NCBI GenBank assembly: GCA_051313645.2
Contig: JBNRSN020000017.1
Coordinates: 52,824,001 to 52,888,000 of the forward strand
DNA length: 64,000 nucleotides
Origin: Centroscyllium fabricii
Taxonomy: Eukaryota
Reading direction: 5' to 3'
Shown: piece after piece, positions 1-64,000 of the stretch
Numbering within the stretch: position 1 is the stretch's first letter
Layout of the letters: each line of letters starts with the position of its first letter
Notes under the pieces: model-generated
The model's input: the letters and a program-made list of their open reading frames with translations, nothing else
Databases searched by the model: none
What the model was told of the DNA's origin: nothing
Position numbers and translations under genes: made by a program

Positions 1-2157
1 ACTGGGGAATGTCACTCAAAGGGTTGACAGTAAATAGGCAATGGCAAATATTCAAAGGCTACATGAATAAACTACAGAAGTTGTTCATCCCAGTGTGACA
101 CAAGAATAAAACAAAAAGGGTAACGCAACCGTGGCTGACGAGAGAAATTAGGGATAGCATAACATCAAAGGAAAGGGCATATAAACTGGCCAAAAAAGCG
201 GTAACCCTGAGGATTGGGAACCGTTTAGGATTCAACAAAGGAGGACAAAAGGATTAATTAAGAAGGGGAAAATAGAATATGAAAGTAAGCTTGCAGGGAA
301 TATAAAAACTGACTGTAAGAGCTTTTATAGATATGCGAAGATAAAAATATTAGTGAAATCAAGTGTAGGTCCCTTACAGTCAGAAGCAGGGGAAGTGATA
401 ATGGGGAACAAAGAAATGGCAGACCAATTAAATGCATATTTTGGTTCTGTCTTAACAAAAGTGGACACAAATAATCTCCCAGAGATATTGGGGAACATAA
501 GGTTTGATGAAAGGGAGGAACTGAAAGAAATCCGTATTTGCAGGGAAATGGTGTTAGGGAAATTGATGGGATTAAAGGCCGATAAATCCCCAGGGCCTGA
601 TAATCTACATCCTAGGGTACTTAAGGAAGTGGCCCTAGAAATAGTGGATGCATTACTGATTATCTTCCAGCAATCGATGGAATCTGTAATTGTACCCATG
701 GATTGGAGAGTGGCTAATGTTACCCCACTATTCAAAAAGGGTGGTAGGGAGAAAGCGGGAAATTACAGACCAGTAAGCCTGACATCGGCAGTGGGGAAGA
801 TGCTGGAGTCCATAATAAAGGATGTAATAGCTGAGCACTTGAAAATCAGTGGCAGGATTGGACAAAGTCAACATGGATTTACAAAAGGTAAATCGTGCTT
901 GACTAATCTGGAATTCTTTGAGGATGTAACTGGGAAAATTGATCAGGGAGAACCAGTAGATGTGGTGTACTTAGACTTTCAGAAGGCGTTCAACAAGGTC
1001 CTGCACAAGAGATTAGCATGTAAAGTTAGGGCACATGGGATTGGGGGTAAGGTATTGACTTGGATTGAGCACTGGTTGGCGGACAGAAAGCAGAGAGTAG
1101 GAGTAAATGGGTCTTTTTCCGAGTGGCAGGCAGTGACTAGTGGGATGCCGCAGGGATCGGTCCTGGGACCCCAGCTATTCACAATATACATTAATGATTT
1201 AGAAAAGGGAACTAAATGTAATGTCTCCAAGTTTGCAGATGATACAAAGCTGGGAGGGCATGTGTGCTGCGAGGAGGATACCACGAAGCTCCAGGATGAT
1301 TTGGACAGGTTAGGTGAGTGGGCTGAGACGTGGCAGATGCAGTATAATGTGGATAAATGCGAGGTTATCCACTTTGGGGGCAAAAACAGAAATGCCGACT
1401 ATTATCTGAATGGCAATAGATTGCGAGAAGGGGAAGTACAACGAGACCTGGGTGTCCTTGTGCACCAGTCACTGAAGGTGAGCATGCAGGTGCAGCAGGC
1501 GGTTAAAAAGGCAAATGGTATGTTGGCCTTCATAGCGAAAGGGTTCGAGTACAGGAACAGTGAGGTCTTGCTGCAGTTGTACAGGGCCTTGATGAGACCA
1601 CACCTTGAGTACTGTGTGCAGTTTTGGTCTCCTTATCTAAGGAAGGACGTTCTTGCCATGGAGGGAGTGCAGAGAAGATTCACCAGGCTGATACCTGGGA
1701 TGGCAGGAATGACGTATGAGGAGAGACTGGGTAGACTGGGTTTGTACTCTCTGGAGTTTAGAAGATTGAGAGGGGATCTCATCGAAACGTATAAAATTCT
1801 AACTGGTCTGGACAAACTTGATGCAGGAAGAATGTTCCCGATGATCGGAGAGTCCAGAACCAGGGGTCATAGTCTAAGGATAAGGGGTAACTCATTTAGG
1901 ACAGAGATGAGGAGGAATTTCTTCACCCAGAGAGTGGTGAACCTGTGGAATTCTTTGCCACAGAGGGCGGTGGAGGCTTGTTCATTGAATATATTCAAGA
2001 AGGAGCTGGATGTATTTCTTAAGGCTAGAGGGATCAAGGGATATGGGGAGAAGGCAGGGACAGGGTACTGAGTTTGGATGATCAGCCATGATCTCATTGA
2101 ATGGCGGAGCAGGCTCGAGGGGCCGAATGGCCTACTCCTGCTCCTATGTTCTATGTA
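1..2157 (+). mobile_element. CR1 LINE (HER1-like), 3' part of ORF2 reverse transcriptase plus 3' UTR; runs off window start
   Basis: ORF 353-2071 has KSPGPD, NYRPVSLTS, YLDFQKAF, PQGSVLGP, FADD and RPHLEYCVQFWSP motifs; ends in CTATGTTCTATGT tail. Confidence 0.95.
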
Positions 2158-3269
2158 ATTCCTTTGTGAGATCAAAAGTCTACTTTTATCATAGTATGAA
2201 ACCCATAGTCAGATGGGAAGAGGTTACACACCATTCAAAGTATGGGTTACATAGGAAAGCTTAAGATGCTTTTAAATTGGCTTGAGAATAATACTTTCAT
2301 TGCTGATTCCTGACGCATGGACATGCGTGCCCTGCAGCAACCCTGATGTAAAAAGTGGATTTTCCCAGCAACCGGTCTCAACAAAACTAGCAAAATTACA
2401 TTGGGATTTCCGTGGATGTGTGACGCCCATGCATTGGGAATGAGCAGCACAAACACACCTCTAAGGCCAGTGCAAAAGCAGCTTTAAAAACTGGAAAAGG
2501 CGATTTAGCCCAACCAGCTTACTGCCTCTTTTTAGTTGACCTCAACCCTACCTTTTCACCATATCCCTCAAGTTCCATCTTTCTCCAGAGACACAGCTGG
2601 CTTTCTTTTGACCCAATTTATATTACAGTGTATTTGCTTCAGTTGCTTCCCCTGAATGAGTTGCATTGGAAAATTTGCTGTGAAATGGAGACCACAACCT
2701 GACAAGATATTAGGGTTGTAAGTTGCCAGAAAAGGATGCCAATTTCATGCAACAGGATTTACAAATTTCTGAAAGCTACTTTTACAGTATTATGAGAGAT
2801 TAAGGGCTCGTCACTCCGATGATTTCTAACCAGGCTTGAGCAGACAAAAGCATTGTTTGCTGTCACTGGGCTGAGTCCTGAGAGGGAAGCCTAGGACTTT
2901 TTACATCTGAGGAAAACAAATTAGTGCTGCTTTACTGATCTGATTATTTTTTTAAAGTTCAAAGTTTTGAAATTGAAAGCAGCATTACAGGTAGGATGAT
3001 TTTTCTTAACGAAAAGCATTTCTCAGCAAGTTTTAGAACTCCCAACAGTTTTGAACCCAAACCCAATAGTTGATTTCAAGTGTAAAGCTATGTTTGAGTA
3101 CCATCAGTTCACTGGGAGCTATAATTCAACCTGCTTCTAATGACATTTCACTCACCTCTGGTTATACCAGATCTTCTTTTATGCCAGCTGAAGCTCCAGT
3201 TTTGGTCAGTAGAAATGTTCAGACCTGAATAGGATGAGCTGTGAGGAAAGAAAAGAAACACGAGCTTTG

Positions 3270-3592
3270 TAGTCTGCTAAGGGGATAATACTTCATTGAA
3301 ATATACAAAATATTGAATGCTATATAGGTACGGCTAACTCAGATTATTACTTCAAAGTAGGCACAGTTAATAAGACCAGACGACACAAGTCAGTGAAAAG
3401 TAAATTTTAAAGTGAATGTTATCAGGAAGAACTTCTTCATTAACGGAGTGATAGATTATTCCAAACACTTATCAGGTAAGGTGGTAGAGGCAAAAACATT
3501 GACATTCAGAATGGTATGATCGGAGAGCTTATGGTACTGGAGTGATAAGTTTGGTGGGCTGAATGAACTTTACTCATCCCTAACTCCTTATG
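3270..3592 (+). mobile_element. Highly decayed CR1 3' fragment
   Basis: Residual similarity to the CR1 C-terminus (ttcattgaaatatacaaaatattg; aggaagaacttcttc) and tail (gggctgaatga...ccttatgtt). Confidence 0.5.
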
Positions 3593-3911
3593 TTAAATTG
3601 TTTGGGGCCCAAAACATTGTTGGGGCCCACCAGTTTGTCGTAACCAGGTTTCATTGCATGGTGTTTCAGGATCTGAGTTAAGATTCATATTTTATTTCAT
3701 TTAGAAATGATAATGCCAGAGCCTAGTCCTTGTGGTATAATGTTGAAATCTGAATCAGAGAATTGTGAGCTTGAATCCAATATTGGACAAACATTTAAAT
3801 TCATCCACCTCGTTGGGAGTGTTTCTCAGCTTCTCGGAGAGGCTGTAGCAGTGCTGCACGACAGTATGGGGCTTGATCTACCTCAAAGGGAAGACAATTA
3901 TCAGGACAATA

Positions 3912-5019
3912 CAGGTTGTGCACCGGTAATCCGTTACCCGATATGCCGGCAGCTTCAGTCTTCTGGAACAAACTGCCCCGACTGCCCCGCGCATGCGCAA
4001 AATGGCCGCCGCGATCGATGCTTCAGTGAATGATCTGCGCATGCGCCGCCGAACGGCGAGCGCATGCGCAGATCATTCAAAATGGCCGCCGGAGGCTGGA
4101 CCGACCTTTGCCACCTCATTTGTTATTTAAATGTTAGGAAGTGTGACGCCATCCACTTCGGCACTGAAAGGGGACGCCTAGATTAAACTCTTTATAATGT
4201 TAAGCTGAAAAAGTAGAGATCCAAATAGACTTAATGGTCCATGTATATATATTTATCAACAAATGGTTATAGACAAGTACAGAAAAGATTCAAAAATGCT
4301 AATTGAAAGGTGATTTGGAAGCTGAAGTGTTGATTTGATTGAAGAATTCATGATATTTAGTGGAATTGATAGTGTCAATACCGAGAAGTTATTTCTGATG
4401 ATATAAGCTGCCGGCATATCGAGGAGTACGGGACACAGCCTCAACATTAGTTCCAAGCCTTTCAGGAGAGACGTTGGTTTGGCAGAAATGTGTATCGCAC
4501 TCAGAAAGTGCAGTTAATGCTGGGTCAGTCGTCCAATTTAAACTCGAGATTGAGAGAGATTAAGGCATCTGGAGCTGCCGAACGGTATGGATCTGCCGCG
4601 GACAGTCACCAGGCTGCAGCTGTCAGCCCGAGTCCGGGCTCCCGTCACAATCCGGCTCGGCGGCAGCAGCAACCCCAAAGGCGATGGCGAGGGAAGGCGG
4701 ACCTACTGGACCCGACCCGCGCCTGCACAACCCTCCTTCCCCCCCCTGCAAGACCGGCCTTTCACTGCTGCCCGACAGCCCTAAAAGCAAAACGGAACGC
4801 CACAAAAGCCTGAGCCTGTCAAAAAACTTCGCGGCGGCCATTATTGCATGATCTGCGCATGCGCTCGCCGGTCGGCAGCCATTTCCAATGTTGTGCGCAT
4901 GCGTGCAGCCATTTTGAATGGTGTGCACATGCGCATTGTCCAACTTCATTCTCCCGGTTTTTTCACTTTCTCGGCATGGGCCTAGTCCCGCCCGTGCCGG
5001 ATTAATGGTGCACAACCTG
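3912..5019. mobile_element. Tigger/pogo-like (Tc1/mariner) MITE shell containing a decayed CR1 fragment (~4105-4570) and GC-rich filler
   Basis: TA|CAGGTTGTGCACCGGTAATCCG ... CCGGATTAATGGTGCACAACCTG|TA terminal inverted repeats with TA target duplication. Confidence 0.75.
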
Positions 5020-5329
5020 TAGCAACATTGATCGTTTCCATAAAGAAGTCCATGGACAGACAGTTTAATCTTCCCCATTGAAATTCCCCCTCTCCAGCTA
5101 AAGAAGGCAATCTGGAGTTGGAGATATTTTTGAGGAATCTACTTTATGTAATGCAAGTGAGGTGCACAAGCCAATTTGTTGCTGTTCAATTTCTTTGAGG
5201 AAGGAAAGCATCTTTTCTGATCTCATTGAATACCGGATAAATGATAGTTTTGGAAAAAGTACACTAGGTTTCTCATCATTAACACTTCGCAACTATGGAC
5301 CAAAATTTGCTGTAGCAGTGGCATCTGCC

Positions 5330-6261
5330 GTTAGTTGTACAGTACTTACCCCTGCACCCTTCAGTGCAAAAAAAAAAATTGCCCATAAAGTTGCTGGAAG
5401 TGCAAGCTGATACCAGTGCAGCGAGGGAAACAGGGCATCTGGGGCCTGAGTGAGCAGGGCAACCAACAGTGCATCTCCTTAACCAATGAGGTTTAAGGAT
5501 CGGGAAATTACCAGAGGAAGGACTGAGAAGGAGGGTGAATTCAAGGTGATAAATTCAATGTCAAATCAGGTACTGAAAAGAAATAAAAAGAGGACAAGAA
5601 AGATTGGAATAAGAGGGAAAAAAAGAGACAAAGGAAAAGTACAAAAAAGTTAAATATAAAATTTGACATTTTTAAAATTCCCCCCAAAAATTCAAAACCT
5701 GAAAGAATGGATCTCCACCCTTGAAATAGTTAATTTTCAGTGCCAGAGAGGTTAATTGACAGGCATTAACACTTAGCAAGTCATTAACACCACTACTTAC
5801 GCTTAAAATAACAAGACTTAACTCTCTGTGGTGCAATTAATGAGCAATACAGCAAGTTGCTAACAAAAAGGGAAAGCTGAGGCTAAGTTAGTTGTACAGT
5901 ACTTACCCCTGCACCCTTCAGTGCAAAAAAAAAAATTGCCCATAAAGTTGCTGGAAGTGCAAGCTGATACCAGTGCAGCGAGGGAAACAGGGCATCTGGG
6001 GCCTGAGTGAGCAGGGCAACCAACAGTGCATCTCCTTAACCAATGAGGTTTAAGGATCGGGAAATTACCAGAGGAAGGACTGAGAAGGAGGGTGAATTCA
6101 AGGTGATAAATTCAATGTCAAATCAGGTACTGAAAAGAAATAAAAAGAGGACAAGAAAGATTGGAATAAGAGGGAAAAAAAGAGACAAAGGAAAAGTACG
6201 AAAAAGTTAAATATAAAATTTGACATTTTTAAAATTCCCCCCAAAAATTCAAAACCTGAAA
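5330..6261 (+). repeat. 375-bp near-perfect direct duplication (5330-5704 and 5887-6261)
   Basis: Offset 557 bp; only one substitution seen by eye (gtacaaaaaag vs gtacgaaaaag). Confidence 0.9.
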
Positions 6262-8030
6262 ACCGGAAAGCTGTGCGTCGAGCCTGAGGAGGTGGGGGAG
6301 GTACTAAATGAATTCTTCTCTTCAGTATTCACAAAAGAGAGGGACGATACCGACATCGAAATCGGACAGAGTGTAGGGGGGGTAATCAAGGATATTACCA
6401 CTACAAGGGAAGAAGTTTTAGAAATCTTGGGAGGCTTAAAGGTGGACAAATCACCAGGGCCGGACGCAATGTTCCCCAGGCTGCTGTTCGAGGCCAGGGA
6501 AGAGCTTGCGGGCCCCCTGTCTCAAATCTTCAGGACCTCTCTCGCGTCAGGGGATGTACCTGAGGACTGGAGAACGGCTAATGTAGTACCCCTGTTTAAA
6601 AAGGGTAGTAGGGACAAACCGGGTAACTATAGGCCAATCAGTCTTACATCTGTAGTAGGGAAAGTAATGGAAAAAATTCTGAGGGACAAAATCAGCTCGC
6701 ATTTGGACAAACAAGGTCTCATAAGGGACAGTCAGCATGGCTTCGTCAAAGGTAAGTCGTGCCTGACTAACCTGTTGGAATTCTTTGAGGAGGTAACAAA
6801 GAGGGTGGATGAAGGGAGTACTGTGGACGTAGTGTATATGGACTTTAGCAAAGCTTTTGATAAAGTCCCACATAGGAGACTAATAACAAAGGTTAGAGCG
6901 CACGGGATTCAGGGCAACTTGGCACAGTGGATCGAAAATTGGCTAGGGGATAGGAGACAGAGGGTAATGGTAGAGGGCTGCTTCTGTGACTGGAAACCAG
7001 TAACCAGTGGTGTCCCCCAGGGATCGGTTTTGGGACCCTTACTGTTTTTAGTATACATCAACGATTTGGATATGGGAGTAGGGGGTATGATCAGCAAATT
7101 CGCTGATGATACGAAAATCGGAAGGGTGGTAAACAACGATGAGGATAGTAAGGGGCTTCAGGAGGATATAGATCTAATGGTTAATTGGGCAGAAAAATGG
7201 CAAATGGAGTTCAACCCAGAGAAATGCGAGGTCATTCAATTCGGTAGACCAAACGGGGTAAGGGAATATACCATGAACAACAAAACGTTAAATAGGACCG
7301 AGGAACAGAGGGACCTAGGGGTACAGGTGCACAGCTCCCTGAAGGTTGCTGGACACGTTAACAAGGTGGTTAAGAAGGCATACGGAATTCTGGCCTTTAT
7401 TAACCAGGGCATAGTATACAAAAGTAGGGAGGTAATGTTAAACTTGTATAATACACTGGTGAGACCCCAGCTGGAGTACTGTGTGCAGTTCTGGTCACCG
7501 CACTTCAGGAAGGACGTGGTTGCCCTGGAAAGGGTGCAGAGAAGGTTTACCAGGATGATACCTGGTCTGGGGGACTTATGCTACGAAGAGAGGCTGGACA
7601 GGCTGGGGTTGTTTGCCCTGGAGAAGAGAAGGTGGAGGGGTGACATGATTGAGGTCTACAAGATCATGAGAGGACACGATAGGGTAGATAAAGGGGCATT
7701 GTTTCCATTGGTGGGAGAGTCAAGTACTAGGGGACATAGATTCAAGATTAGGGGAGGGAGGTTTAGGGGGGAGGTAAGGAGAAATTTCTTTACCCAGAGG
7801 GTGGTGGAAGTCTGGAACTCCCTGCCTGTAAGGGTGGTGGAAACAGAAACCATCGCAACATTTAAAAAATATTTGGACCAGCACATGAAGGACCATAACA
7901 TACAGGGTTATGGGCCAGGTGCGGGCAAATGGGGTTAGTATAGCGAGGAGTTTCCTGGGCCGGTGCGGACTGGATGGGCCGAATGGCCCTTATCCGCACT
8001 GTAAAATTTCTATGATTCTATGATTCTATG
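6262..8030 (+). mobile_element. Young 5'-truncated CR1 LINE (second subfamily) with an uninterrupted RT frame
   Basis: ORF 6220-7938 has CR1 RT motifs (YMDFSKAFDKV, GVPQGSVLGP, FADD, RPQLEYCVQFWSP); (ATTCTATG)n tail at ~8007-8030. Confidence 0.95.
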
Positions 8031-8236
8031 AAGTTGCCGTTTTCACAAAGCTAACGGTGGAGTGGCACAACTCCGACAGCAACATTTGGATATTCACATA
8101 TTTAACCGCGCATCTGTCCCTCGTCTGAAGTTTCTGTACCATTTGCACATCAGTAATGGCGAGTACCATTAGCTTTGCCATTATTTTGACAGCAAATTCT
8201 GGATCAATATTGAGTGCAGAAAGATTCTTCTTCTGA

Positions 8237-8791
8237 GAACATAAGAAATAGGAGCAGGAATAGGCCACTTGGCCCCTCGAGCTTGCTCCGCCATTCAATA
8301 AGATCATGGCCGATCTTGGGCTCAAAGCCACTTCCCTGCCCGCTCCCCATAACCCTTCACTCCCTTATCTTGCAAAAACCTGTCTATCTCCACCTTAACT
8401 ATATTCAATGACCCAGCCTCCACGGCTCTCTGGGCCAGAGAATTTCACAGATTTACGACCCTCTGAGAGAAGAAATTCCACGAGGGGAAACATCCTCTCT
8501 GCATCTACCTTGTCGAGCACCCTCAGTATCTTATATGCTTCAATAAGATCACCTCTCATTCTTCTAAATTCGAATGAGTATAGGCCCAACCTGCTCAACC
8601 TTTCTTCATAAGTCAAACCCCCTCATCTCAGTAATCAACCGTGTGAATCGTCTCTGAACTGCCTCCAATGCACCTATATCCTTCCTTAAATAAGAAGATC
8701 AAAACTGTACGCAGTACTCAAGGTGTGGTCTCACCAATACAGTTGTAGCCTGCACAGTTATAGCAGGACTTCCCTGCTTTTGCACTCCAAC
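8237..8791 (-). mobile_element. CR1 3' fragment with internal deletions
   Basis: ORF 8395-8616 MTYEERLSRLGLYSFEFRRMRGDLIE; CR1 tail on minus strand. Confidence 0.9.
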
Positions 8792-9067
8792 TGTTACTTA
8801 AATCCTATTTTATGAAACAATGCAGGAAGCACCCTGTTTTACCAGTCGGCACATTTTATACTTTGACTACGTGCAAAATGGAAAATTGTTCCATTCTCCA
8901 GCACTGCTAAGGTTTGTTGTTGTAAGCATTGAAAGAATGATCTGGAGTGAAGCAGTCTAAACACTGTACATATGAGTTAGAGTCTACTTGTCTTCAAGTG
9001 CTGCAAAGTATCACAGTGTTTCTTTTCATGTCAAGTTCAAAATCTGTTTATACTCTGATCATATGTT

Positions 9068-9497
9068 ACATGGAAGATAGGAGCAGGAGTAGGCCATTCG
9101 GCCCCTCGAGCCTGCTCCGCCATTCAACGAGATCATCCAAATTCAGTACCCTGTTCTGCTTTCTCCCCATATCCCTTGATCCCTTTAGCCTCAAGAAATA
9201 TATCCAACTCCTCCTTGAATATATTTAATGACTTGGCCTCTGCTGCATTCTGTGGTAGAGAATTTCACAGGTTCACCACTCCCTGATTGAAGAAATTCCT
9301 CCTCATCTCTGTCCTAAATGGCCTTATCCTTCGACTGTGACCCCTGGTTCTGGACTCCCCAGCCATCGGGAACATCCTTCCTGCATCTAGTCTGTCTAGT
9401 CCTGTTAGAATTTTTATAAGTTTCAATGAGATCCCCTCTCATTCTTCTAAACTCTGGTGAATATAAGCCTAATTGACCCAATCTCTCCTCATATGTG
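9068..9497 (-). mobile_element. CR1 3' fragment
   Basis: ORF 9314-9505 LTYEERLGQLGLYSPEFRRMRGDLIETYK plus tail. Confidence 0.9.
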
Positions 9498-10952
9498 AGG
9501 TTCAATCAGATGAATAGTATGAATTTAAAGAAAAATGGAATCGTTTTAGAAAGTTTTTGGTGTTAACTTTTAACAGGGGGCATCTGATTTGGTTATAATG
9601 GGCCATGAATTCATTATTGAGTAGACAATGAGCTCTCATGAATGCAAAAGAATGCTATTAGCCACGCTGTTTGTGATACTCCAGTAATTTACCAATTAAG
9701 TGTTTATGATTTTTATGATGTGAGATGTGCATTTTTCTGCATCCAGTTAAATGTTGAAGACAAGTAAAACAAAAGGTTTCTTTCTTATATTTTCTACATA
9801 TACAGCTGAGTACGCCAATGTGCTGTTCACTTCTTTAATGTCATTTCTGGATTTCTGTTTTTTGTGTTCGTTATTACGTGGGTTTACTATTGTGTAATGG
9901 ATCATGCTGCACCACTTATCAATTTAATTTGCTGTCAACATCACAATTGAAGGTCATTTCAGTTCTGTAATAGTAGCATAACAAATAATGAACTGCAGCA
10001 CAGTTGGCCCAATGAACCATCTCAGTTATGTTGATGTGGTAATTAGTAATTACTGATGTCTGTCTTGTACTAACTTTCATGTACAGTCTAGTGGATGGTG
10101 CCAAATTGAAGCAAGCCCCAAGCAAATTAAATTGGGCATCTTTTCTAGTCCTGAAGAAGATGGGGTGATTTCTGAAAGCTATAGAGCCCTCCTGCATAAA
10201 GTGTAATACGGTATTAGTAACACATTGGGGGAGGTAGAAATTGGTATGCATTTTGCACATTTTCCAGATCTAAAGTGGGCGCTATGAAGTCAAATTCTGC
10301 AGCATGACATTCCATGCTGGAGTGCACCCGGCACCATATTGGTTCTGGCGCTTAATAGGCGTCCCTGTGGCCATCTGAAACTAAGGCAAGCATATTTAAA
10401 TATGTTAATGAGGGCCCTGCACCTGAATTGAGACTCTTTTGTGAAACCGGTGTCTGTGTGCCCCTAAAATGTCACTTCCTTAACCCACCCAGTAAATCAT
10501 GGCTTGAACAGTCGGCAAGTGTCTTGTGTGCTCTGTTATCGATTCTAGTGCTCCTATGAGTTGGTTCCCCAGTAGCTACAGCTTGGGAGGTGGAAGGCTG
10601 CTGAACTTCCCCTGAGGGCACTTGAGATGGCTGTGGTGGGCAACCTTGCGGAGCCCTGGCTGTTGAGGACCCGGCTGCAGATTGCTGAGACTCGCCTTCA
10701 GCCAAGGGCAGTCTGGGCCAGCTGTCTGTCTGGCACCAACAAGCACCCTCCACGCTCTGTGCAAGAAGAGAACGCATGCAAGTAGAGAACGCATGCATGC
10801 TGAGAGGCTCTCAAAGCTGCTAGCCATGCTCTCATTCAGGCTTTGTAAGCCAGGGGAGATGCTGGACCCCAGAGCCAAAGTGGCAGCAGTCTGAACTCCC
10901 ATCAAAGCTGTCAGAGCGCCATGGTTGACTGGTCTTGATGTCGCGTGCAAAG

Positions 10953-11673
10953 ACAGAGGATCAGAGGGACCTTGGTATGTATGTACATAGATCCCTGAAG
11001 GCAGCAGGACAGGTGTATAATTTAGTTAAAAAGGCATATGGGATACTTGCCTTCATTAGCCGAGGCATAGCATATAAGAGCAGGGAGGTTATGATGGAGC
11101 TGTACACAACGCTGGTAAGGCCACAGCTGGAGTACTGTGTGCAGTTTTGGTCGCCACACTGTAGGAAGGATGTGATTGCTTTGGAGAGGGTGCAGAGGAG
11201 ATTCACCAAGACGTTACCTGGGCTGGAGTGCTTCAGCTGTGAAGAAAGACGGGACAGGCTGAGGTTGTTTTCCTTGGAGCAGAGAAGGCTGAGGGGGAAC
11301 CTGATTGAGGTGTACAAAATTATGAGGGGCATAGATAGGGTAGATAGAAAGGAACGTTTTTCCTTAGTAGAGGGGTCAATAACAAAGGGGCATAGTTTCA
11401 AGGTAAGGGGCAGGGGGTTTAGAGGGGATTTGAGGAAGAACTTTTTCACCCAGAGGGAGGTTGGAATCTGGAACTCACTGCCTGAAAGGGTGGTGGAGGT
11501 AGGAACCCTCACAACATTCAAGAAACATTTAGATGAGCACTTGAAATGCCATAGCATACAAGGCTATGGACCAAATGCAGGAAAATGGGATTAGAATAGT
11601 CAGGGCTTGATGGCTGGCGTGGACGCGATGGGCCAAAGGCCCTCTTTCTATGCTGTATAACTCTCTGACTCTA
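10953..11673 (+). mobile_element. CR1 3' fragment
   Basis: ORF 10935-11594 with LVRPQLEYCVQFWSP...IQGYG and CR1 tail. Confidence 0.92.
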
Positions 11674-11832
11674 AGTTGGAGCCGGACTCCTCCATGCTCT
11701 CTGACATTATGCGCAAGCTTGCTGGCAGGTAGGGCAGTGAGTGGACTTTGAAGGTCCATGTGACTTGCCATCAGTCGTATTTACGTATGGTAGGCTCTCA
11801 ATGTCTTCATCTGTGCCCTCTCCCTCTAACAA

Positions 11833-12190
11833 GCTGCTTCCTCACAGCTCTGGAGACCCGGGTTCAAATCCAGCCTCAGGTACTATCTGTGTGGAGTTTG
11901 CACATTCTCCCCGTGTCTGCGTGGGTTTCCTCCGGGTGCTCCGGTTTCCTCCCACAGTCCAAAGATGTGCGGGTTAGGTTGATTGGCCAGGATAAATTGA
12001 CCCTTAGTGTTACGGGGATTAAATATGTGGGGGTTACGGGGATAGGGTGGGATATGTGTCGGTGCAGGCTCGATAGGGATATGGGGAGAGGGCAGGGGCG
12101 GGGTTTGGATGATCAGCCATGATCTCATTGAATGGCGGAGCAGGCTCGAAGGGCCGAATGGCCTACTCCTGCTCCTATCTTCTATGTTTC
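11833..12190 (+). mobile_element. HE1-type V-SINE (tRNA-derived), 5'-truncated
   Basis: B-box-like GGTTCAAATCC, V-domain (tgtgtggagtttgcacattctccccgtg...), 3' tail shared with CR1 at 2070-2157. Confidence 0.9.
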
Positions 12191-15100
12191 CTGGACTTCA
12201 TATCCCCCCTGCTCTTGTGTCTGCAAGTTTAAGGTTGAGTGGTGCTTTCTCTTCTGTGGTGCTGCCCTCTTCTTCCCCTGCTCCCTGAAGGCTGTGTGGA
12301 GCTTACAGACCTGAAATAAAAGAAAAGGACAAGGGCCAGCATTTAGTGGCCAGGGTAAGCAGAGACTGATGAGCAGCTTCTGAAAGCAGCAACAATTTGT
12401 CATTTGTGTGAAGGTGAGATTTAAATGAGAAGGGAATGAGGGGAAGATGGTCTAAAACCCTGCAGGACTTGTTCTCTAGTCTAACCAGATGCTATGCTTC
12501 TGCCACCTCTGATGTCTATAACCTGTTTTTCAAGTGGGGGTAGCACATGAATGAAGCGTGGTTGCCTGTTCCCTGTTATTTTGTGGGAGGTTGCCCTGAA
12601 AGATAGAAGGGAGTGTGTCAGTGTTCGAGTCGTGAGAAGTTTCGAGGACATGCGTATTAGGATAGAATATTGTTGCTGGTGTGTGAAAGATGGCAGAGTT
12701 GTGAAGAGGTGAAAGAAGTAGTAGTGAGGGGAGTAACAGGTATGTCGTGCTGCAGTAGGAGATGCTGCAGTGATTTCAGGAGAGTGCTGGGAATTGGGGA
12801 GGGAAGGGTTGTGAGTGCTGGGACAACACGTAATGTGAGGCTAAACAGAGAGTGATGAGAGATATGGATTAGGAAACTTACCTTAGCTAGCCTTGTGAGG
12901 TCATTAAACTTCTACCTGCATTTCAGCCATGTCCTGGGGTGATGCTTCTGTCATTGATCTGCTGTGCCACCTCTGCCCATTTGTGCCTGGTAGCTTGCCT
13001 TGACATCTTTTGGCCATCTTGTAGATAGAAGATGCCCGTCCGCCTGCCAACCTCCTCCACCAATGCTGTGTCATAAAATGGGGTGGGGGGTCCTTGCAGC
13101 TATTATGATTTCCATTGTCCATAATCTTCAGTTACATTTACCTGCAGCCAAAGTGCACCACCCCATTAAGAGGTGCAGACTGCCTTTAAATGGGGTCAGC
13201 TCATTATGCAAGCTGCCAGTGAATGGTGCGAGCAGTGCTGACAGGCCACCATTATTTAAATTTGTGTCATTAGTTGTGCGCACGTGGTTGGAAATGTGCT
13301 TAAACCAATTTCTACCCTATGGACTATCAAAATATGTAAAGGGTATTATTTGTCATAAATGAGTCCTTTTCTCATTTGTTCTTAAAGAATAATTCAGTGA
13401 AACAGAGCCATCGGTCCAAAACAAGGAGAAATGGTAAAAAAACAAAGTTAAAAGCTCTATATCTGAATGCACGCAGCATTCGTAACAAGATAGATGAGTT
13501 GATGGCACAAATAGATACAAATGGGTATGATCTGATCGCCATTACAGAGATGTAGTTGCAAGGTGACGAGGGCTGGGAATGGAATATTCCAGGGTATTTG
13601 ACAATTCGGAATGACAGACAGGAAGGAAATGGAGGTGGGGTAGCTTTGTTGGTAAAGGATGGGATCAGTGCAATGGTGAGAAATGATGCTGGCTCAGAAG
13701 ATCAAGATGTAGAATCGGTTTGGGTGGAGATAAAAAATAATAAGGGGAAAAATCTGGTGGGCGAAGTCTACAGGCCCCTGAACAGTAGCAATGCTGTTGG
13801 ACAGAGTATAAATCAACAAATAATGGAGGCCTGTAAAAAAGATACGGTAATAATCATGGGTGATTTTAATCTCCATATTGGCCATGGTCGCCTTGAGGAG
13901 GAGTTCAGAGAGTGCATCTCGGATGGTTTCCTAGAACAGTATGTAATGGAACCAACCAGGGAGCAGGCTGTTTTGGATCTGGTACTGTGTAATGAGACAG
14001 AATTAATAAATGATCTCATAGTAAAGGATCCTCCAGGAAAGAGTCATCAAAACATGGTTGAATTTCAAATTCAGTTGGCGGGTGAGAAAGTTGTATCTCA
14101 AACCAGTGTCCCGATCTTAAACACAGGCAATTACAATGGCATGAGGACAGAACTGGCTAAAGTGGACTGGAAAAATTAATTAAAGGGTAAGACAGTTGAA
14201 ATGCAGTGGCAGACATTTAAGGAGATATTTCATAACTCTCAACAAAAATATATTCCAGTGAGAAAGAAAGATTTTAAGAGAAGGGAGCACCATACGTGGC
14301 TAACTTAAGGATGTAAAGGATGGTATCAAATTGAAAACGAAGGTATACAATGTTGCCAAAATTGGTGGGAGACCAGAGGATTGGGGAAAAAACAGCAAAG
14401 AATGACTAAAAAAATAATAGAGAGAAGATGAATTATGGGAGTAAACTGGCAAGAAATATTAAAACAGATAGTAAGAGCTTCTACAGGTATATAAAAAGTA
14501 AGAGAGTAGCTAAAATAAACATTGGTCCCTTAGAGGATGAGACTGGGGAATTAATAATGGGGAACGGGGAAATGGCAGAGACTCTGAACAAATATTTTGT
14601 ATCTGTCTTCACGGTAGAAGACACCAACAACATCCCAATAATGAATAATCAAGGGGCCACAGGGACAGGGAAACTAAAGACAATCACTATCACTAAGGAA
14701 ATAGTACTTGGTAAAATAATGGGACTAAAAGATGACAAGTCCCCTGGACCAGATGGTCTGCATCCCAGGGTCTTAAAAGAAGATAGTGGATGCATTGGTT
14801 GCAATATATCAAAATTCCCTGGACTCTGGAGAGTCCCCAGCGGATTGGAAAACTGCAAATGTAACACCCCTATTTAAGAAAGGAGGGAGACAGAAAGCGG
14901 GAAACTATAGCCCAGTTAGCCTAAGATCTGTTGTTGGGAAAATGCTGGAGTCCTTCATTAAGGAAGCAGTAGCAGGGCATTTGGAAAATCATAATGCAGT
15001 CAAGCAGAGTTAGCATGGTTTTAGGAAAGGGAAATCATGCTTAACAAATTTTCTGGAGTGCTTTGAGGAGGTAACGAGCAGGGTAGATAAACGTGAGCCA

Positions 15101-15757
15101 GTGGATGTGGTGTATTTGGATTTCCAGAAGGCATTCGATAAGGTGCCACCTAAAAGGTTACTGCACAAGATAAGAGCTCACGGAATTGGGGGTAATATAT
15201 TAGCATGGATAGAGAATTTGCTAACTAACAGAAAGCAGACAGTCAGGATAAATTGGTCATTTTCCGGTTGGCAAATGATAACTAGTGGGGTGCCACAGGG
15301 ATCGGTGCTGGCCCTCAACTACATTAATGACTTGGATGAAGGGAGCAAGTGTAATGTAGCCAAATTTGCCGATGATACAAAGATGGATGGGAAAGCAAGT
15401 TTTGCAGATGGCTCAAAGAATCTGCAAAGGGAAATAGACAGGCTAAGTGAGTGGGCACACATTTGGTAGATGGAGAATAATGGCAGGAAAAATAAAAAAG
15501 CAAACTATTATTTAAATGGAGAGAGATTACAAAATGCTACAGTTCAGGGGGACCTGGGGGTCCTTATGCATGAAACACAAAAAGTTAGCATGCAGGTACA
15601 GCAAGTAATCAAAAATGCAAATGGAATGTTGGCCTTTATTTCAAGGGGGTTGGAGTATAAAAGCAGGGAAGTCCTGCTGCAACTGTACAGGGTATTGGTG
15701 AGACCACACCTTGAGTACTGCGTACAGTTTTGGTCTCCTTATCTAAGGAAGGATATC

Positions 15758-16450
15758 CAGGTTGAGCACCGCTAATCCGGCACGGGCGGGACCAGGCCCG
15801 TGCCGGGAAAGTGAAAATCCCGAACGATTGAAGCTTCGGTGAGCGCATGCGCAGACCATTCAAAATGGCTGCCACGAAAGGCCGGTGGCCATTTTGAGTG
15901 GTCTGCACATGCGCTTTTCGTTCGGTAAGGCCCGGCTCGGGCAGGCTCAGTAAGGCCCGGTTTGGGGAGCCCCGGCTCGGGAAGGCTCGGTAAGGTGGGG
16001 CTCGGCCCGGCTCGGTAAGGCTCGGCGAGGCCAGGCTCGGGAAGCCCCGGCTCGGTAAGGCGAGGCCCGGCTCGGGAAGCCCCGGCCCGACTTGGCAAGG
16101 CTCAGTAAGGCGAGGCCCGACTTGGGAAGCCCCGGCCCAGCTCGGGAAGGCTCGGTAAGGCGAGGCCTGGCTCGGGAAGCCCTGGCCCGGCTCGGGAAGC
16201 CCTGGCTGAGTAAGGCGAGGCCCGGCCCGGGATCGTTCGGCAATGCATGTGCTGATCATTAAAAACTTTGCGGCGGCCATTGTGAATGATCTGCGCATGC
16301 GCTCGCCGTTCAGCGGCGCATGCGCAGATCATTCACTGAAGCATCAATCGCGGCGGTTATTTTGCGCATGCGCAGGGCAGTCGGGGCAATTTGTTCCGGA
16401 AGACTGAAGCTGCCGGCTTATCGGGTAACGGATTAACGGTGCACAACCTG
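15758..16450. mobile_element. Tigger/pogo-like MITE inserted in CR1
   Basis: TIRs CAGGTTGAGCACCGCTAATCCG / CGGATTAACGGTGCACAACCTG; splits the CR1 sequence ggata(ta)cttgc at a TA site. Confidence 0.9.
15925..16230. repeat. GC-rich compound minisatellite built from 5-bp modules inside the MITE
   Basis: Reiterated ggctcggtaaggcgaggcccggctcgggaagcccc. Confidence 0.85.
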
Positions 16451-17002
16451 TACTTGCAGTGGAGGCAGGTCAGAGACGATTCACATGGTTGATTTCTGAG
16501 ATGAGGGGGTTGACTTATGAGGAAAGGTTGAGAAGGTTGGGCCTCTACTCATTGGAATTTAGAAGAATGAGAGGTGATCTTATTGAAACATGTAAGATAC
16601 TGAGGGGGCTCGACAAGGTAGATGCAGCGATGGGAAATCTACAACTCGTGGGCATAGTTTCAGAATAAAGGGTCGCCCTTTTAGAACTGAGATGAGGAGG
16701 AATTTCTTCTCTCAGAGGGTGATAAATCTGTGAAATTCTCTGCCCCAGAGAGCCGTGGAGGCTGGGTTAGTAAATACATTTAAGGTGGAGATAGACAGAT
16801 TTTTACAAGATAAGGGAGTGAAGGGTTATGGGGAGTGGGCTGGGAAGTGGCTTTGAGGCCAAGGTCAGCCATGATCTTATTGAATGGCGGAGTAGGCTCG
16901 AGGGGCCAAGTGGCCTGTTCCTGCTCCTATTTCTCATGTTCTTAGTAGACTGGACATGAATGTGAAAACCATAGACACATTTTAATGCATATTTACAAAC
17001 TA

Positions 17003-17534
17003 CAGGTTGACCACCAGAAATCCGGCACGGGCGGGACCAGGCCCGTGCCGGGAAAGTGAAAAAAACGGCAGAATGAAGTCGGTCAGTGTGCATGCGCGCA
17101 CCATGCAAAATGGCCGCGCGCATGCGCACAACATTGGAAATGGCCGGCGAACGTCTTTGCGGAGTCTCAGCTGACGGCCAGCAGGCTGCTCCGGGAAACG
17201 CACGCTTCACCTTGGCGGGCGCTCGGGACTCGCACATTCAAAACGCGGCGCGAGCCGCCGCGCCCTGATGCCACGGAAGGCCCGGCGGCCGTTTTGAATG
17301 ATCTGCGCATGCGCTAGCCGTCCGGCGACGCATGCGCAGATCATTCAAAACACCCGGCAGCCGTTTTGAATGATCTGCGCATGCGCTCGCCGTTCGGCAG
17401 CGCATGTGCAGATCATTCGCCAAAGCCGCGATCGCGGCTGCCATTTTGCGCATGCGCAGTGCAGTCGAGGCAATTTGTTCTGGCAGACTGAAGCTGCCGG
17501 CGTTTCAGGTCACAGATTTTCGGTGCACAACCTG
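17003..17534. mobile_element. Tigger/pogo-like MITE
   Basis: TA|CAGGTTGACCACCAGAAATC...GATTTTCGGTGCACAACCTG|TA. Confidence 0.9.
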
Positions 17535-17826
17535 TATATCATGATTACGCTTATGTTCATTTGTAGTATTTGTAGTATTCAGATTCATTCTCATTTTTTT
17601 CTCTCTTGCCTTTTGTACTGCATTATACATTTGTACTGTTGTGATTCAAAATTTTGAGCAGCTGAATTTTTTTCCTGGGCCTTCCTAATAATGGTCAACA
17701 CTGGCACTTATACCAATCTGGCACTTCCTATTCCACAATTGCCAATTAGGGTAATTCTCAATTTCTCAGGTAATCTAGCATTACTATAATCCTGCTGATA
17801 GATGGATACAAATTACTAACATAACT

Positions 17827-18247
17827 AATGGGCAGCACGGTGGCAAATGGGCAGCACGGTGGCATAGTGGTTAGCACTGTTGCCTTACAGCACTAGAGAC
17901 CCGGGTTCAAATCCAGCCTCGGGTGACTATCTGTGTGGAGTTTGCACATTCTCCCCGTGTCTGCGTGGGTTTCCTCCGGGTGCTCCGGTTTCCTCCCACA
18001 GTCCAAAGATGTGCGGGTTAGGTTGATTGGCCATGATAAATTGATCCTTAGTGTTAGGGGAGTTGAATATGTGGGGTTACGGGGATAGGGTGGGATATGT
18101 GTCGGTGCAGACTCGAGAGAGGGATATGGGGACGGGGCAGGGACAGGGTACTGGGTTTGGATGATCAGCCATGATCTCATTGAATGGCGGAGCAGGCTCG
18201 AAGGGCCGAATGGCCTACTCCTGCTCCTATCTTCTATGTTTCTATGT
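17827..18247 (+). mobile_element. Full-length HE1-type V-SINE with a 19-bp tandem duplication at its 5' end
   Basis: A-box TGGCATAGTGG, B-box GGTTCAAATCC, V-domain, CR1-type tail; AATGGGCAGCACGGTGGCA twice at 17827-17864. Confidence 0.92.
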
Positions 18248-19089
18248 TTGCAAGTCTTAAACCTCATCAATTTAACATTTAGAGTTGGATTATCCAGTCA
18301 CCGAGTTGAGGTTCTGGAGCTCTGCATCCAGCTGTGTAAGTAAGTAGTACATTGGCTGGGAAAATTTACCACTTGTAATTCTTCCACAAAGGATGTACAT
18401 TTATCACTGACTTAATGGCAGTGGTTCCTAAATAGAGTCTGTAAGGTTAAGACATAACATATTCCTTATATTAAGACACTTTGTGGTTACAATTTAGAGA
18501 ATGGATATGCATTTGATTTGCTGAAATATGTTTTTTCTTTGTGCAGTTTTATTGTTTCATTTTCATTTAATCTTTTACATATACATATGGTTATATTCCT
18601 ATTTAAGAAAAACATCAGTTGCAAACAAAGTTGATTTACATCAAGTGGCAAAATTGGTGGATAATTACCTTTTAATGTGCGACTCTATTAGTCATGCCAA
18701 TATTTTTTTCCAAGAATACAGCTGCAGTTGAGTCGATAGGGGAACAGTGTCAACGAGGACAAAGTGACTATTAAAAGAGTGTTGTAGAAAACAATTGTGA
18801 ATTATCTCATTTAGTAGGACTGGGAGCAAATACTGCAGGCAGGGAACTGCGCAAACTCGGGGAAACCAATGAGGTGTAGTCAGGGATTGGTTTGTGATTT
18901 AAGGAAGTGATTTTAAAGCAGAGATGAATTAGTAGCAATTCATGTATGCAACTTGATTGATTGGTAACATAGGTGGTGGGGGTGTTTGGGCGAGCTGGTG
19001 CCTCATAAATGATAAGCTTACCAGAAACTGGCTTCACTGTGCAGAGAAATGGCCAAGTGGAGGAAGTGTAAAGACTGTTGAACCTACTA

Positions 19090-19734
19090 CAGGTTGAGCA
19101 CCGTTAATCCGGCACCCTTGAGACCAGGCTGGTGCCGGACCACTGAAAATTCCGAACCACTAAAGGTTCGGGGGGAGCGCGCGGTAGAACACTCCCTGGG
19201 GCCCGGAGCACGTGGATAGAACACTCCCCTTATAATAATAATAATTCAACTTTATTGTCATTATACAATGTACAAGTACATGAACAACGAAATGTGATCT
19301 TGCAAGCTCCCAAGAGTCCAGCAAAGCCGCTGCATCTGTGCGTGCCACCATTCCATCTTTCCATCATTCCAACAATCTTCAGCCAACCGCCCCTCCCCGG
19401 GGCTCCTTTCATGACCTTCTGCACCTGGTATTCCCTGGTGGTCACCCCTCCAAGTACTAACCAGGCCTGGCTCTGCTTAGCTTCCAAGCCTTGTCAGTGG
19501 CCCTGTCCCTAGTCCCAGGAACCGGGTTACTGGGAGCCCGGGGATAGAACACTTACAAGAACTGAAAAACCAGCAACCCAAACGCCCAACGCCTTCGGCG
19601 CTCGCCCACCCTTCGTGGGAAACGGCGGCGCTGCCGAGCGGCTGCTCCACAAACTGAAGGTCGCCGGTTTCGATTTGTGCTGAACCACTGAAGTTGCCGG
19701 ACCATCGGGTGCCAGATTACCGGTGCTCAACCTG
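19090..19734. mobile_element. Tigger/pogo-like MITE (second subfamily) with ~300-bp insert
   Basis: TA|CAGGTTGAGCACCGTTAATC...GATTACCGGTGCTCAACCTG|TA; insert ~19230-19530 is absent from the sibling copy at 21061. Confidence 0.88.
19421..19487 (-). pseudogene. 5S rRNA-derived fragment (or head of a 5S-derived SINE3)
   Basis: Minus strand GGAAGCTAAGCAGAGCCAGGCCTGGTTAGTACTTGGAGGGGTGACCACCAGGGAATACCAGGTGC matches the 3' half of vertebrate 5S rRNA. Confidence 0.85.
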
Positions 19735-21060
19735 TAGTAGTATTGTGCAGCTCGACATTGTGGATTGAAGGGTTTCGTATATAAGAGAACAGGTTTTATT
19801 AACCCCAAGAGCAGTGCTGTTACTTGCATTAACAATTAACAAACCAGTACATTCTCTGAGTATATATCTTCCTGAAAATGTGTATCCGGTTGCTAAAGAT
19901 GTGCTTTTGCAATCACTCTGACAGAACCTGGCTGCAGTCATCAAATTTGACAACAGTTCAAATGAACAGGAACAATATAGTTGATTGTTAAACCAGTTAT
20001 TAATCTCTTCCACATTGCACAAGTGAGGGAGGAGAGGCAGGTTATGTTAATTCCAACCATTATATTACTATGGATGACTGTTTTTCACAAGCAGAACTCT
20101 TTCCCTTTTCAATTTTCTCCTCCCCAAATTAGCCACCCATCAATGTCAACCGAGCCCTGTAAAGAAAGGATGGTCCAGCTGCGGACATCTTTATGAATAT
20201 AGTTGATGTCATTCTGTAGTATGACCTGCCAGAGAATACACTTGAGTGGTGTGGAAGGGAACCTACATATTATGATACACATAATATATCGCATCATTAA
20301 GCTAGCACCTCAGTCAATTTGCTGTATTAGACTTTTGCCAAATTTCATCAAATGCCAGGATCTTTTCATAAACCCCAGAGTTCAATTAAGTCCTAAAGCA
20401 TGTAACCACAGTTCACAAATGACCAGCTTTGAGGTCCTTCTTGTCATTTGACTAGAGCTTTTTACAAGTAGTTTTTGGATGTGAGGACCTCTTCAATTTG
20501 TAACCTTAGGTTTGTTTACAGACAATCTATATCATTTTTATAGATAAGAGAATATTTCAAATCCAACGTTTAAAAAAAATCAATTATATCTGCCTTACTT
20601 TATAAATGGCGCACATTCTTGCTGTAAGTAATGTGCAGTACCGTAGACTCTTTCGTATGTACACACCAAAGTCACATTGCTTACCAATGCAAAACAATCT
20701 TCAAATGTTGAATGCTTCTCAGCTGTAGCCTGAAACTGACCAGCACATTGTCATTTGCAGTTTCCTGACCAAACCGCAATTAAACTCCAAATAAACTGAT
20801 GTTCTGTTTACTTAACAATTAGACTGTGATTTAAAAAAAAACACAAGCGCACCTTACCTATAGAATAATGCATTGTGAAGTATGTAGCACTGCACAACTG
20901 TCCTTATAAACTAGAGGATTATGCAAATTACCATGAGCAACGTCTTGAGAAATCCAGTGATTTTATTAAAAAGGGGATATACTAGTCAATCTCCCGTGGC
21001 ATTGGACACACTAAGTTCAAGGTTGTGGCCTCCCTCTTATCTCTCTCTGTTATCTTTATA

Positions 21061-21363
21061 CAGGTTGAGCACCATTAATCGGCACCCTCAGGACCAGGCC
21101 GGTGCCGGACCACTGAAAATTCCAAACCACTTAAGGTTCGGGGGGAGCGCGCGGGTAGAACACTCCCACGGGGCCCGGAGCGCGCGGGCAGAACACTCCC
21201 CGGGAGGGAGCCCGGGGGATAGAACACTTACAAGCCCTAAAAAGGCAGCAACCCAAACGCCCAACGCCTTTGCCGCTCGCCCACCCTTCGCGGGAAACGG
21301 TGGCGCCGCCGAGCGGCTGCTCCGCAAACTGAAGAGCGTCGGTTTCGATTTGTGCCGGACCAG
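21061..21363. mobile_element. Tigger/pogo-like MITE lacking its right TIR
   Basis: TA|CAGGTTGAGCACCATTAATC; colinear with 19090-19734 minus the insert. Confidence 0.85.
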
Positions 21364-21721
21364 TCTCTTCTGTTTCTCTCTCCCGAGCTCTTGTTGCTTT
21401 TTTCATCTTTCTCTTTTCTTGTTTCCTTTCCAGTGGGAGGTGGTGAGTGGCATGGTGTGTTGGGGAGGGGAAATGTGCCGTCAATGGCTGCATTGGGGTG
21501 GGGGAATGCAGAGAAAATATGGCCCGCAGTAGTTCCATTCCCACCCCATCTCCTCCCCGTCCCCACCCACCCCCCCCAGTTCCATTACATCCTCTACTTC
21601 CTCTTCTTCCCACGATCCCCAGCCCTTCCCACTATCTCCTCTCATCACTAACAATTCCTCTTCTCCTTTGAGCTACCAATTCAATTCCTGCATCCACTAC
21701 TCCCCACGCTCTGGCATCGCG

Positions 21722-22092
21722 CAACAACAACTTCCATTTATATAGCACCTTTAACATAGTAAAATGGCCCAAGGCGCTTCACGGGCGTTATCAAACAAAA
21801 TGTAACACCGAACCACATCATGAGGTATTAGGACAGATGATCAAAAGCTTGGGCAAAGAGGTAGATTTTAAGGAGCATCGTAAAGGAGGAGAGAGAGGCG
21901 GAGAGGTTTAGGGTGGGAATTCCAGAGTTTGGGACCTAGGCAGCTGAAGGCACGGCCACCAGTGGTGGAGCGATTCAACTCAGGGATACGTAACAGGCCA
22001 GAATTAGAGGAGCGCAGAGGTCTTGGAGGGTTGCAGGGCTAGAGGAGGTTACAGAGATAGTGAGGGGCAAGGCCTTGGAGTGATTTGAAAAC
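21722..22092 (-). mobile_element. L2 LINE 3' fragment
   Basis: Typical L2 tail on minus strand (aacaacaacttccatttatatagcaccttt; ggaattccagagtttgggacctaggcagctgaaggcacggcc). Confidence 0.7.
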
Positions 22093-22110
22093 ATTCACCT
22101 CATTCTTAAC

Positions 22111-22236
22111 CAATGTTCCCCCTAAACAGATTGGTAGTTCCCATGCAGGCCGTTCACCAGCTGTAACGCTGAAAAAGGTACCATGCAGCAAATTTAATGG
22201 GACCGTGCACCTAAATAAAAATTAGAGGGAGCATTG
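22111..22236. mobile_element. Small hAT-type MITE
   Basis: TIRs CAATGTTCCCCCTAA / TTAGAGGGAGCATTG; 8-bp TSD TTCTTAAC / CTCTTAAC. Confidence 0.8.
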
Positions 22237-22667
22237 CTCTTAACCCTTTATCCACTTTTCAACACCCATGTGCTTCCTCCAAGGGCAGGTGGTGAGAGCA
22301 ATGGCAGGGGAAGGGGTGGGACTGGGGGGTGTTTGGGAGAGTCATGACCTCCCCCGCCCCATCCCAATCACTTTGAGGTTGGCCAGTTTTGTATGTCAAG
22401 GCTTGGCCAAAACTGATTGCAAATAATTTACTCACTTATACTTGAATTCCCGATCGCAATTGCATTACGATTTTGAGTTTGACACGTACAGCAGCATGGC
22501 ATTGGAGAACGTCATTGTGGCTATGATATATCAAGTCTACCAATTCTAGACTTCGACACCCCCACCCCAGTGAGAGACCAGAGGCCCCCTCATCTTCAGC
22601 CTGTTTCTCTCCTCCCTCCTTCCTGTCAGTTTTTCGATGAGGCTCTGTTTTCTTTCAAGGGCTTTAA

Positions 22668-25291
22668 AAGGTTTCATGGCATCAAGTCAAACATGGGCAA
22701 GGAAACCTCCTGCTAATTACCAGCTACCGCCCTCCCTCAGCTGATGAATCAGTACTCCTCCATGTTGAACATTAATTGGAAGAAGCACTGAGAGTAGCAA
22801 GGGTACAAAATGTCCTCTAGATGGGGGACTTCAATGTCCATCACCAAGAGTGGCTCGATAGCACCACAACTGACCGAGCTGGCCGAGTCCTAAAGGACAT
22901 AGCTGCCAGACTGGGTCTGCGACAGGTGGTGAGGGAACCAACAAAAGGGAAAAACCTACTTGATCTCATCCTCACCAATCTACCTGTTGCAGATGCATCT
23001 GTCCATGACAGCATTGGTGGAAGTGACCACCACACAGTCCTTGTGGAGATGAAGTCCCGTCTTCATGTTGAGGATACCCTCCGCCATGTTGTGTGGCACT
23101 ACCACCGTGCTAAATGGGACAGATTTCGAACAGATCTGGCAACTCAAAACTGGGCATCCATGAGACGCTGTGAGCCATCAGCAGCAGTAGAATTGTATTC
23201 AACCACAATCTGTAACCTCATGGCCCGGCATATCCCTCACTCTACCATTACCATCAAGCCGGGAGATCAACCCTGGTTTAACGAAGAGTGCAGGAGAGCA
23301 TGCTGTGAACAGCACCAGGCATACCGAAAAATGAGGTGTCAACCTGGTGAGGCTACAACACAGGATTACTTGCATGCCAAACAACAGAAGCAACATGTGA
23401 TAGACAGAGCTAATCAATCTCACAACCATCGGATCAAATCAAAGCTCTGCAGTCCTGCCACATCCAGTCGTGAGTGGTGGTGGACAATTAAACAGTTAAC
23501 AGGAGGAGGAGGCTCCAGAAATATCCCCATCCTCAATGATGGTGGAGCCCAGCACGTGCGTGCAAAAGACAAGGCTGAAGCATTTGCAACTATCTTCAGC
23601 CAGAAATGCCGAGTGGATGATCCATCTCGGCCTCCTCCTGAGGTCCCCAGGATCACAGATGCCAGTCTTCAGCCCATTCAATTCACTCCACGTGATGTCA
23701 AGAAACGGCTGAAGACACTGGAAACTGCAAAGGCTATGGGCCCTGACAACATTCCGGCAATAGTACTGAACACTTGTGCTCCAGAACTAGCTGCGCCCCT
23801 AGCCAAGCTGTTCCAGTACAGCTACAACACTGGCATCTACCCAGCAATGTGGAAAATTGCCCAAGTATGTCCTGTCTACAAAAAGCAGGACAAATCCGAC
23901 CCGGCCAATTACCGTCCCATCAGTCTACTCTCAATCATCAGCAAAGTGATGGAAGGTGTCGTCGACAGTGCTATCAAGCGGCACTTACTCAGCAATAACC
24001 TGCTAACTGATGCCCAGTTTGGGTTCTGCCAGGGCCACTCAGCTCCTGACCTCATTACAGCCTTGGTCCAAACATGGACAAAAGAGCTGAACTCAAGAGG
24101 TGAGGTGAGAGTGACTGCCCTTGACATCAAGGCAGCATTTGATCGAGTATGGCATCAAGGAGCCCTGGCAAAGCTGAAGTCAATGGGAATCAAGGGGAAA
24201 ACTCTCCATTGGTTGGGAATCATACCTAGCACAAAGGAAGTTGGCTGTGGTTGTTGGAGGTCATTCATCTCAACCACAGGACATCACTGCAGGAGTTCCT
24301 CAGGGCAGTGTCCTAGGCCCAACCATCTTCAGCTGTTTCATCAATGACCTTCCCTCCATCATAAGGTCAGAAGTGGGAATGTTCGCTAATGATTGCACAC
24401 TGTTCAGCACCATTCGAGACTCGTCAGATACTGACGCAGTCCGTGTCCATATGCAACTAGACCTGGACAACATTCAGACTTGGGCTGACAAATGGCAAGT
24501 AACATTCGCACCACACAAGTGCCAGGCAATGACCATCTCCAACAAGCGAGACTCTAACCATCTCCCCTTGACATTCAATGGCATTATCATCGCTGAATCC
24601 CCCACTATCAACATCCGGGGGGTTACCATTGATCGGAAACTGAACTGGACCAGCCATATAAATACTCTGGCTACAAGAGCAGGCCAGAGGCTGGGAATTC
24701 TGCGGCGAGTGTCTCACCTCCTGACTCCCCAAAGCCATTCCACCATCTACAAGGCACAAGTCAGGAGTGTGATGGAATACTCTCCACTTGCCTGGATGAG
24801 TGCAGCTCCAACAACACTCAAGAAGTTCGTCACCATTCAGGATAAAGCAGGCCGCTTGATTGGCACTCCATACACCACCTTCAACATTCACTCCCTCCAC
24901 CACCGACGCACTGTGGCTGCAGTGTGCACCATCTACAAGATGCACTGCAGCAACTCGCCAAAGCTTCTTCAACAGCACCTTCCAAACCTGCGACCTCCAC
25001 CACTTAGAAGGACAAGGGCAGCAAACGCATGGGAACAGCACCACCTACAAGTTCCCCTCCAAGCCACACACCATCCTGACTTGGACCTGTATCGCCGCTC
25101 CTTCACTGTCGCTGGGCCAAAATCCTGGAACTCCCTTCCTAACAACATTGTGGGTGTACCTACACCATATGGACTGCAGCAGTTCAAGAAGGCGGCTCAC
25201 CACCATCTTCTCAAGGGCAATTAGGGATGGGCACTAAATGCAGGCCTAGCCAGCTAGCGACGCCCACATCCCATCAATGAATTAAAAAAAA
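22668..25291 (+). mobile_element. CR1/L2-group LINE distinct from the HER1-like CR1s, 5'-truncated, frameshifted near 24220
   Basis: ORFs 22821-24347 (MGDFN, LDLILTN, NYRPISLLS, LDIKAAFDRV) and 24241-25224 (GVPQGSVLGP, FAND); tail aaggcggctcaccaccatcttctcaagggcaattaggg followed by an A-run. Confidence 0.9.
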
Positions 25292-26720
25292 GAGAGGGAG
25301 AGGGGTTTCAAGCTGGAATTTCAAGGCATGGGACCGGGGGGGGGGGGGGGGGGAGGGTGAAGGGTGAAGGCCCAGTTGCCAAAGAGAGAGGGGATGCATA
25401 AAAAGTCACAGTTAGAGGAACAGAGGGTTTGAGGGGGGTTGTAGGGCTCGAGGAGGTCACAAAGGTAGGGAGGGGCGAGGCCATGAAGAGAGTTAAACAC
25501 AGGGGTGAGAATTTTCAATTTGAATCATTGGGTGACCAGGCACCAGTGTAGGTCAGCGAGAACAGGAGTAATAGTTGAACAGCACTTGGTGCAGATAGAA
25601 TACAAGCAGCAGAATTTTGGCTGAGCTGGTTTACAGAGGGTGGGACATGAGGCTGGACAGGGAAGTTTTGGGATAGTTGACTCTGGAGGTGACAAAGGAT
25701 GAATGAGGGTTTCAGCAGCAGATGGGTGGAGACAGGCAACGTTAGAGGTGAAAATAGCCAGTCTTTGTGGTGGAGAGGTATGGCATTATAAATTCAGCTC
25801 AAAATCAGAAAGGATGCTGACCTTGTGAGTAGTCTGGAGAAGCCTGAGACAGTTGTCAGGGATGGGGGTGGAATCGGTGGCACGATTATGGTGTTGTGGT
25901 AGAAGCTGAAGATCATGGTTTTCGTCTTTAGCTGGACGAAATTGTGGCTCATCCACAACTGGTGTCAAACAAGCAATCAACCAACACCAAGGCAATGGAG
26001 AGATTGAGAGAGGTGTGATGAAGCGGTAGAGCTAGCTGTCGTCAGTATACATGTGGAAGCTGACCCCATGTTTGTGGATGATACCAAAAGGCAGTATGTA
26101 GATGAGGAAGAGGAAGGGGCCAAGGATAAATCCTTAGGGGACTCGGAAGGAATGGTGCAGCGACAGAAAGAGAAGCCATCACTTAAAGATACTCTGGCTA
26201 TGAATAGTTAGGTAAGAGAGAAGCCATGAGGGCAATCCTGCTGAGCAGGACAATGGAGGAGAGGCATTAGAGGAGGATGGTGTGATTGACCGTGTCAAAA
26301 ACTGCGGAGCGCTCTGGGGGAATAATGCACCATGGTCACAGTTACAGAGAATGTCATTTGTGACTTTGGTTAGGGCTGTTTTGATGCTGTCGCAGAGGTG
26401 GAAACCTGATTTGAAAAATACAAACAAGGAGTTGATCGAAAGATGGGCATGAAATTAAGAGGCAACAACACGTTCAAGGACTTTAGAAAGGAGGGGAGAT
26501 TGGAGATGCAGCAGTAGTTTGCAATTACCGAGGGGCCAAGGGTGTCTTTTTTGAGGAGTGGTGATGACTGCGGTTTTTAAAAGGAAGGGGATCGTACCTG
26601 AGGTGAAGAAACCATTTACAATGTCAGCTCGCAGGAGGGCCAGGAAGGGAAGTTGGGTGGCCAGCAGATTTGTGGGAATGGGGTCAAGTGAGCAGAAGGT
26701 GGATCCCATGAACATGAAGA
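25292..26720 (-). mobile_element. Decayed L2 LINE fragments
   Basis: Minus-strand pieces SLDPIPT, KTALTKVTNDILCNCDHG, NSLHGLAPPYLCDLL. Confidence 0.75.
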
Positions 26721-27058
26721 GACAGAATCAAGAAAAGAATTGCACCAACTAAGAGTGAGTCAAAGGTAAATTCAGAGGCAAATACAGAAACAACAAAAAT
26801 ATCTGGGAGGCAAACAGAGAGAAAAAAGGGAGACAAAGAGTTGAAGATGAGCAAAGATAAAAGGAGAAAGAAAGAATTACAGAATGGAAGTCAAGTAGAG
26901 AGATGCTAACAGAAATAGAGAGATCATTCTTTTCTAACTTTTGTTTATGAGCAATATATAATGCTGCTGTCATTATAATACAGCAGATCTTGGTTTATAA
27001 TCTGTTTGTACAATATAGGTAATGTTACTGGATATTTTTGTAAGTTACTATATTTGTA

Positions 27059-27329
27059 CAGGTTGAAGACCGTTAATCCGGTATCTGAAAAACAGGCAGC
27101 TTCAGTCGTCCGGCATAAATTGCCCTGACTGCCCTGCGCAAGCACAAAATGGCCACCGCGATTGATGCTTCAGCGAATGATCTGCGCATGTGCTGCCAAA
27201 TGGCGAGCGCATGCGCAGATCATTCAAAATTTGGTGGCGTTTTGAATGCCGTGGCTTCAATCAATTGGCGTTTTCAAGAGTCCGGTAGGGTGCTGGTCCG
27301 ACCCTGCCGGATTAACGGTGTTCAACCTG
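27059..27329. mobile_element. Tigger/pogo-like MITE (short form)
   Basis: TA|CAGGTTGAAGACCGTTAATCCGG...CCGGATTAACGGTGTTCAACCTG|TA. Confidence 0.9.
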
Positions 27330-27930
27330 TACCACTTTAATGGGTTAGACACAACTTCAAAAATTAAAACTAAAATACGCTAGGTTAATTCAGGATTTAT
27401 AGTTGCAAATGTATTTACTTTTACGTTAAAGTGCAATTTTAAAAATTCTTTTGTAAAAGACTTGTTTCCACATCCTAGATGATATCTCAAAAATGTTTAT
27501 TTAGTTTCCGTATTTTGTGCTGTAAAATCTGTGTTAAAATGTTACTTATGAGCTCTGAGCTCAACGTAATGATTGGCAAGCCAGTGTAATTTTATACTAG
27601 TGTGGTTAATGTTGGATACTATCGTAGCACTGTGCTTCGGAGCTCCAACAAGCAGCACTTAGTAGAAAGATACAGGTTGAGTCCTGTAATCCCTACAATG
27701 TGAGTTCCCAATCTCAAATATGCTGCTGTTCAGAGACCAGACACTTCCCTATAGTAAGGGGCGGGGGACATTAGTCATCAAAACCACTGCCATGCATATC
27801 ATAACAGCTGGATGAAGAGCAGAATCACCAGAACCCTTGGAGCAAGTCCTAAATCCATGAAAGAAAGCTTAAGTTGTAAAGAAAAAGTGGACTTTACATG
27901 GTGTAGTTAAGAAAAGGGCTTGCACTTTTG

Positions 27931-28306
27931 GATAGCAAAATACCGCGGATGCTGGAAATCCGAAATAACAACAGAAAACGCTGGAAAAACTCAGCAGGCC
28001 AGGCAGCATCGGTGGAGAGAGAAACAGAGAGTTAACGTTTCAGGTCGATGACCTTTCTTCAGAACTGGAGAGGGGATAGATTTGTAAGCTGGTGGGGGCT
28101 GGGGAAAGGGGGAGGGGCTGAAAGAACAAAGGGAAGGTCAGCGACCAGCTAGAAGGCAGCGGAGATAAAGAGACATTGAGAGACATTAAGAGAAATTCAA
28201 GGAACACAGGATAGCTCTAAAGGTGTGAACGGCTCTGGCAGAAAAAAAGAGAAAAGCCCAGACGAAAGTATGGGAGATATATATATATAAAAATGTGATC
28301 GGAGTC
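27931..28306 (-). mobile_element. Penelope-like element pseudo-LTR (family B)
   Basis: Same sequence as the pLTR at 44667-45076, which is attached to a GIY-YIG C-terminal remnant. Confidence 0.8.
28030..28066 (-). ncRNA. Minimal type I hammerhead ribozyme motif
   Basis: AGUU-CUGAAGA-A-AGGUC-AUC-GACCU-GAAA-CG-UU-AACU. Confidence 0.8.
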
Positions 28307-28660
28307 GAGACATGCTCTTTTGGTCCTGTTATACTGCTCTCTGGTGGTATAATTTGGCTTTGATGTTTGAATCTGTGCAGTCAGCTGCATGGTAGGAATC
28401 TTAGTTGGATGGTTATTTTTGTGGACAGAAGTCTTAGTGCTAGACATGGGCAACTGATTTATTCACAAAAGTTGGAAGCAGCACATGCTGGCAGAAAAGT
28501 TTTGGATTGGTTTACAATATGGGAAGATGGGATTGGTAGACTAAACAGGGACATAAAATGTGGGGGAGATACTGTGACCATCCTTAGCTCATGCTGGCAT
28601 AAAATTGAACGGCATTTTTAAACTGCAATCTCTTTGATAGGCACAGATCAGCATAAATAT

Positions 28661-29379
28661 ATTGGCCCAGAAATTCGGGTTGGAGGCTTCCCACGAGTGC
28701 AAGCTTCCAACCTGCACTTACCTAGCGCGCCGGCCGTTGAGCTGTGGGCCCGCATGGAATTCCGACGCGGGGCCTTCCTGAACTGCTGGCGCGCCGCGCT
28801 CCCGGATCCCAGCGGCGAAGATAGTGCGAGGGATCGCGCTGGATCACGTGGGCCACGGAGAGCACAGAATGCTCCATTCATAAGTTTGATAGGAAGACCT
28901 GTCAAACTTATGAATACTACAACCCCAAAACCTCAGTAAATTTTCAAATACATTTTTTAAAAACATCAATTTTTTAAAAATAACTATCAATTACATAAAT
29001 TAGCTATTGTAAACAAATATTTAAAATTTTGAAAAAAATAATTACATGTTTTTAATGGGGCTAAAAATAAACAACCTGTGGAAAAAAAAATTAAAATTGA
29101 ATTAATTCACCACTTACCCTCTGAAAAGGGGTCTTTGCGCATGAAAATAGGAGCTGTATCTTTCTCCATACTTACCCGCACACAGACCTGTAAAAAAAAA
29201 ATCGAAGTCCATTGCGCTGCCGCGCACGCGTTCCGACCCCTGACCCCTTCTGTCAGGGGATCGGAAGTGCCGGTTTTGCGCACATGCGCTGTGCATGCAT
29301 GAAACCGGCACTTCGGATGGGCGTACGGATGAGTACCCAGCGCGTACACGCGCATTGGGAACGGAATTTCTGGGCCAAT
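28661..29379. mobile_element. Harbinger-like MITE
   Basis: TIRs ATTGGCCCAGAAATTC / GAATTTCTGGGCCAAT, subterminal hairpins, AT-rich centre; sibling copy at 38318-39053. Confidence 0.75.
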
Positions 29380-31619
29380 GCATTGATATATATTGGAAGT
29401 TGTAATTTGCTGGGGGGGTAGGTGTCGGTTTTGGCGCCAACTTAACTGAAGCACACTTATAATCATGTGATTGTACATTCAGTGTGGCAAGTGTTGATGT
29501 GCCATTAACTTGTATTAAATATTTACTTTGCAGCTAACATGGGTTTAGATATTTGTGTGACTCCACGTGAAAACAATTACACCTCATAACAAAATTGAGT
29601 TTTCTTGCAGGGTTACACATTCAGGTTCATCAAATCCGTGGATTATTAACCAGAGATCAACCTGTGTCAGAGATGTTAATCTCTTACTTTAAGAAACACA
29701 ATACCAAAGAATTCTTTAAAATGTTAAAATGATCCATCGAGAACCAAACATTTGAAGACACAGAAAAGATCCTGAAGTGCATCCTTTTGAATGATTCACA
29801 CTCATGGTCCTCCAAATGGTGAATTATTAATATAATCGTGTTATTATGGAGCAGAGTTAAGTGAAGATCAAAGGCTTCCTCGCAGAGAATGAGAAAACAA
29901 AAAAAAAATGTCACCAAGGGCCCTTCAGTCACAACTTCTGGTCTGTTATGGTGAAGCATGGACCGAGTCCAAGGAACATGGTTGGCTTTAGAGCCTTGCT
30001 GTGACATGGGGATATTTAAGAAGGAAAGAGAAGAAAAATGCCTCTTAAAAATTAATTAATTAAATTGCCTGAAACTTTCTGATATTTTCAAATTGACTCA
30101 GCATAGTTTGCTCTAAGAGCTTTGACACATTTGTTGTGCCCTAAAAATGCTTGGTTGGTGCTGCCTGTACCTACCCTCGTAAATGTTCTGTTCAAGTGGA
30201 GCCCAAGGAATATAATACAAGAGTGTCAATTTTGTATTATGCAAGGCTAACTGTAAATAGAGATAATTAAATAATTACACTTTAACGAGGTGCAAATGGC
30301 TTATTGAATTGCCTGAAATAGCTGACCCGCTGTAAGTGGTGCCTTTCTAATTGACGGCAAGTACGGTAGTTATGGGAAATTGCGTGCTCTGTGACATTCT
30401 GTCCAACTCCGATTCAGTATTCAGTTGGCTTGAAATAAGAGGATATTTTAGTTTTTAGTTTCTTTCTCTGTGAATACATTTTTATTTAAACCACATTATT
30501 TGTTTTCTGTTGGCAACGAGACTACTTTTATTTTAAACAACAACAGAAAATGCTGGAAACACTCAGCAGGCCAGGGTATTGTACTTTTACTTTCATGTGT
30601 GTTGTAAAATGGAGCCCGCTTTAGTTTTTGATCTTTTCTAATGAGCTGTTGTCTGTTGTTTTGCATCGAATAAAAGATCGAGTGGGAAGGTGTTAGAAGC
30701 AATGAAGGCGTTCAACTATATTGGTGAACTAACTCTATAAAGTTGTAAGAACCCTACAATGGTGGCACAATTTTTTATTTGATGTAACATCGACCTGAAT
30801 GACTGTTTCTGGTGATGTAAGTGGGCGTGCTGTGTGTTGAGCGCACCATTATGTGTCAATGGGCAGATTTACTTGTTTCGCTGGTCAATGTGACATTTCG
30901 TATCAATGGGTAGGAAGAGAATATTTTAGAGGGAGTTTTTGCACGATACAAATTGAAGAACAACACTACACTGCAAGCTTTGGTACCTGAGAAGGATTTA
31001 TGCTGTGGTTCAATCTTTGACTGTAAACTTAACTTATGGACTTCATGCTGTTGCCAGAACCTCCTTGAAAAACAGCCATACATCTTTGTCAAGTCTTCAT
31101 TATTTATCATTTTTATAGCAGGGAATCTAAGCGTAAATTGATGAGTAAAAATAGTAGGAAAGGTTTGTATGGCAGTAAAAAAAAATGACAAAACCACTCC
31201 ACAGACTTTGAGGGTTGCTTTGGAAATGAGCATTACCAGGGAAGAGTTGGAAGGCGCTAGACTGAACAGAAATGGTTTGGAGGAACGAGAGAGAAGCTAA
31301 AATTTAATAAAAAGTTGACATTTTACTGTTGGGTGTAATCAGTTGTGGTAATTGACTGAAAGGCAGCCAGGACTTCATGCCTGGTGCTGGCGTTTTCTCA
31401 AGCAGATTACAGAATTCTATCCCTCGAATATGTAAAATAAAGAATAATAGATGGCTGGTATGCATTATGTGGCGAATAAATATTGAGTAGGCTTTAACCT
31501 GTTTGTGAAGTTCAATGACTTCATAAACTGAGAGAACAAAACATTACTTCCAACCAGCAGTATTTTAGCTGGTATTTCCCATCCCTTTCCTGGACTTGGG
31601 TTTCCCTGCACAAACTCTC

Positions 31620-31890
31620 AGGCAGTCCCTCGGAACCAAGGCTGTCTTGCTTCCACATTAAAAATGAGTTCTCAGGTGACTGATGAGCCCAATGCGAGCC
31701 ATGAGGGTCCTGATGTTCCAGGTCCCGAACTTCATTTTAAAGGGTGGAAGATGCCTGTGCGTGAATTCTTTTAACGTGGGGTGGCCGTTGCACACCAGCC
31801 ACCACACGGGCTTGACAGAGCAAGGTCTTGGTCCAATGGCAAGGGGATCCAAGACGATTGGAGACCAGGCTCTGCTGCAACGGCCTAGCA
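31620..31890 (-). mobile_element. Internally deleted (bipartite) RTE LINE derivative
   Basis: Mini-ORF 31658-31735 MKFGTWNIRTLM|ARIGLISHLRTHF* joins the APE endonuclease start to the RTE C-terminal zinc-finger end, followed by an RTE-type 3' UTR. Confidence 0.75.
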
Positions 31891-32074
31891 CACACACACA
31901 AACATAATGCTACTGTCCCCCTCCCTCCTTCCCGCAGATCCTCGCTGCCTGGGTTTCGTAGGATGCATTGTGGTCCTCCTGACCTCGCTGTTGCCCGTGC
32001 CGCACCTTCCCTGGGCCCCGACCCGGCTGCTGGTCCACGCGGAGTGGAGCTCGGAGCCAGGGATCATGAGAGTA

Positions 32075-32203
32075 TCAACCAGCATCACTGAAAAACAGAT
32101 TATCTGGTCATGATCACATGGCTGTTTGTGGGAGCTTGCTGTGCGCAACTTGGCTGCCGCATTTCCTACGGTACAACAGTGACTATGCTTCAAAAGTACT
32201 TTA
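32075..32203 (+). mobile_element. DeuSINE (SacSINE/AmnSINE-related) fragment
   Basis: cagattatctggtcatgatcacatggctgtttgtgggagcttgctgtgcgc...acagtgactatgcttcaaaagtac matches the Deu-domain region as recalled. Confidence 0.7.
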
Positions 32204-33478
32204 ATGAAATTTCTTTCTCTTTTTCTTTAAAGACATTTCTCCTGAATTTCTCACAAAGCACCTTTGCTAACTGAGGGTTGGCAGATGAGTTGTTCCTAGG
32301 TCTCTACCAATTCATTCTGAAATCACTGTGAGGGACAATGCAAGGGCAGCATGTGTAACGAGCATTGTATGAGTGATGTGGCTACAGAGGAGAAGGCGGT
32401 TTGTATTGGAGAATAATGACTACAAAATATAGGAAAAAATAGTGTATGTTCTAGACTTGACAAAGATGTATTTTGTTAAATAAAATAGTGACTTCATACG
32501 CCGTACACATAGTTATGCTTAAAATAATGTTACAAACCAGTCCACCCTTCATTTATGCTGTACCGCTAAAGTGCCTCATCTGTTGTCGTCCTGTTGCTGG
32601 TTTGATCCACCAACAGTCGCTCTTTGTTTGCTGGGCATACGGCATGGGTGAGCTGTAATTCAATTGTTCTCCCTCATTGAACCCTTACTCCCATTGATAA
32701 CCTATACAGCTTGTACTTTCAATGCCAGTGCTATTTGTTTTCTGCAGATTTTGTCCCCTTTGGCTGTTTTGCTTATCAGCAGACTGGCTGCGGGTCACAA
32801 AATAACCAAACCGGGGTGTAAAAGACAGTTCCTCCGGTCACCTTTCTGTTTTTGGTAGCCATTCTCGCACATTCACTCTCTGTTTGTGTGCAGCCAACCC
32901 ATTGCTTCCACCATTGTCTTCCATCTTTTCAGTCTGCAAGTTTATTTAGAAAGACCAGGTGTGCCTTTATTTTCATCTGCTTTTTTTTGTCTTTTTCAGA
33001 GGAATGACAAGTTTGTGTAACATTTAGATTTTTGCCTGCATGTTTGAACGCCTGCCTTTTAAATACTTAAAAGAGCCACCCCTTTGCCAGCACCTTTTTT
33101 GTAGTTTGGCACAGATGTAAGTGCCGTCACTTCATCGACGTGCACATTGGTTCACCTGTGTAAAAATAGAAATCAGGCAAATGTGAAACATTTTGTGGAG
33201 ATCGTGTGAATTGTAATTTGGGTTTTTCATTTTTGCTCTCCATTTTTGTTTAAATTCCCAGGGGGGGGTTTCCATATTTTGAAAAACTCCTGCTGGAAGT
33301 TGAGGGGGTGGGAGAGGGGGATGAGCATTATATTTTCTAGCAGAGAATTGGGGAGAAAATTCGGCAAACCCTTTGCACATTTATTCATTTTGTCTATTTT
33401 TATTGGCTATGTAGCATTTTTGTTTTTTTCTCGTTTTTTTTTTCTTTTGTTGTATCAATATTGTTATAGGCGGTGGTG

Positions 33479-33620
33479 GAAGCGGAGACACTCAATGTTT
33501 TCAAGGGGAGACTGGATAGACACTTGAGGGAAATAAACTTGCAGGGCTACAGGGATAGAGCGGGGGAATGGGACTGACTGGGTTGCTCTACAGCGAGCCG
33601 GCACGGACTGGATGGGCCTA
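33479..33620 (+). mobile_element. Short CR1 3' fragment
   Basis: FKGRLDRHLREINLQGYRDRAGEWD* plus tail. Confidence 0.75.
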
Positions 33621-33954
33621 TGTTTCATAGTGTAGAGAGGGGCAAGAGAAAACTATACAGACCATAGCAGACATTATCTCCGTATCTAACTGAGAGGCAC
33701 GCAGAATCAAATCCAACAGATTCTTTTTCCCCATTGATATTTTATAAAGTTTGTACTTTCAATGCCACTGTGGCTTGTTTCCTACATGTTTCCCCCTTTG
33801 GCATTCTTATTCATCTGTGGGTTAACTGTGGATCACAAAGTAACCAAACCGAGGCATGAAAGATCAGTTGATCCCTTCACTGTGTGTCTCGGGTAGCCAT
33901 TCTTGCATTGTGTCTCCGTTTTATGGACAGCATTGCTGACTCCCTCACATGAAA

Positions 33955-34593
33955 AAGACGTGTTCAGTCGAGGAACACTTCAGCAGTCAAGGACATTCAG
34001 CTGCTGATCTTCGGGTAAGCATTCTCCAAGGCGGCCTTCGAGACACACGACAGCGCAAAATCGTCGAGCAGAAACTGATAGCCAAGTTCTGCACTCATGA
34101 GGACGGCCTCAACCGGGATCTTGTCTTCATGTCACGCTACATGTGACCCCACCTGACGTAGAGTCATCCAGACTCGAGTCGTCTTTGGCTTGTTCTCACT
34201 AAAAAAAAATTTTTTTTTTTTCTAATTGTTCTGTTTTGGTTTTTCACACAGACCCCAGCATGTGCAACATTTGACCCTTTGTGACTCCACCTCATTGTTC
34301 TTCGGGTGGTGTCTGCTTGACTAATCTGTTTAAACACCATTCACACCTTTGATTGCTATGAATGTCTCTCTGCCGAGGTGTGATGAAGGGCAGTTTCAAA
34401 GATTTCCTGTAATCATCCAGCATTGTTCTCCGACTATATATGCTGTGTTTGTGTGCATCTCTCCACTTCACCTGATGAAGGAGCAACGCTCCGAAAGCTT
34501 GTGATTTCAAATAAAACGGTTGGACTATAACCTGGGGTTGTGTGACTTCTTGAATTTGTCCACCCCAGTCCAACACCGGCACCTCCACATCAT
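33955..34593 (+). mobile_element. Penelope-like element 3' end (GIY-YIG endonuclease C-terminus plus pLTR, family A)
   Basis: ORF 33949-34146 VEEHFSSQGHSAADLRVSILQGG...EQKLIAKFCTHEDGLNRD is typical of the PLE GIY-YIG C-terminus; hammerhead and AATAAA downstream. Confidence 0.85.
34468..34504 (+). ncRNA. Minimal type I hammerhead ribozyme motif
   Basis: UCAC-CUGAUGA-A-GGAGC-AAC-GCUCC-GAAA-GC-UU-GUGA. Confidence 0.8.
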
Positions 34594-34728
34594 TCAAAGA
34601 AGGTATCATGATGGTGGCCTACCAACAGCTGGTTGCAATGACTGCAGTTTGCTTTTGATGCTTCCACTGTCCTCAGTGGGGTTTTTAAAATACATTTAGT
34701 CACATGTAAATGTACATTTCTGTTGATG

Positions 34729-35096
34729 CAGCGGTCCCCAACCTTTTTTGGACCACGGACCATTTTGAGCTAGACAATTTTTTCACGGGGCGGGGGGGTG
34801 CTGGCGGGGTTCTTTTCACTGACCGGGGGGGGGTGCTGGCGGAGTTTTTTTCACTGAGCGGGGGGGGGGGGGTGCTGGCGAGGGTTTTTTGACAGGCCGG
34901 GGGGGGTGCTGCTGCCGAGGGTTTTTGGACCTGGCGGGGGGGTGCTGCGGCGGGCGGCGAACATTCCTTCTGCCGCTGCGGCCCGGGGCGGAGGGAGCTG
35001 GGGTGCGGGCGGCGAACATTCCTTCTGCCGCTGCGGCCCGGTAAAAATGTTCCACGGCCCGATACCGGGCCGCGGCCCAGCGGTTGGGGACCCCTG
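34729..35096. mobile_element. hAT (Charlie-like) MITE, G-tract rich
   Basis: TIRs CAGCGGTCCCCAACC / GGTTGGGGACCCCTG; perfect 8-bp TSD TGTTGATG (34721-34728, 35097-35104). Confidence 0.92.
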
Positions 35097-35994
35097 TGTT
35101 GATGTATATTAATTCTCCTTGAATTTTCGAATTTTGTTCTTTTTAGTGACACTCTAAAGATTCACATCACAAAATTATGTAAAGTTAATTTGCTGATGAA
35201 ACGTATTCCCTACATGCAAAATATTATAACTTGAGTGTCAATATTTATAAATGTCTCAAATTCCTAAAATATGTTTGCACAATTCCAGAACAATAGTAAA
35301 TAGAAATCTTTGCATAAATAATGGTTTAATGACATCGTAGATTTTAACACAAACAGGCAAAGATGTAATTAAATCTTCCCGGTTTATAATGCAAGTATAT
35401 CTGCAAATGACATCATTGCATGGTTTGTTGCTCTCAATCTTGCAATGTTCATTTTGCACAACTTGAAAATATCTCATTTGATTGCTTTGCCCTGTTACCC
35501 AAATTTATTATGTTTATGACAGACTGTCAAGAGGGAGCCACTGAAAAGAACAAAAGTTATAAATTGGAGGTTATTGTGACTGGAGTTTGAACATGCCGAA
35601 GGAAACAATTTATTGTATAATGGAAACCATCTTTTTAGTTGCTATCATTAATGTTCCTGGCATGAAATGGTTGGCTTTAAAATGTATTTACAACTTAATT
35701 TGAGTTTCTAAGTCAATTTGTGTAGTCTTTTAGTCAAAGGCTTGTTTATATGCTTTTATGTAAAATTGGAAATTAGTTTACAGATTACAGCAACAGCACA
35801 ATGAACTCATCCAACTGTTTTACGAGCCCTTCTTTAACAGCCATTAAGGGGTGATGATTACTGTGGGGTGCATTAAGTGTTGGTGCTTTTCCTATAGTTT
35901 GCATTCAGTGTTGGTGCTTTTTTAATTGTAAGATGACATTTTCTGTTGAATATGTGTAGTCATTGTAAATGAGTGATATTTTCTTTTATTGTAG

Positions 35995-36062
35995 GCATGC
36001 TGGTGGTTATTGTATTGCTGCTGATTGCCATTGTTGTGGTTGCTGTCTGGCCAACAAGCTAA
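35995..36062 (+). CDS. STX8: Syntaxin-8, last coding exon (C-terminal transmembrane anchor)
   Basis: Acceptor ttttcttttattgtAG then (G)MLVVIVLLLIAIVVVAVWPTS*, matching the vertebrate STX8 C-terminus (human ...GMIMVILLLLVAIVVVAVWPTN); convergent neighbour of NTN1. Confidence 0.9.
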
Positions 36063-36592
36063 TGAGGCAAGTCTAGCACAAAACCACTCTCTTCGGTGAA
36101 TATGGACTGGATGCTAAAACTGAAAAGTGAGCAACACGTTCTTCCTGAGATCGCTGGGACAAGATTCAAATAAGTATCCCCAATCAAGCAATAGAATATG
36201 TTTTAATGTGTTTGATATGCTGTTCTGCTATTATCTAGTTCTCGTGAAAAACTGGATTAATCAAGGCCAAAACAAAACTCATTTATTTCATTTCTTTTCT
36301 TCCAGTAAGATTTCCATTCCTGATTTAATTTTCTGCCTTAAATTCAGAAACAATGGTTGTAACTCCTGAGTGGCTGGGGTAATGCAGCATCTATCTAAGG
36401 GCTGTAACTAATGGCTTCTAATTATCTTACAGTTTTGGAGCACTTGCCTCTCTCAAAGTTCCTCAATCTGCATGTATATATGTTTTTCTCTTTACAAAGA
36501 TTTAGGAACACTTCAAATGTCAGTACTTTACACTTCGTTTCCCTTGCCGAAACTAAACCATTGTATTTACATTAAATGCTGAGAAATATTTA

Positions 36593-36598
36593 AATAAA
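36593..36598 (+). promoter_or_regulatory. STX8: Candidate STX8 polyadenylation signal (alternative AATAAA at 37100-37105)
   Basis: AATAAA in repeat-free AT-rich sequence downstream of the stop; the 37100 site is followed by a GT/T-rich tract. Confidence 0.45.
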
Positions 36599-38317
36599 AT
36601 AAATTACATTTTAAACATGTTCTAAACAATGAGCTAATAGCATGCTTAAAGCTGTTTTACATTGTTTTGTTACTTTGTTCTCCCATTCTGTTTGCAGTAT
36701 TTCTGATTATAATTTTATTCTTGTTTAAATGAGCTGGACGTGACCATTTAAAATGCTCAAACTATCTTGTTAACGAAGGCAGTTTCTAGTCACTCACACG
36801 ATTACTCTGTTTTCCCAGGGAAAATGCTTTTCTCAGTGCTTGCGGGGTCAGTGAAGGGGCTCTCGGTAGGGCACAGGGAGTGTGTGCTATCTCACTGCCT
36901 GTAAACAGTGTTACTGTTCACACGCCTTCATGAAATTGAAACTTGGAACAAATTGCTTTCAGTGTGGAAATTCCAATCTAACAGAACTGTAATTCCAAAC
37001 CAATTCCCTACAATTTGGTGCCGTTATGTACTTCACTTACATTGTTACTTATTCAATTTTTATAAGCATTTAGTAAAAGTATTCAAAATATGGTATATAA
37101 ATAAATATTTTCCAACTCGTTTTTACACTGTGTCTTTTATGTGAAGTTGTTAAACTTTCTTGGCCATAATATGCAAATTCAAAATTTGCAGAACACCAGT
37201 TTTAACTCTTCAGGTTAAAATTCTCATTTTCTTTGTGTGCATTGTAAAAGACAGAAGTTTATCACTGTGTTGCTAAAGATACTGGGACCACCCATTTATC
37301 TGTCTGTAGTTTGTCCTTAGGTTCTGGCTAAGATGCATCATTTTTGTCAAAATTCTACATAACTCCCTCTCTTCAAAGCTCAAAATGCTTGAAGGACAAA
37401 GCAAACTAAAAAAAAACAGTTTTCACGGTTTTAGAGGTTACAGTCTTGCACCGAGAATGTAAGGTGGTCTCAGAAATGTGGCCCATCTGTTTACCTATTT
37501 AACTGCTTTCAAGAAAAAATAACAGAAGAGCAACTAACCTCTGTGGTCTGATTGAGACTCTGCTCCCAGCACACACACACACACCTCTGATCTGGGCTTT
37601 TTAAAATTAAAGTGGGAAAAAACTTCCTTGCTAAATACAATGAGATAGGAACAATGGTTGGTCAAGTAAATTTTAAATAAGGACAAGGCAGCTTGATTAA
37701 ATCAGTTCAATTATACACCACTTGGCCTCAGTCACAGCAAGTCCATGTGGTTAATTTTAATTTGCTTGTTGGCTTTTCTGTTGTTATATTACAGATGCAA
37801 GTGTATTTATTTACAGGAATTGCATAAAGTCAACAATAAGTTCAGTCATAAAAAGGAAACTGAATCATTGTATTTTCCTTTCTCACGCTGCGCCAATCTT
37901 GCCACCATCACTAAACTGGGGTCACTGTTTGACCATTCTTCATGTTGGAACATTTTGAGGAATTTCTCTAGATGGTGAATAGTTTAGTGGTTACATGGGT
38001 GGCTTTTTAAGCATGTAAGAGCTCTTGTCTGCTGGCATTAGGTGGGAAGCATGCATCTGTTCAATCATTTGAGATCTATTAGAAGTTTAACTGAAAATAT
38101 TGTGCACACACTTAACACTATTTTCCTGCCCATTATCATATTGAAATTTTCTCAAAATGGAGTATCTAAAACAACCTGCTGTTGTTTTAGATACTCCAAA
38201 ATGGACTTTAAAAAAATTAAAATAAACATTGTGTCTGTTTGAGTATGGCAATTGCCCTCTTGTGAGGCTAAATTATATCATCACCAAACAATTCCTGAAA
38301 ATTAATTTTCATTGTTA

Positions 38318-39053
38318 ATGACCCAGAAATTTGGGGCCCAACGCGTGAGTACGGACGGTGTACTCACGCGTGGGCCCATCGGAATTGCATGTTTCCGGCA
38401 TGCACCGCGCATGCGTGCGAAACCGGAAATTCCGATCCAGGGACAGAAGGGGTCAGATGTCCGAGCGCGTGCGCGCCAGGGGGTGCGCAATGCACTGCCG
38501 ATTTTTTCACAGGTTTGTATCAGGGTAAATATTTGAAAACTTTACGGCTGATATTTTCAAGCGCAAAGAGTGGATTTCATCAGGTAAGTCTTTATTTTAT
38601 TCAATTTAAACATTTTTTTCCACAGGTTTTTCATTTTTAAATAACATACCCGTTAAATACTTTAATTATTTTTTTCAAAATTTTTATTTTTTGTTTAAAA
38701 TAGCTAATTTATGATTGATAGCAATTTTTAAAAATGTGATTTAAAAAAATATATATTTTAAGATTTAGTGTGGTTTTGGGGCTGTAGCAATTCATAAGTT
38801 TGACAGGTCTTCCTGTCAAACTCATGAATGGAGCATTCTTTGCTCCGATTGGCTCCCCGCGGACCATGTGATCCTGCGCGGAGCCTCGCACTAACTCCGA
38901 CGTTCAGAGGCACCAGCGCGGCGCACCGGCCTCTCAGCAGGGCCTAGGATCGGGATTTCAAGCGGGTGGAATCGGGAACGGCAGGCGCGCTCCGTAAGTG
39001 TGGGTTGGAGGCTTGCACTCGCGGGAAGCCTCCAACCCGAATTTTTGGGCCAT
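38318..39053. mobile_element. Harbinger-like MITE, inverted sibling of 28661-29379
   Basis: TIRs TGACCCAGAAATT / AATTTTTGGGCCA; shared internal blocks in reverse orientation. Confidence 0.75.
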
Positions 39054-40104
39054 ATATATGAGGTCACCAGAGGGCAGCTAATGTACCAGTGCCGAATTGT
39101 GATGCCTATTTTTCCGGGCCATCTCCCAAAACAACATATTGGGATGTAACAGCACAGACAGCATTGTTGCTTTAAGTGATAGCCTGTGAAAATGAGGTGA
39201 CGCCCTGTAAACTAAAGAATACAATGTAAATGGGATACTTTAACAAATAAATTGTATTCGTTAATTCGAGCTGTTGTGGACAGTAATTTAGGTGACGCAG
39301 TATAAAATGCCACAATTAATTTTTTGTATAGAACCTACCCAATATCTTCTATTAAGTTTTTGACAAAACGCTACCATCCCTACATGGGAATGAGTTCCAA
39401 CCCAAACTATTTAATCTACTATTTTTCTCCTTTTTAAAATGTTTTTGAGAGCGTGATGCAAATTGAGAAGGACAGTTAAATTCTTACATATTTTACCAAG
39501 ATGTGGTCAGTTGAATCACCAAAACTAATGAACTCAGTAGTTGGACCCAAAACAAACCAAAGGAACAAATTGTACCTCGTCAGATTATACACTCAATGTA
39601 TTCCCTTTTTGCCCCCTTGGTTGCATTTCTAAAGGTAGTTTTGTCACAGGGTGAAATGGTAACAGATATTTGCACGTTATCACGTGAAGCTGAATAGACC
39701 ATGACTGCAACAGTGAAAAGAAGTGACAACTGATCGTCCACTGTTTTCAAATGTTATTACTTGACTAATTTTATTGGAAGTTGGGCACTGCCAGGAAACA
39801 GTGTTTGTTTAATTGCACCCGTCTAATTTTCTTCCCGCTAAATGATCTGTTCCTAAAGGCAACAACTCATGCTAGGATTCCATGGACAATGGTGGCTCTC
39901 CAGTACCTTGGCCACATAGCTATTGTTCATGTATGAGGCTGGACACCCATGTTTGGGGGGAAGAATAGTTGTGGTCTGATGTCACGACACAGAGCAAACA
40001 AAGAAATTCTCCCCCAAATGTTATTGGGCTATTGGATCATTGGGATCATAACAGCCTGATCTGGCCCATGCATATGCCTTTCCAGCAGACATCACTGGAT
40101 ATCA

Positions 40105-40830
40105 ACAATAACGCCACCGCCAAGAACCTCCATTCGTATCGAGCCTTTAATGTAGAAAACATCCCGAAGCATTTCACGGAAGCATAAAGACAAAACGGAT
40201 GCTAAGCCAAAGGAGGAGATATTTGGAGGGGTGACCAAAGCCTTAGTCAAAGAACATAAGAAATAGGAGCAGGAGTAGGCCATACGGCCCCTCGTGCCTG
40301 CTCCGCCATTCAATAGGATCATGGCTGATCTGAACTTAGATTCATGTCCACTTCCCTGCCCTTTCCCCGTAACCCCTTATTCCCTTATCAGCGAGGAAGC
40401 TGTCTATTTCCAATTTAAATTTATTTAATGTCCCAGCTTCCACAGCTCGCTGAGGCAGCAAATTCCACAGACTCCCCACCCTCTAGGTGAAGAAATTCCT
40501 CCTCATCTCAGTTTTGAAAGGACAGCCCCTTATTCTCAGATTATGCCCCTAGTTCTAGTCTCACCCATCAGTGGAAACATCCTCACCGCATCCACCCGAT
40601 CAAGCCCCTTCACAATCTTGTATGTTTCAATAAGATCGCTTCTCATTCTTCTGAACTCCAATGAGTAGAGGCCCAACCTACTCAACCTTTCCTCATAAGT
40701 CAACCCCCTCATCTCCGGAATCAACCAGAAGAAGCGGGTTTTCAGGAGGGCCTTAAAGGAGGAGAGAGAGCTGGGGGGGGGGGGGTGTTTAGAGAGAGAA
40801 TTGCAGAGTGTGAAACCTAGGCAGTTGAAA
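40105..40830 (-). mobile_element. L2 3' fragment (~40105-40250 and ~40727-40830) interrupted by a CR1 3' fragment (~40251-40726)
   Basis: L2 tail sequence resumes after the CR1 piece; CR1 motif LTYEERLSRLGLYSLEFRRMR in ORF 40536-40847. Confidence 0.75.
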
Positions 40831-40852
40831 ATCCCAAAATATATCACAAATA

Positions 40853-41185
40853 AAGGTACACAATCCTTTATCCGAGACGGGTCTCGGTTTTTGGGATTTC
40901 TCGGTTTTTGGATGGTGCCCAGTGCGCATGCGCATTGCCATGTTTGCGGTCCAGTTCGCAGTCGGGGAACGGCATATCGACGGTTTATTTCCTCAGCACG
41001 GCATCAACAGCAACCTGTAAGCTTGCCTTAAAGTAAAAATATCTTTTTTCTCACTGATAAATGCTGCAGCTGGTCACTTCCTTCAATTTATTTAAGAAAA
41101 AAAATAGTTATTTTGGCGCAACTCGGGTTCTCGGTTTTCGGAGCTTTTCGGTTTTCGGATGTGCGGTTAAGCGATTGTATACCTG
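40853..41185. mobile_element. Tigger-like MITE (third family)
   Basis: TA|AAGGTACACAATCCTTTATCCG...CGGTTAAGCGATTGTATACCTG|TA; contains TGCGCATGCGCA. Confidence 0.75.
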
Positions 41186-42298
41186 TAGCAACGTCAACTG
41201 TACAATTGCATATGTGTTATATATTCTGTAAAGTAATAGATACTGAAGGGTTCATTGCAGACTATAATAGAATTTAAGGATTCAAGTGACATTTTATAAG
41301 CCATTCAAACTGTACTTTAGAATCTTCCCAAATTTCTTCCCTATTTACTCCTTACCTTTCATTACAAGCACACTGACCTTTGGTGAGGTATTGTGCCCGC
41401 AACCCCCGGAATCTCAATTGGCTATTCTTAACATGTGAACTCAACAGTGTCAGTGAGCTGTTTGGTTGTGGAGGACCCTGGGAATGGTGAGGACCAGTTT
41501 CCGCAGCTGAAAACAACTAAATCAGCTCAGACCAGGAATTGAAACAAAAAGCTTTCTGGTTTGCGCGGCCTGTTAATGTACCAAGTGGTAGCAGCTTTAT
41601 TCATGTACAGCCTTTTAACTTACTCCCAGTCATCTATTAATCTACATGCGTCCCATGTCCTGTCATTGGCAAATGCCAAGACTATATATCTGGATTTAAA
41701 TGCGATAAACATAGGCCAAACCTCCTATGAAGGTCTGTCATAGACATCTTTGTATTTCTGGGCAGAATGGATAGCATCCATTCTAAGCAAAAAAATGCTT
41801 CCAGTTAATATTTATTTTTAACAGTATTAAAGGGTAATTAAATTTTATATCACAATTTGACCCACGTAACATTTCTGTAAATTTACTGCTCAATGCTTCA
41901 TCTGAATTTCATGAAAGGAAAAATCTGAAAATTCTGGCTAACACTGTCTGTGTTATGAAGAATAATACTTGCACGGGGACTGTGTTACAAGACAACAACA
42001 CATCCCTGGGTTCAGACAGTTATTCATGAATTACTCAAGCTGCACTTTTGTGTTTGATGTCATTTGAACCTGTTCACGTACCGCTGCTTTTTAACGTACT
42101 CTGGAGTATCAGTTGTCGTATGAACATAGCACAGCGAGAATTTTAATCTGTCAAAGGACCTAAATTGTGCAGCCTGGTCCTGTTCCTCTCAGGATTCCAT
42201 TTCTTTTGCTTTTTCAGTGCGGCTTGTGCCTTTTGTATGTGCAAAATTCACATTGAGAATAATCCACAGCAAGTACTATGTGGTATTGTTTACAAGAC

Positions 42299-42304
42299 TT
42301 TATT
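42299..42304 (-). promoter_or_regulatory. NTN1: Candidate NTN1 polyadenylation signal, ending a ~2-kb repeat-free 3' UTR (~42280-44303)
   Basis: AATAAA on minus strand; no recognisable repeats between it and the NTN1 stop. Confidence 0.5.
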
Positions 42305-44303
42305 CAACTGAATTCTGGATTTAATTCTATCAAGTGTGGGTGTTCAGCAGTTATAGTACATGTTCACATCTGGTTCAATTACAGCCATCTAACAATCAAA
42401 AAAATCCACAAATTTTTATGTGTAATTAAATATATTCATATATAATAATGATAATATATTAGTATGCATTGTAGGAAAACATTGCAAACTATGCAATGAC
42501 CATAACTAAACAACATTTACAGTTCAACTTATTAACAGGTAAAAGCAGAGCCCGACAGGTCTGTGTAACAGGGGAAAGAGTCATAATAAAGTCTAAGTTA
42601 GCTGGAGTATGGCTGAACTGATATAAAAGTCTTTATCCAGAACTACATTACATCAATATAAACACACTTCCAATTATTGTCAGTCTTATAGTCTTCATAC
42701 GCTAACTGTAACCGAGGTACCTTGAGGATGTTTACCCTGTTACAAAACTTATTCATTTCTTTAGTACCTCTTATTTTTAGACTAAGAAATCAACTTTATG
42801 CCGTGTCTTAAAAGTGGTAATATGTACTGGTTTAATGTTAGTTTTTTTTCTACACTTTATATTTTTTAGTCTGCTGTGTGATCGATTAGAGAATGAGCTG
42901 CACGCACTTGTAAACAGGGTCACAGCGAAGGCAAGGGTCATTTGTGCGACCTGAGTTGGTTGCTTGATGGAGATACTAATCAGCAAGGTTGAGATGTCAC
43001 CTTGCCCCAGTGGAACTGAAATTGGTCACTGGAACAAGCAGTAAATCATTGCCTATAATCATCGACACAGTTACACACGAGATGTAGGTGTGAAGTTTAC
43101 CGTGTGGGTGATGGATGTGAACCAACAGGCCTGTCGGGTGTAGGAAGAGGAATCGGGTTCATCCTCTCGTCGTAGTTGTATCAAAAAAAAAGTTATATTT
43201 CCAGTCGAGAGTACTTTCAAATCTATCCAAGGCTTTTAACGAAGTACTATCTATACAAATAGAAACTTTAATGATTTTGACTATATGCTAAGGTTTTTGA
43301 AGAGGGACACAAGAACCAAGTGTCGGTGAATTTACTTCATTTTTGTTCTTGTGCAGCGATTCTGCGAACCTGTAACAGAATTCATTTGAAAAGAAAATAT
43401 AGCTTTATTTCAGTAATTTTATACTGAAAGGGGTATTTTTTCTATTTAAAATTTTATTTTCTTTAAGCATTAATTTGACTTGAGGCTGTTTTGCTGCCAG
43501 TCTTTTTGCAGGTCATGAGTGGATTCAATTTATCACGATTCATCTATAAAATAGGTGCACCACAAGCTTGGAGAATTTATCAGAGGGGCATAATGCTTTA
43601 ATCTTGGGAGCAGAATGTTGTATCATGTACAGTAAGCAGAACAATCAACAGCCTAGAATTGAGAAAAAAACAGCAAACTTAACACGTGTGAGATGAATGT
43701 CGGTATGAAGTGAAAGGAAACAAGGTGTTGCTATGGCACTTTGAAGGTTTTTTTGAGATTTTTTTTTTCCACCGTCTCTGAAAATGTTGTAGTGAGGACT
43801 ATAATGTCCACAATGATTGCCAAAGGTTGCAGTTCTTGGCAGATCTGTTTACAATGTAACACTGAATACTGTGCCGAATGTAAACTGGGCTGGGGAAGAA
43901 GAGCGGAACTGAAACATGTTTAGGTTAACTACACAGCTAAAAAGTTAGCGGCTTAAGTCGGGATCATACCAGTCTTGGTCTGACTCCCAGCAATTGTCCA
44001 CTATCAACAGTTTGTGATGGCGTGCCCCTTTAACAAAAATCACACTGCGTTATGCAGAGAAGAGCAACTGTGAAAGGATTTTGGTTGTGGAACAAATGTC
44101 CTTCATTTCAGAACATTTGGAGCTGTTATGTAAAGAGTAGTCCATCTTTTTTTTGTATTCTTGTTTATTTTTGAATTTGAAATCAGCATTAGGTGCAAAC
44201 TTGGCAATTCCAAAATCCCAAACTGCTAGATGAGTTCCTTCACAAGTTCCTAATTTAATCCTAACATCGGTTCCTGCTCACAATCAAGCAGCACAGTCTC
44301 GCT

Positions 44304-44632
44304 TTATGCCTTCTTGCACTTGCCTTTCTTCTCCCTCTGTTGGAACTTTCGCAGCCTCCTTGCCCACGTGTCCCTCCATTGTATCACCAAACTGGTTTTG
44401 TTTGCTACAACCCCATTCTGGTCAGGAGAGTCCTCGTCGTTCCCTAAGAGCAGGTACTTCTTCCCCGTTTTGACTTTTGGGCATTTGCAGGCTACATCCT
44501 TTGAGCGGACCCACAGGAATTGGTCGCCACGCCGTATCCGTTTTACCCCTTGTTTGTACACCGAGATGATATTCACTGTAAACTTCCACCATTCACCGGC
44601 CTTCTCTGCCTTCAAGATGTGGGCTTGAACAG
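44304..44632 (-). CDS. NTN1: Netrin-1, last coding exon (NTR/C345C domain)
   Basis: Acceptor ttcttcgttattgcAG then (A)[28 protein letters not shown]...[24 protein letters not shown], near-identical to the vertebrate netrin-1 C-terminus. Confidence 0.96.
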
Positions 44633-44666
44633 CTGCAATAACGAAGAAAGGAACAGAAGAATATTT

Positions 44667-45076
44667 AATAACAACAACAGAAAACGCTGGAGAAACTCAG
44701 CAGGCCAGGCAGCATCGGTGGAGAGAGAAACTGAGTTGACGTTTCAGGTCGATGACCTTTCCTCAGAACTGGAGAAGCCAGGAGGGGCGGGGGAGGGGGG
44801 GTGTGCTGAAAGAACAAAGGAAAGATCAACAGGCTAGAAGGCGGGGAAGGTAAGAGATATTGGGAGAAATTGAAGGAACACAGTATGGCTCTGAATAGGT
44901 GTCAATGGCTATGGCAGAGTAAAGAAAAAAGCCCATACGAAAGTGGATTGAAAAAAGAGTGAAAATATATATGTATAAAAAAGTGGTAGGGGCCGAGGTT
45001 ATGATCTAAAATTGTTGAACTCTATGTTTAGTCTAGAGGGCTGTAGAGTGCCTAAGCGAAAGATGAGGTGCTGTTT
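44667..45076 (-). mobile_element. Penelope-like element 3' end (family B)
   Basis: Minus strand QHLIFRLGTLQPSRLNIEFNNFRS* (GIY-YIG C-terminus) followed by a pLTR with hammerhead. Confidence 0.85.
44734..44770 (-). ncRNA. Minimal type I hammerhead ribozyme motif with canonical GUC site
   Basis: AGUU-CUGAGGA-A-AGGUC-AUC-GACCU-GAAA-CG-UC-AACU; all stems pair. Confidence 0.85.
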
Positions 45077-47891
45077 TTATATCAATATTTAAGCTGCCCG
45101 ACACATTATAAATTGCACCATGTAAATTCTCCACACTTCAAATGCAGCCACAACCCTGAGCTGTAACCTAGTTGTTTGGATGACCACTCATTATTAGCAT
45201 AGCAACAGTTTCCATAGTATCTGGGGCAGAGAAGATGCAGCGAGACTCAGGGCTATGAAATAAACTTGACATAGGAAACTGATTAATGTTTGACAGAGGA
45301 TATAATCAAAACCTTAGAAACCAATTTTCTTCCCCAGCCCAAGTACAAGAAGATTATTCCTACATGGTGGTAAATCATTCTTAATCAGCACAGTAAAATG
45401 TTGAAATACAGAAAGCAGGGGGGAGAAAACTGATCAGACATCAGAAAATCTGCACTGCCTCTGTTCCAGAGGTTAAGAACTGTTAAACTAGAAGCTAATT
45501 AGAAAGACTAGAACAAGTGATTGTTTATACCTAAGGAAATTTACTGTGTGCTGTTAGTTGTCAAACAGTAGTTCATAATGTGCTTACATTCCTTCAGCTG
45601 CACATGTGAGAACCACAGAGCAGATTTCAATGGCAGTTTGTCACTGTCCATGCTCTCTGTCTGCCCTGGTCATTTGCCTTTGTATCACACATTCTTACTC
45701 TTTCTGCTGGTCATTCAGTATTCTAAACTCGCCTTTCTTCCCTTCTAAACAATACCAGTTAAAAGTATTCTATTCGCATTGAATCAGGGCAAGTGAGCCT
45801 TAATATTAAATAAAAAATTATAAACTGCCATTTCTGTTCATTGCTAGTTTTCAATCTTTTTAGCTTTACTTTATGATTAAATGAAGATTTTGCATATGTG
45901 ATTCTGTGCTTCGTGCAGCCAGAAGCACCTACTGTTGAGTCACATTATGCTGCAGGTCGTTTCTGGTTTAACACCAACTTAGTGAGAACTTCTACCTTGT
46001 CGCTAGAGTATCCTTGACATTTTAACGCTCTAAGCAGTGTTTTATATAACTTTCTGCTCATTTAGAGATTTTCTGAAGCAGCGCATTTAAAAATTACATT
46101 TACAAACAATTCTGATTAATTTCTGCAGACTTTAATTTTTTCAGACTACTTTTGTTGAGTTTTAATTTTTTAGTTCAAATAGTCAACAGCAACATCCTCA
46201 TCGGAGAGCTGTTTTGGTGGAGTTTTGGAACCCAAATTTAGAAAACAGTCGATTTAACGTCAGTGGAGATGGCAACTGTACCAGCATGCTTCAGAGTTCT
46301 TCACACTGTTTAGTGCAGTAATTCATTTAAAATAGTCACTGAAATGATTTTCAAATAAAAATGTGAAATACAATTAATAAGATTTGTCACTTTTTTTTAT
46401 TTTAAAAATGGGCCTATTTCAATATGCACCGTGCTCACTGGTTAATTATGTTGACTGCAGCTGGTAAAATGTCATTTTTCAATAGCTACATTATCAAACT
46501 GTATAGCTCTTTGTTTTAATATAAGTAGAATAAGATAGCCTTTAGTATGTTTATATGCTTCAAAATTTTAAGAAAAAGTCAAAGAAATTTGCAATGTCTT
46601 CTGTACAAATCTGCCATGATGTCGGACATTAGAAATGTGTGCCAATAAAATTAAGCACTCTTATTTAGTAGTCCAGCCAAAAATCAGTGTGCCTTCCCTA
46701 GTGAGGGGAGGGGAATTTGACTGTGATTTAATTGTACAATGTGTTTTTGGGACTGCACCAATCTGCTGGTTCAAGGGTGGGTCGATGGTGTGTGGATGCA
46801 TCATGACCAGATGGGGTGGACCTGACCAGTCTTTTCCCACCTTCTTTTGTACGTTATGTTGTAATTGAAAAAATTGAGATACAAGCAGCTTACCCCAGCA
46901 CCGATTTGAGAAATTGGTGTTGGGAAATCCCAATCACTACTGGGAGGAATGGCCTGCAATCAGAGGGTTAATGCTGAGAGCCTCAGATCATTCCAACTGC
47001 CTTTGTTGATCCATGCCTGAATGTTTCTCTGGTGCTGTAAAAGTCTACCACACACCAGTGTACATGCCATCCTTCTGAAAGAGTACTGTGAGCCCCTCCA
47101 CTGTTTTTAATTATGATGTGTGGCATCATGAAAACAGAACTGGTTCTGACTGATTCAATTGTGCCTCAGTGTTTGGCTCATTGTTGTGGAAAGCAGCGAG
47201 GAAGCAGTTCCTCAAACAATTGACCTTTTTCTACTGAGAAGAAAAGGAAATCTGCCTAATGCAGGAGGCAACCGAGGGGCAGGGAAAGCTGGGAAAATGC
47301 ATTTGGCAGAACGGACTGGAAGGTAACGTGTCTTGAAACAACAGAAGCAATATTGCATTCTGTAAATCTGTTTATAAAGTTAATCTATCTGGAGGTGTCC
47401 AATGTCAGGGTACAGGATTTACTAACAGCCATATTCTGTTATGAAAATAAGACAATGTTTCTTATGGAAAGGAAGGCTTTAGATACCCCATATAACAGTT
47501 GTATTCTGAAAACAAGTCTGGGTTCTTTGACCTAGGTTGTTCTTTGGCACATTGAAGGGAACGGATTCTATAAAACATAATGATGAAACCACCCATGGGT
47601 TGAGTCACAGTCTATATGTTTAGGTGCTGATAGTTCACCCACTTCACCACACCCGTAGTCTGTTATTGGGAATGGGAATTAACCATCAGATGATCACAGG
47701 GCCATGACTTTCACAGCTGTGGTGAGCATTTGATGTAAATACAGCTCAAATCTCACTCTGTATCTTTAGTGTAAACCAACAAAAGTATTCTAGTTAGATT
47801 CCCAGTGGGAAATATAACAAGCGTTAACTTTTAAGTTATTAGTGGAGAGGACTTTGATATAAGCATGTTACGGGTTCATACATTGCCAATA

Positions 47892-48286
47892 CAGGTCTGA
47901 CACCGTTAATCCGGCACTGGCGGGACCAGGCCAGTGCCGGATTGGTGAAAAATCCGAACGATTGAAGCTTCGGCGAGCGCATGCGCAGACCATTCAAAAT
48001 GGCCACCGCGAAGGCCGGCGGCCATTTTGAATGGTCTGCGCATGTGCTCGCCGAAGCATCAATCATTCGGGGAGAGGCCCAGGCATGCGCAGCCAAGCGT
48101 GGTGGCCATTTTGCGCCTGCGCAGCCAAGCGCGGCAGCCATTTTGCGCATGTGCAGACCAGTCGGGGAGAGGCCCGGGCATGCGCAGCCAAGCGCGGTGG
48201 CCATTTTCTGCATGCGCAGACCAGTCGGCCGGATTCGTTCCGGACGACTGAAGTTTCCGGAGTCCGGATTAACGGTGCCGGACCTG
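47892..48286. mobile_element. Tigger/pogo-like MITE with tandem internal repeats
   Basis: TA|CAGGTCTGACACCGTTAATCCGG...CCGGATTAACGGTGCCGGACCTG|TA. Confidence 0.9.
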
Positions 48287-48997
48287 TAGTAATTTGCAGC
48301 TTCATGTGAAAAGAGCTAGACTCTATGGCTAATTTTTAAGATGCTATAATACTATTCTAATCTGCAGCTCGGAGATGTACCACAGAAGTTCTGTGAACAG
48401 TAACAAGAATAAACAATGAAAGACAGAAGAAATGGGTTAACCACATTGAAGGAAATGGTCAATCTGACTAGTCTGCACTTATAAAAACTTTTAACCTTAG
48501 TGCTGAAATTACTCAAATTCCAGCACTAAGATGCATGATGTAAAATTCTTCCTGATCTGTGAAAGACTTTCCATAGATTCTCGCTTTTTTCATGAGGCTG
48601 CAAATTACTATTAACAATGTTACTGTATAAACGCTTAAAATGCTTATACCCTGTATCAGAATTTGCAGGACAGAAACTTAACACTCGGTGTTTATGTTCC
48701 ACACAAGCCTCCTCCCACCCTATCAACATATCCGCCTATTCCTTTCTTCCTCATGTATTTATCTAGCTTCCCCTTAAATACATCTGTGTCACAATCTATA
48801 TCAAATTCTTCTCCACTATTTTAATGGAAGTGTTAACCTGTTCAGTGATAGTAATTTCTGACTTACAGTTTCATTTCATGTGTCCTGTTTTGAGATGTAG
48901 CCTATTATCTATAAATGTTGCCAAGTAGAGTGATTCTAAACTAAATAGTTTTTCAATGTAAGTAGTGGCATATGTTTATTGAACCAAAAACTAGGTA

Positions 48998-49633
48998 CAG
49001 GTTGAGCACCGGTAATCCGGCACCCTCGGGACCAGGCCGGTGCCGGACCATTGAAAATTCCGAACCACTGAAGGTTGAAGAAGGGATCGAAAACTTACTG
49101 ATTTGTACTTCAGAGTGAGGGATTGGCAGAGATAATTGATGGGGCTGAATGTGTGGCCAGAGGCTTCCCGCGGGGAAATGCCACCGATCCACAAATAAAT
49201 TGTCCGCCTACCTGGTGGTCCAGGAGGTACGGAGATTCGCGGTCCTGAGACTCTCCGGGTGCTGGCGGGTAGAGGCCCACGTATCCCGGGCGTCCCTGGG
49301 ATCATGTGGGCTGGCCTAACGAATGAGAGAAGGGAATCCCCATTCATTCTTATCGGTATTCCGTATGTATGGAAACCCCATAAGAATGAATTAGAAGACC
49401 CCAGAAAATACACCTAGACATCAAATAAATAAAAATAATCACACATTTAAAATTAATTAAAATGGCATTTAATTAAATATTTAAAACAAAAATTTAATTT
49501 TTTGAAAAATAAATTTACATGCTTTACAGCGGGAAACGGTGGTGCCGCCGAGCGGCTGCTCCGCAAACTGAAGACCGCCGGTTTCAATTCGTGCCGGACC
49601 TCTGAAAGTGTCGAACCACCGGTGCTCAACCTG
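48998..49633. mobile_element. Tigger/pogo-like MITE shell with foreign interior (~49075-49528)
   Basis: TA|CAGGTTGAGCACCGG...CCGGTGCTCAACCTG|TA; ends match the 19090 and 21061 copies, the middle does not. Confidence 0.8.
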
Positions 49634-49662
49634 TACAAACTTTCATAGCGCCCTCGATGTCT

Positions 49663-49758
49663 CACACCTGAGGAAGGAGCAGTGCTCGGAAAGCTTGTGA
49701 TTTCAAATAAAACTGTTGGACTATAACCTGGTGTTGTGTGACTTCTTGCATTTGTCCA
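49663..49758 (+). mobile_element. PLE family A pLTR fragment with hammerhead motif (49665-49699; one stem II mismatch)
   Basis: CAC-CUGAGGA-A-GGAGC-AGU-GCUCG-GAAA-GC-UU-GUG; downstream matches 34505-34560. Confidence 0.8.
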
Positions 49759-49930
49759 TTGGTAAAGACAGCAAGTAACTGAGCCATACAGATCCAGAAG
49801 GTCTGTGCCGAGTTAGCGGATATCTGCCGGGGTGGCAGTGGAGGTGCAACAATCGGCTTCACCCTGTGCCAGGCAGGTGGGTCTATGATTGTGCTGCAGG
49901 GATAATTGCGCAAGTATTTGCAATGTAAAT

Positions 49931-50657
49931 ATGGAAGAAAACCAAGGAGATCATAGTGGACTTCCGGAGGACTGGAAGCAGAAGACACACCCCCATCTTC
50001 ATCCAAGGGGCTGAGGTGGAAAGGGTGTCCAGCTTCAAGTTCCTCGGGGTCCACATCTCGGAAGATCTCTCCTGGTCACTAAACACCTCCTCTCTGGTTA
50101 AGAAGGCCCAACAGCGCCTGTACTTCCAAAGGAAGCTGAAGAAAGCCAGGCTGTCATCCGGCATCCTCTCCAACTTCTACCGCTGCACAATAGAAAGCAT
50201 ACTGACAAGCTGCATCATTGTCTGGTATGGAAATTGCACTATCTCGGACCGGAAAACCCTGCAGCGGGTAGTCGAAACTGCCCAACGAATTACCGGTACA
50301 CAGCTACCGTCAATGGAAAGCATCTACCTCAAACGCTGCTTACGGAGGTCTATGAACATTATTAAAGACCCCACACACCCCAGCCACAGTCTGTTCGCCC
50401 CCCTGCCCTCCGGGAGACGCTACAGAGCAATTTGCACCCGCACGACTAGATTTCAGAACAGCTTCTTCCCCAGGGCTGTCAGACTCCTGAACTCTAAAAA
50501 GAAACTCCGGTACCTGCACGCCTGATAATGTACTTTACTGTATGCAATTTGCATGTAATTTATTTGCACTACTCTCGGGAGAGTCGAGTCTTCGTCTCGT
50601 TGTATTGTACTAGTACTCTGCAATGACAATAAAACTTGAATTGAATTGAATTGAATT
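49931..50657 (+). mobile_element. Rex1/Babar LINE 3' fragment
   Basis: ORF 49956-50525 VERVSSFKFLGVHISEDLSW...KKAQQRLYF...NFYRCTIESILT; AATAAA and (TTGAA)n tail. Confidence 0.9.
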
Positions 50658-50697
50658 GTGAACTGAACTACAAAAGCGCTAAATAGAAAAGCACTTT

Positions 50698-51101
50698 ACA
50701 TAGAAACATAGAAACTAGGAGCAGGAGTAGGCCATTCGGCCCTTCGAGCCTGCTCCGCCATTCAATGAGATCATGGCTGATCATCCAAACCCAGTACCCC
50801 GCCCCTGCCCTCTCCCCACATCCCTCGATTCCTATCGAGCCTGCACCGACACATATCCCACCCTATCCCCGTAACCCCACATATTCAATCACCCTAACAC
50901 TAAGGGTCAATTTATCATGGCCAATCAACCTAACCTGCACATCTTTGGACTGTGGGAGGAAACCGGAGCACCCGGAGGAAACCCACGCAGACACGGGGAG
51001 AATGTGCAAACTCCACACAGATAGTACCCGAGGCTGGATTTGAACCCGGGTCTCCAGTGCTGTGAGACAACAATGCTAACCGCTGTGCTACCGTGCCGCC
51101 C
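50698..51101 (-). mobile_element. Full-length HE1-type V-SINE
   Basis: Reverse complement of the 17846-18247 element. Confidence 0.92.
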
Positions 51102-52137
51102 TATGTAGAGCAGCTCATTGCTGTACTGACAATCTGCATGAAGGTACTTCAGATCCAGCATCTCTAATAAAACAGCTCTGAAAATGCAAAGCTGGGTATT
51201 TCCACCTGGGATCCAGCAAAAAGTGGAAGGCAATTCAATCAGTGCTGCTCTTAATTAGCTTCTAATGGGTGAACACAGAGAACAAACAGTGGAGGCTGAG
51301 GAGCAACTCACTTGACCGCTCTCTTGACCAGCTCATGCCTGTGGTATAGGGGGACTTGACAGGAGCACAAAATCAGAGAGATATATAAGTCATTAAAAAT
51401 GCTAAAACAGTGATAACACAGAGGAAAGCAGCAGACCTAGCAGTAGATTGCTGAAGTCCTGACCTATAGAGTCACAAATTTGAGTCGCAGCCTTAATTGG
51501 GATTGAACGTCATCTGTTCTCAGTGCAGGGATTTCACTGGTTTTCAGCCAGGTCACAGCAGCAGCCTGCTTGACCTCAGCAGGGAAGATTTGACCTTGTG
51601 CACTTCCTACCAGCTGATCACCGAGCGATATCAATGGCAGTGATGCACGGGTGTGTGACCCAGAGAGTCCCTTGCTCATGACAGAAAGAAGGATAATAAC
51701 AGCACAGGGGAGGATATATTTAACATATAAATTCTAAAACCTTTGATTCCTGAGGGGTGATGGTGCTTTGAGATGAAAATAAGCTAAAACTGGACCAGGG
51801 AAAAGAGGATGTGAAGTATGAATGAGGTAGACAAAGCTTGTTAAAAGGACAAGAATAGTACTGTACAGTAACATATAAACAAACAGCACTGTTTTACTGA
51901 GGATGTCCTATATTTCCACTGTGTCGTATCCAACCTGTATTGTGTGTTAATTAATGTACTTTTCCTGTTATGTTAATAAAGTCAATACAAAAAGGAGTCC
52001 GTCTAATGTGAGTGTGTTTCTGAGTACTTTCCCCAGTGTTATAATAGGAAATATGTGTATTACAAAATCAGACAGCTATCAGTTATATCACCAATGTTCC
52101 GATATGTGCATTTGCAATGGTTCTATATACAGGTTGA

Positions 52138-52839
52138 CAGTGTTGGCCGTGAGCGCGCTAAATGAGCGCGCGTTCACGAACGCGTTCACATTTACGTGAA
52201 CGCCGAACGAGTGGCTCTTTCCCGACAGCGTGAGCGAAAATCTGAGCGCCGCTCTGTTTGGAGTGAGTGAGCGGCGCTCTCCCAGGTATGTGACGCCGAA
52301 CGCATGCGCAGATCGTCTCCCAGGTATGTGACGCTGAACGCATGCGCAGATCGTCTCCCAGGTATGTGACGCCGAACGCATGCGCAGATCGTCTCCCAGC
52401 GACACGAGTCCTGAAGCCATCGGGACGGGAGCGGTGAGTGCTTTGCTTTGCGCTTAGCTTTTGCTTTTGCTTTTGCTTTTGGTTTTGGGTTTTGGCTTTG
52501 GGTTTTTGGCTTTTGGTTTTGCTTTTGCTTTTTGGCTTTTGCTTTTGGCTTTGGTTTTTGGCTTTGGCTTCAGCTTCTATTATTCTTTAATGGGCTGTAG
52601 CAATGATTGGGGGCTGTCAGTGGATGGATAAGAGGATGTTCTATTGAAAAATAATAGCTCGGGGCAGCGCATTAAAAGAAAAGAAAAAAAAAAACGAACT
52701 TTGAACTAGTTCATTTTTGAGCTGCGAACTTAAGTTCAAAATTCAAAATTATGAACTATGAACTTGAACTAGTTCATTTTAAAATGATTGAACTGAACTT
52801 TGAGCTAGCTCTTGTTACGTGTGAACTTTCCCAACACTG
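52138..52839. mobile_element. hAT non-autonomous element
   Basis: TIRs CAGTGTTGG / CCAACACTG; perfect 8-bp TSD CAGGTTGA (52130-52137, 52840-52847); GAACTAGTTC subterminal repeats. Confidence 0.88.
52278..52399 (+). repeat. 38-bp tandem repeat, about 3.2 copies, followed by (TTTTGC/TTTGG)n at ~52440-52570
   Basis: Unit TCTCCCAGGTATGTGACGCCGAACGCATGCGCAGATCG. Confidence 0.9.
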
Positions 52840-52997
52840 CAGGTTGAACACCGTTTATCCGGTAACCAAAAAGCCGGCAACTTCAGTCGTCCGGCATAAA
52901 CCGCCCCGACTGCTATGCGCATGTGCAAAATGGCCGCCGCAATCGATGCTTTGGCGAATGAGCTGCGCATGCGCTGCCGAATGGCGGGAGCATGCGC

Positions 52998-54970
52998 AGA
53001 CCTGAAGATTGGGAGCAGTTCAGGATACAGCAAAGGAGGACAAAGAGATTAATCAGGAGGGGGAAAATAGATTACGAAAGTAAGCTTGCGGCAAACATAA
53101 AAAACGACTGCAAAAGCTTTTATAGGTATATCAGGAGGAAAAGATTGGTAAAATCCCAAGTCGGTCCCTTGCGGTCTGATTCAGGGGAATATATAATGGG
53201 GAATAAGGAAATGGCAGACCAATTAAATTCATATTTTGGTTCTGTCTGCACAAAGGAGGACACAAATAACCTCCCTGGGATATCGGGAAACATGGGGACT
53301 AATGCAAGGGAGGAGCTGACAGAAATCAGTATTTCTAAGGATATGGTGTTGGGGAAGTTGAAGGGATTGAAGGCCGACAAATCCCCAGGGCCTGATAATC
53401 TACATCCTAGGCTACTTAAGGAGGTGGCCCTGGAGATAGTAGATGCCTTAATGATCATTTTCAGGAACTCGATAGACTCGGGAACAGTACCCACGGATTG
53501 GAGGGTAGCAAATGTTACCCCACTGTTTAAAAAGGGGGGTAGAGAATCAGCAGGGAATTATAGACCAGTAAGCCTTACATCAGTAGTAGGCAAAATGCTA
53601 GAGTCCATTATTAAGGATGTAATAGCGGAGCACTTGACAAATAGGGATGGGATCGGACAGAGTCAACATGGATTTACAAAAGGTAAATCGTGCTTGACTA
53701 ATCTATTGGAATTCTTTGAGGAAGTAACTGGTAAAATGGATGGGGGAGAGCCAGTAGATGTGGTGTACCTTGACTTCCAGAAAGCCTTCGATAAGGTCCC
53801 ACATAAAAGATTAGCATGCAAAATCAAGGCTCATGGGATTGGGGGCAAAGTACTGACGTGGATAGAGAACTGGCTGGCTGATAGAAAACAGAGAGTTGGA
53901 ATAAACGGCTCGTTTTCTGAGTGGCAGGTGGTGACTAGTGGGGTGCCGCAGGGATCTGTCCTGGGACCCCAGCTGTTCACAATATATATTAATGATCTGG
54001 ACCAGGGAATTGGATGCAACATCTCCAAATTTGCAGACGACACTAAACTAGGAGGGGGGGTGGGCTCTGATGTCAGGAAGCTCCAGTGCGATTTGGACAA
54101 GTTGGGGGAATGGGCGGATACATGGCAAATGCACTATAATGTGGATAAATGGGAGGTTATCCACTTTGGGGGCAAAAACAGGAGGGCAGATTATTATTTA
54201 AATGGCAATAGATTGGGAGATGGGGAAGTGCAGAGAGACCTGGGTGTTCTTGTGCACCAGTCACTGAGGGCGAGCATGCAGGTGCAACAGGTGGTTAAGA
54301 AGGCAAATAGTATGTTGGCCTTCATATCAAGAGGGTTCGAGTATAGGAATAAAGATACCTTACTACAGCAGTACAAGGCACTGGTGAGACCACACCTTGA
54401 GTATTGTGTACAGTTTTGGTCACCTCATCTGAGGAAGGATGTTCTTGCCATGGAAGGAGTGCAGCGGCGATTCACCAGGCTGATACCTGGAATGGCAGGA
54501 ATGACCTACAAGGAGAGATTGTGTAGTTTGGGCTTGTACTCGCTGGAGTTTAGAAGATTGAGAGGAGATCTCATAGAAACATATAAAATTCTGACAGGCC
54601 TGGACAGGTTAAATTCAGAAATAATGTTTCCAATGGTGGGGGAGTCCAGAACCAGGGGCCACAGTCTAAGGATAAGGGGTAAACCATTTAGGACAAATAT
54701 GAGGAAGAATTTCTTCACCCAGAGAGTGGTGAGCCTGTGGAATTCCTTGCCATAGAGGGCAGTGGAGGCCAGTTCATTAAATATATTTAAGAGGGAATTG
54801 GATACATTTCTTCAGGCTAAAGGGATTAAGGGTTACGGAGAGAAGGCGGGGACAGGGTACTTAACTTGAAAGATCAGCCAAAGATCAGCCATGATCTCAT
54901 TAAATGGCGGAGCGGGCTTGAAGGGCCGAATGGCCTACTCCTGCTCCTATCTTCTATGTTTCTATGTTTC
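52998..54970 (+). mobile_element. 5'-truncated CR1 LINE, same subfamily as 1-2157
   Basis: ORF 52992-54755 has a full RT motif set; premature stop near the C-terminus; (TTTCTATG)n tail. Confidence 0.95.
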
Positions 54971-55678
54971 TAAAACTTCATGGCGGCCATTCCCAATGGT
55001 AAGAATCTGCCGCTCACTCCGGCCTCACTCCTTCAGCGCTGCCCAGGACCGGGCTCCGACTGCTAACTCTCCCTCGCCAACCATTCTCGAATTCGGTTCT
55101 CTCGTGTTGTTAGTGCTGTGTTGGGCCTGCAGCCTGGGCCTCGATTTATGGTTGTAGGTGGGGTGGAGGGGAGAGTCCCATCCTGTCTGCCTGGTGCGCC
55201 GAGCCGAGGGATCTTTGCACGGCGGGTTCTGGGCCGCGGGTTGTTTTTGTCCCCACTAACCGGGTGATGTGAACTCTGGCTCCCTGTGCGTTTATTGTAA
55301 CTCATTACAGGGACTCCACGGGTTTGCTTTTTGAATTGGTGCAGTAGCTGCCGTTTACCATAATGTATGGACTCAGGCTGCAGCTACACTGCAGGTGATC
55401 AAAACTTCCGGCGGCCATTTCCAATGGTGTGCGCATGCGTGCGGCCATTTTGAATGGTGTGCGCATGCGCACTGGCCGGCTTCATTCTTCCAGTTTTTTC
55501 GCTATCCCAGCGCGGGCCTAATCCCGCCCGTGCCGGTATAACGGTGTTCAACCTGTAATATAATATTAATCCAAGATTGAGTCATTTTGGAAAGGCAAAG
55601 ATATAGCAATGTGTTCATTTAGATTTGGACAATGGATCAGCTGCATGGTGACTATTGAAGAACCAGACAAATCAGTAC

Positions 55679-55967
55679 TGATGCGCAAATCAATCACGCC
55701 AGTCGTTGGTGAAAAGTAATTGAAGGCTTTTATTCACAAAGAACAGAACCTAGTCTGCAATGAGTCCGCCCGGAATGAGAGCCAGGTGGGCGGAGCATTC
55801 TCCTTTATACCCATACCCAGAGGCGGGGTCAGCCGGTCCAGGTCCTTACAGAAAGGCACAGATTTATCAACACAAACTATATACAATGATCCAGAAAGAC
55901 ACAGACATACCAACCCAACTATATACAACAATAGCACAGTGTGAACCACACCAAATGGTTCATCACA
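55679..55967 (-). mobile_element. Solo LTR (Gypsy-like)
   Basis: TG...CA ends, perfect 5-bp TSD AGTAC (55674-55678, 55968-55972), minus-strand TATAAA (~55809) upstream of AATAAA (~55734). Confidence 0.85.
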
Positions 55968-56737
55968 AGTACATTCTGACGTTATACTGCCAATTTGATA
56001 CTGAATCTATGCTTGTTTAATCTAACATTTCACACAGCAGGTGAGTTTTGTTTTAAAGGCCAATCTACAACATTTCAATCTTTCCCTGCTTTATTGTTTC
56101 AGACTATAACCATTCTACATAAATATTGAAACCAAAGTTGTTACTATTCACACCAATATGCATTACTTTGAATTTACGAAGTAAATTAAGGTCCAGAACT
56201 GAAGTTCCAATGGTTAAAAATTCCCACGGGATCCTAAGGGATAATTTAAAAATACGTTCACAGAGATTCTCTCCTTTGTCACTCTCTAGTTGGAGAGTGT
56301 AATCCTTACCTGGAATGTCCTATTTACATTCAAAAATTATAACTGATTAATTGTACCTTCCAGGCAGTTCAGTTTATTTTGAGTCAAGTTATTTTCTTAC
56401 CTGCTTTCCACCCATGTATAGTTTGTTTTTCAGTTAAAATTGCCATCGTCAGTCACTGCCACGTAGTTTCAAATCAATTGCCTGAGAAGATTATGATTAC
56501 CCCAAACCCTAACCCAGTTATTAATGAAACCCTTTCCTTGCTTTTCTGTATCATTGTCTCAACCACTTGTTGAGAATCATTCTCAGTCAAGCAGATTAAT
56601 ACCACTTTCGGCTCCCTATCATGAAACTATTTTACTGTCATTTTAAAAATGCCTTTCAATACAACCATTGTATCCAAATATAACAGGTCATCCAGTGTTT
56701 CCCCTACCTCTTTTAAAAGCAATTACTTTTTGCCATA

Positions 56738-56850
56738 ATGTAAGAAGTCACACAACACCAGGTTATAGTCCAACAGTTTTATTTGAAATCACAAGCTTTC
56801 AGAGCACTGCTCCTTCGTCAGGTGAAGTGAAGAGATTCATAAAGGCACAT
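56738..56850 (-). mobile_element. PLE family A pLTR fragment with hammerhead motif at 56789-56825
   Basis: UCAC-CUGACGA-A-GGAGC-AGU-GCUCU-GAAA-GC-UU-GUGA. Confidence 0.8.
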
Positions 56851-57104
56851 TTTTGCCCTAATAAACACAAATTGTTTTAATTCTCCGTATGTGTTCCTTA
56901 TGCTTCCTGCACATTACCTACCGCCGATCTAGATCCTATGCCACTTTCATTTTACTTGATTTCTCAGTATCCTGAGTTGCTTCCTCAACTCCTGGCTCCA
57001 TTCTCACTGACTTTATCATTCTCAGCCCAGTTACACCCCTTTTTATCTGATCGTGGTGACTATTGTCTTTATTCCTCCAGACCAATCTTGTTGCCCATCT
57101 TGTA

Positions 57105-57825
57105 TGATAGCAAAATACTGCAGATGCTGGAAATCCGAAATAACAACAGAAAATGCTGGAAAACCTCAGCAGGCCAGGCAGCATCGGTGAAGAGATATAG
57201 AGTCGATGTTTCGGGTTAGGACCCTTTGTCAAGAGTAAAGCCAGGAAATGAAACAGGTAGGAAGGCCGGGGGAGCTGGGAGGGAACAAAAGGGAAGAGAG
57301 AAAAAAAAAGGCCAAATAAAAGATCCCACTCTGATCTCTCATGTCCTTGGCCTATTACAGTGTTCCTCGGAAGCTCAGCGTAAACTCGAGGAACAACACC
57401 ACATCTTCCGATTAGGCACTTCACAGTCCTTCGGACTCAATATCGAATTCAACAATTTCAGATCATAACTTTGCCCCCTATTATATTTTTACCTATTTTT
57501 ATCCACACCTTTCATTTGGCCTTTTCTCTCTCGTGGCAGCCGCCTCCCATTCTGCCAGTGCTTTTCACACCTAATCTATAGCTGTCTCCTGTCCACAGCC
57601 CCGTCAGCATATCGTCTCATTTTGAATACCTCTTCATCTCTTTTCACTTTGGCTCTCTCTTCTCTTGTTTTTTCTTCCCTTTTGTTCCCTCCCAGCTCCC
57701 ACGGCCTTCCTACCGGTTTCATTTCCTGGCTTTAGTCTTGACAAAGGGTCCTAACCCGAAACGTCAACTCTATATTTCTCTCCACGGATGTTGCCTGGCC
57801 TGCTGAGATTTTCCAGCATTTTCTG
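57105..57825 (+). mobile_element. PLE (family C): inverted pLTR, GIY-YIG C-terminus and direct pLTR; hammerhead variants at 57201-57236 (-) and 57734-57769 (+)
   Basis: ORF 57226-57468 ends RKLEEQHHIFRLGTSQSFGLNIEFNNFRS*; 17-bp TSD TTGTTGCCCATCTTGTA (57088-57104, 57826-57842). Confidence 0.88.
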
Positions 57826-58009
57826 TTGTTGCCCATCTTGTAGTCTTTTCTCCTACCCTATGTGCTTTTCCACTCGGACATGCCTTGTATGTTCTTTCAA
57901 TTTCTCTAAATAACTCTCCATTTAATTGTTTGGTCAGTCCCAGTGAGTAACAATCTGGCGTATTAAAAAAACTTCTTTAATCTTTCTGTGTACACCAGCC
58001 ATTAAAGTA

Positions 58010-59091
58010 GGAAAACTCTCCATTGGTTGGAATCATACCTAGCACAAAGGAAGTTGGCTGTGGTTGTTGGAGGTCATTCATCTCAACCACAGGACATCAC
58101 TGCAGGAGTTCCTCAGGGCAGTGTCCTAGGCCCAACCATCTTCAGCTGTTTCATCAATGACCTTCCCTCCATCATAAGGTCAGAAGTGGGGATGTTCACT
58201 GATGATTGCACACTGTTCAGCACCATTCGAGACTCGTCAGATACTGACACAGTCCGTGTCCATATACAGCAAGACCTGGACAACATTCAGACTTGGGCTG
58301 ACAAGTGGCAAGTAACATTCGCACCACACAAGTGCCAGGCAATGACCATCTCCAACAAGCGAGACTCTAACCATCTCCCCATGACATTCAATGGCATTAT
58401 CATCGCTGAATCCCCCACTATCAACATCCTGGGGGTTACCATTGATCGGAAACTGAACTGGACCAGCCATATAAATACTGTGGCTACAAGAGCAGGCCAG
58501 AGGCTGGGAATTCTGCGGCGAGTGTCTCACCTCCTGACACCCCAAAGCCTTTCCACCATCTACAAGGCACAAGTCAGGAGTGTGATGGAATACTCTCCAC
58601 TTGCCTGGATGAGTGCAGCTCCAACAACACTCAAGAAGCTCGACACCATTCAGGATAAAGCAGGCCGCTTGATTGGCACTCCATCCACAACCTTCAACAT
58701 TCACTCCCTCCACCACCGGCGCACTGTGGCTGCAGTGTGTACCATCTACAAGATGCACTGCAGCAACTCGCCAAAGCTCCTTCAACAGCACCTTCCAAAC
58801 CCACGACCTCTACCACTTAGAAGGACAAGGGCAGCAGACGCATGGGAACAGCACCACCTACAAGTTCCCTTCCAAGCCACACACCATCCTGACTTGGACC
58901 TGTATCGCCGCTCCTTCACTGTCGCTGGGCCAAAATCCTAACAACATTGTGGGTGTACCTACACCATATGGACTGCAGCGGTTCAAGAAGGCGGCTCACC
59001 ACCATCTTCTCAAGGGCAGTTAGGGATGGACACTAAATGCAGGCCTAGCCAGCCAGCAACGCCCACATCCCATCAATGAATTTTAAAAAAA
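58010..59091 (+). mobile_element. Second, shorter copy of the 22668-25291 LINE
   Basis: ORF 58027-58941 is nearly identical to 24241-25224; same tail. Confidence 0.92.
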
Positions 59092-59361
59092 GGTTGGAAT
59101 AACGTTCTGGTTCTTAAGGAAAAGTTATCTTGTGGTTTACAAAGCCACTTTTCCTGAAGAACCAAAAAACTGTTTAGGAGTACTTTTGCCCACTTTAGCT
59201 ATTACGATTGCTCTCTATAGTTCCCCATTCATCCACAGCTGACAGCATGGGGTCCTGCTCATATGCCTCTGTCAGTGCTGCTCGGAGGTCAACTGTTGTA
59301 AGTTTGTGAATGGCCCAGGATGACTCCCTGTAGGGAAGCAATTAAAGCCTCCTCCCAGTGA

Positions 59362-59579
59362 TGATGTGGAGTTGCCAGTGTTGGACTGGGGTGGACAATT
59401 GTAAGAAGTCACACAATACCAGGTTAAAGTCCAACAGTTTTATTTGAAATCACAAGCTTTCGGGGCGTAGCTCCTTCATCAGGTTTATACACCTGATGAA
59501 GGAGCTACGCTCCGAAAGCTTGTAATTTCAAATAAAACTGTTGGACGATAACCTGGTGTTGTGTGACTTCTTACAATTG
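59362..59579. mobile_element. Fold-back pair of PLE family A pLTR ends with hammerheads at ~59451-59485 (-) and ~59490-59524 (+)
   Basis: Inverted repeat centred near 59487; 12-bp direct repeat TCCTCCCAGTGA (59350-59361, 59580-59591). Confidence 0.85.
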
Positions 59580-59739
59580 TCCTCCCAGTGACACTGCTAA
59601 GACCAGAAACTGAGCATGTAGAGAATTGCAAGTTGGACTTGTATCTCATCACTTCCTCACGCAAGATTGGTGCTCTGACCTGTCATGTCACCACCATGCA
59701 GACCAATTATTTTCTTACAGTAAGCGGCAGCTAACAGAA

Positions 59740-60243
59740 TAGAAACATAGAAGATAGGAGCAGGAGTAGGCCATTCGGCCCCTCGAGCCTGCTCCGCCAT
59801 TCAATGAGATCATGGCTGATCATCCAAACCAAGTACCCTGTCCCTGCCTTCTCTCCATATCCCTTGATCCCTCTAGCCTTAAGAAATACATCGAACCCCT
59901 TCTTGAATATATTCAATGAACTAGCCTCCACCGCCCTCTGTGGCAGAGAATTCCACAGGTTCACCACTCTCTGGGTGAAGAAATTCCTCCTCATCTCTGT
60001 CCTAAATGAGTTACCCCTTATCCTTAGACTATGACCCCTGGTTCTGGACTCTCCGATCATCGGGAACATTTTTCCTGCATCAAGTTTGTCCAGTCCTGTT
60101 AGAAATTTATACGTTTCGATGAGATCCCCTCTCAATCTTCTAAACTCCAGAGAGTACAAACCCAGTCTACCCAGTCACTCCTCATACGTCATTCCTGCCA
60201 TCCCAGGTATCAGCCTGGTGAATCTTCTCTGCACTCCCTCCAT
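59740..60243 (-). mobile_element. CR1 3' fragment, near-identical to the end of 1-2157
   Basis: ORF 59731-60159 matches the C-terminus of ORF 353-2071. Confidence 0.92.
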
Positions 60244-60397
60244 GTCAGGTGTTGGCAATTGATTTTGCAATGATTCAGGCAGAGCGATTTTCCCTCATCC
60301 CGTTCAAACCTTCATACAGAGGGGTTGTCTCTCTCTATCTGCTTAACTCTTGCTGATTCTTAATTTACATCTAAAATCAACAGTAGACTTTTTATCA

Positions 60398-60734
60398 GAA
60401 AACGCTGGAAAAACTCAGCAGGCCAGGCAGCATCGGTGGAGAGAGGAACAGAGTTAACGTTTCAGGTCGATGACCTTTCCTCAGAACTGAAGAAACCAGG
60501 AGGAGGGGAATAGATTTTAAAGCTAGTAGGGGCTGGGGAAAGGGGGAGGGGCTTACCCCAGCCCCCACCAGCTTTCAAATCTATCCCCTCTCCTGGTTTC
60601 TCCAGTTCTGAAGAAAGGTCATCGACCTGAAACGTTAACTCTGTTCCTCTCTCCACCGATGCTGCCTGGCCTGCTGAGTTTCTCCAGCGTTTTCTGTTAG
60701 TTTGGAGTTCCAGCATCCGCAGTATTTTGCTATC
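60398..60734. mobile_element. Fold-back pair of PLE family B pLTRs with hammerheads at 60452-60488 (-) and 60604-60640 (+)
   Basis: Inverted repeat centred near 60548; flanking direct repeat GTAGACTTTT(T)ATCA (60383-60397, 60735-60748). Confidence 0.85.
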
Positions 60735-61047
60735 GTAGACTTTTATCAAGTGTTTTTGTAGTTTGAGCACTTGCTGAGTCACTGGAGCACTCTACAGTCT
60801 CATGCCTGATGAATGGGCACTTGGGCGCGGTGCAGCTGAGCTGCCAGTGCACATGAGCCATATGAGTCACCCTCTTCAGGAGAATCGTAGTATGCTACAG
60901 CACAGAAGGAGGCCATTCAACCCATTGTGCCTGTGCCAGAATATTTGGTAGAGCTCTCCAATTAATCGAACTCCTCTGCTCTTTCCCCATAGCCCTGAAA
61001 TGTGTTTCCTTTCAAGTATTTATCCAATTCTCTTCTGAATGTTACTG

Positions 61048-61464
61048 CAAGTTGAGCACCGTTAATCCGTTACCCGAAAAACTGGCAGCTTCAGACGTCT
61101 GGCAAAGATTTCCCCGACTGCCCTGCACATGAGCAACATGGCCACCGCGATTGGCTGCGCATGCCCGGGCCTCCCTGAACGATTGATGCTTCGGTGAATG
61201 ATCTGCGCATGCGCCGCCGAACAGCGAACGCATGCGCAGACCATTCAAAACTTCGACAGCCATTTTGAATTATCTGCGCACGCGCCGCCGAACGGCGAGC
61301 GCACGCGCCGCCGAACGGCGAGCGCATGCGCAGATCATTCAAAATTTTGCGGTGGCCATTTTGAATGATCTGCGCATGCGCCACCAAAGCTTCAATCATT
61401 CGGCGTTTTCAACAATTCGGTGGGTGCTGGTCCCGACCCTGCCGGATTAACGGTGTTCAACCTG
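61048..61464. mobile_element. Tigger/pogo-like MITE inserted in CR1
   Basis: CAAGTTGAGCACCGTTAATCCG...CGGATTAACGGTGTTCAACCTG|TA. Confidence 0.88.
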
Positions 61465-62475
61465 TATTGAATCTGCTTCCACCCCCCTTTCATACAGTGC
61501 ATTCCAGATCACAACAACTCGCTGCGTAAAAAAATGTTTCCTCTTGTAGCCTCTGGTTCTTTTGCCAATCACGTTAAATCTGTGTCCTCTGGTTACTGAC
61601 CCTTCTGCCATTAGAGCAGGTTATCTTTATTTACTCCATCAAAACCATTCATGATTTTGAACACCTCTATCAAGTCTCCTCTTAATCTTCTCTTCTCTAA
61701 GGAGAGTGACCCCAGCTTCTATTGTCTCTCCACATAACTGAAGTCCCTCATCCCTGGTACCATTCAAGTAAATCTCCTCTGCACCCTCTCCAAGGCCTTG
61801 ACATCCTTCCTAAAGTGTGGTGCCCAGAATTGAACACAATACCCCAGCTGAGGCCTAACCAGTGATTTTATAAAGGTTTAGCGTAACTTTCTTCCTTGTC
61901 CTCTAGTCCTCTATTAATAAACCAAGGATCCCATGTGCTGCTTTAACAGCCTTCTCATCTTGTTCTGCTACCTTCAAAGATTTCTGTGCGTACACCCCCA
62001 GGTCTTTCTGTTCCCGCAACCCCTTTAAAATTGTACCATTTAGTTCATATTGCCACTCCTAATTCTTCCTACCCAAATGTATCACTTCACCCTTCTCTGT
62101 GTTAAATTTCATCTGCCCATTTTACCAGTCTGTTAATGTGCCCCTGAGTCTGTTACTATCTTCATTTTTTACTATATTTCTGAGTTTCGTATCATCTGCA
62201 AACTTTGAAATTATGCCCTGTATACCCAAGTCCAGGTGATTAATTGATATCAAAAAGAGCAGTGGTCCCAACACCGACCCCTGGGGAACACCACTGTATA
62301 ATTCCCTCCAGTCTGAAAAACAATCGTTCACCACTATTCTCTGCTTTGTGACCCTTAGCCAATTTTGTATCCATGCTGCCACTGTCCCTTTAATCCTATG
62401 GGCTTTAACTTTGCTAACAAGTCTATTATGTGGTACTTTGTCAAACACCTTTTAAAAGTCCATATACAAGTACAT

Positions 62476-63201
62476 AGGGGGTGCATGAACAGAGAGACCT
62501 GGGGGTATATGTGCACCAATAGTTGAAGGTTTTCAGGGCAGGTTGAGAAAGCTGTTAAAAAAGCAAACGGGATCCTGGGCTTCATAAATAGAGGCATAGA
62601 GTACAAAAGCAAGGAAGTTATGATGAACCTTTATAAAACACTGGTTCGGCCTCAACTGGAGTATTGTGTCCAATTCTGGGCATCGCACTTTTAGGAAGGA
62701 TGTGAAGGCCTTAGAGAGGGTGCAGAAAAAATTTACAAGAATGATTCCAGGGATGAGGGACTTCAGTTTTGTGGATAAACTGGAGAAGCTGTGATTGTTG
62801 TTCTTAGAGCAGAGAAGGTTGAGAGGAGATTTGATAGAGGTGTTCAAACTCATGAGGGGTCTAGACAGAGTAGATAGAAACGGTTCACCATTGGCGGAAG
62901 GGCCGAAAACCAGAGGGCACAGATTTAAGGTTATTGGCAGAAGAATCGAAGGCGATATGAGGAAAAACCTTTTTACACAGCGAGTGGTCAGGATCTGGAA
63001 TGCACTGCCTGAAAGGGTGGTGAGGGCAGATTCAATCGTGGCTTTCAGAAGGGAGTTGGATAAGTACCTGAATTTTAAAAAATTGCAGGGTTACGGGGAA
63101 AGGGCGGTGTGAATGGGACTAGCTGAAGTGCTCAGAGAGCCAGCACGGGCTTGACGGGCCAAATGGCTTCCTTCTAAGCTGTTACCATTCTATGATTCTA
63201 C
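62476..63201 (+). mobile_element. CR1 3' fragment nested antisense within the older CR1
   Basis: LVRPQLEYCVQFW motif, ORF 62795-63112, ATTCTATGATTCTA tail. Confidence 0.88.
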
Positions 63202-64000
63202 ATCAACCACAGTACCCTCACCAACCCTCTCTGTTATAGCATCAAAAAACTTAGTCAAAGTTAATCAAGCACAATTTATCTTTAACAAATCCATGCTGAC
63301 TTTCATTTATTAGCCCATACTTTCCAAATGCCAATTAATTTTGTCCCGGATTATTGTCTGTAAATGTATGCCCACCACCGATGTTGGGCTGACTGGCCTG
63401 CAGTTGCCGGGTTTATCCCTCTCCCCTTTTTTAAATAGGGGTGTAACATTTCCAATTCTCTAGTCTTCTGGCACCAACACATATCCAAGGAGGATTGGAA
63501 GATTGTGACCAGAACCTCTACAATTTTCACCCTTACTTCCCTCAGTAACCTCGGATGCATCCCATCCAGGCTGGGTGACTTTTCTACCTTGAGTACTGCC
63601 AACCTTTTAAGTACCTCTTTATCTATTTTTATCCTATCCAATATTGATGCTGCCGTCTCTTTTACTGCTACATTGGCAGCATCCTCTTCTCCAGTGAAGA
63701 CAGATGCAAAGTACTCATTTAGTACCTCATCCATGCACTCGGCCTCCACAAGAAGATTTCCTTTTTGGTGCCTATTCGGCCCCACACTCCCTTGACTACC
63801 CTTTTACTGTTTGTGTTTATAAAAGACATTTGGATTCCCTTTTATGTTAGCTGCTAATCTATTGTCCTACTCTTTGCGCCTCTTATTTCCTTTCTTAGAT
63901 CTCCTCTGTACTTTCTAGATTCAGCTTGGTCATAAATCTCCTTTTTCTGCCTCATTTTAACCTCTATATCTTCAGACAGCCAGGGAGTTCTACCTTTCGA

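Follow-up and report, generated by a model that had tools for sequence, protein, structure and literature searches.

The 64-kb window (the whole stretch of DNA analysed) contains the last coding exon of netrin-1 on the minus strand (44304..44642, exon start approximate), mentioned for context only, and a family of short elements with CAGG-type TIRs and TA duplications. Nine elements are complete and a tenth (at 21061) is truncated, which agrees with the earlier note, where about ten elements with common TIRs and TA TSDs had been described. A TIR scan allowing up to 3 mismatches gave 15 matches in the window and 0 in shuffles; at up to 7 mismatches, 19 genuine ends were recovered together with one chance match (45469). 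TA was present on both flanks of six of the nine complete elements, the left flank being TC or TG in the other three. Uninterrupted paralogues of the host repeat defined an exact 2-bp duplication at 61048 (8 matches) and 15758 (5 matches), and no empty paralogue was found for six other insertion sites tested. When unsplit, the elements range from 271 to 1108 bp, and none has a long conserved reading frame. An Rfam search of the window gave no match; a bacterial promoter scan, irrelevant to a eukaryote element, was empty.

The motif-bearing elements (all MITE positions are given without strand) include the one at 3912..5019 (1108 bp, TA on both sides), which carries NRF1 10-mers at 3989, 4037, 4060 and 4855, a ~730-bp AT-richer interior, and the previously described abutting motif pair at 3989-4010. 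The element at 15758..16450 (693 bp) holds an internal GC-rich tandem array (15928-16232), and that at 17003..17534 belongs to a young 532-bp subfamily, with ~0.9% non-CpG divergence from the consensus and best copies 95–96% identical to this element. The element at 27059..27329 (271 bp) is flanked by TA on both sides. The copy at 47892..48286 (395 bp; ssDNA fold z = -14) contains 32-bp tandem units as well as an inverted duplication of 55 bp; it is presumably intronic, ~3.2 kb upstream of the final coding exon of netrin-1. The element at 61048..61464 (417 bp) sits inside a repeat, and contigs from four public sequencing runs jump 419–420 nt there. The entry 52840/55400 of the earlier note corresponds to the two ends (52840 and 55555) of a single motif-bearing MITE, 52840..55555, interrupted by a CR1 LINE (RT frame 52962-54755) and SINE sequence.

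The TIR is shared by three members that have no NRF1 site: a copy of the motif-free sibling subfamily B at 19090..19734, with a ~290-bp repeat inserted at ~19230-19520; a further subfamily B copy at 21061..21362, without a second TIR; and an element at 48998..49633, whose ends are of subfamily-B type and whose interior is not. Relative to the final coding exon of netrin-1, MITEs of the window are found both downstream and towards the intron, none at a promoter seen here. Other elements of the window are a different Tigger-type MITE (40855..41183, ends approximate), with ends like those of a second Tigger family (L132-L134) and a perfect NRF1 site at 40924, and two Harbinger-like non-autonomous elements, at 28664..29376 (GGCCCAGAAATT ends, AWT flanks, one near-NRF1 site) and at 38320..39051 (two near-NRF1 sites).

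The perfect NRF1 10-mer GCGCATGCGC occurs 20 times in the window versus 0.02 expected, 19 of these inside the MITE family, and the YY1-type site AANATGGCNGC, which we take to be the YY1 consensus, 10 times versus 0.6 expected, all inside the family. The motif identifications made earlier were right; GCGCATGCGC is the preferred NRF1 site (PMC10810270). The NRF1 palindrome and AAAATGGC together form a ~30-bp unit, which stands at a fixed distance from each element end and has been multiplied through tandem and inverted duplication. As the motifs cover just 3–28% of the length of each motif-bearing element, the former wording that the elements 'consist largely of' motifs holds for the ~30-bp units carrying them, and not for the motifs over the elements.

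We then placed the family among known transposons. TA precedes 296 of 340 family ends. A 1.2-Mb genome sample had GC 49% and CpG o/e 0.59, and we estimated ~150,000 family elements (bootstrap 93,000–213,000) in the 7.2-Gb host genome. The TIRs fit the short ~20–24 bp class expected of Tigger/pogo, and in the outermost ~65 bp lie CCGG boxes in register with an autonomous ~2.4-kb Tigger/pogo transposon encoding CENP-B_N, HTH_Tnp_Tc5 and DDE_1. Without gaps, the MITE right ends match its 3′ end at 29–36 of 50 positions, and the left ends match at 24–28 of 46. Because the CCGG boxes are in register, we regard this as a Tigger-type MITE; judged from its sequence, the family is one of non-coding Tigger/pogo-type miniature transposons. 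The Tigger protein gave no solved-structure match. Left and right end types occur in mixed pairings, which indicates that ends recombine between subfamilies. Contigs of one other organism (a sequencing run guessed as RNA) cover the element, but contigs reveal neither transcription starts nor strand; three further runs guessed as RNA and one DNA run gave almost no cover of it, a result to which we attach no weight.

With the profiles PF03184 and PF03221, we obtained 1715 and 1017 candidates, of which 80 transposase loci were examined (30 DDE_1 loci, 20 further DDE_1 places and 30 HTH loci). The autonomous Tiggers recovered had three end types, CAGGAAACTC, CAGTAAACTC and CAGGTTCACA, from which the MITEs differ at TIR positions 5–16, and none of the 80 loci was a cognate autonomous element with CAGGTTGAG ends. 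With no parent recovered from these loci, the motif could be bound by a protein that the parent encodes: its transposase or a partner protein, rather than host NRF1/YY1, would then use the motifs as inner subterminal repeats, and their fixed distance from both ends and CCGG-like conservation fit such a role. We consider this improbable. The related autonomous Tiggers, inserted MITEs aside, and sibling B, which has the same ends, both lack the NRF1 10-mer, so transposase-binding repeats, the alternative raised earlier, are an unlikely identity for the motifs; the repeats common to the autonomous Tigger are the CCGG boxes. The core is also present in hAT elements and in Harbinger-like ones, whose mobilising enzymes are unrelated, and a search for the NRF1 DNA-binding family returned one host gene and no transposon-borne copies. 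In the DNA-binding exon of this single gene, 53 of 56 residues match the human structure, and R206, N242 and R244 are retained.

Non-autonomous DNA transposons, belonging to three superfamilies, accounted for all 55 perfect NRF1 sites in the 1.2-Mb sample; genome-wide, we estimated ~330,000 such sites (bootstrap 190,000–490,000). Other promoter motifs were unenriched in the sample (BANP 0, ZNF143 0; NFY, USF and RFX at expectation), so the family is not a general promoter mimic. The NRF1 palindrome was found in 5 context clusters and the next two-CpG palindrome in 4, which makes convergence across superfamilies weak evidence; the common flanks (GATCT beside the core) suggest module exchange between elements.

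Genuine CpG islands are unmethylated in the germline, and are defined by GC >50%, CpG o/e >0.6 and a length of at least 200 bp. The six unsplit motif-bearing copies lie on the island side of all three thresholds, GC being 0.51–0.64 and CpG o/e 0.96–1.33. The consensus CpG o/e is 1.25–1.33 for motif-bearing subfamilies, 1.10 for motif-free B and 0.72 for the autonomous core. The elements are CpG-rich, as had been noted, in a background that is depleted of CpG and not strongly AT-rich (window GC 44%, CpG o/e 0.49). A further hallmark of islands, the lack of excess germline CpG decay, was not seen: CpG transitions in two subfamilies ran at 5–6 times the non-CpG rate, compared with 2.4–5.5 times in control TEs (LINE, SINE, Tigger). 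CpGs of NRF1 sites were unprotected in two of three subfamilies (45/199 vs 171/834; 21/289 vs 109/1467) and decayed less in one (5/63 vs 99/381, p=0.001); the pooled odds ratio of NRF1 versus other CpG decay was 0.88, and only 63 of 122 anchored positions kept an intact site. An apparent protection of NRF1 CpGs (31/366 vs 195/1464; 58/747 vs 257/2247; 13/110) was not reproduced in two gap-free subfamilies, and may survive as a signal of one subfamily only. Low decay of CCGG boxes was apparent in one comparison and gone in another.

From this decay pattern, the copies are, on average in the germline, losing CpGs as ordinary methylated DNA does, which contradicts at that level the earlier idea of methylation-resistant CpG-island modules; the sites are then likely to aid spread of the element rather than to serve as scattered promoters. 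The earlier 'promoter cassette' idea gained no support. That copies of the family bring the host functional promoters or enhancers in the form of methylation-resistant CpG islands is very improbable, although the island-like composition, the one subfamily with slower NRF1-CpG decay, the standing of NRF1 and YY1 as cardinal promoter motifs (PMC3820735) and the presence of some Xenopus MITEs in open chromatin (PMC12676858) would suit it. CpG decay within or above the control range, the pooled odds ratio, the many lost sites and the hypermethylation of elephant shark TEs (PMC5437953) all argue the other way. A few co-opted copies are possible.

Next, we compared the subfamilies. In the motif-bearing consensuses, variation touched 2 of 36 motif columns, compared with 29 of 51 in the flanks (Fisher p=3e-7), in a test without subfamily B and two other left-end clusters, in which several consensuses represent 3–5 copies and columns are non-independent. 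With B included, the variable columns at the right end were 10/18 in motifs versus 25/34 in flanks. At the left as at the right end, the NRF1 10-mer formed the longest block without variation, and the CCGG/CGGGAC/GAAAA boxes were likewise conserved. From these comparisons, the motifs look constrained between motif-bearing subfamilies. The unit of sibling B homologous to the motif unit is 19/30 identical (0/50,000 shuffles as good). Against the nearest subfamily, B differs at 9 of 18 motif positions versus 13 of 90 elsewhere (p=0.002), a concentration that is significant in only 3 of 6 subfamilies and depends on a one-base shift absent from the MAFFT alignment. A tree of the ends (supports 47–73%) is compatible with either motif gain or motif loss.

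It is possible, though we think it rather doubtful, that the unit is a neutral passenger, an accident of a CpG-rich, palindrome-rich interior multiplied by slippage and template switching in gap repair, its conservation coming from recent ancestry, module swapping or hairpin correction. The strong inverted and tandem duplications, the neutral CpG decay of resident copies, the success of motif-free B, the recombining ends and the flanks of the core common to other MITEs are all compatible with this. Such a passenger would hardly explain why the right-end linker varies at 5 of 9 columns and the adjoining motifs at 0 of 18, why the remaining small palindromes of the ends, GAAGCTTC and GCGATCGC, vary between subfamilies, or why the differences of B cluster at motif positions. 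Motif columns nearly invariant between motif-bearing subfamilies, together with neutral decay within subfamilies, place the constraint on source lineages and not on resident copies.

Our preferred reading, to which we give slightly less than an even chance, is that this constraint reflects selection on the element, host NRF1/YY1 binding keeping source copies open for a transposase acting in trans. A Tigger transposase so supplied would act on the CCGG boxes, and methylation would impede its binding there, by analogy with CENP-B, whose DNA binding is hindered by methylation. Where a small number of source copies are unmethylated, or have just been made by gap repair, bound NRF1/YY1 would keep the ends accessible, and lineages with intact sites would out-amplify other lineages. 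After insertion, copies would become methylated and their decay would be neutral; mobility would be enhanced by the motifs without requiring them. As NRF1 is not expected to bind methylated sites, this host-factor reading must assume a protected source pool. The earlier proposal that host factors aid transposition gains indirect support from motif conservation between subfamilies.

Among 52 ends, 36 were motif-bearing and 13 (25%) motif-free. This majority speaks for the host-factor reading, as do the consensus CpG o/e above that of the autonomous core and the placement of all sampled perfect NRF1 sites in non-autonomous DNA transposons; that motif-free B, itself of high CpG o/e, holds a quarter of the ends counts against the host-factor reading.

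More speculatively, and rather unlikely as a whole, non-autonomous DNA transposons in this fish lineage may have made perfect NRF1/YY1 sites by point mutation in their own repeat unit, a selfish 'stay-open' cassette. It would keep methylation off the source copies, leaving the boxes within reach of a Tigger transposase that reads CpG, and would have spread to hAT and Harbinger-like elements, seeding the genome with perfect NRF1 sites as decoys hidden from the single host NRF1 by methylation.

Should the constraint come from the use of host factors, it would answer at the sequence level how non-coding MITEs out-amplify autonomous partners in heavily methylated vertebrate genomes; if the neutral reading is true, this is an ordinary, abundant shark MITE. 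The family offers a natural matched pair for a direct test, motif-bearing A and motif-free B having the same ends. The perfect NRF1 sites, all sampled ones in transposons, form a strong test bed for methylation as a protection from factor titration, and an ample supply from which new promoters could arise.

Among Tigger elements and their non-autonomous derivatives, human ones with MER46/Tigger4-type ends are known, and the present family may sit in Dfam/Repbase under a generic name. A literature search (mostly open-access main texts, Dfam/Repbase outside its scope) returned no description of NRF1/YY1 arrays in MITEs. Tigger elements, known from Chondrichthyes, have a TA duplication and TIRs of ~20–24 bp (PMC9219625). 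The shark family resembles Tigger/pogo in these features and in its ~2.4-kb partner with the three domains, and differs in its very many non-coding copies and in NRF1/YY1-type units absent from autonomous elements.

Internal MITE sequences raise transposition in rice Stowaway Ost35 and in mPing (PMC3660474, PMC9921582), which are likewise moved in trans by a related transposase and owe their high copy number to internal sequence. There the effect was measured, and that of mPing was credited to general DNA features such as GC content and not to a shared motif, whereas the shark family conserves exact sites of host transcription factors, whose effect on mobility is inferred. Xenopus hAT-N16, Harbinger-N12A and Kolobok-N2 MITEs, found at liver open chromatin, likewise have direct or palindromic repeats inside and sites predicted for factors, Harbinger-N12A among them with 'NRF'; that work saw in them a few dozen copies domesticated by the host, its reference for 'NRF' concerns NFE2L1, another protein, and the main points of that report include no NRF1/YY1 array, methylation-decay test or claim of element-level selection (PMC12676858). 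Housekeeping CpG-island promoters have the identical core motif, homotypic NRF1 clusters, and high GC and CpG (PMC3820735, PMC10810270), and what sets the shark copies apart from them is decay at CpG like that of methylated DNA.

The window, from a genome of 7.21 Gb whose size and repeat content suggest a cartilaginous fish, contains the last coding exon of netrin-1 and many LINE frames, CR1-type and others, among them young reverse-transcriptase frames of 500–630 codons (185–2071, 6217–7938, 52962–54755 and 22821–25224); MITE copies sit 3′ of the exon and on its intron side. The TIR pattern matched 15 times at ≤3 mismatches, with no match in shuffles, and a looser scan recovered 19 real ends, which belong to nine complete elements and a tenth that is truncated. 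TA directly preceded 296 of the 340 ends collected, and empty paralogues confirmed the 2-bp target duplication at two of the eight insertion sites tested, none being found for the other six. The earlier count of about ten TIR-bordered elements with TA duplications held. The NRF1 10-mer GCGCATGCGC was seen 20 times in the window against 0.02 expected (19 within the family), and the YY1-type site AANATGGCNGC 10 times against 0.6 (all within the family). The sites are concentrated in the family. The copies do not, contrary to the earlier note, consist largely of them: motifs occupy 3–28% of the length of motif-bearing copies, and three window copies have none. A single-copy stretch at 52130–52570 (no second match in the fetched sequence), beginning TACAGGTTGACAG, has a 38-bp tandem unit in which ACGCATGCGCAGATC occurs, as it does in the MITE unit; a GCTTTT/GGTTTT array comes after it. 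Another repeat family forms long inverted repeats at 59389–59586, 60393–60699 and 57191–57779 (arms 99–115 bp, 92–95% complementary).

We sampled the genome in 120 stretches of 10 kb (1.2 Mb) at round coordinates on larger contigs, spread evenly and not strictly at random. Fifty MITE ends fell in 25 stretches, which extrapolates to ∼150,000 elements genome-wide (bootstrap 93,000–213,000); density in the window is several times the sample average. A looser end pattern gave 55 matches, three discarded by eye as chance, and the 52 real ends comprised 36 motif-bearing ends, 13 of the motif-free sibling subfamily B and three left unassigned. Perfect NRF1 10-mers numbered 55, 150 times the order-4 Markov expectation and above every palindromic 10-mer listed for the sample, extrapolating to ∼330,000 genome-wide. 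All 55 lay in non-autonomous DNA transposons, namely 46 in the Tigger MITE family, three in a second Tigger-type MITE, five in Harbinger-like elements (AWT flanks) and one in a hAT MITE (8-bp duplication); some reference sequences for this assignment came from those very loci, and the superfamily labels are presumed from end and duplication patterns. In the same sample, AAGATGGCGG and TGACGTCA were 15 and 5 times over Markov expectation. Contigs of three further sequencing runs (X6, X10 and X11) cover the MITE element, which is therefore common to relatives.

When 327 ends were clustered, the right ends gave 7 consensuses, which account for 132 of 160, and the left ends 12, which account for 133 of 167. 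Among the six right and eight left motif-bearing consensuses (B and two differently laid-out left-end clusters excluded), only 2 of 36 NRF1/YY1 columns varied, compared with 29 of 51 flanking columns, and no invariant block at either end was longer than the NRF1 10-mer. With B added, the variable right-end columns were 10 of 18 for motif and 25 of 34 for flanking positions. At the same position, B has a unit identical to the ∼30-bp motif unit at 19 of 30 positions after a one-base shift (shuffles, 0 of 50,000), and it differs from its nearest subfamily at 9 of 18 motif positions versus 13 of 90 elsewhere (p = 0.002), a contrast significant for three of six subfamilies. Because B has this homologous unit and the differences are concentrated on motif positions, the motifs were either made or erased by point changes inside a MITE-native unit; the tree of MITE ends fits gain and loss alike. 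The motifs can be accounted for without a host promoter having been captured as a block.

We scored at least 150 DDE_1 matches in the genome. An element of ∼2.38 kb encoding CENP-B_N, HTH_Tnp_Tc5 and DDE_1 makes up the dominant family; this is the Tigger arrangement described in PMC9219625. A relative at locus L135 (1629–3977), a candidate transposase source, has intact ends and an uninterrupted frame that is 679 aa long when counted from its first ATG. Contig C967 has several Tigger copies with 558-aa frames kept. A second Tigger family (L132–L134) has CAGGTTCACAATCCC ends and frames of 505–619 aa, and the MITE at window 40855–41183 has ends of this type. The L135 and MITE ends align in register. 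At the 3′ end they share CAG, ATCCGG at ∼19–24, CGGGAC, another CCGG and an A-run, and at the 5′ end three CCGG boxes set at intervals; identity to the dominant family is 29–36/50 for MITE right ends and 24–28/46 for full-length left ends. Since the end boxes align with autonomous Tigger elements, which have no NRF1 10-mer of their own (matches at those loci are inserted MITEs), the CCGG boxes are likely the transposase sites of the MITE. The motif units start inward of these boxes, at about position 76–86; that an element-encoded protein binds the motifs seems to us improbable. In every feature tested the element fits a Tigger-type MITE, save that its cognate autonomous parent was not found among the 80 transposase loci examined.

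NRF1 binding is sensitive to methylation, and the CpGs of protected islands should not be hypermutable. We counted CpG decay in 29 copies from each of three gap-poor subfamilies (47892 type, 17003 type and B), excluding the query copy and sites mutated in it. Among these copies, which are the best matches among thousands of candidates so that divergence is underestimated, CpG to TpG/CpA changes reached 22, 7.5 and 15% of CpG dinucleotides, respectively, and non-CpG C/G transitions 2.2, 0.63 and 2.5% per base, giving per-base ratios of ∼5, ∼6 and ∼3; six control repeats gave 2.4–5.5 (pooled 3.7). NRF1 CpGs decayed like other CpGs in two subfamilies (45/199 versus 171/834; 21/289 versus 109/1467) and less in the 61048 type (5/63 versus 99/381, p = 0.001; three sites only), with a pooled odds ratio of 0.88; 63 of 122 flank-anchored NRF1 sites were intact. 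On average, the earlier idea of methylation-resistant CpG-island modules did not survive this comparison. The copies are rich in CpG because they are young and their source copies were CpG-rich, and resistance is not the reason. This decay agrees with the hypermethylation of transposable elements described for the elephant shark (PMC5437953). NRF1 and YY1 sites are cardinal promoter motifs (PMC3820735), and a promoter cassette serving the host would draw on that role; given the decay, we regard it as very unlikely. Neutral decay within subfamilies with conservation between them is the pattern expected if the motifs served copying and not the host.

Other families carry NRF1 sites too. An abundant Harbinger-like non-autonomous family (window 28664–29376 and 38320–39051; L064, L069, L173, L201, L216 and L223) is 710–1150 bp long, CpG-rich at its ends and AT-rich in its core; the site is confined to some of its subfamilies, and CpG decay is ∼2 times background. 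The hAT-type MITE (window 34729–35096; L054, L086 and L286), with an exact 8-bp duplication and an internal tandem array of 35–37 bp, has NRF1 sites in some copies elsewhere, and the flanks of the L286 site look like the Tigger MITE unit, a likeness that points to modules passing between transposon superfamilies. A neutral passenger with module swapping would accommodate such flanks, with the near-invariant motif columns against it; we consider it a real possibility, though less likely than not. One subfamily in left-end cluster L23 (e.g. L108 and L197) has CCCACGTGATCC and a CTCGCGA stretch, presumably E-box-like and BANP-like, ahead of the first NRF1 site. At window 48998–49633, B-type ends enclose a ∼470-bp interior of another kind, which is also present at other loci (L224, 89% identical) and by eye looks like Harbinger-like elements, a possible cargo capture.

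The host has one NRF1 gene, of five exons at one locus, whose DNA-binding exon is identical to the solved human domain at 53 of 56 positions and retains the base-reading residues named in PMC10810270. We lean tentatively, at a little under an even chance, towards NRF1/YY1 binding keeping source copies accessible to Tigger transposase, so that the motifs favour copying of the element. Host binding would keep some source copies, a minority, open or free of methylation, and the transposase could then get to its CpG-containing boxes. We found no description of an NRF1/YY1 interior under apparent element-level constraint in the literature searched; the nearest report concerns MITEs that lie in open chromatin of Xenopus liver (PMC12676858). 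For internal sequences that enhance mobility, the precedent is the rice MITEs (PMC3660474 and PMC9921582), and the NRF1/YY1 sites may play such a role here.

Follow-up and report, generated by a model that had tools for sequence, protein, structure and literature searches.

Minimal type I hammerhead motifs at the ends of truncated Penelope-like elements in STX8 and NTN1 of Centroscyllium fabricii: likely inert remnants

Minimal hammerhead ribozymes (min-HHRs) were described in the pseudo-LTRs (pLTRs) of metazoan Penelope-like elements (PLEs) by Cervera and de la Peña in 2014 (PMC4209133), whose main text presents monomers as inactive and dimers as weak. Frangieh et al. (2024; PMC11167929) characterised PAc, a Poseidon element of the anole, and its hammerhead – a ribozyme that cuts only with protein, is not required for insertion and has a cut site to which no RNA-seq ends map. 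Among PLEs, the Neptune clade is recognised by a CX2-5CxxC linker followed by a C-terminal GIY-YIG domain with a CCHH motif (PMC8557442).

The motifs described here, from a 64-kb stretch of the Centroscyllium fabricii genome (referred to as the window), are very probably minimal type I hammerheads in the 3' pLTR ends of truncated Neptune-type PLEs and, at these places, likely inert leftovers. They are present at all eleven sites listed in an earlier note on this DNA, whose coordinates are correct as the low ends of the spans from stem I to stem I'. The corresponding C3 positions are 28062-, 34472+, 44766-, 49668+, 56821-, 57232-, 57738+, 59482-, 59493+, 60484- and 60608+. A strict descriptor matched nine of the eleven (dinucleotide shuffles, n=60: mean 0.25, maximum 2); in the two that it missed, stem I has only 2 bp. 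Paired cells make up 90% of the 11-row alignment, against 22–39% in slid controls, and both sides differ between families in 8 of the 10 pairs of helices I and II – compensatory change that is between-family covariation and not 11 independent events, the rows forming three related groups.

All eleven motifs contain the catalytic core (C/U)UGAN(G/A)A ... GAAA ... UH with paired positions 3 and 8, as well as an additional A after A9. The CUGANGA core initially attributed to them holds for nine, in which the 3-8 pair is C-G; 57232 and 57738 both read UUGACAA, with U3-A8. Stem II, claimed to pair in every motif, mostly does so, with one broken pair in each of 49668 and 59482, and the palindrome proposed as a reduced stem III (A15.1-15.2-16.2-U16.1, with no helix III) is found in ten motifs, being lost from 57232. 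Stem I is 4 bp long in six motifs, keeps 3 of 4 pairs in three and has 2 bp in two. The pair closing helix II is G-C in five, G-U in one and broken in one of the window's family A and C motifs, and A-U in all four B copies, as in 42 of 55 sampled B/C copies. Only six of the eleven motifs are intact, and an Rfam search up to E=10 returned no hammerhead model matching them.

The motifs derive from eight insertions, with six motifs sitting in three tail-out inverted pairs. Their host genes, correctly named beforehand as STX8 and NTN1, are both represented in the window by their last coding exons. The STX8 exon, encoding the membrane anchor, lies at 35995..36062 (+), the previous one being ~25 kb upstream of the window (L073:5249-5350). 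The last STX8 intron contains an intact antisense B-type motif (28030..28066, -; H17 at 28034) in a solo 3' fragment (~27937-28273) and an intact solo A-type motif in sense orientation (34468..34504, +; H17 at 34500), together with a C-terminal remnant of a family A PLE endonuclease (~33964..34143, +; 66% to P0122 residues 822-880). The NTN1 exon, encoding the NTR domain, occupies 44304..44632 (-), with its acceptor AG at 44634-44633. An intact sense B-type motif (44734..44770, -; H17 at 44738) lies 105 nt upstream of it, in an insertion (~44670-45075) with a 9-bp flanking repeat and a B/C-lineage endonuclease C-terminal remnant (~44990..45075, -). NTN1 further holds an antisense A-type motif (49664..49700, +), 5'-truncated at stem I and with the stem II closing pair broken, and a solo sense A-type motif (56789..56825, -), intact with a G-U closing pair. 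As for the inverted pairs, the C-type one (57106..57830; 17-bp target duplication) comprises hammerheads at 57201-57236 (-), the one without the palindrome, and 57734-57769 (+), both with U3-A8 cores, and encloses an endonuclease remnant (~57323-57465, +); the A-type one (59366..59586; 12-bp target duplication) comprises 59450-59486 (-) and 59489-59525 (+), each with a 2-bp stem I; and the B-type one (60396..60734; target duplication of at least 10 bp) comprises two intact hammerheads, 60452-60488 (-) and 60604-60640 (+).

That the motifs originate from PLEs is borne out by linked frames with reverse transcriptase (RT) and GIY-YIG, and by remnants, among them the three GIY-YIG C-terminal remnants just listed, which indeed adjoin insertions as first noticed. 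Family A motifs flank frames with an RT end, a CX4CxxC linker and GIY-YIG (88% identity to P0121), relatives of which carry PF00078 and PF01541, while those of B and C adjoin PLE RT/endonuclease remnants at three loci (L008, L011, L012). The motif is thereby located in the pLTR of RT plus GIY-YIG elements. Pfam recognised no family in the two short endonuclease remnants or the two longer PLE frames tested. The Neptune-type linker and GIY-YIG are present in family A frames (L004, L005) and C-lineage remnants (L011, L012), an assignment resting on features that Nematis has too. Where three PLE families had been proposed, B and C have their 3' tail and endonuclease end in common, and we therefore distinguish two lineages with three ribozyme variants. 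Among 20 loci examined, none combines a complete, open ORF with a pair of pLTRs in direct orientation; L001, a candidate full-length element, turned out to be two separate insertions.

The genome-wide pattern search suggested by the earlier note yielded 253,506 core matches (35 per Mb; control 2,495) for a pattern without stem requirement; exact cores number 77,347 for A and 11,585 for B. The very high ribozyme density that had been surmised thus stands as a genome-wide number, and was overstated insofar as the window is not typical: it has one motif per 3 kb, compared with one core per 28 kb in the genome, and its 10 pattern matches against 2.25 expected mark it as a local peak. In 664 kb, 50 of 76 pLTR copies form 25 tail-out pairs, and neighbours within 3.5 kb are tail-out in 31 cases versus same-strand in 10.

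Conservation was assessed in copies picked regardless of core – 107 A copies (of 149 flank-anchored) and 55 B/C copies (of 114), these being the alignment rows kept out of 120 and 77, respectively, after exclusion of truncated and split copies. Variants common to several A copies occur in 0 of 1,175 core cells and in 104 of 427 cells of N7 and loop II; they are scarce in the A flank too (1 of 25 columns), so that the core stands out more sharply from N7 and loop II than from the flank. Private changes in the A copies affect 2.1% of the core versus 2.8% of the flank (p=0.23), and in the B/C copies the figures are 4.3% for the core versus 3.6% for the flank (p=0.45); an apparent core excess in B/C (p=0.0006) was spurious, stemming from truncated and split copies in the alignment. 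Core, palindrome and stems are still present in 67 of the 107 A copies, a point against inertness, and positions 3-8 are C-G in 32 and U-A in 11 of the 55 B/C copies. The comparison with flanking pLTR sequence, put forward as a check, therefore has a twofold outcome: the core is fixed between subfamilies, and individual copies mutate at the flank rate. Judged by these rates, core changes in individual inserted copies are neutral decay.

Predicted folds of the window's three inverted pairs range between -164 and -388 kcal/mol, against -3 to -4 for the dimer interface, and such pairs would form long hairpins locking the ribozyme. In a 600-nt context, the predicted probability of stem I is at most 0.21 in all eleven motifs, and that of stem II is 0.06 for 44766 and 0.00 for 59482 and 60484, as given by equilibrium folding, which leaves aside co-transcriptional order and proteins.

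The scenario we favour is as follows. Selection would keep the motif only in the master elements that transpose; there it would act as a strand-swapped dimer, joined through the 4-nt palindrome, and cut the tandem transcript of the element itself, probably aided by the element's protein. Reverse transcription would begin 3' of the ribozyme, so that nearly every truncated copy would carry one, often two through tail-out inversion – hence the high ribozyme number. Inserted copies would decay neutrally, and inverted pairs in intron transcripts would fold back on themselves, for which reasons host pre-mRNA would rarely be cut. The eleven copies of the window are, on this model, likely inert.

An improbable alternative is that intact sense copies cut host pre-mRNA via trans dimers with abundant PLE or intronic transcripts, with help from PLE protein, thereby affecting the abundance of NTN1 and STX8 transcripts or how they are spliced. 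Among the solo copies, three intact ones (34472, 44766 and 56821) have sense orientation, which counts against inertness, and 44766, so close to the last NTN1 exon, would be the test case. The exact A and B cores counted above constitute a huge compatible pool, protein-assisted cleavage has been demonstrated for one PLE (PMC11167929), and family sequence is found in contigs from presumed RNA runs, which come from other organisms and are uninformative on ends. However, the interface amounts to merely 4–6 bp, stem II of 44766 is predicted to form so rarely in context, and the core of inserted copies lacks excess conservation. Nor is the strand bias significant: solo copies in NTN1 number 6 sense versus 12 antisense (p=0.24), a skew in the direction that harmful sense copies would produce, and CR1 sequence in the gene leans likewise (18.4 vs 25.1 kb). 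A 260-kb ribozyme-free part of NTN1 was also considered and rejected as ribozyme-specific, CR1 being nearly absent there too. The earlier note had suggested that several copies in STX8 or NTN1 pre-mRNA might pair in cis, which would give active double hammerheads. This was not borne out and is very unlikely: neighbours are mostly on opposite strands, and A and B/C palindromes are incompatible. Within the window, the last NTN1 intron does have five sense copies, with two same-strand, palindrome-compatible pairs (56821/59482 and 44766/60484), yet these, the only such pairs, have their partners separated by 2.7 and 15.7 kb, one of each sits in a hairpin – the antisense arm being transcribed just before 59482 and 60484, whose stem II has the zero predicted probability given above – and 59482 is in effect without stem I, its stem II being broken; the window's part of STX8 has one sense copy only.

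It is less probable still that the motif, even in active elements, serves as a conserved signal for protein binding or reverse transcription, resembling a ribozyme without working as one. The weak in vitro activity of metazoan min-HHRs given in the main text of PMC4209133, the dispensability of the ribozyme for insertion in vitro (PMC11167929) and the missing G10.1-C11.1 pair of family B would suit such a signal; but it is precisely the catalytic positions that are fixed, with variation at N7, loop II and H17 (U/C), and C3-G8 covaries to U3-A8, which together is the pattern of hammerhead chemistry, and mutational rescue has been demonstrated for the anole element (PMC11167929). We thus favour hammerheads that are leftovers of truncated PLEs. 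The ~250,000 cores, twice the published axolotl count, bring statistical power to the question of whether PLE hammerheads cut host transcripts.

A separate observation concerns Harbinger-type DNA transposons, which across the genome are found exactly at the cleavage triplet in ~11.5% of the B-type ribozymes (3,709 vs 28,507 intact junctions). Insertion duplicates the triplet, whose first base departs from the usual AWT, and splits about 1 in 9 copies. Like PHIS (PIF/Harbinger group) transposons and MITEs (PMC4482050), the inserts have short TIRs, a 3-bp duplication and longer DDE_Tnp_4 partners with matching TIRs: L282 (6.7 kb) brackets PF13359 and has the same TIR as the L221 insert, with 76–81% subterminal identity, and L293 (4.8 kb) likewise brackets PF13359. 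Such partners were seen, two clearly and one more weakly, among 12 loci; a TIR pair in L292 was dismissed as an unrelated repeat end. Unlike in PHIS transposons, the duplication is AWT rather than TWA, matching the ANT of the Pangu group; it thereby departs from PIF/Harbinger in the strict sense, for which TWA and a second, Myb/SANT ORF are diagnostic. Ordinary target preference partly explains the hot spot. It is doubtful that several Harbinger-type families single out the triplet because something beyond sequence preference steers them into the catalytic centre at thousands of loci; one such factor would be the CpG palindrome of stem III in its methylated form. A general mimicry of T by methyl-C is unsupported (in one MITE family, AWC-R ends 1,281 vs AWT-R 28,789; the first 100 AWC-R rows listed include only 26 with CpG, counted by eye). 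B copies starting at the palindrome were rejected as 5' ends from ribozyme cleavage, the ribozyme's 5' half lying beyond the inserted transposon. The published literature searched contained no description of transposons concentrating at the cut site of a ribozyme. The hot spot offers thousands of dated ribozyme knock-outs and a very strong natural target for Harbinger-group transposases.

Compared with known systems, the motifs are like non-LTR retrozymes (PMC7229834; bioRxiv 10.64898/2026.07.22.740005) in being very abundant, PLE-linked type I hammerheads (axolotl 126,247); retrozymes, however, form head-to-tail tandem repeats giving circular RNAs, and here no such tandem units but dispersed solos and tail-out inverted pairs are found. 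As in anole PAc (PMC11167929), the minimal type I motif lies close to where pLTR and ORF meet and upstream of the point at which reverse transcription starts, which sets the 3' end and tail; these elements, known from sequence, differ in their Neptune-type CX4CxxC linker. Closest are the metazoan PLE min-HHRs, as presented in the main text of PMC4209133: a core without helix III and with an extra nucleotide between 9 and 10.1, a palindromic 15.2-16.2, a 4-bp helix I, the U3-A8 variant, a location mostly in truncated elements, pairs on opposite strands separated by a few hundred bases, and several consensus families per genome. Differences from that text are a helix II of 4–5 bp, closed with A-U in family B, and the host, sharks being unnamed there (its supplements may list shark counts). 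The ~250,000 cores (no stem requirement) compare, not strictly, with ~4,000 in coelacanth and ~9,000 in Xenopus by that paper's descriptor. The kind of element has thus been known since 2014, as the minimal hammerheads of PLE pLTRs, and the finding itself changes little.

All 11 hammerhead motifs listed in the earlier note are present in the window at the coordinates given there; they are named here by the position of C3. A strict descriptor – core, stem II, two-nucleotide spacer and stem I – matches nine of them, against a mean of 0.25 in 60 dinucleotide shuffles, and the two that it misses have a stem I of 2 bp. In the alignment of the 11 motifs, the invariant columns are the catalytic positions and a few in stem II; 90% of cells are paired, both sides have changed in eight of ten pairs, and the 3–8 pair is C–G in nine motifs and U–A in two. 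The pairing stems and palindrome described earlier are intact in six motifs (28062−, 34472+, 44766−, 56821−, 60484− and 60608+), whereas a stem or the palindrome is broken in the other five. An Rfam search of the window left the hammerheads undetected. The motifs are real, new members of a kind already known, the minimal hammerhead ribozymes of Penelope-like elements (PLEs), described in 2014 (PMC4209133). A literature search for shark PLE hammerheads found no paper; a 2026 retrozyme preprint includes one chondrichthyan (bioRxiv 10.64898/2026.07.22.740005). Another U3–A8 variant lies at L011:5826(−), 240 nt from a C-type copy in that genomic locus.

The motifs fall into three variants (A, B and C) of PLE pseudo-LTRs (pLTRs). 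Elsewhere in the genome, family A motifs are flanked by frames that run from the end of the reverse transcriptase (RT) through a CX4CxxC linker to a GIY-YIG domain; these are 88% identical to a matched protein (P0121) and kin to proteins with PF00078 and PF01541, and the linker points to a putative Neptune (or Nematis) PLE. At loci L008, L011 and L012, B and C motifs adjoin PLE RT and endonuclease remnants. All three GIY-YIG C-terminal remnants reported in the window match elements that carry these motifs, and the best match of the PLE element comes from a shark. The proposed three Penelope-like families reduce to two lineages, as B and C have a common tail and endonuclease end. A B/C tail fragment without a ribozyme, absent from the earlier list, lies at 30535–30575(−). 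Pieces of the family A frame also occur in annotated shark proteins (P0128, P0131, P0134 and P0137: XRCC5, PPP1R12A-like and USP8 isoforms), reflecting either exonisation or annotation artefact.

The 11 motifs represent eight insertions, three of which are tail-out inverted pairs – two opposite-strand copies in one insertion – flanked by duplicated target sites measuring 17, 12 and at least 10 bp; truncation and inversion of copies are the normal PLE footprint (PMC8557442). In several tight pairs among the loci examined (L023, L042, L073, L089 and L210), the inversion breakpoints lie inside the ribozyme.

Conservation of the core relative to its flanks was assessed on copies gathered by flank anchors outside the ribozyme, leaving out 20 loci picked for perfect cores. 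Among 107 A copies, no core column holds shared variants, against 104 of 427 cells at N7 and loop II, and the sole stem II variant (A–U to G–U, 22 copies) retains pairing. Private changes are about as frequent in the core as in the flank (A, 2.1% versus 2.8%; B/C, 4.3% versus 3.6%). The ribozyme pattern was thus preserved in the lineages that transpose and is no longer maintained once a copy has inserted; the conservation test set in the earlier note comes out both ways.

As had been claimed, host genes carry several copies. The coding exons of NTN1, whose netrin exon has its best match in a chimaera, are spread over 520 kb of the minus strand, and the last but one is 25 kb past the edge of the window. 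The last NTN1 intron therefore holds nine motifs, 44766 and all those with higher coordinates, five of them in sense orientation. STX8 (plus strand, ending at 36062, previous exon in locus L073) has 34472 in sense and 28062 in antisense. One B insertion ends just 37 nt before the acceptor of the last NTN1 exon (interval 44633–44670), its pyrimidine-rich tail adjoining the polypyrimidine tract. In the first coding intron of NTN1, a stretch of about 260 kb (contig positions 53,127,000–53,385,000; loci L044–L070) is almost devoid of CR1 and pLTR copies although the genome is dense in repeats, and is possibly a constrained regulatory region.

The suggestion that such copies might pair in cis in STX8 and NTN1 pre-mRNA is not supported. 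Predicted folding energies lie between −164 and −388 kcal/mol for the three window pairs and between −3 and −4 kcal/mol for the dimer interface; stem II has a probability of 0.00 in the four motifs of the two tight pairs, whereas the more widely spaced C pair is predicted to form stem II (0.81–0.95) but not stem I. Whichever strand is transcribed, the antisense arm of a tail-out pair would come first. Within 664 kb, 50 of 76 pLTR copies are in such pairs; NTN1 has 6 solos in sense and 12 in antisense (p = 0.24). The 136 kb leading up to the end of STX8 has 4 of each, and only the final 60 kb of that interval is demonstrated to belong to STX8. Together, these predictions and counts make cis pairing unlikely. 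Minimal hammerheads are described as inactive as monomers and weak as dimers in vitro (PMC4209133), and the ribozyme of an anole element as cleaving only with protein, being dispensable for insertion and lying upstream of the RT start (PMC11167929); such a start would explain why nearly every stub has a ribozyme. An intact sense solo (44766, for example) might be cut in trans with the help of protein, at low probability; the window motifs are likely inert at their genomic places.

The B-type cleavage triplet is also a transposon target. A transposon end lies there in 13 of 114 B/C-anchored copies and in none of 149 A copies or of the 11 window copies; genome-wide, the B-type junction pattern occurs 3,709 times against 28,507 uninterrupted (11.5%). 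Harbinger-type MITEs of several families sit exactly at the triplet, which is duplicated (e.g. L221, L225, L242, L250 and L253–L256). Of the first 30 junction loci listed, several searches read together give 24 with both ribozyme halves around the insert and a duplicated triplet (one with an altered 5′ half), one lacking the left transposon end and five without a 5′ half within 9 kb. Ten complete inserts form five similarity groups, two having longer partners with identical terminal inverted repeats around a DDE_Tnp_4 transposase. Elsewhere, these transposons duplicate AWT, as do long PHIS/Harbinger-group elements (L282:78–6770; L293:3224–8013). A matrix from 38 half-sites predicts 5–9% occupancy were the triplet AWT, near that observed; yet in 19 of the 24 loci one or both triplet copies still have G, whereas such targets make up 4.4% of ends elsewhere, leaving, under this crude model, a several-fold to twenty-fold gap. 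A literature search on transposon insertion at hammerhead cleavage triplets found no report. The paired triplet copies often differ in a consistent direction, with A on the left and G on the right at 6 of 24 loci and the opposite arrangement at 2; strand-specific loss of methyl-C in gap filling is perhaps the cause. At L032, MITE ends also occur at another position, 3′ of the C-type ribozyme.

The window also holds long LINE-like RT frames (185–2071, 6217–7938, 22821–25224, 52962–54755 and 58006–58941; 24216–24515 and 58029–58328 are 97% identical), a 5S rRNA-like fragment under Rfam's threshold (19423–19466, minus strand), a 5-nt-based tandem array (15924–16253) and a perfect 557-bp direct duplication (5330–6186).

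Across the 7.21-Gb genome, exact searches yield 77,347 cores of family A, 11,585 of B and 1,833 of C, and none for reversed controls. A looser pattern that specifies the core but no stems matches 253,506 times, against 2,495 for its control (35 per Mb, possibly including haplotype duplicates); inspection by eye assigns some 95 of the first 100 listed to the three families. The very high number proposed earlier is supported, although the window overstates the genome's density (10 matches versus 2.25 expected), as do the surrounding 664 kb (42 versus 23, all in the first 400 kb). Published counts, obtained with differing descriptors, are about 4,000 minimal hammerheads in coelacanth and 9,000 in Xenopus (PMC4209133); for axolotl the published figure is 126,247 canonical motifs (PMC7229834), compared with 253,506 here. 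For the transposons, PF13359-type elements were reported as absent from elephant shark (PMC9179366), whereas this genome yields 72,583 first-look PF13359 candidates.

Follow-up and report, generated by a model that had tools for sequence, protein, structure and literature searches.

An inherited U3-A8 hammerhead core in endonuclease-bearing Penelope-like elements of Centroscyllium fabricii

Introduction

In the catalytically active fold of the hammerhead ribozyme, bases 3 and 8 pair with each other. Natural hammerheads in which this pair is U3-A8 were reported in 2011 (Perreault et al., 2011, PMC3088659), and the part of that paper drawn on here cites an earlier study in which any covariant of the pair was active in vitro. 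About 1,300 U3-A8 hits are described in the available sections of a study of the minimal hammerheads (min-HHRs) of Penelope-like elements (PLEs), in the Cercyon elements of Schistosoma mansoni (Cervera and De la Pena, 2014, PMC4209133). The supplementary alignment of that study, in the portion available, holds 11 vertebrate rows, all of them C3-G8 and none from a cartilaginous fish, and also a U3-G8 motif in Saccoglossus. The U3-A8 variant itself is already published, in Penelope elements too.

Cutting by the hammerheads of PLEs is poor in vitro and was dispensable for insertion in the only reconstituted system, and entire clades exist without the motif, which bears on whether cutting is needed in vivo (PMC4209133, PMC11167929, PMC8557442, each in its accessible parts). 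For the Poseidon element of Anolis carolinensis, the accessible text reports that single mutants at position 3 or 8 abolish cleavage and that the double mutant partly restores it. The same text reports that insertion in vitro was unimpaired by ribozyme mutations and that no reads ended at the cut (PMC11167929). Naiad elements thrive without a hammerhead motif, according to the sections of PMC8557442 used here.

Here we describe a PLE insertion of Centroscyllium fabricii, the two arms of which possess hammerhead motifs with a U3-A8 core. The window, meaning the whole stretch of 64,000 nucleotides that was analyzed, comprises positions 52,824,001 to 52,888,000 of contig JBNRSN020000017.1 (GCA_051313645.2).

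Anatomy of the insertion

Positions 57105-57825 are a single insertion flanked by 17-bp target-site duplications (Table 1). The layout seen at the locus, with 5' truncation, an inverted pLTR copy and a one-sided tail, is that of the endonuclease-bearing (EN+) PLEs. In the available part of PMC8557442, these likewise possess an RT followed by a C-terminal GIY-YIG, a CX2-5CxxC linker, 5' truncation, an adjacent inverted copy, a one-sided tail of 30-40 bp and a hammerhead in the pLTR. Two inverted pairs join the arms, 57191-57305/57665-57779 (92%) and 57142-57202/57770-57830 (90%).

Table 1. Features of the insertion and of related copies (L numbers are our labels for individual copies)
Feature	Position	Strand	Basis or remark
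Left target-site duplication, 17 bp	57088-57104	.	Identical to 57826-57842
Inverted 5' arm, which repeats the end of the pLTR and exceeds the right arm by about 37-42 bases (one-sided tail)	57105-57305	-	Inverted-pair search, alignment
Left minimal hammerhead motif, U3-A8 core	57201-57236	-	Motif search, fold inspection
Predicted left-arm cut	Between 57205 and 57204	-	Standard hammerhead numbering
Last ORF codons (C-terminal end behind the GIY-YIG domain), stop 57466-57468; 5' truncation point	57324-57468	+	Translation
Pyrimidine-rich 3' untranslated region / pLTR body	57469-57733	+	Similarity to other copies
Right minimal hammerhead motif	57734-57769	+	Motif search, fold inspection
Right-arm stem I	57734-57737 with 57766-57769	+	
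Right-arm core (U3 57738, A8 57743); extra A 57745	57738-57744	+	
Right-arm stem II; GAA 57758-57760; palindrome 57761-57764; C17 57765	57746-57757	+	
Predicted right-arm cut	57765/57766	+	Standard hammerhead numbering
Sequence behind the ribozyme, ATG at 57788-57790	57770-57825	+	Frame check on copies
Right target-site duplication, 17 bp	57826-57842	.	Initial 5 bases shared with the element
Element of about 780-800 bp behind the hammerhead cut	L007:1538-2318; L017, L021, L029, L081, L105, L107 (and L008)		
Duplicated U3-A8 copy with altered stem II	L147, L148, L152, L155, L158, L165-L168, L172, L174		

The window carries only the last codons of the ORF, and RT and the C-terminal GIY-YIG were found in pieces of longer sister copies (RVT_1, E 1.4e-4; GIY-YIG, E 2.7e-4; both under the Pfam cut-offs). 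The 50-residue ORF piece of the window alone has no Pfam match. In the longer copy L046, the end of the ORF is 83% identical to this piece over 41 residues, and the part upstream of it matches Pfam GIY-YIG. Among 517 longer homologues, the best 120 listed have 788-1358 residues, and many are annotated as RT and GIY-YIG. The CX2-5CxxC linker precedes the endonuclease, as CX4CxxC, in translations of L033, L040 and L046. Judged from sequence, the element is an EN+ PLE of the Neptune/Nematis type, the clade being assigned from the linker motif alone, which is common to both. The attribution to a PLE family made in a preliminary description of this DNA is thus borne out by the anatomy of the element and by the RT and GIY-YIG of longer copies. 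A non-LTR retrozyme was excluded: retrozymes are tandemly repeated non-coding sequences of 150-400 bases that bear canonical hammerheads, whereas the present unit retains part of an ORF and forms one fold-back insertion.

The region between stop codon and right hammerhead has 90-93% identity with the best 39 other copies scored of 6,485 candidates, and the divergence of 19 close copies from their own majority is 2.6% outside CpG sites and 11.8% within them. In full-length tandems, the ATG behind the right motif may serve to start the ORF; in most of the 26 copies inspected, an ATG 21-25 bases past the predicted cut begins a frame that continues through the tail. No intact ORF and no full-length tandem with two direct pLTRs was found among 30 ORF-selected and 8 extended loci, a search that covered a small share of the candidates (40 of 4,203 scored). 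The window copy itself is likely inactive, because each arm has a damaged helix and a transcript would pair arm with arm. The predicted fold of a transcript through the locus pairs the motif with its own antisense arm.

The arms of the insertion, 57142-57236 and 57734-57830, differ at three downstream sites that are variable in the family, and in L018, L076, L139, L144 and L184 the inverted arms of single insertions differ in subfamily alleles (loop II, positions 7-8, an upstream indel). These differences hint that one insertion may be copied from two different pLTRs or RNAs. The arm-against-arm comparison is only suggestive, as insertions spoiled 3 of 16 pairs and the window's own pair was missed. 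Of 149 distinct motifs of lineage A (the lineage of the window insertion), 7 are followed, 7-9 bases past the predicted cut, by a non-coding element of about 780-800 bp with G-rich and C-rich ends and an apparent 2-3-bp duplication, which occurs in both orientations and in several host subfamilies. It is likely a DNA transposon with a preference for the site behind the cut.

Other repeats were also seen in the window. Long inverted pairs with 76-95% complementarity lie at 54446-54965 / 59739-60247 and at 61466-63036, which we take to be CR1-like LINE pieces, and a 44-base piece at 19423-19466 on the minus strand resembles the 3' portion of 5S rRNA but scores under the Rfam threshold.

The hammerhead motif of the two arms

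Both arms possess the core U3-U4-G5-A6-C7-A8-A9. One additional A comes next, then stem II (4 bp, closed by a loop of 4 bases), GAA, the helix-III palindrome and C17. The 25-base string from core to GAAAC lies at 57738-57762 (+) and 57208-57232 (-), confirming the UUGACAA-type core that had been noticed in both arms. U4, G5, A6, N7, A9, G12, A13, A14 and a Watson-Crick 3-8 pair are all present in each. In a hand-picked alignment of 16 rows, 95% of the 144 cells of stems I and II are paired, and three pairs have changes on both sides. The extra base after A9 and G10.1-C11.1 are present, and the palindromic 15.1-16.1 junction is intact in the right arm and in most copies and broken in the left arm. 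In the sections of PMC4209133 available, the min-HHR is likewise of type I with a short stem I, an extra base between 9 and 10.1, G10.1-C11.1, a palindromic 15-16 junction without helix III, a position in the pLTR, a U3-A8 core and opposite-strand pairs 100-700 bp apart.

The left arm has two private changes, G2.3->C, which breaks a stem I pair, and G16.2->A, which breaks the helix-III palindrome. The right arm has one, G1.1->A, which breaks the first stem I pair and occurs in 7 of 20 copies. The private mutations of the preliminary description are therefore present in each arm, but they are decay rather than unique features, because two of them are CpG-type changes that are seen repeatedly in the family. 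The consensus obtained by merging the arms equals undamaged natural copies such as L044. The sequences of the arms agree, as had been pointed out, but they lie within one insertion and are not independent witnesses; their agreement alone says little, and the genome counts carry the claim.

No hammerhead family was detected by Rfam at E<=5 within the window, and four canonical C3-G8 copies, detected by a plain motif search, were likewise missed. In the minimum-energy fold of an intact natural copy, the U3-C7 core pairs with the cleavage-site strand instead of forming a hammerhead, the program ignoring tertiary contacts. The predicted lowest-energy dimer also differs from the double-hammerhead fold.

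U3-A8 as an inherited trait of lineage A

Exact patterns were matched against the genome of 7.2 billion bases, with the reversed pattern as control. One U3-A8 pattern of lineage A has 6,835 exact matches versus 0 for the reversed control, so that these matches are not due to chance. The stem-II class AGGG..CCCGAAAC has 14,053 exact matches, of which 11,707 (6,835 + 4,872) are U3-A8, 1,234 C3-G8, 830 U3-G8 and 282 C3-A8, with no control match for any of these counts. They are lower bounds because decay in any fixed letter drops a copy.

Lists of 100 matches, here and below, are the first places on the first contigs and not random draws. When positions 3, 7 and 8 were left free in the context of the subfamily, the first 100 listed of 1,774 matches comprised 98 U3-A8, 1 C3-A8, 1 U3-G8 and no C3-G8. 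Likewise, in copies selected for overall similarity, every one of the 20 motifs has U3-A8. The preliminary description had asked whether U3 and A8 are both fixed in the family consensus or private to this locus within a CUGANGA family; they are near-fixed, and the latter case fails. With the whole core free there were 10,883 matches (control, 8), the first 100 listed of which were by hand count 89 U3-A8, 4 U3-G8, 4 C3-G8, 1 C3-A8 and 2 U3-U8. Among these 100, G5 and A9 are invariant, and neither they nor A13 and A14 have any subfamily-level change. G12 is altered in 21, in 20 of them by a CpG-type G>A. Subfamilies vary at N7, at N17, at position 2.1 and in loop II.

In an ORF tree of 38 rows with CpG columns masked, three C3-G8 elements fall outside the U3 copies (support 85). 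On a shorter alignment, the support for the lineage A U3 clade is 65/0, so that its monophyly is weak. A first tree of 51 rows, from UTR and ORF end with the core left out, had support too weak to order the subfamilies. U3-A8 is a trait inherited from the source elements of the family.

The 282 C3-A8 matches were rejected as a real family, many being junction artefacts inside the core or CpG-type changes. About 9 of 20 C3-A8 loci inspected are without family sequence upstream, and L099, L100, L109 and L111-L114 begin, or turn into the inverted arm, within the 5' half of the core and so give false C3-A8 matches. Three C3-A8 copies inspected, L096, L102 and L104, look like a small sub-lineage. 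A U3-A8 copy with altered stem II (Table 1) is repeated in multi-kilobase duplications, the flanks of which are 92-96% identical (contigs C800, C823 and C776).

A probable second origin in lineage B and the control lineage C

Lineage B, the other common lineage in the window, has a 5-bp stem II and 14,370 exact genome matches. The first 100 listed of these comprise 75 C3-G8, 14 U3-A8, 4 U3-G8 and 7 C3-A8 cores (Fisher p 6e-9, the copies not being independent events), and 6 of the 7 C3-A8 copies are CpG-type. The U3-A8 copies have lineage B letters on both sides and at N7. A flanking allele occurs in 13 of 15 of them versus none of 17 C3-G8 copies, and 10 are separate insertions with no shared flank behind the element. 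The possibility that they are mere passengers of another transposon holds for just 4 of the 15. The stubs L188, L192, L195 and L196 share both flanks and ride inside another repeat, which resembles the window repeats 55401-55557 and 61246-61466.

A branch with 100/100 support parts the lineage B U3-A8 copies from lineage A (34 rows), and a single clade of all U3 copies was rejected (p-AU 0.0004; p 0.0008 in an earlier test without the nested U3-G8 and C3-A8 rows, which the p-AU 0.0004 test includes). Monophyly of the four lineage B U3-A8 rows is neither shown nor rejected (p 0.21). Lineage B majorities for U3-A8 and C3-G8, with 5 copies left out, differ at 9 of 263 columns, so that, given a change at position 3, the chance that another falls on position 8 is about 8/262. 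U3-G8 cores lie above the decay level (4 versus about 1 expected, p 0.016), whereas the single non-CpG C3-A8 core does not, which fits a path through the wobble, from few copies.

Lineage C, a third Penelope-type lineage with a different junction palindrome, served as a control. The first 100 listed of its 65,443 exact genome matches are 96 C3-G8, 3 C3-A8, 1 U3-G8 and 0 U3-A8, the level of plain decay. In the window, copies of lineage C lie at 56739-56823 and 59389-59586, the latter a spacerless 99-bp fold-back. Lineage B motifs with the canonical C3-G8 lie at 60393-60699, 28062 and 44766 and include one fold-back pair with arms 95% complementary.

Based on these comparisons, C3-G8 ancestors in the C. 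fabricii genome likely gave rise to U3-A8 at least twice, with a U3-G8 wobble as the most likely intermediate. Two origins amount to no more than two events. The covariation is identical to that of the U3-A8 hammerheads in the available part of PMC3088659. The examples there are scattered, whereas a retroelement family with ancestors and intermediates is found here. Relative to the portion of PMC4209133 at hand, the present case differs in its at least 11,707 plus about 2,000 U3-A8 copies, in the shorter stem II of 4 or 5 bp and in two origins in one genome. String searches for CUGANGA had been expected to overlook the variant, and in this genome over 13,000 motifs escape them.

The literature searched contained no U3-A8 in a vertebrate element, no two origins in one genome and no measured rates for U3-A8 or U3-G8, and the portions available of PMC7229834 and of the retrozyme preprint 10.64898/2026.07.22.740005 had no passage on U3-A8; the PLE hammerhead variants of Lunse et al. 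(2017) may hold vertebrate cases. What is new is the vertebrate-type genome, the scale and the two origins with intermediates in one genome.

Imperfect cores

Imperfect cores have also spread. In the AGTT/CYGAA sister sub-lineage of lineage A (1,228 matches), the first 100 listed are 68 U3-A8, 31 U3-G8 and 1 U3-U8. CpG decay from a U3-C7-G8 source was rejected as the cause of these mixed cores because the CG form accounts for 1 of the 100 listed versus 35 for the doubly changed form, and also because the sister subfamily has diverged by about 12% at its CpG sites. A lineage A U3-G8 copy is nested among U3-A8 copies (support 87), and so the wobble in lineage A may be a reversion and not an intermediate. 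Within the U3-A8 group, a U4C sub-lineage accounts for 7 of 96 copies listed, and among C3-G8 cores an A6U sub-lineage accounts for 3 of 100 matches listed (contig C1, 18863175, 33383077 and 61316349). A6U should damage the core, yet it spread.

Both changes of the swap are C>T/G>A transitions, towards A+T. The G8>A change of lineage A can fall on a CpG, and in lineage B both changes share one TCT context on opposite strands.

Discussion

The locus is best read as a 5'-truncated fold-back insertion of an EN+ PLE, the pLTR of which carries a minimal hammerhead with an inherited U3-A8 core that was likely kept by selection for self-cleavage. We give this reading a probability of roughly 70%. Selection on the 3-8 pair is likely, as the preliminary description suggested from the double change, and the second origin adds support. 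It appears loose, however: the pair is not strictly required for spread, given that U3-G8, U4C and A6U variants spread too.

The alternative with most in its favor is a founder effect without selection, in which mutation bias (CpG/TpC deamination) produced the transitions and the motif traveled as a passenger, its activity irrelevant. The direction of both changes and the spread of imperfect cores are in line with this, as are the dispensability of cleavage in vitro for the Anolis element (PMC11167929, accessible text) and the idea, raised in the consulted sections of PMC8557442, that HHRs merely parasitize PLEs. It fits poorly, however, with an identical pair-restoring double change in two lineages, in lineage B with few other differences. 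The constancy of G5, A9, A13 and A14 at the subfamily level while neighboring free positions vary, and the lack of U3-A8 among the 100 listed matches of lineage C, also argue against it, so that a pure founder effect seems unlikely.

Selection may instead have acted on the fold as a structure, such as a protein binding site, a dimer scaffold or a control of the start codon, and not on cutting. This we consider less probable still. According to the available parts of the respective papers, the Anolis motif cleaves only with the protein of its element and uncut RNA is the main substrate (PMC11167929), and minimal motifs cleave poorly in vitro (PMC4209133); the short distance from predicted site to ATG would also suit a structural role. 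Compensation at 3-8, however, points to the catalytically active fold, and the catalytic G12 changes by CpG-type decay alone. The Anolis hammerhead likewise lies at the pLTR-ORF junction and needs its 3-8 pair for cleavage; it has a C3-G8 core, and its ORF starts inside stem II, whereas here the first ATG follows the predicted cut (PMC11167929, same parts). Finally, post-insertion decay of C3-G8 copies, locus-private or copy by copy, can practically be dismissed: although G8>A behind C7 is CpG-type and such singles occur (6 of 100 listed in lineage B), the subfamily copies listed are nearly all double with no C3-G8, the non-CpG divergence of the 19 close copies predicts fewer than 0.1 double changes per 100 copies, and the exact matches and likeness-chosen copies of lineage A refute it.

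If the motif is kept for self-cleavage, the 4-base helix-III palindrome would join two motifs within active tandem source elements, and each would cut the strand of the other, a step that we infer from the dimer model in the available part of PMC4209133 and from the anatomy. Cutting would shorten the transcript to a point slightly upstream of the likely start codon and leave a short leader before the ATG. The 3-8 pair would be needed for the active fold, and the U3-A8 swap would restore it, because the pair is required for the fold in the Anolis mutants (PMC11167929, accessible text). Weaker cores likely spread occasionally, either because a partner motif cuts or because cutting is not needed in every round, with uncut RNA also inserting. 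The public runs considered were 15, all as assembled contigs, one of them recorded as RNA (a small share), and 4, of presumed RNA status, were compared with the element and gave no accumulation of ends. Contigs of one run span the ORF end and tail but little of the UTR and core, a gap that does not show these parts to be missing.

In conclusion, it is an evenly poised possibility that this genome records the swap twice, via a U-G wobble that was tolerated, and that the ancestral, intermediate and final forms are all still present, in copy numbers from hundreds to thousands. It would then hold natural evidence that cutting is selected in vivo, with weak cores hitch-hiking in heterodimers. The genome also contains a natural allelic series of C3-G8, U3-G8, U3-A8, C3-A8, U4C and A6U cores, the copy numbers of which could be compared with measured rates. 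As to whether the hammerheads of PLEs must cut in vivo, the repeated compensatory change at the 3-8 pair is evolutionary evidence that the active fold matters.
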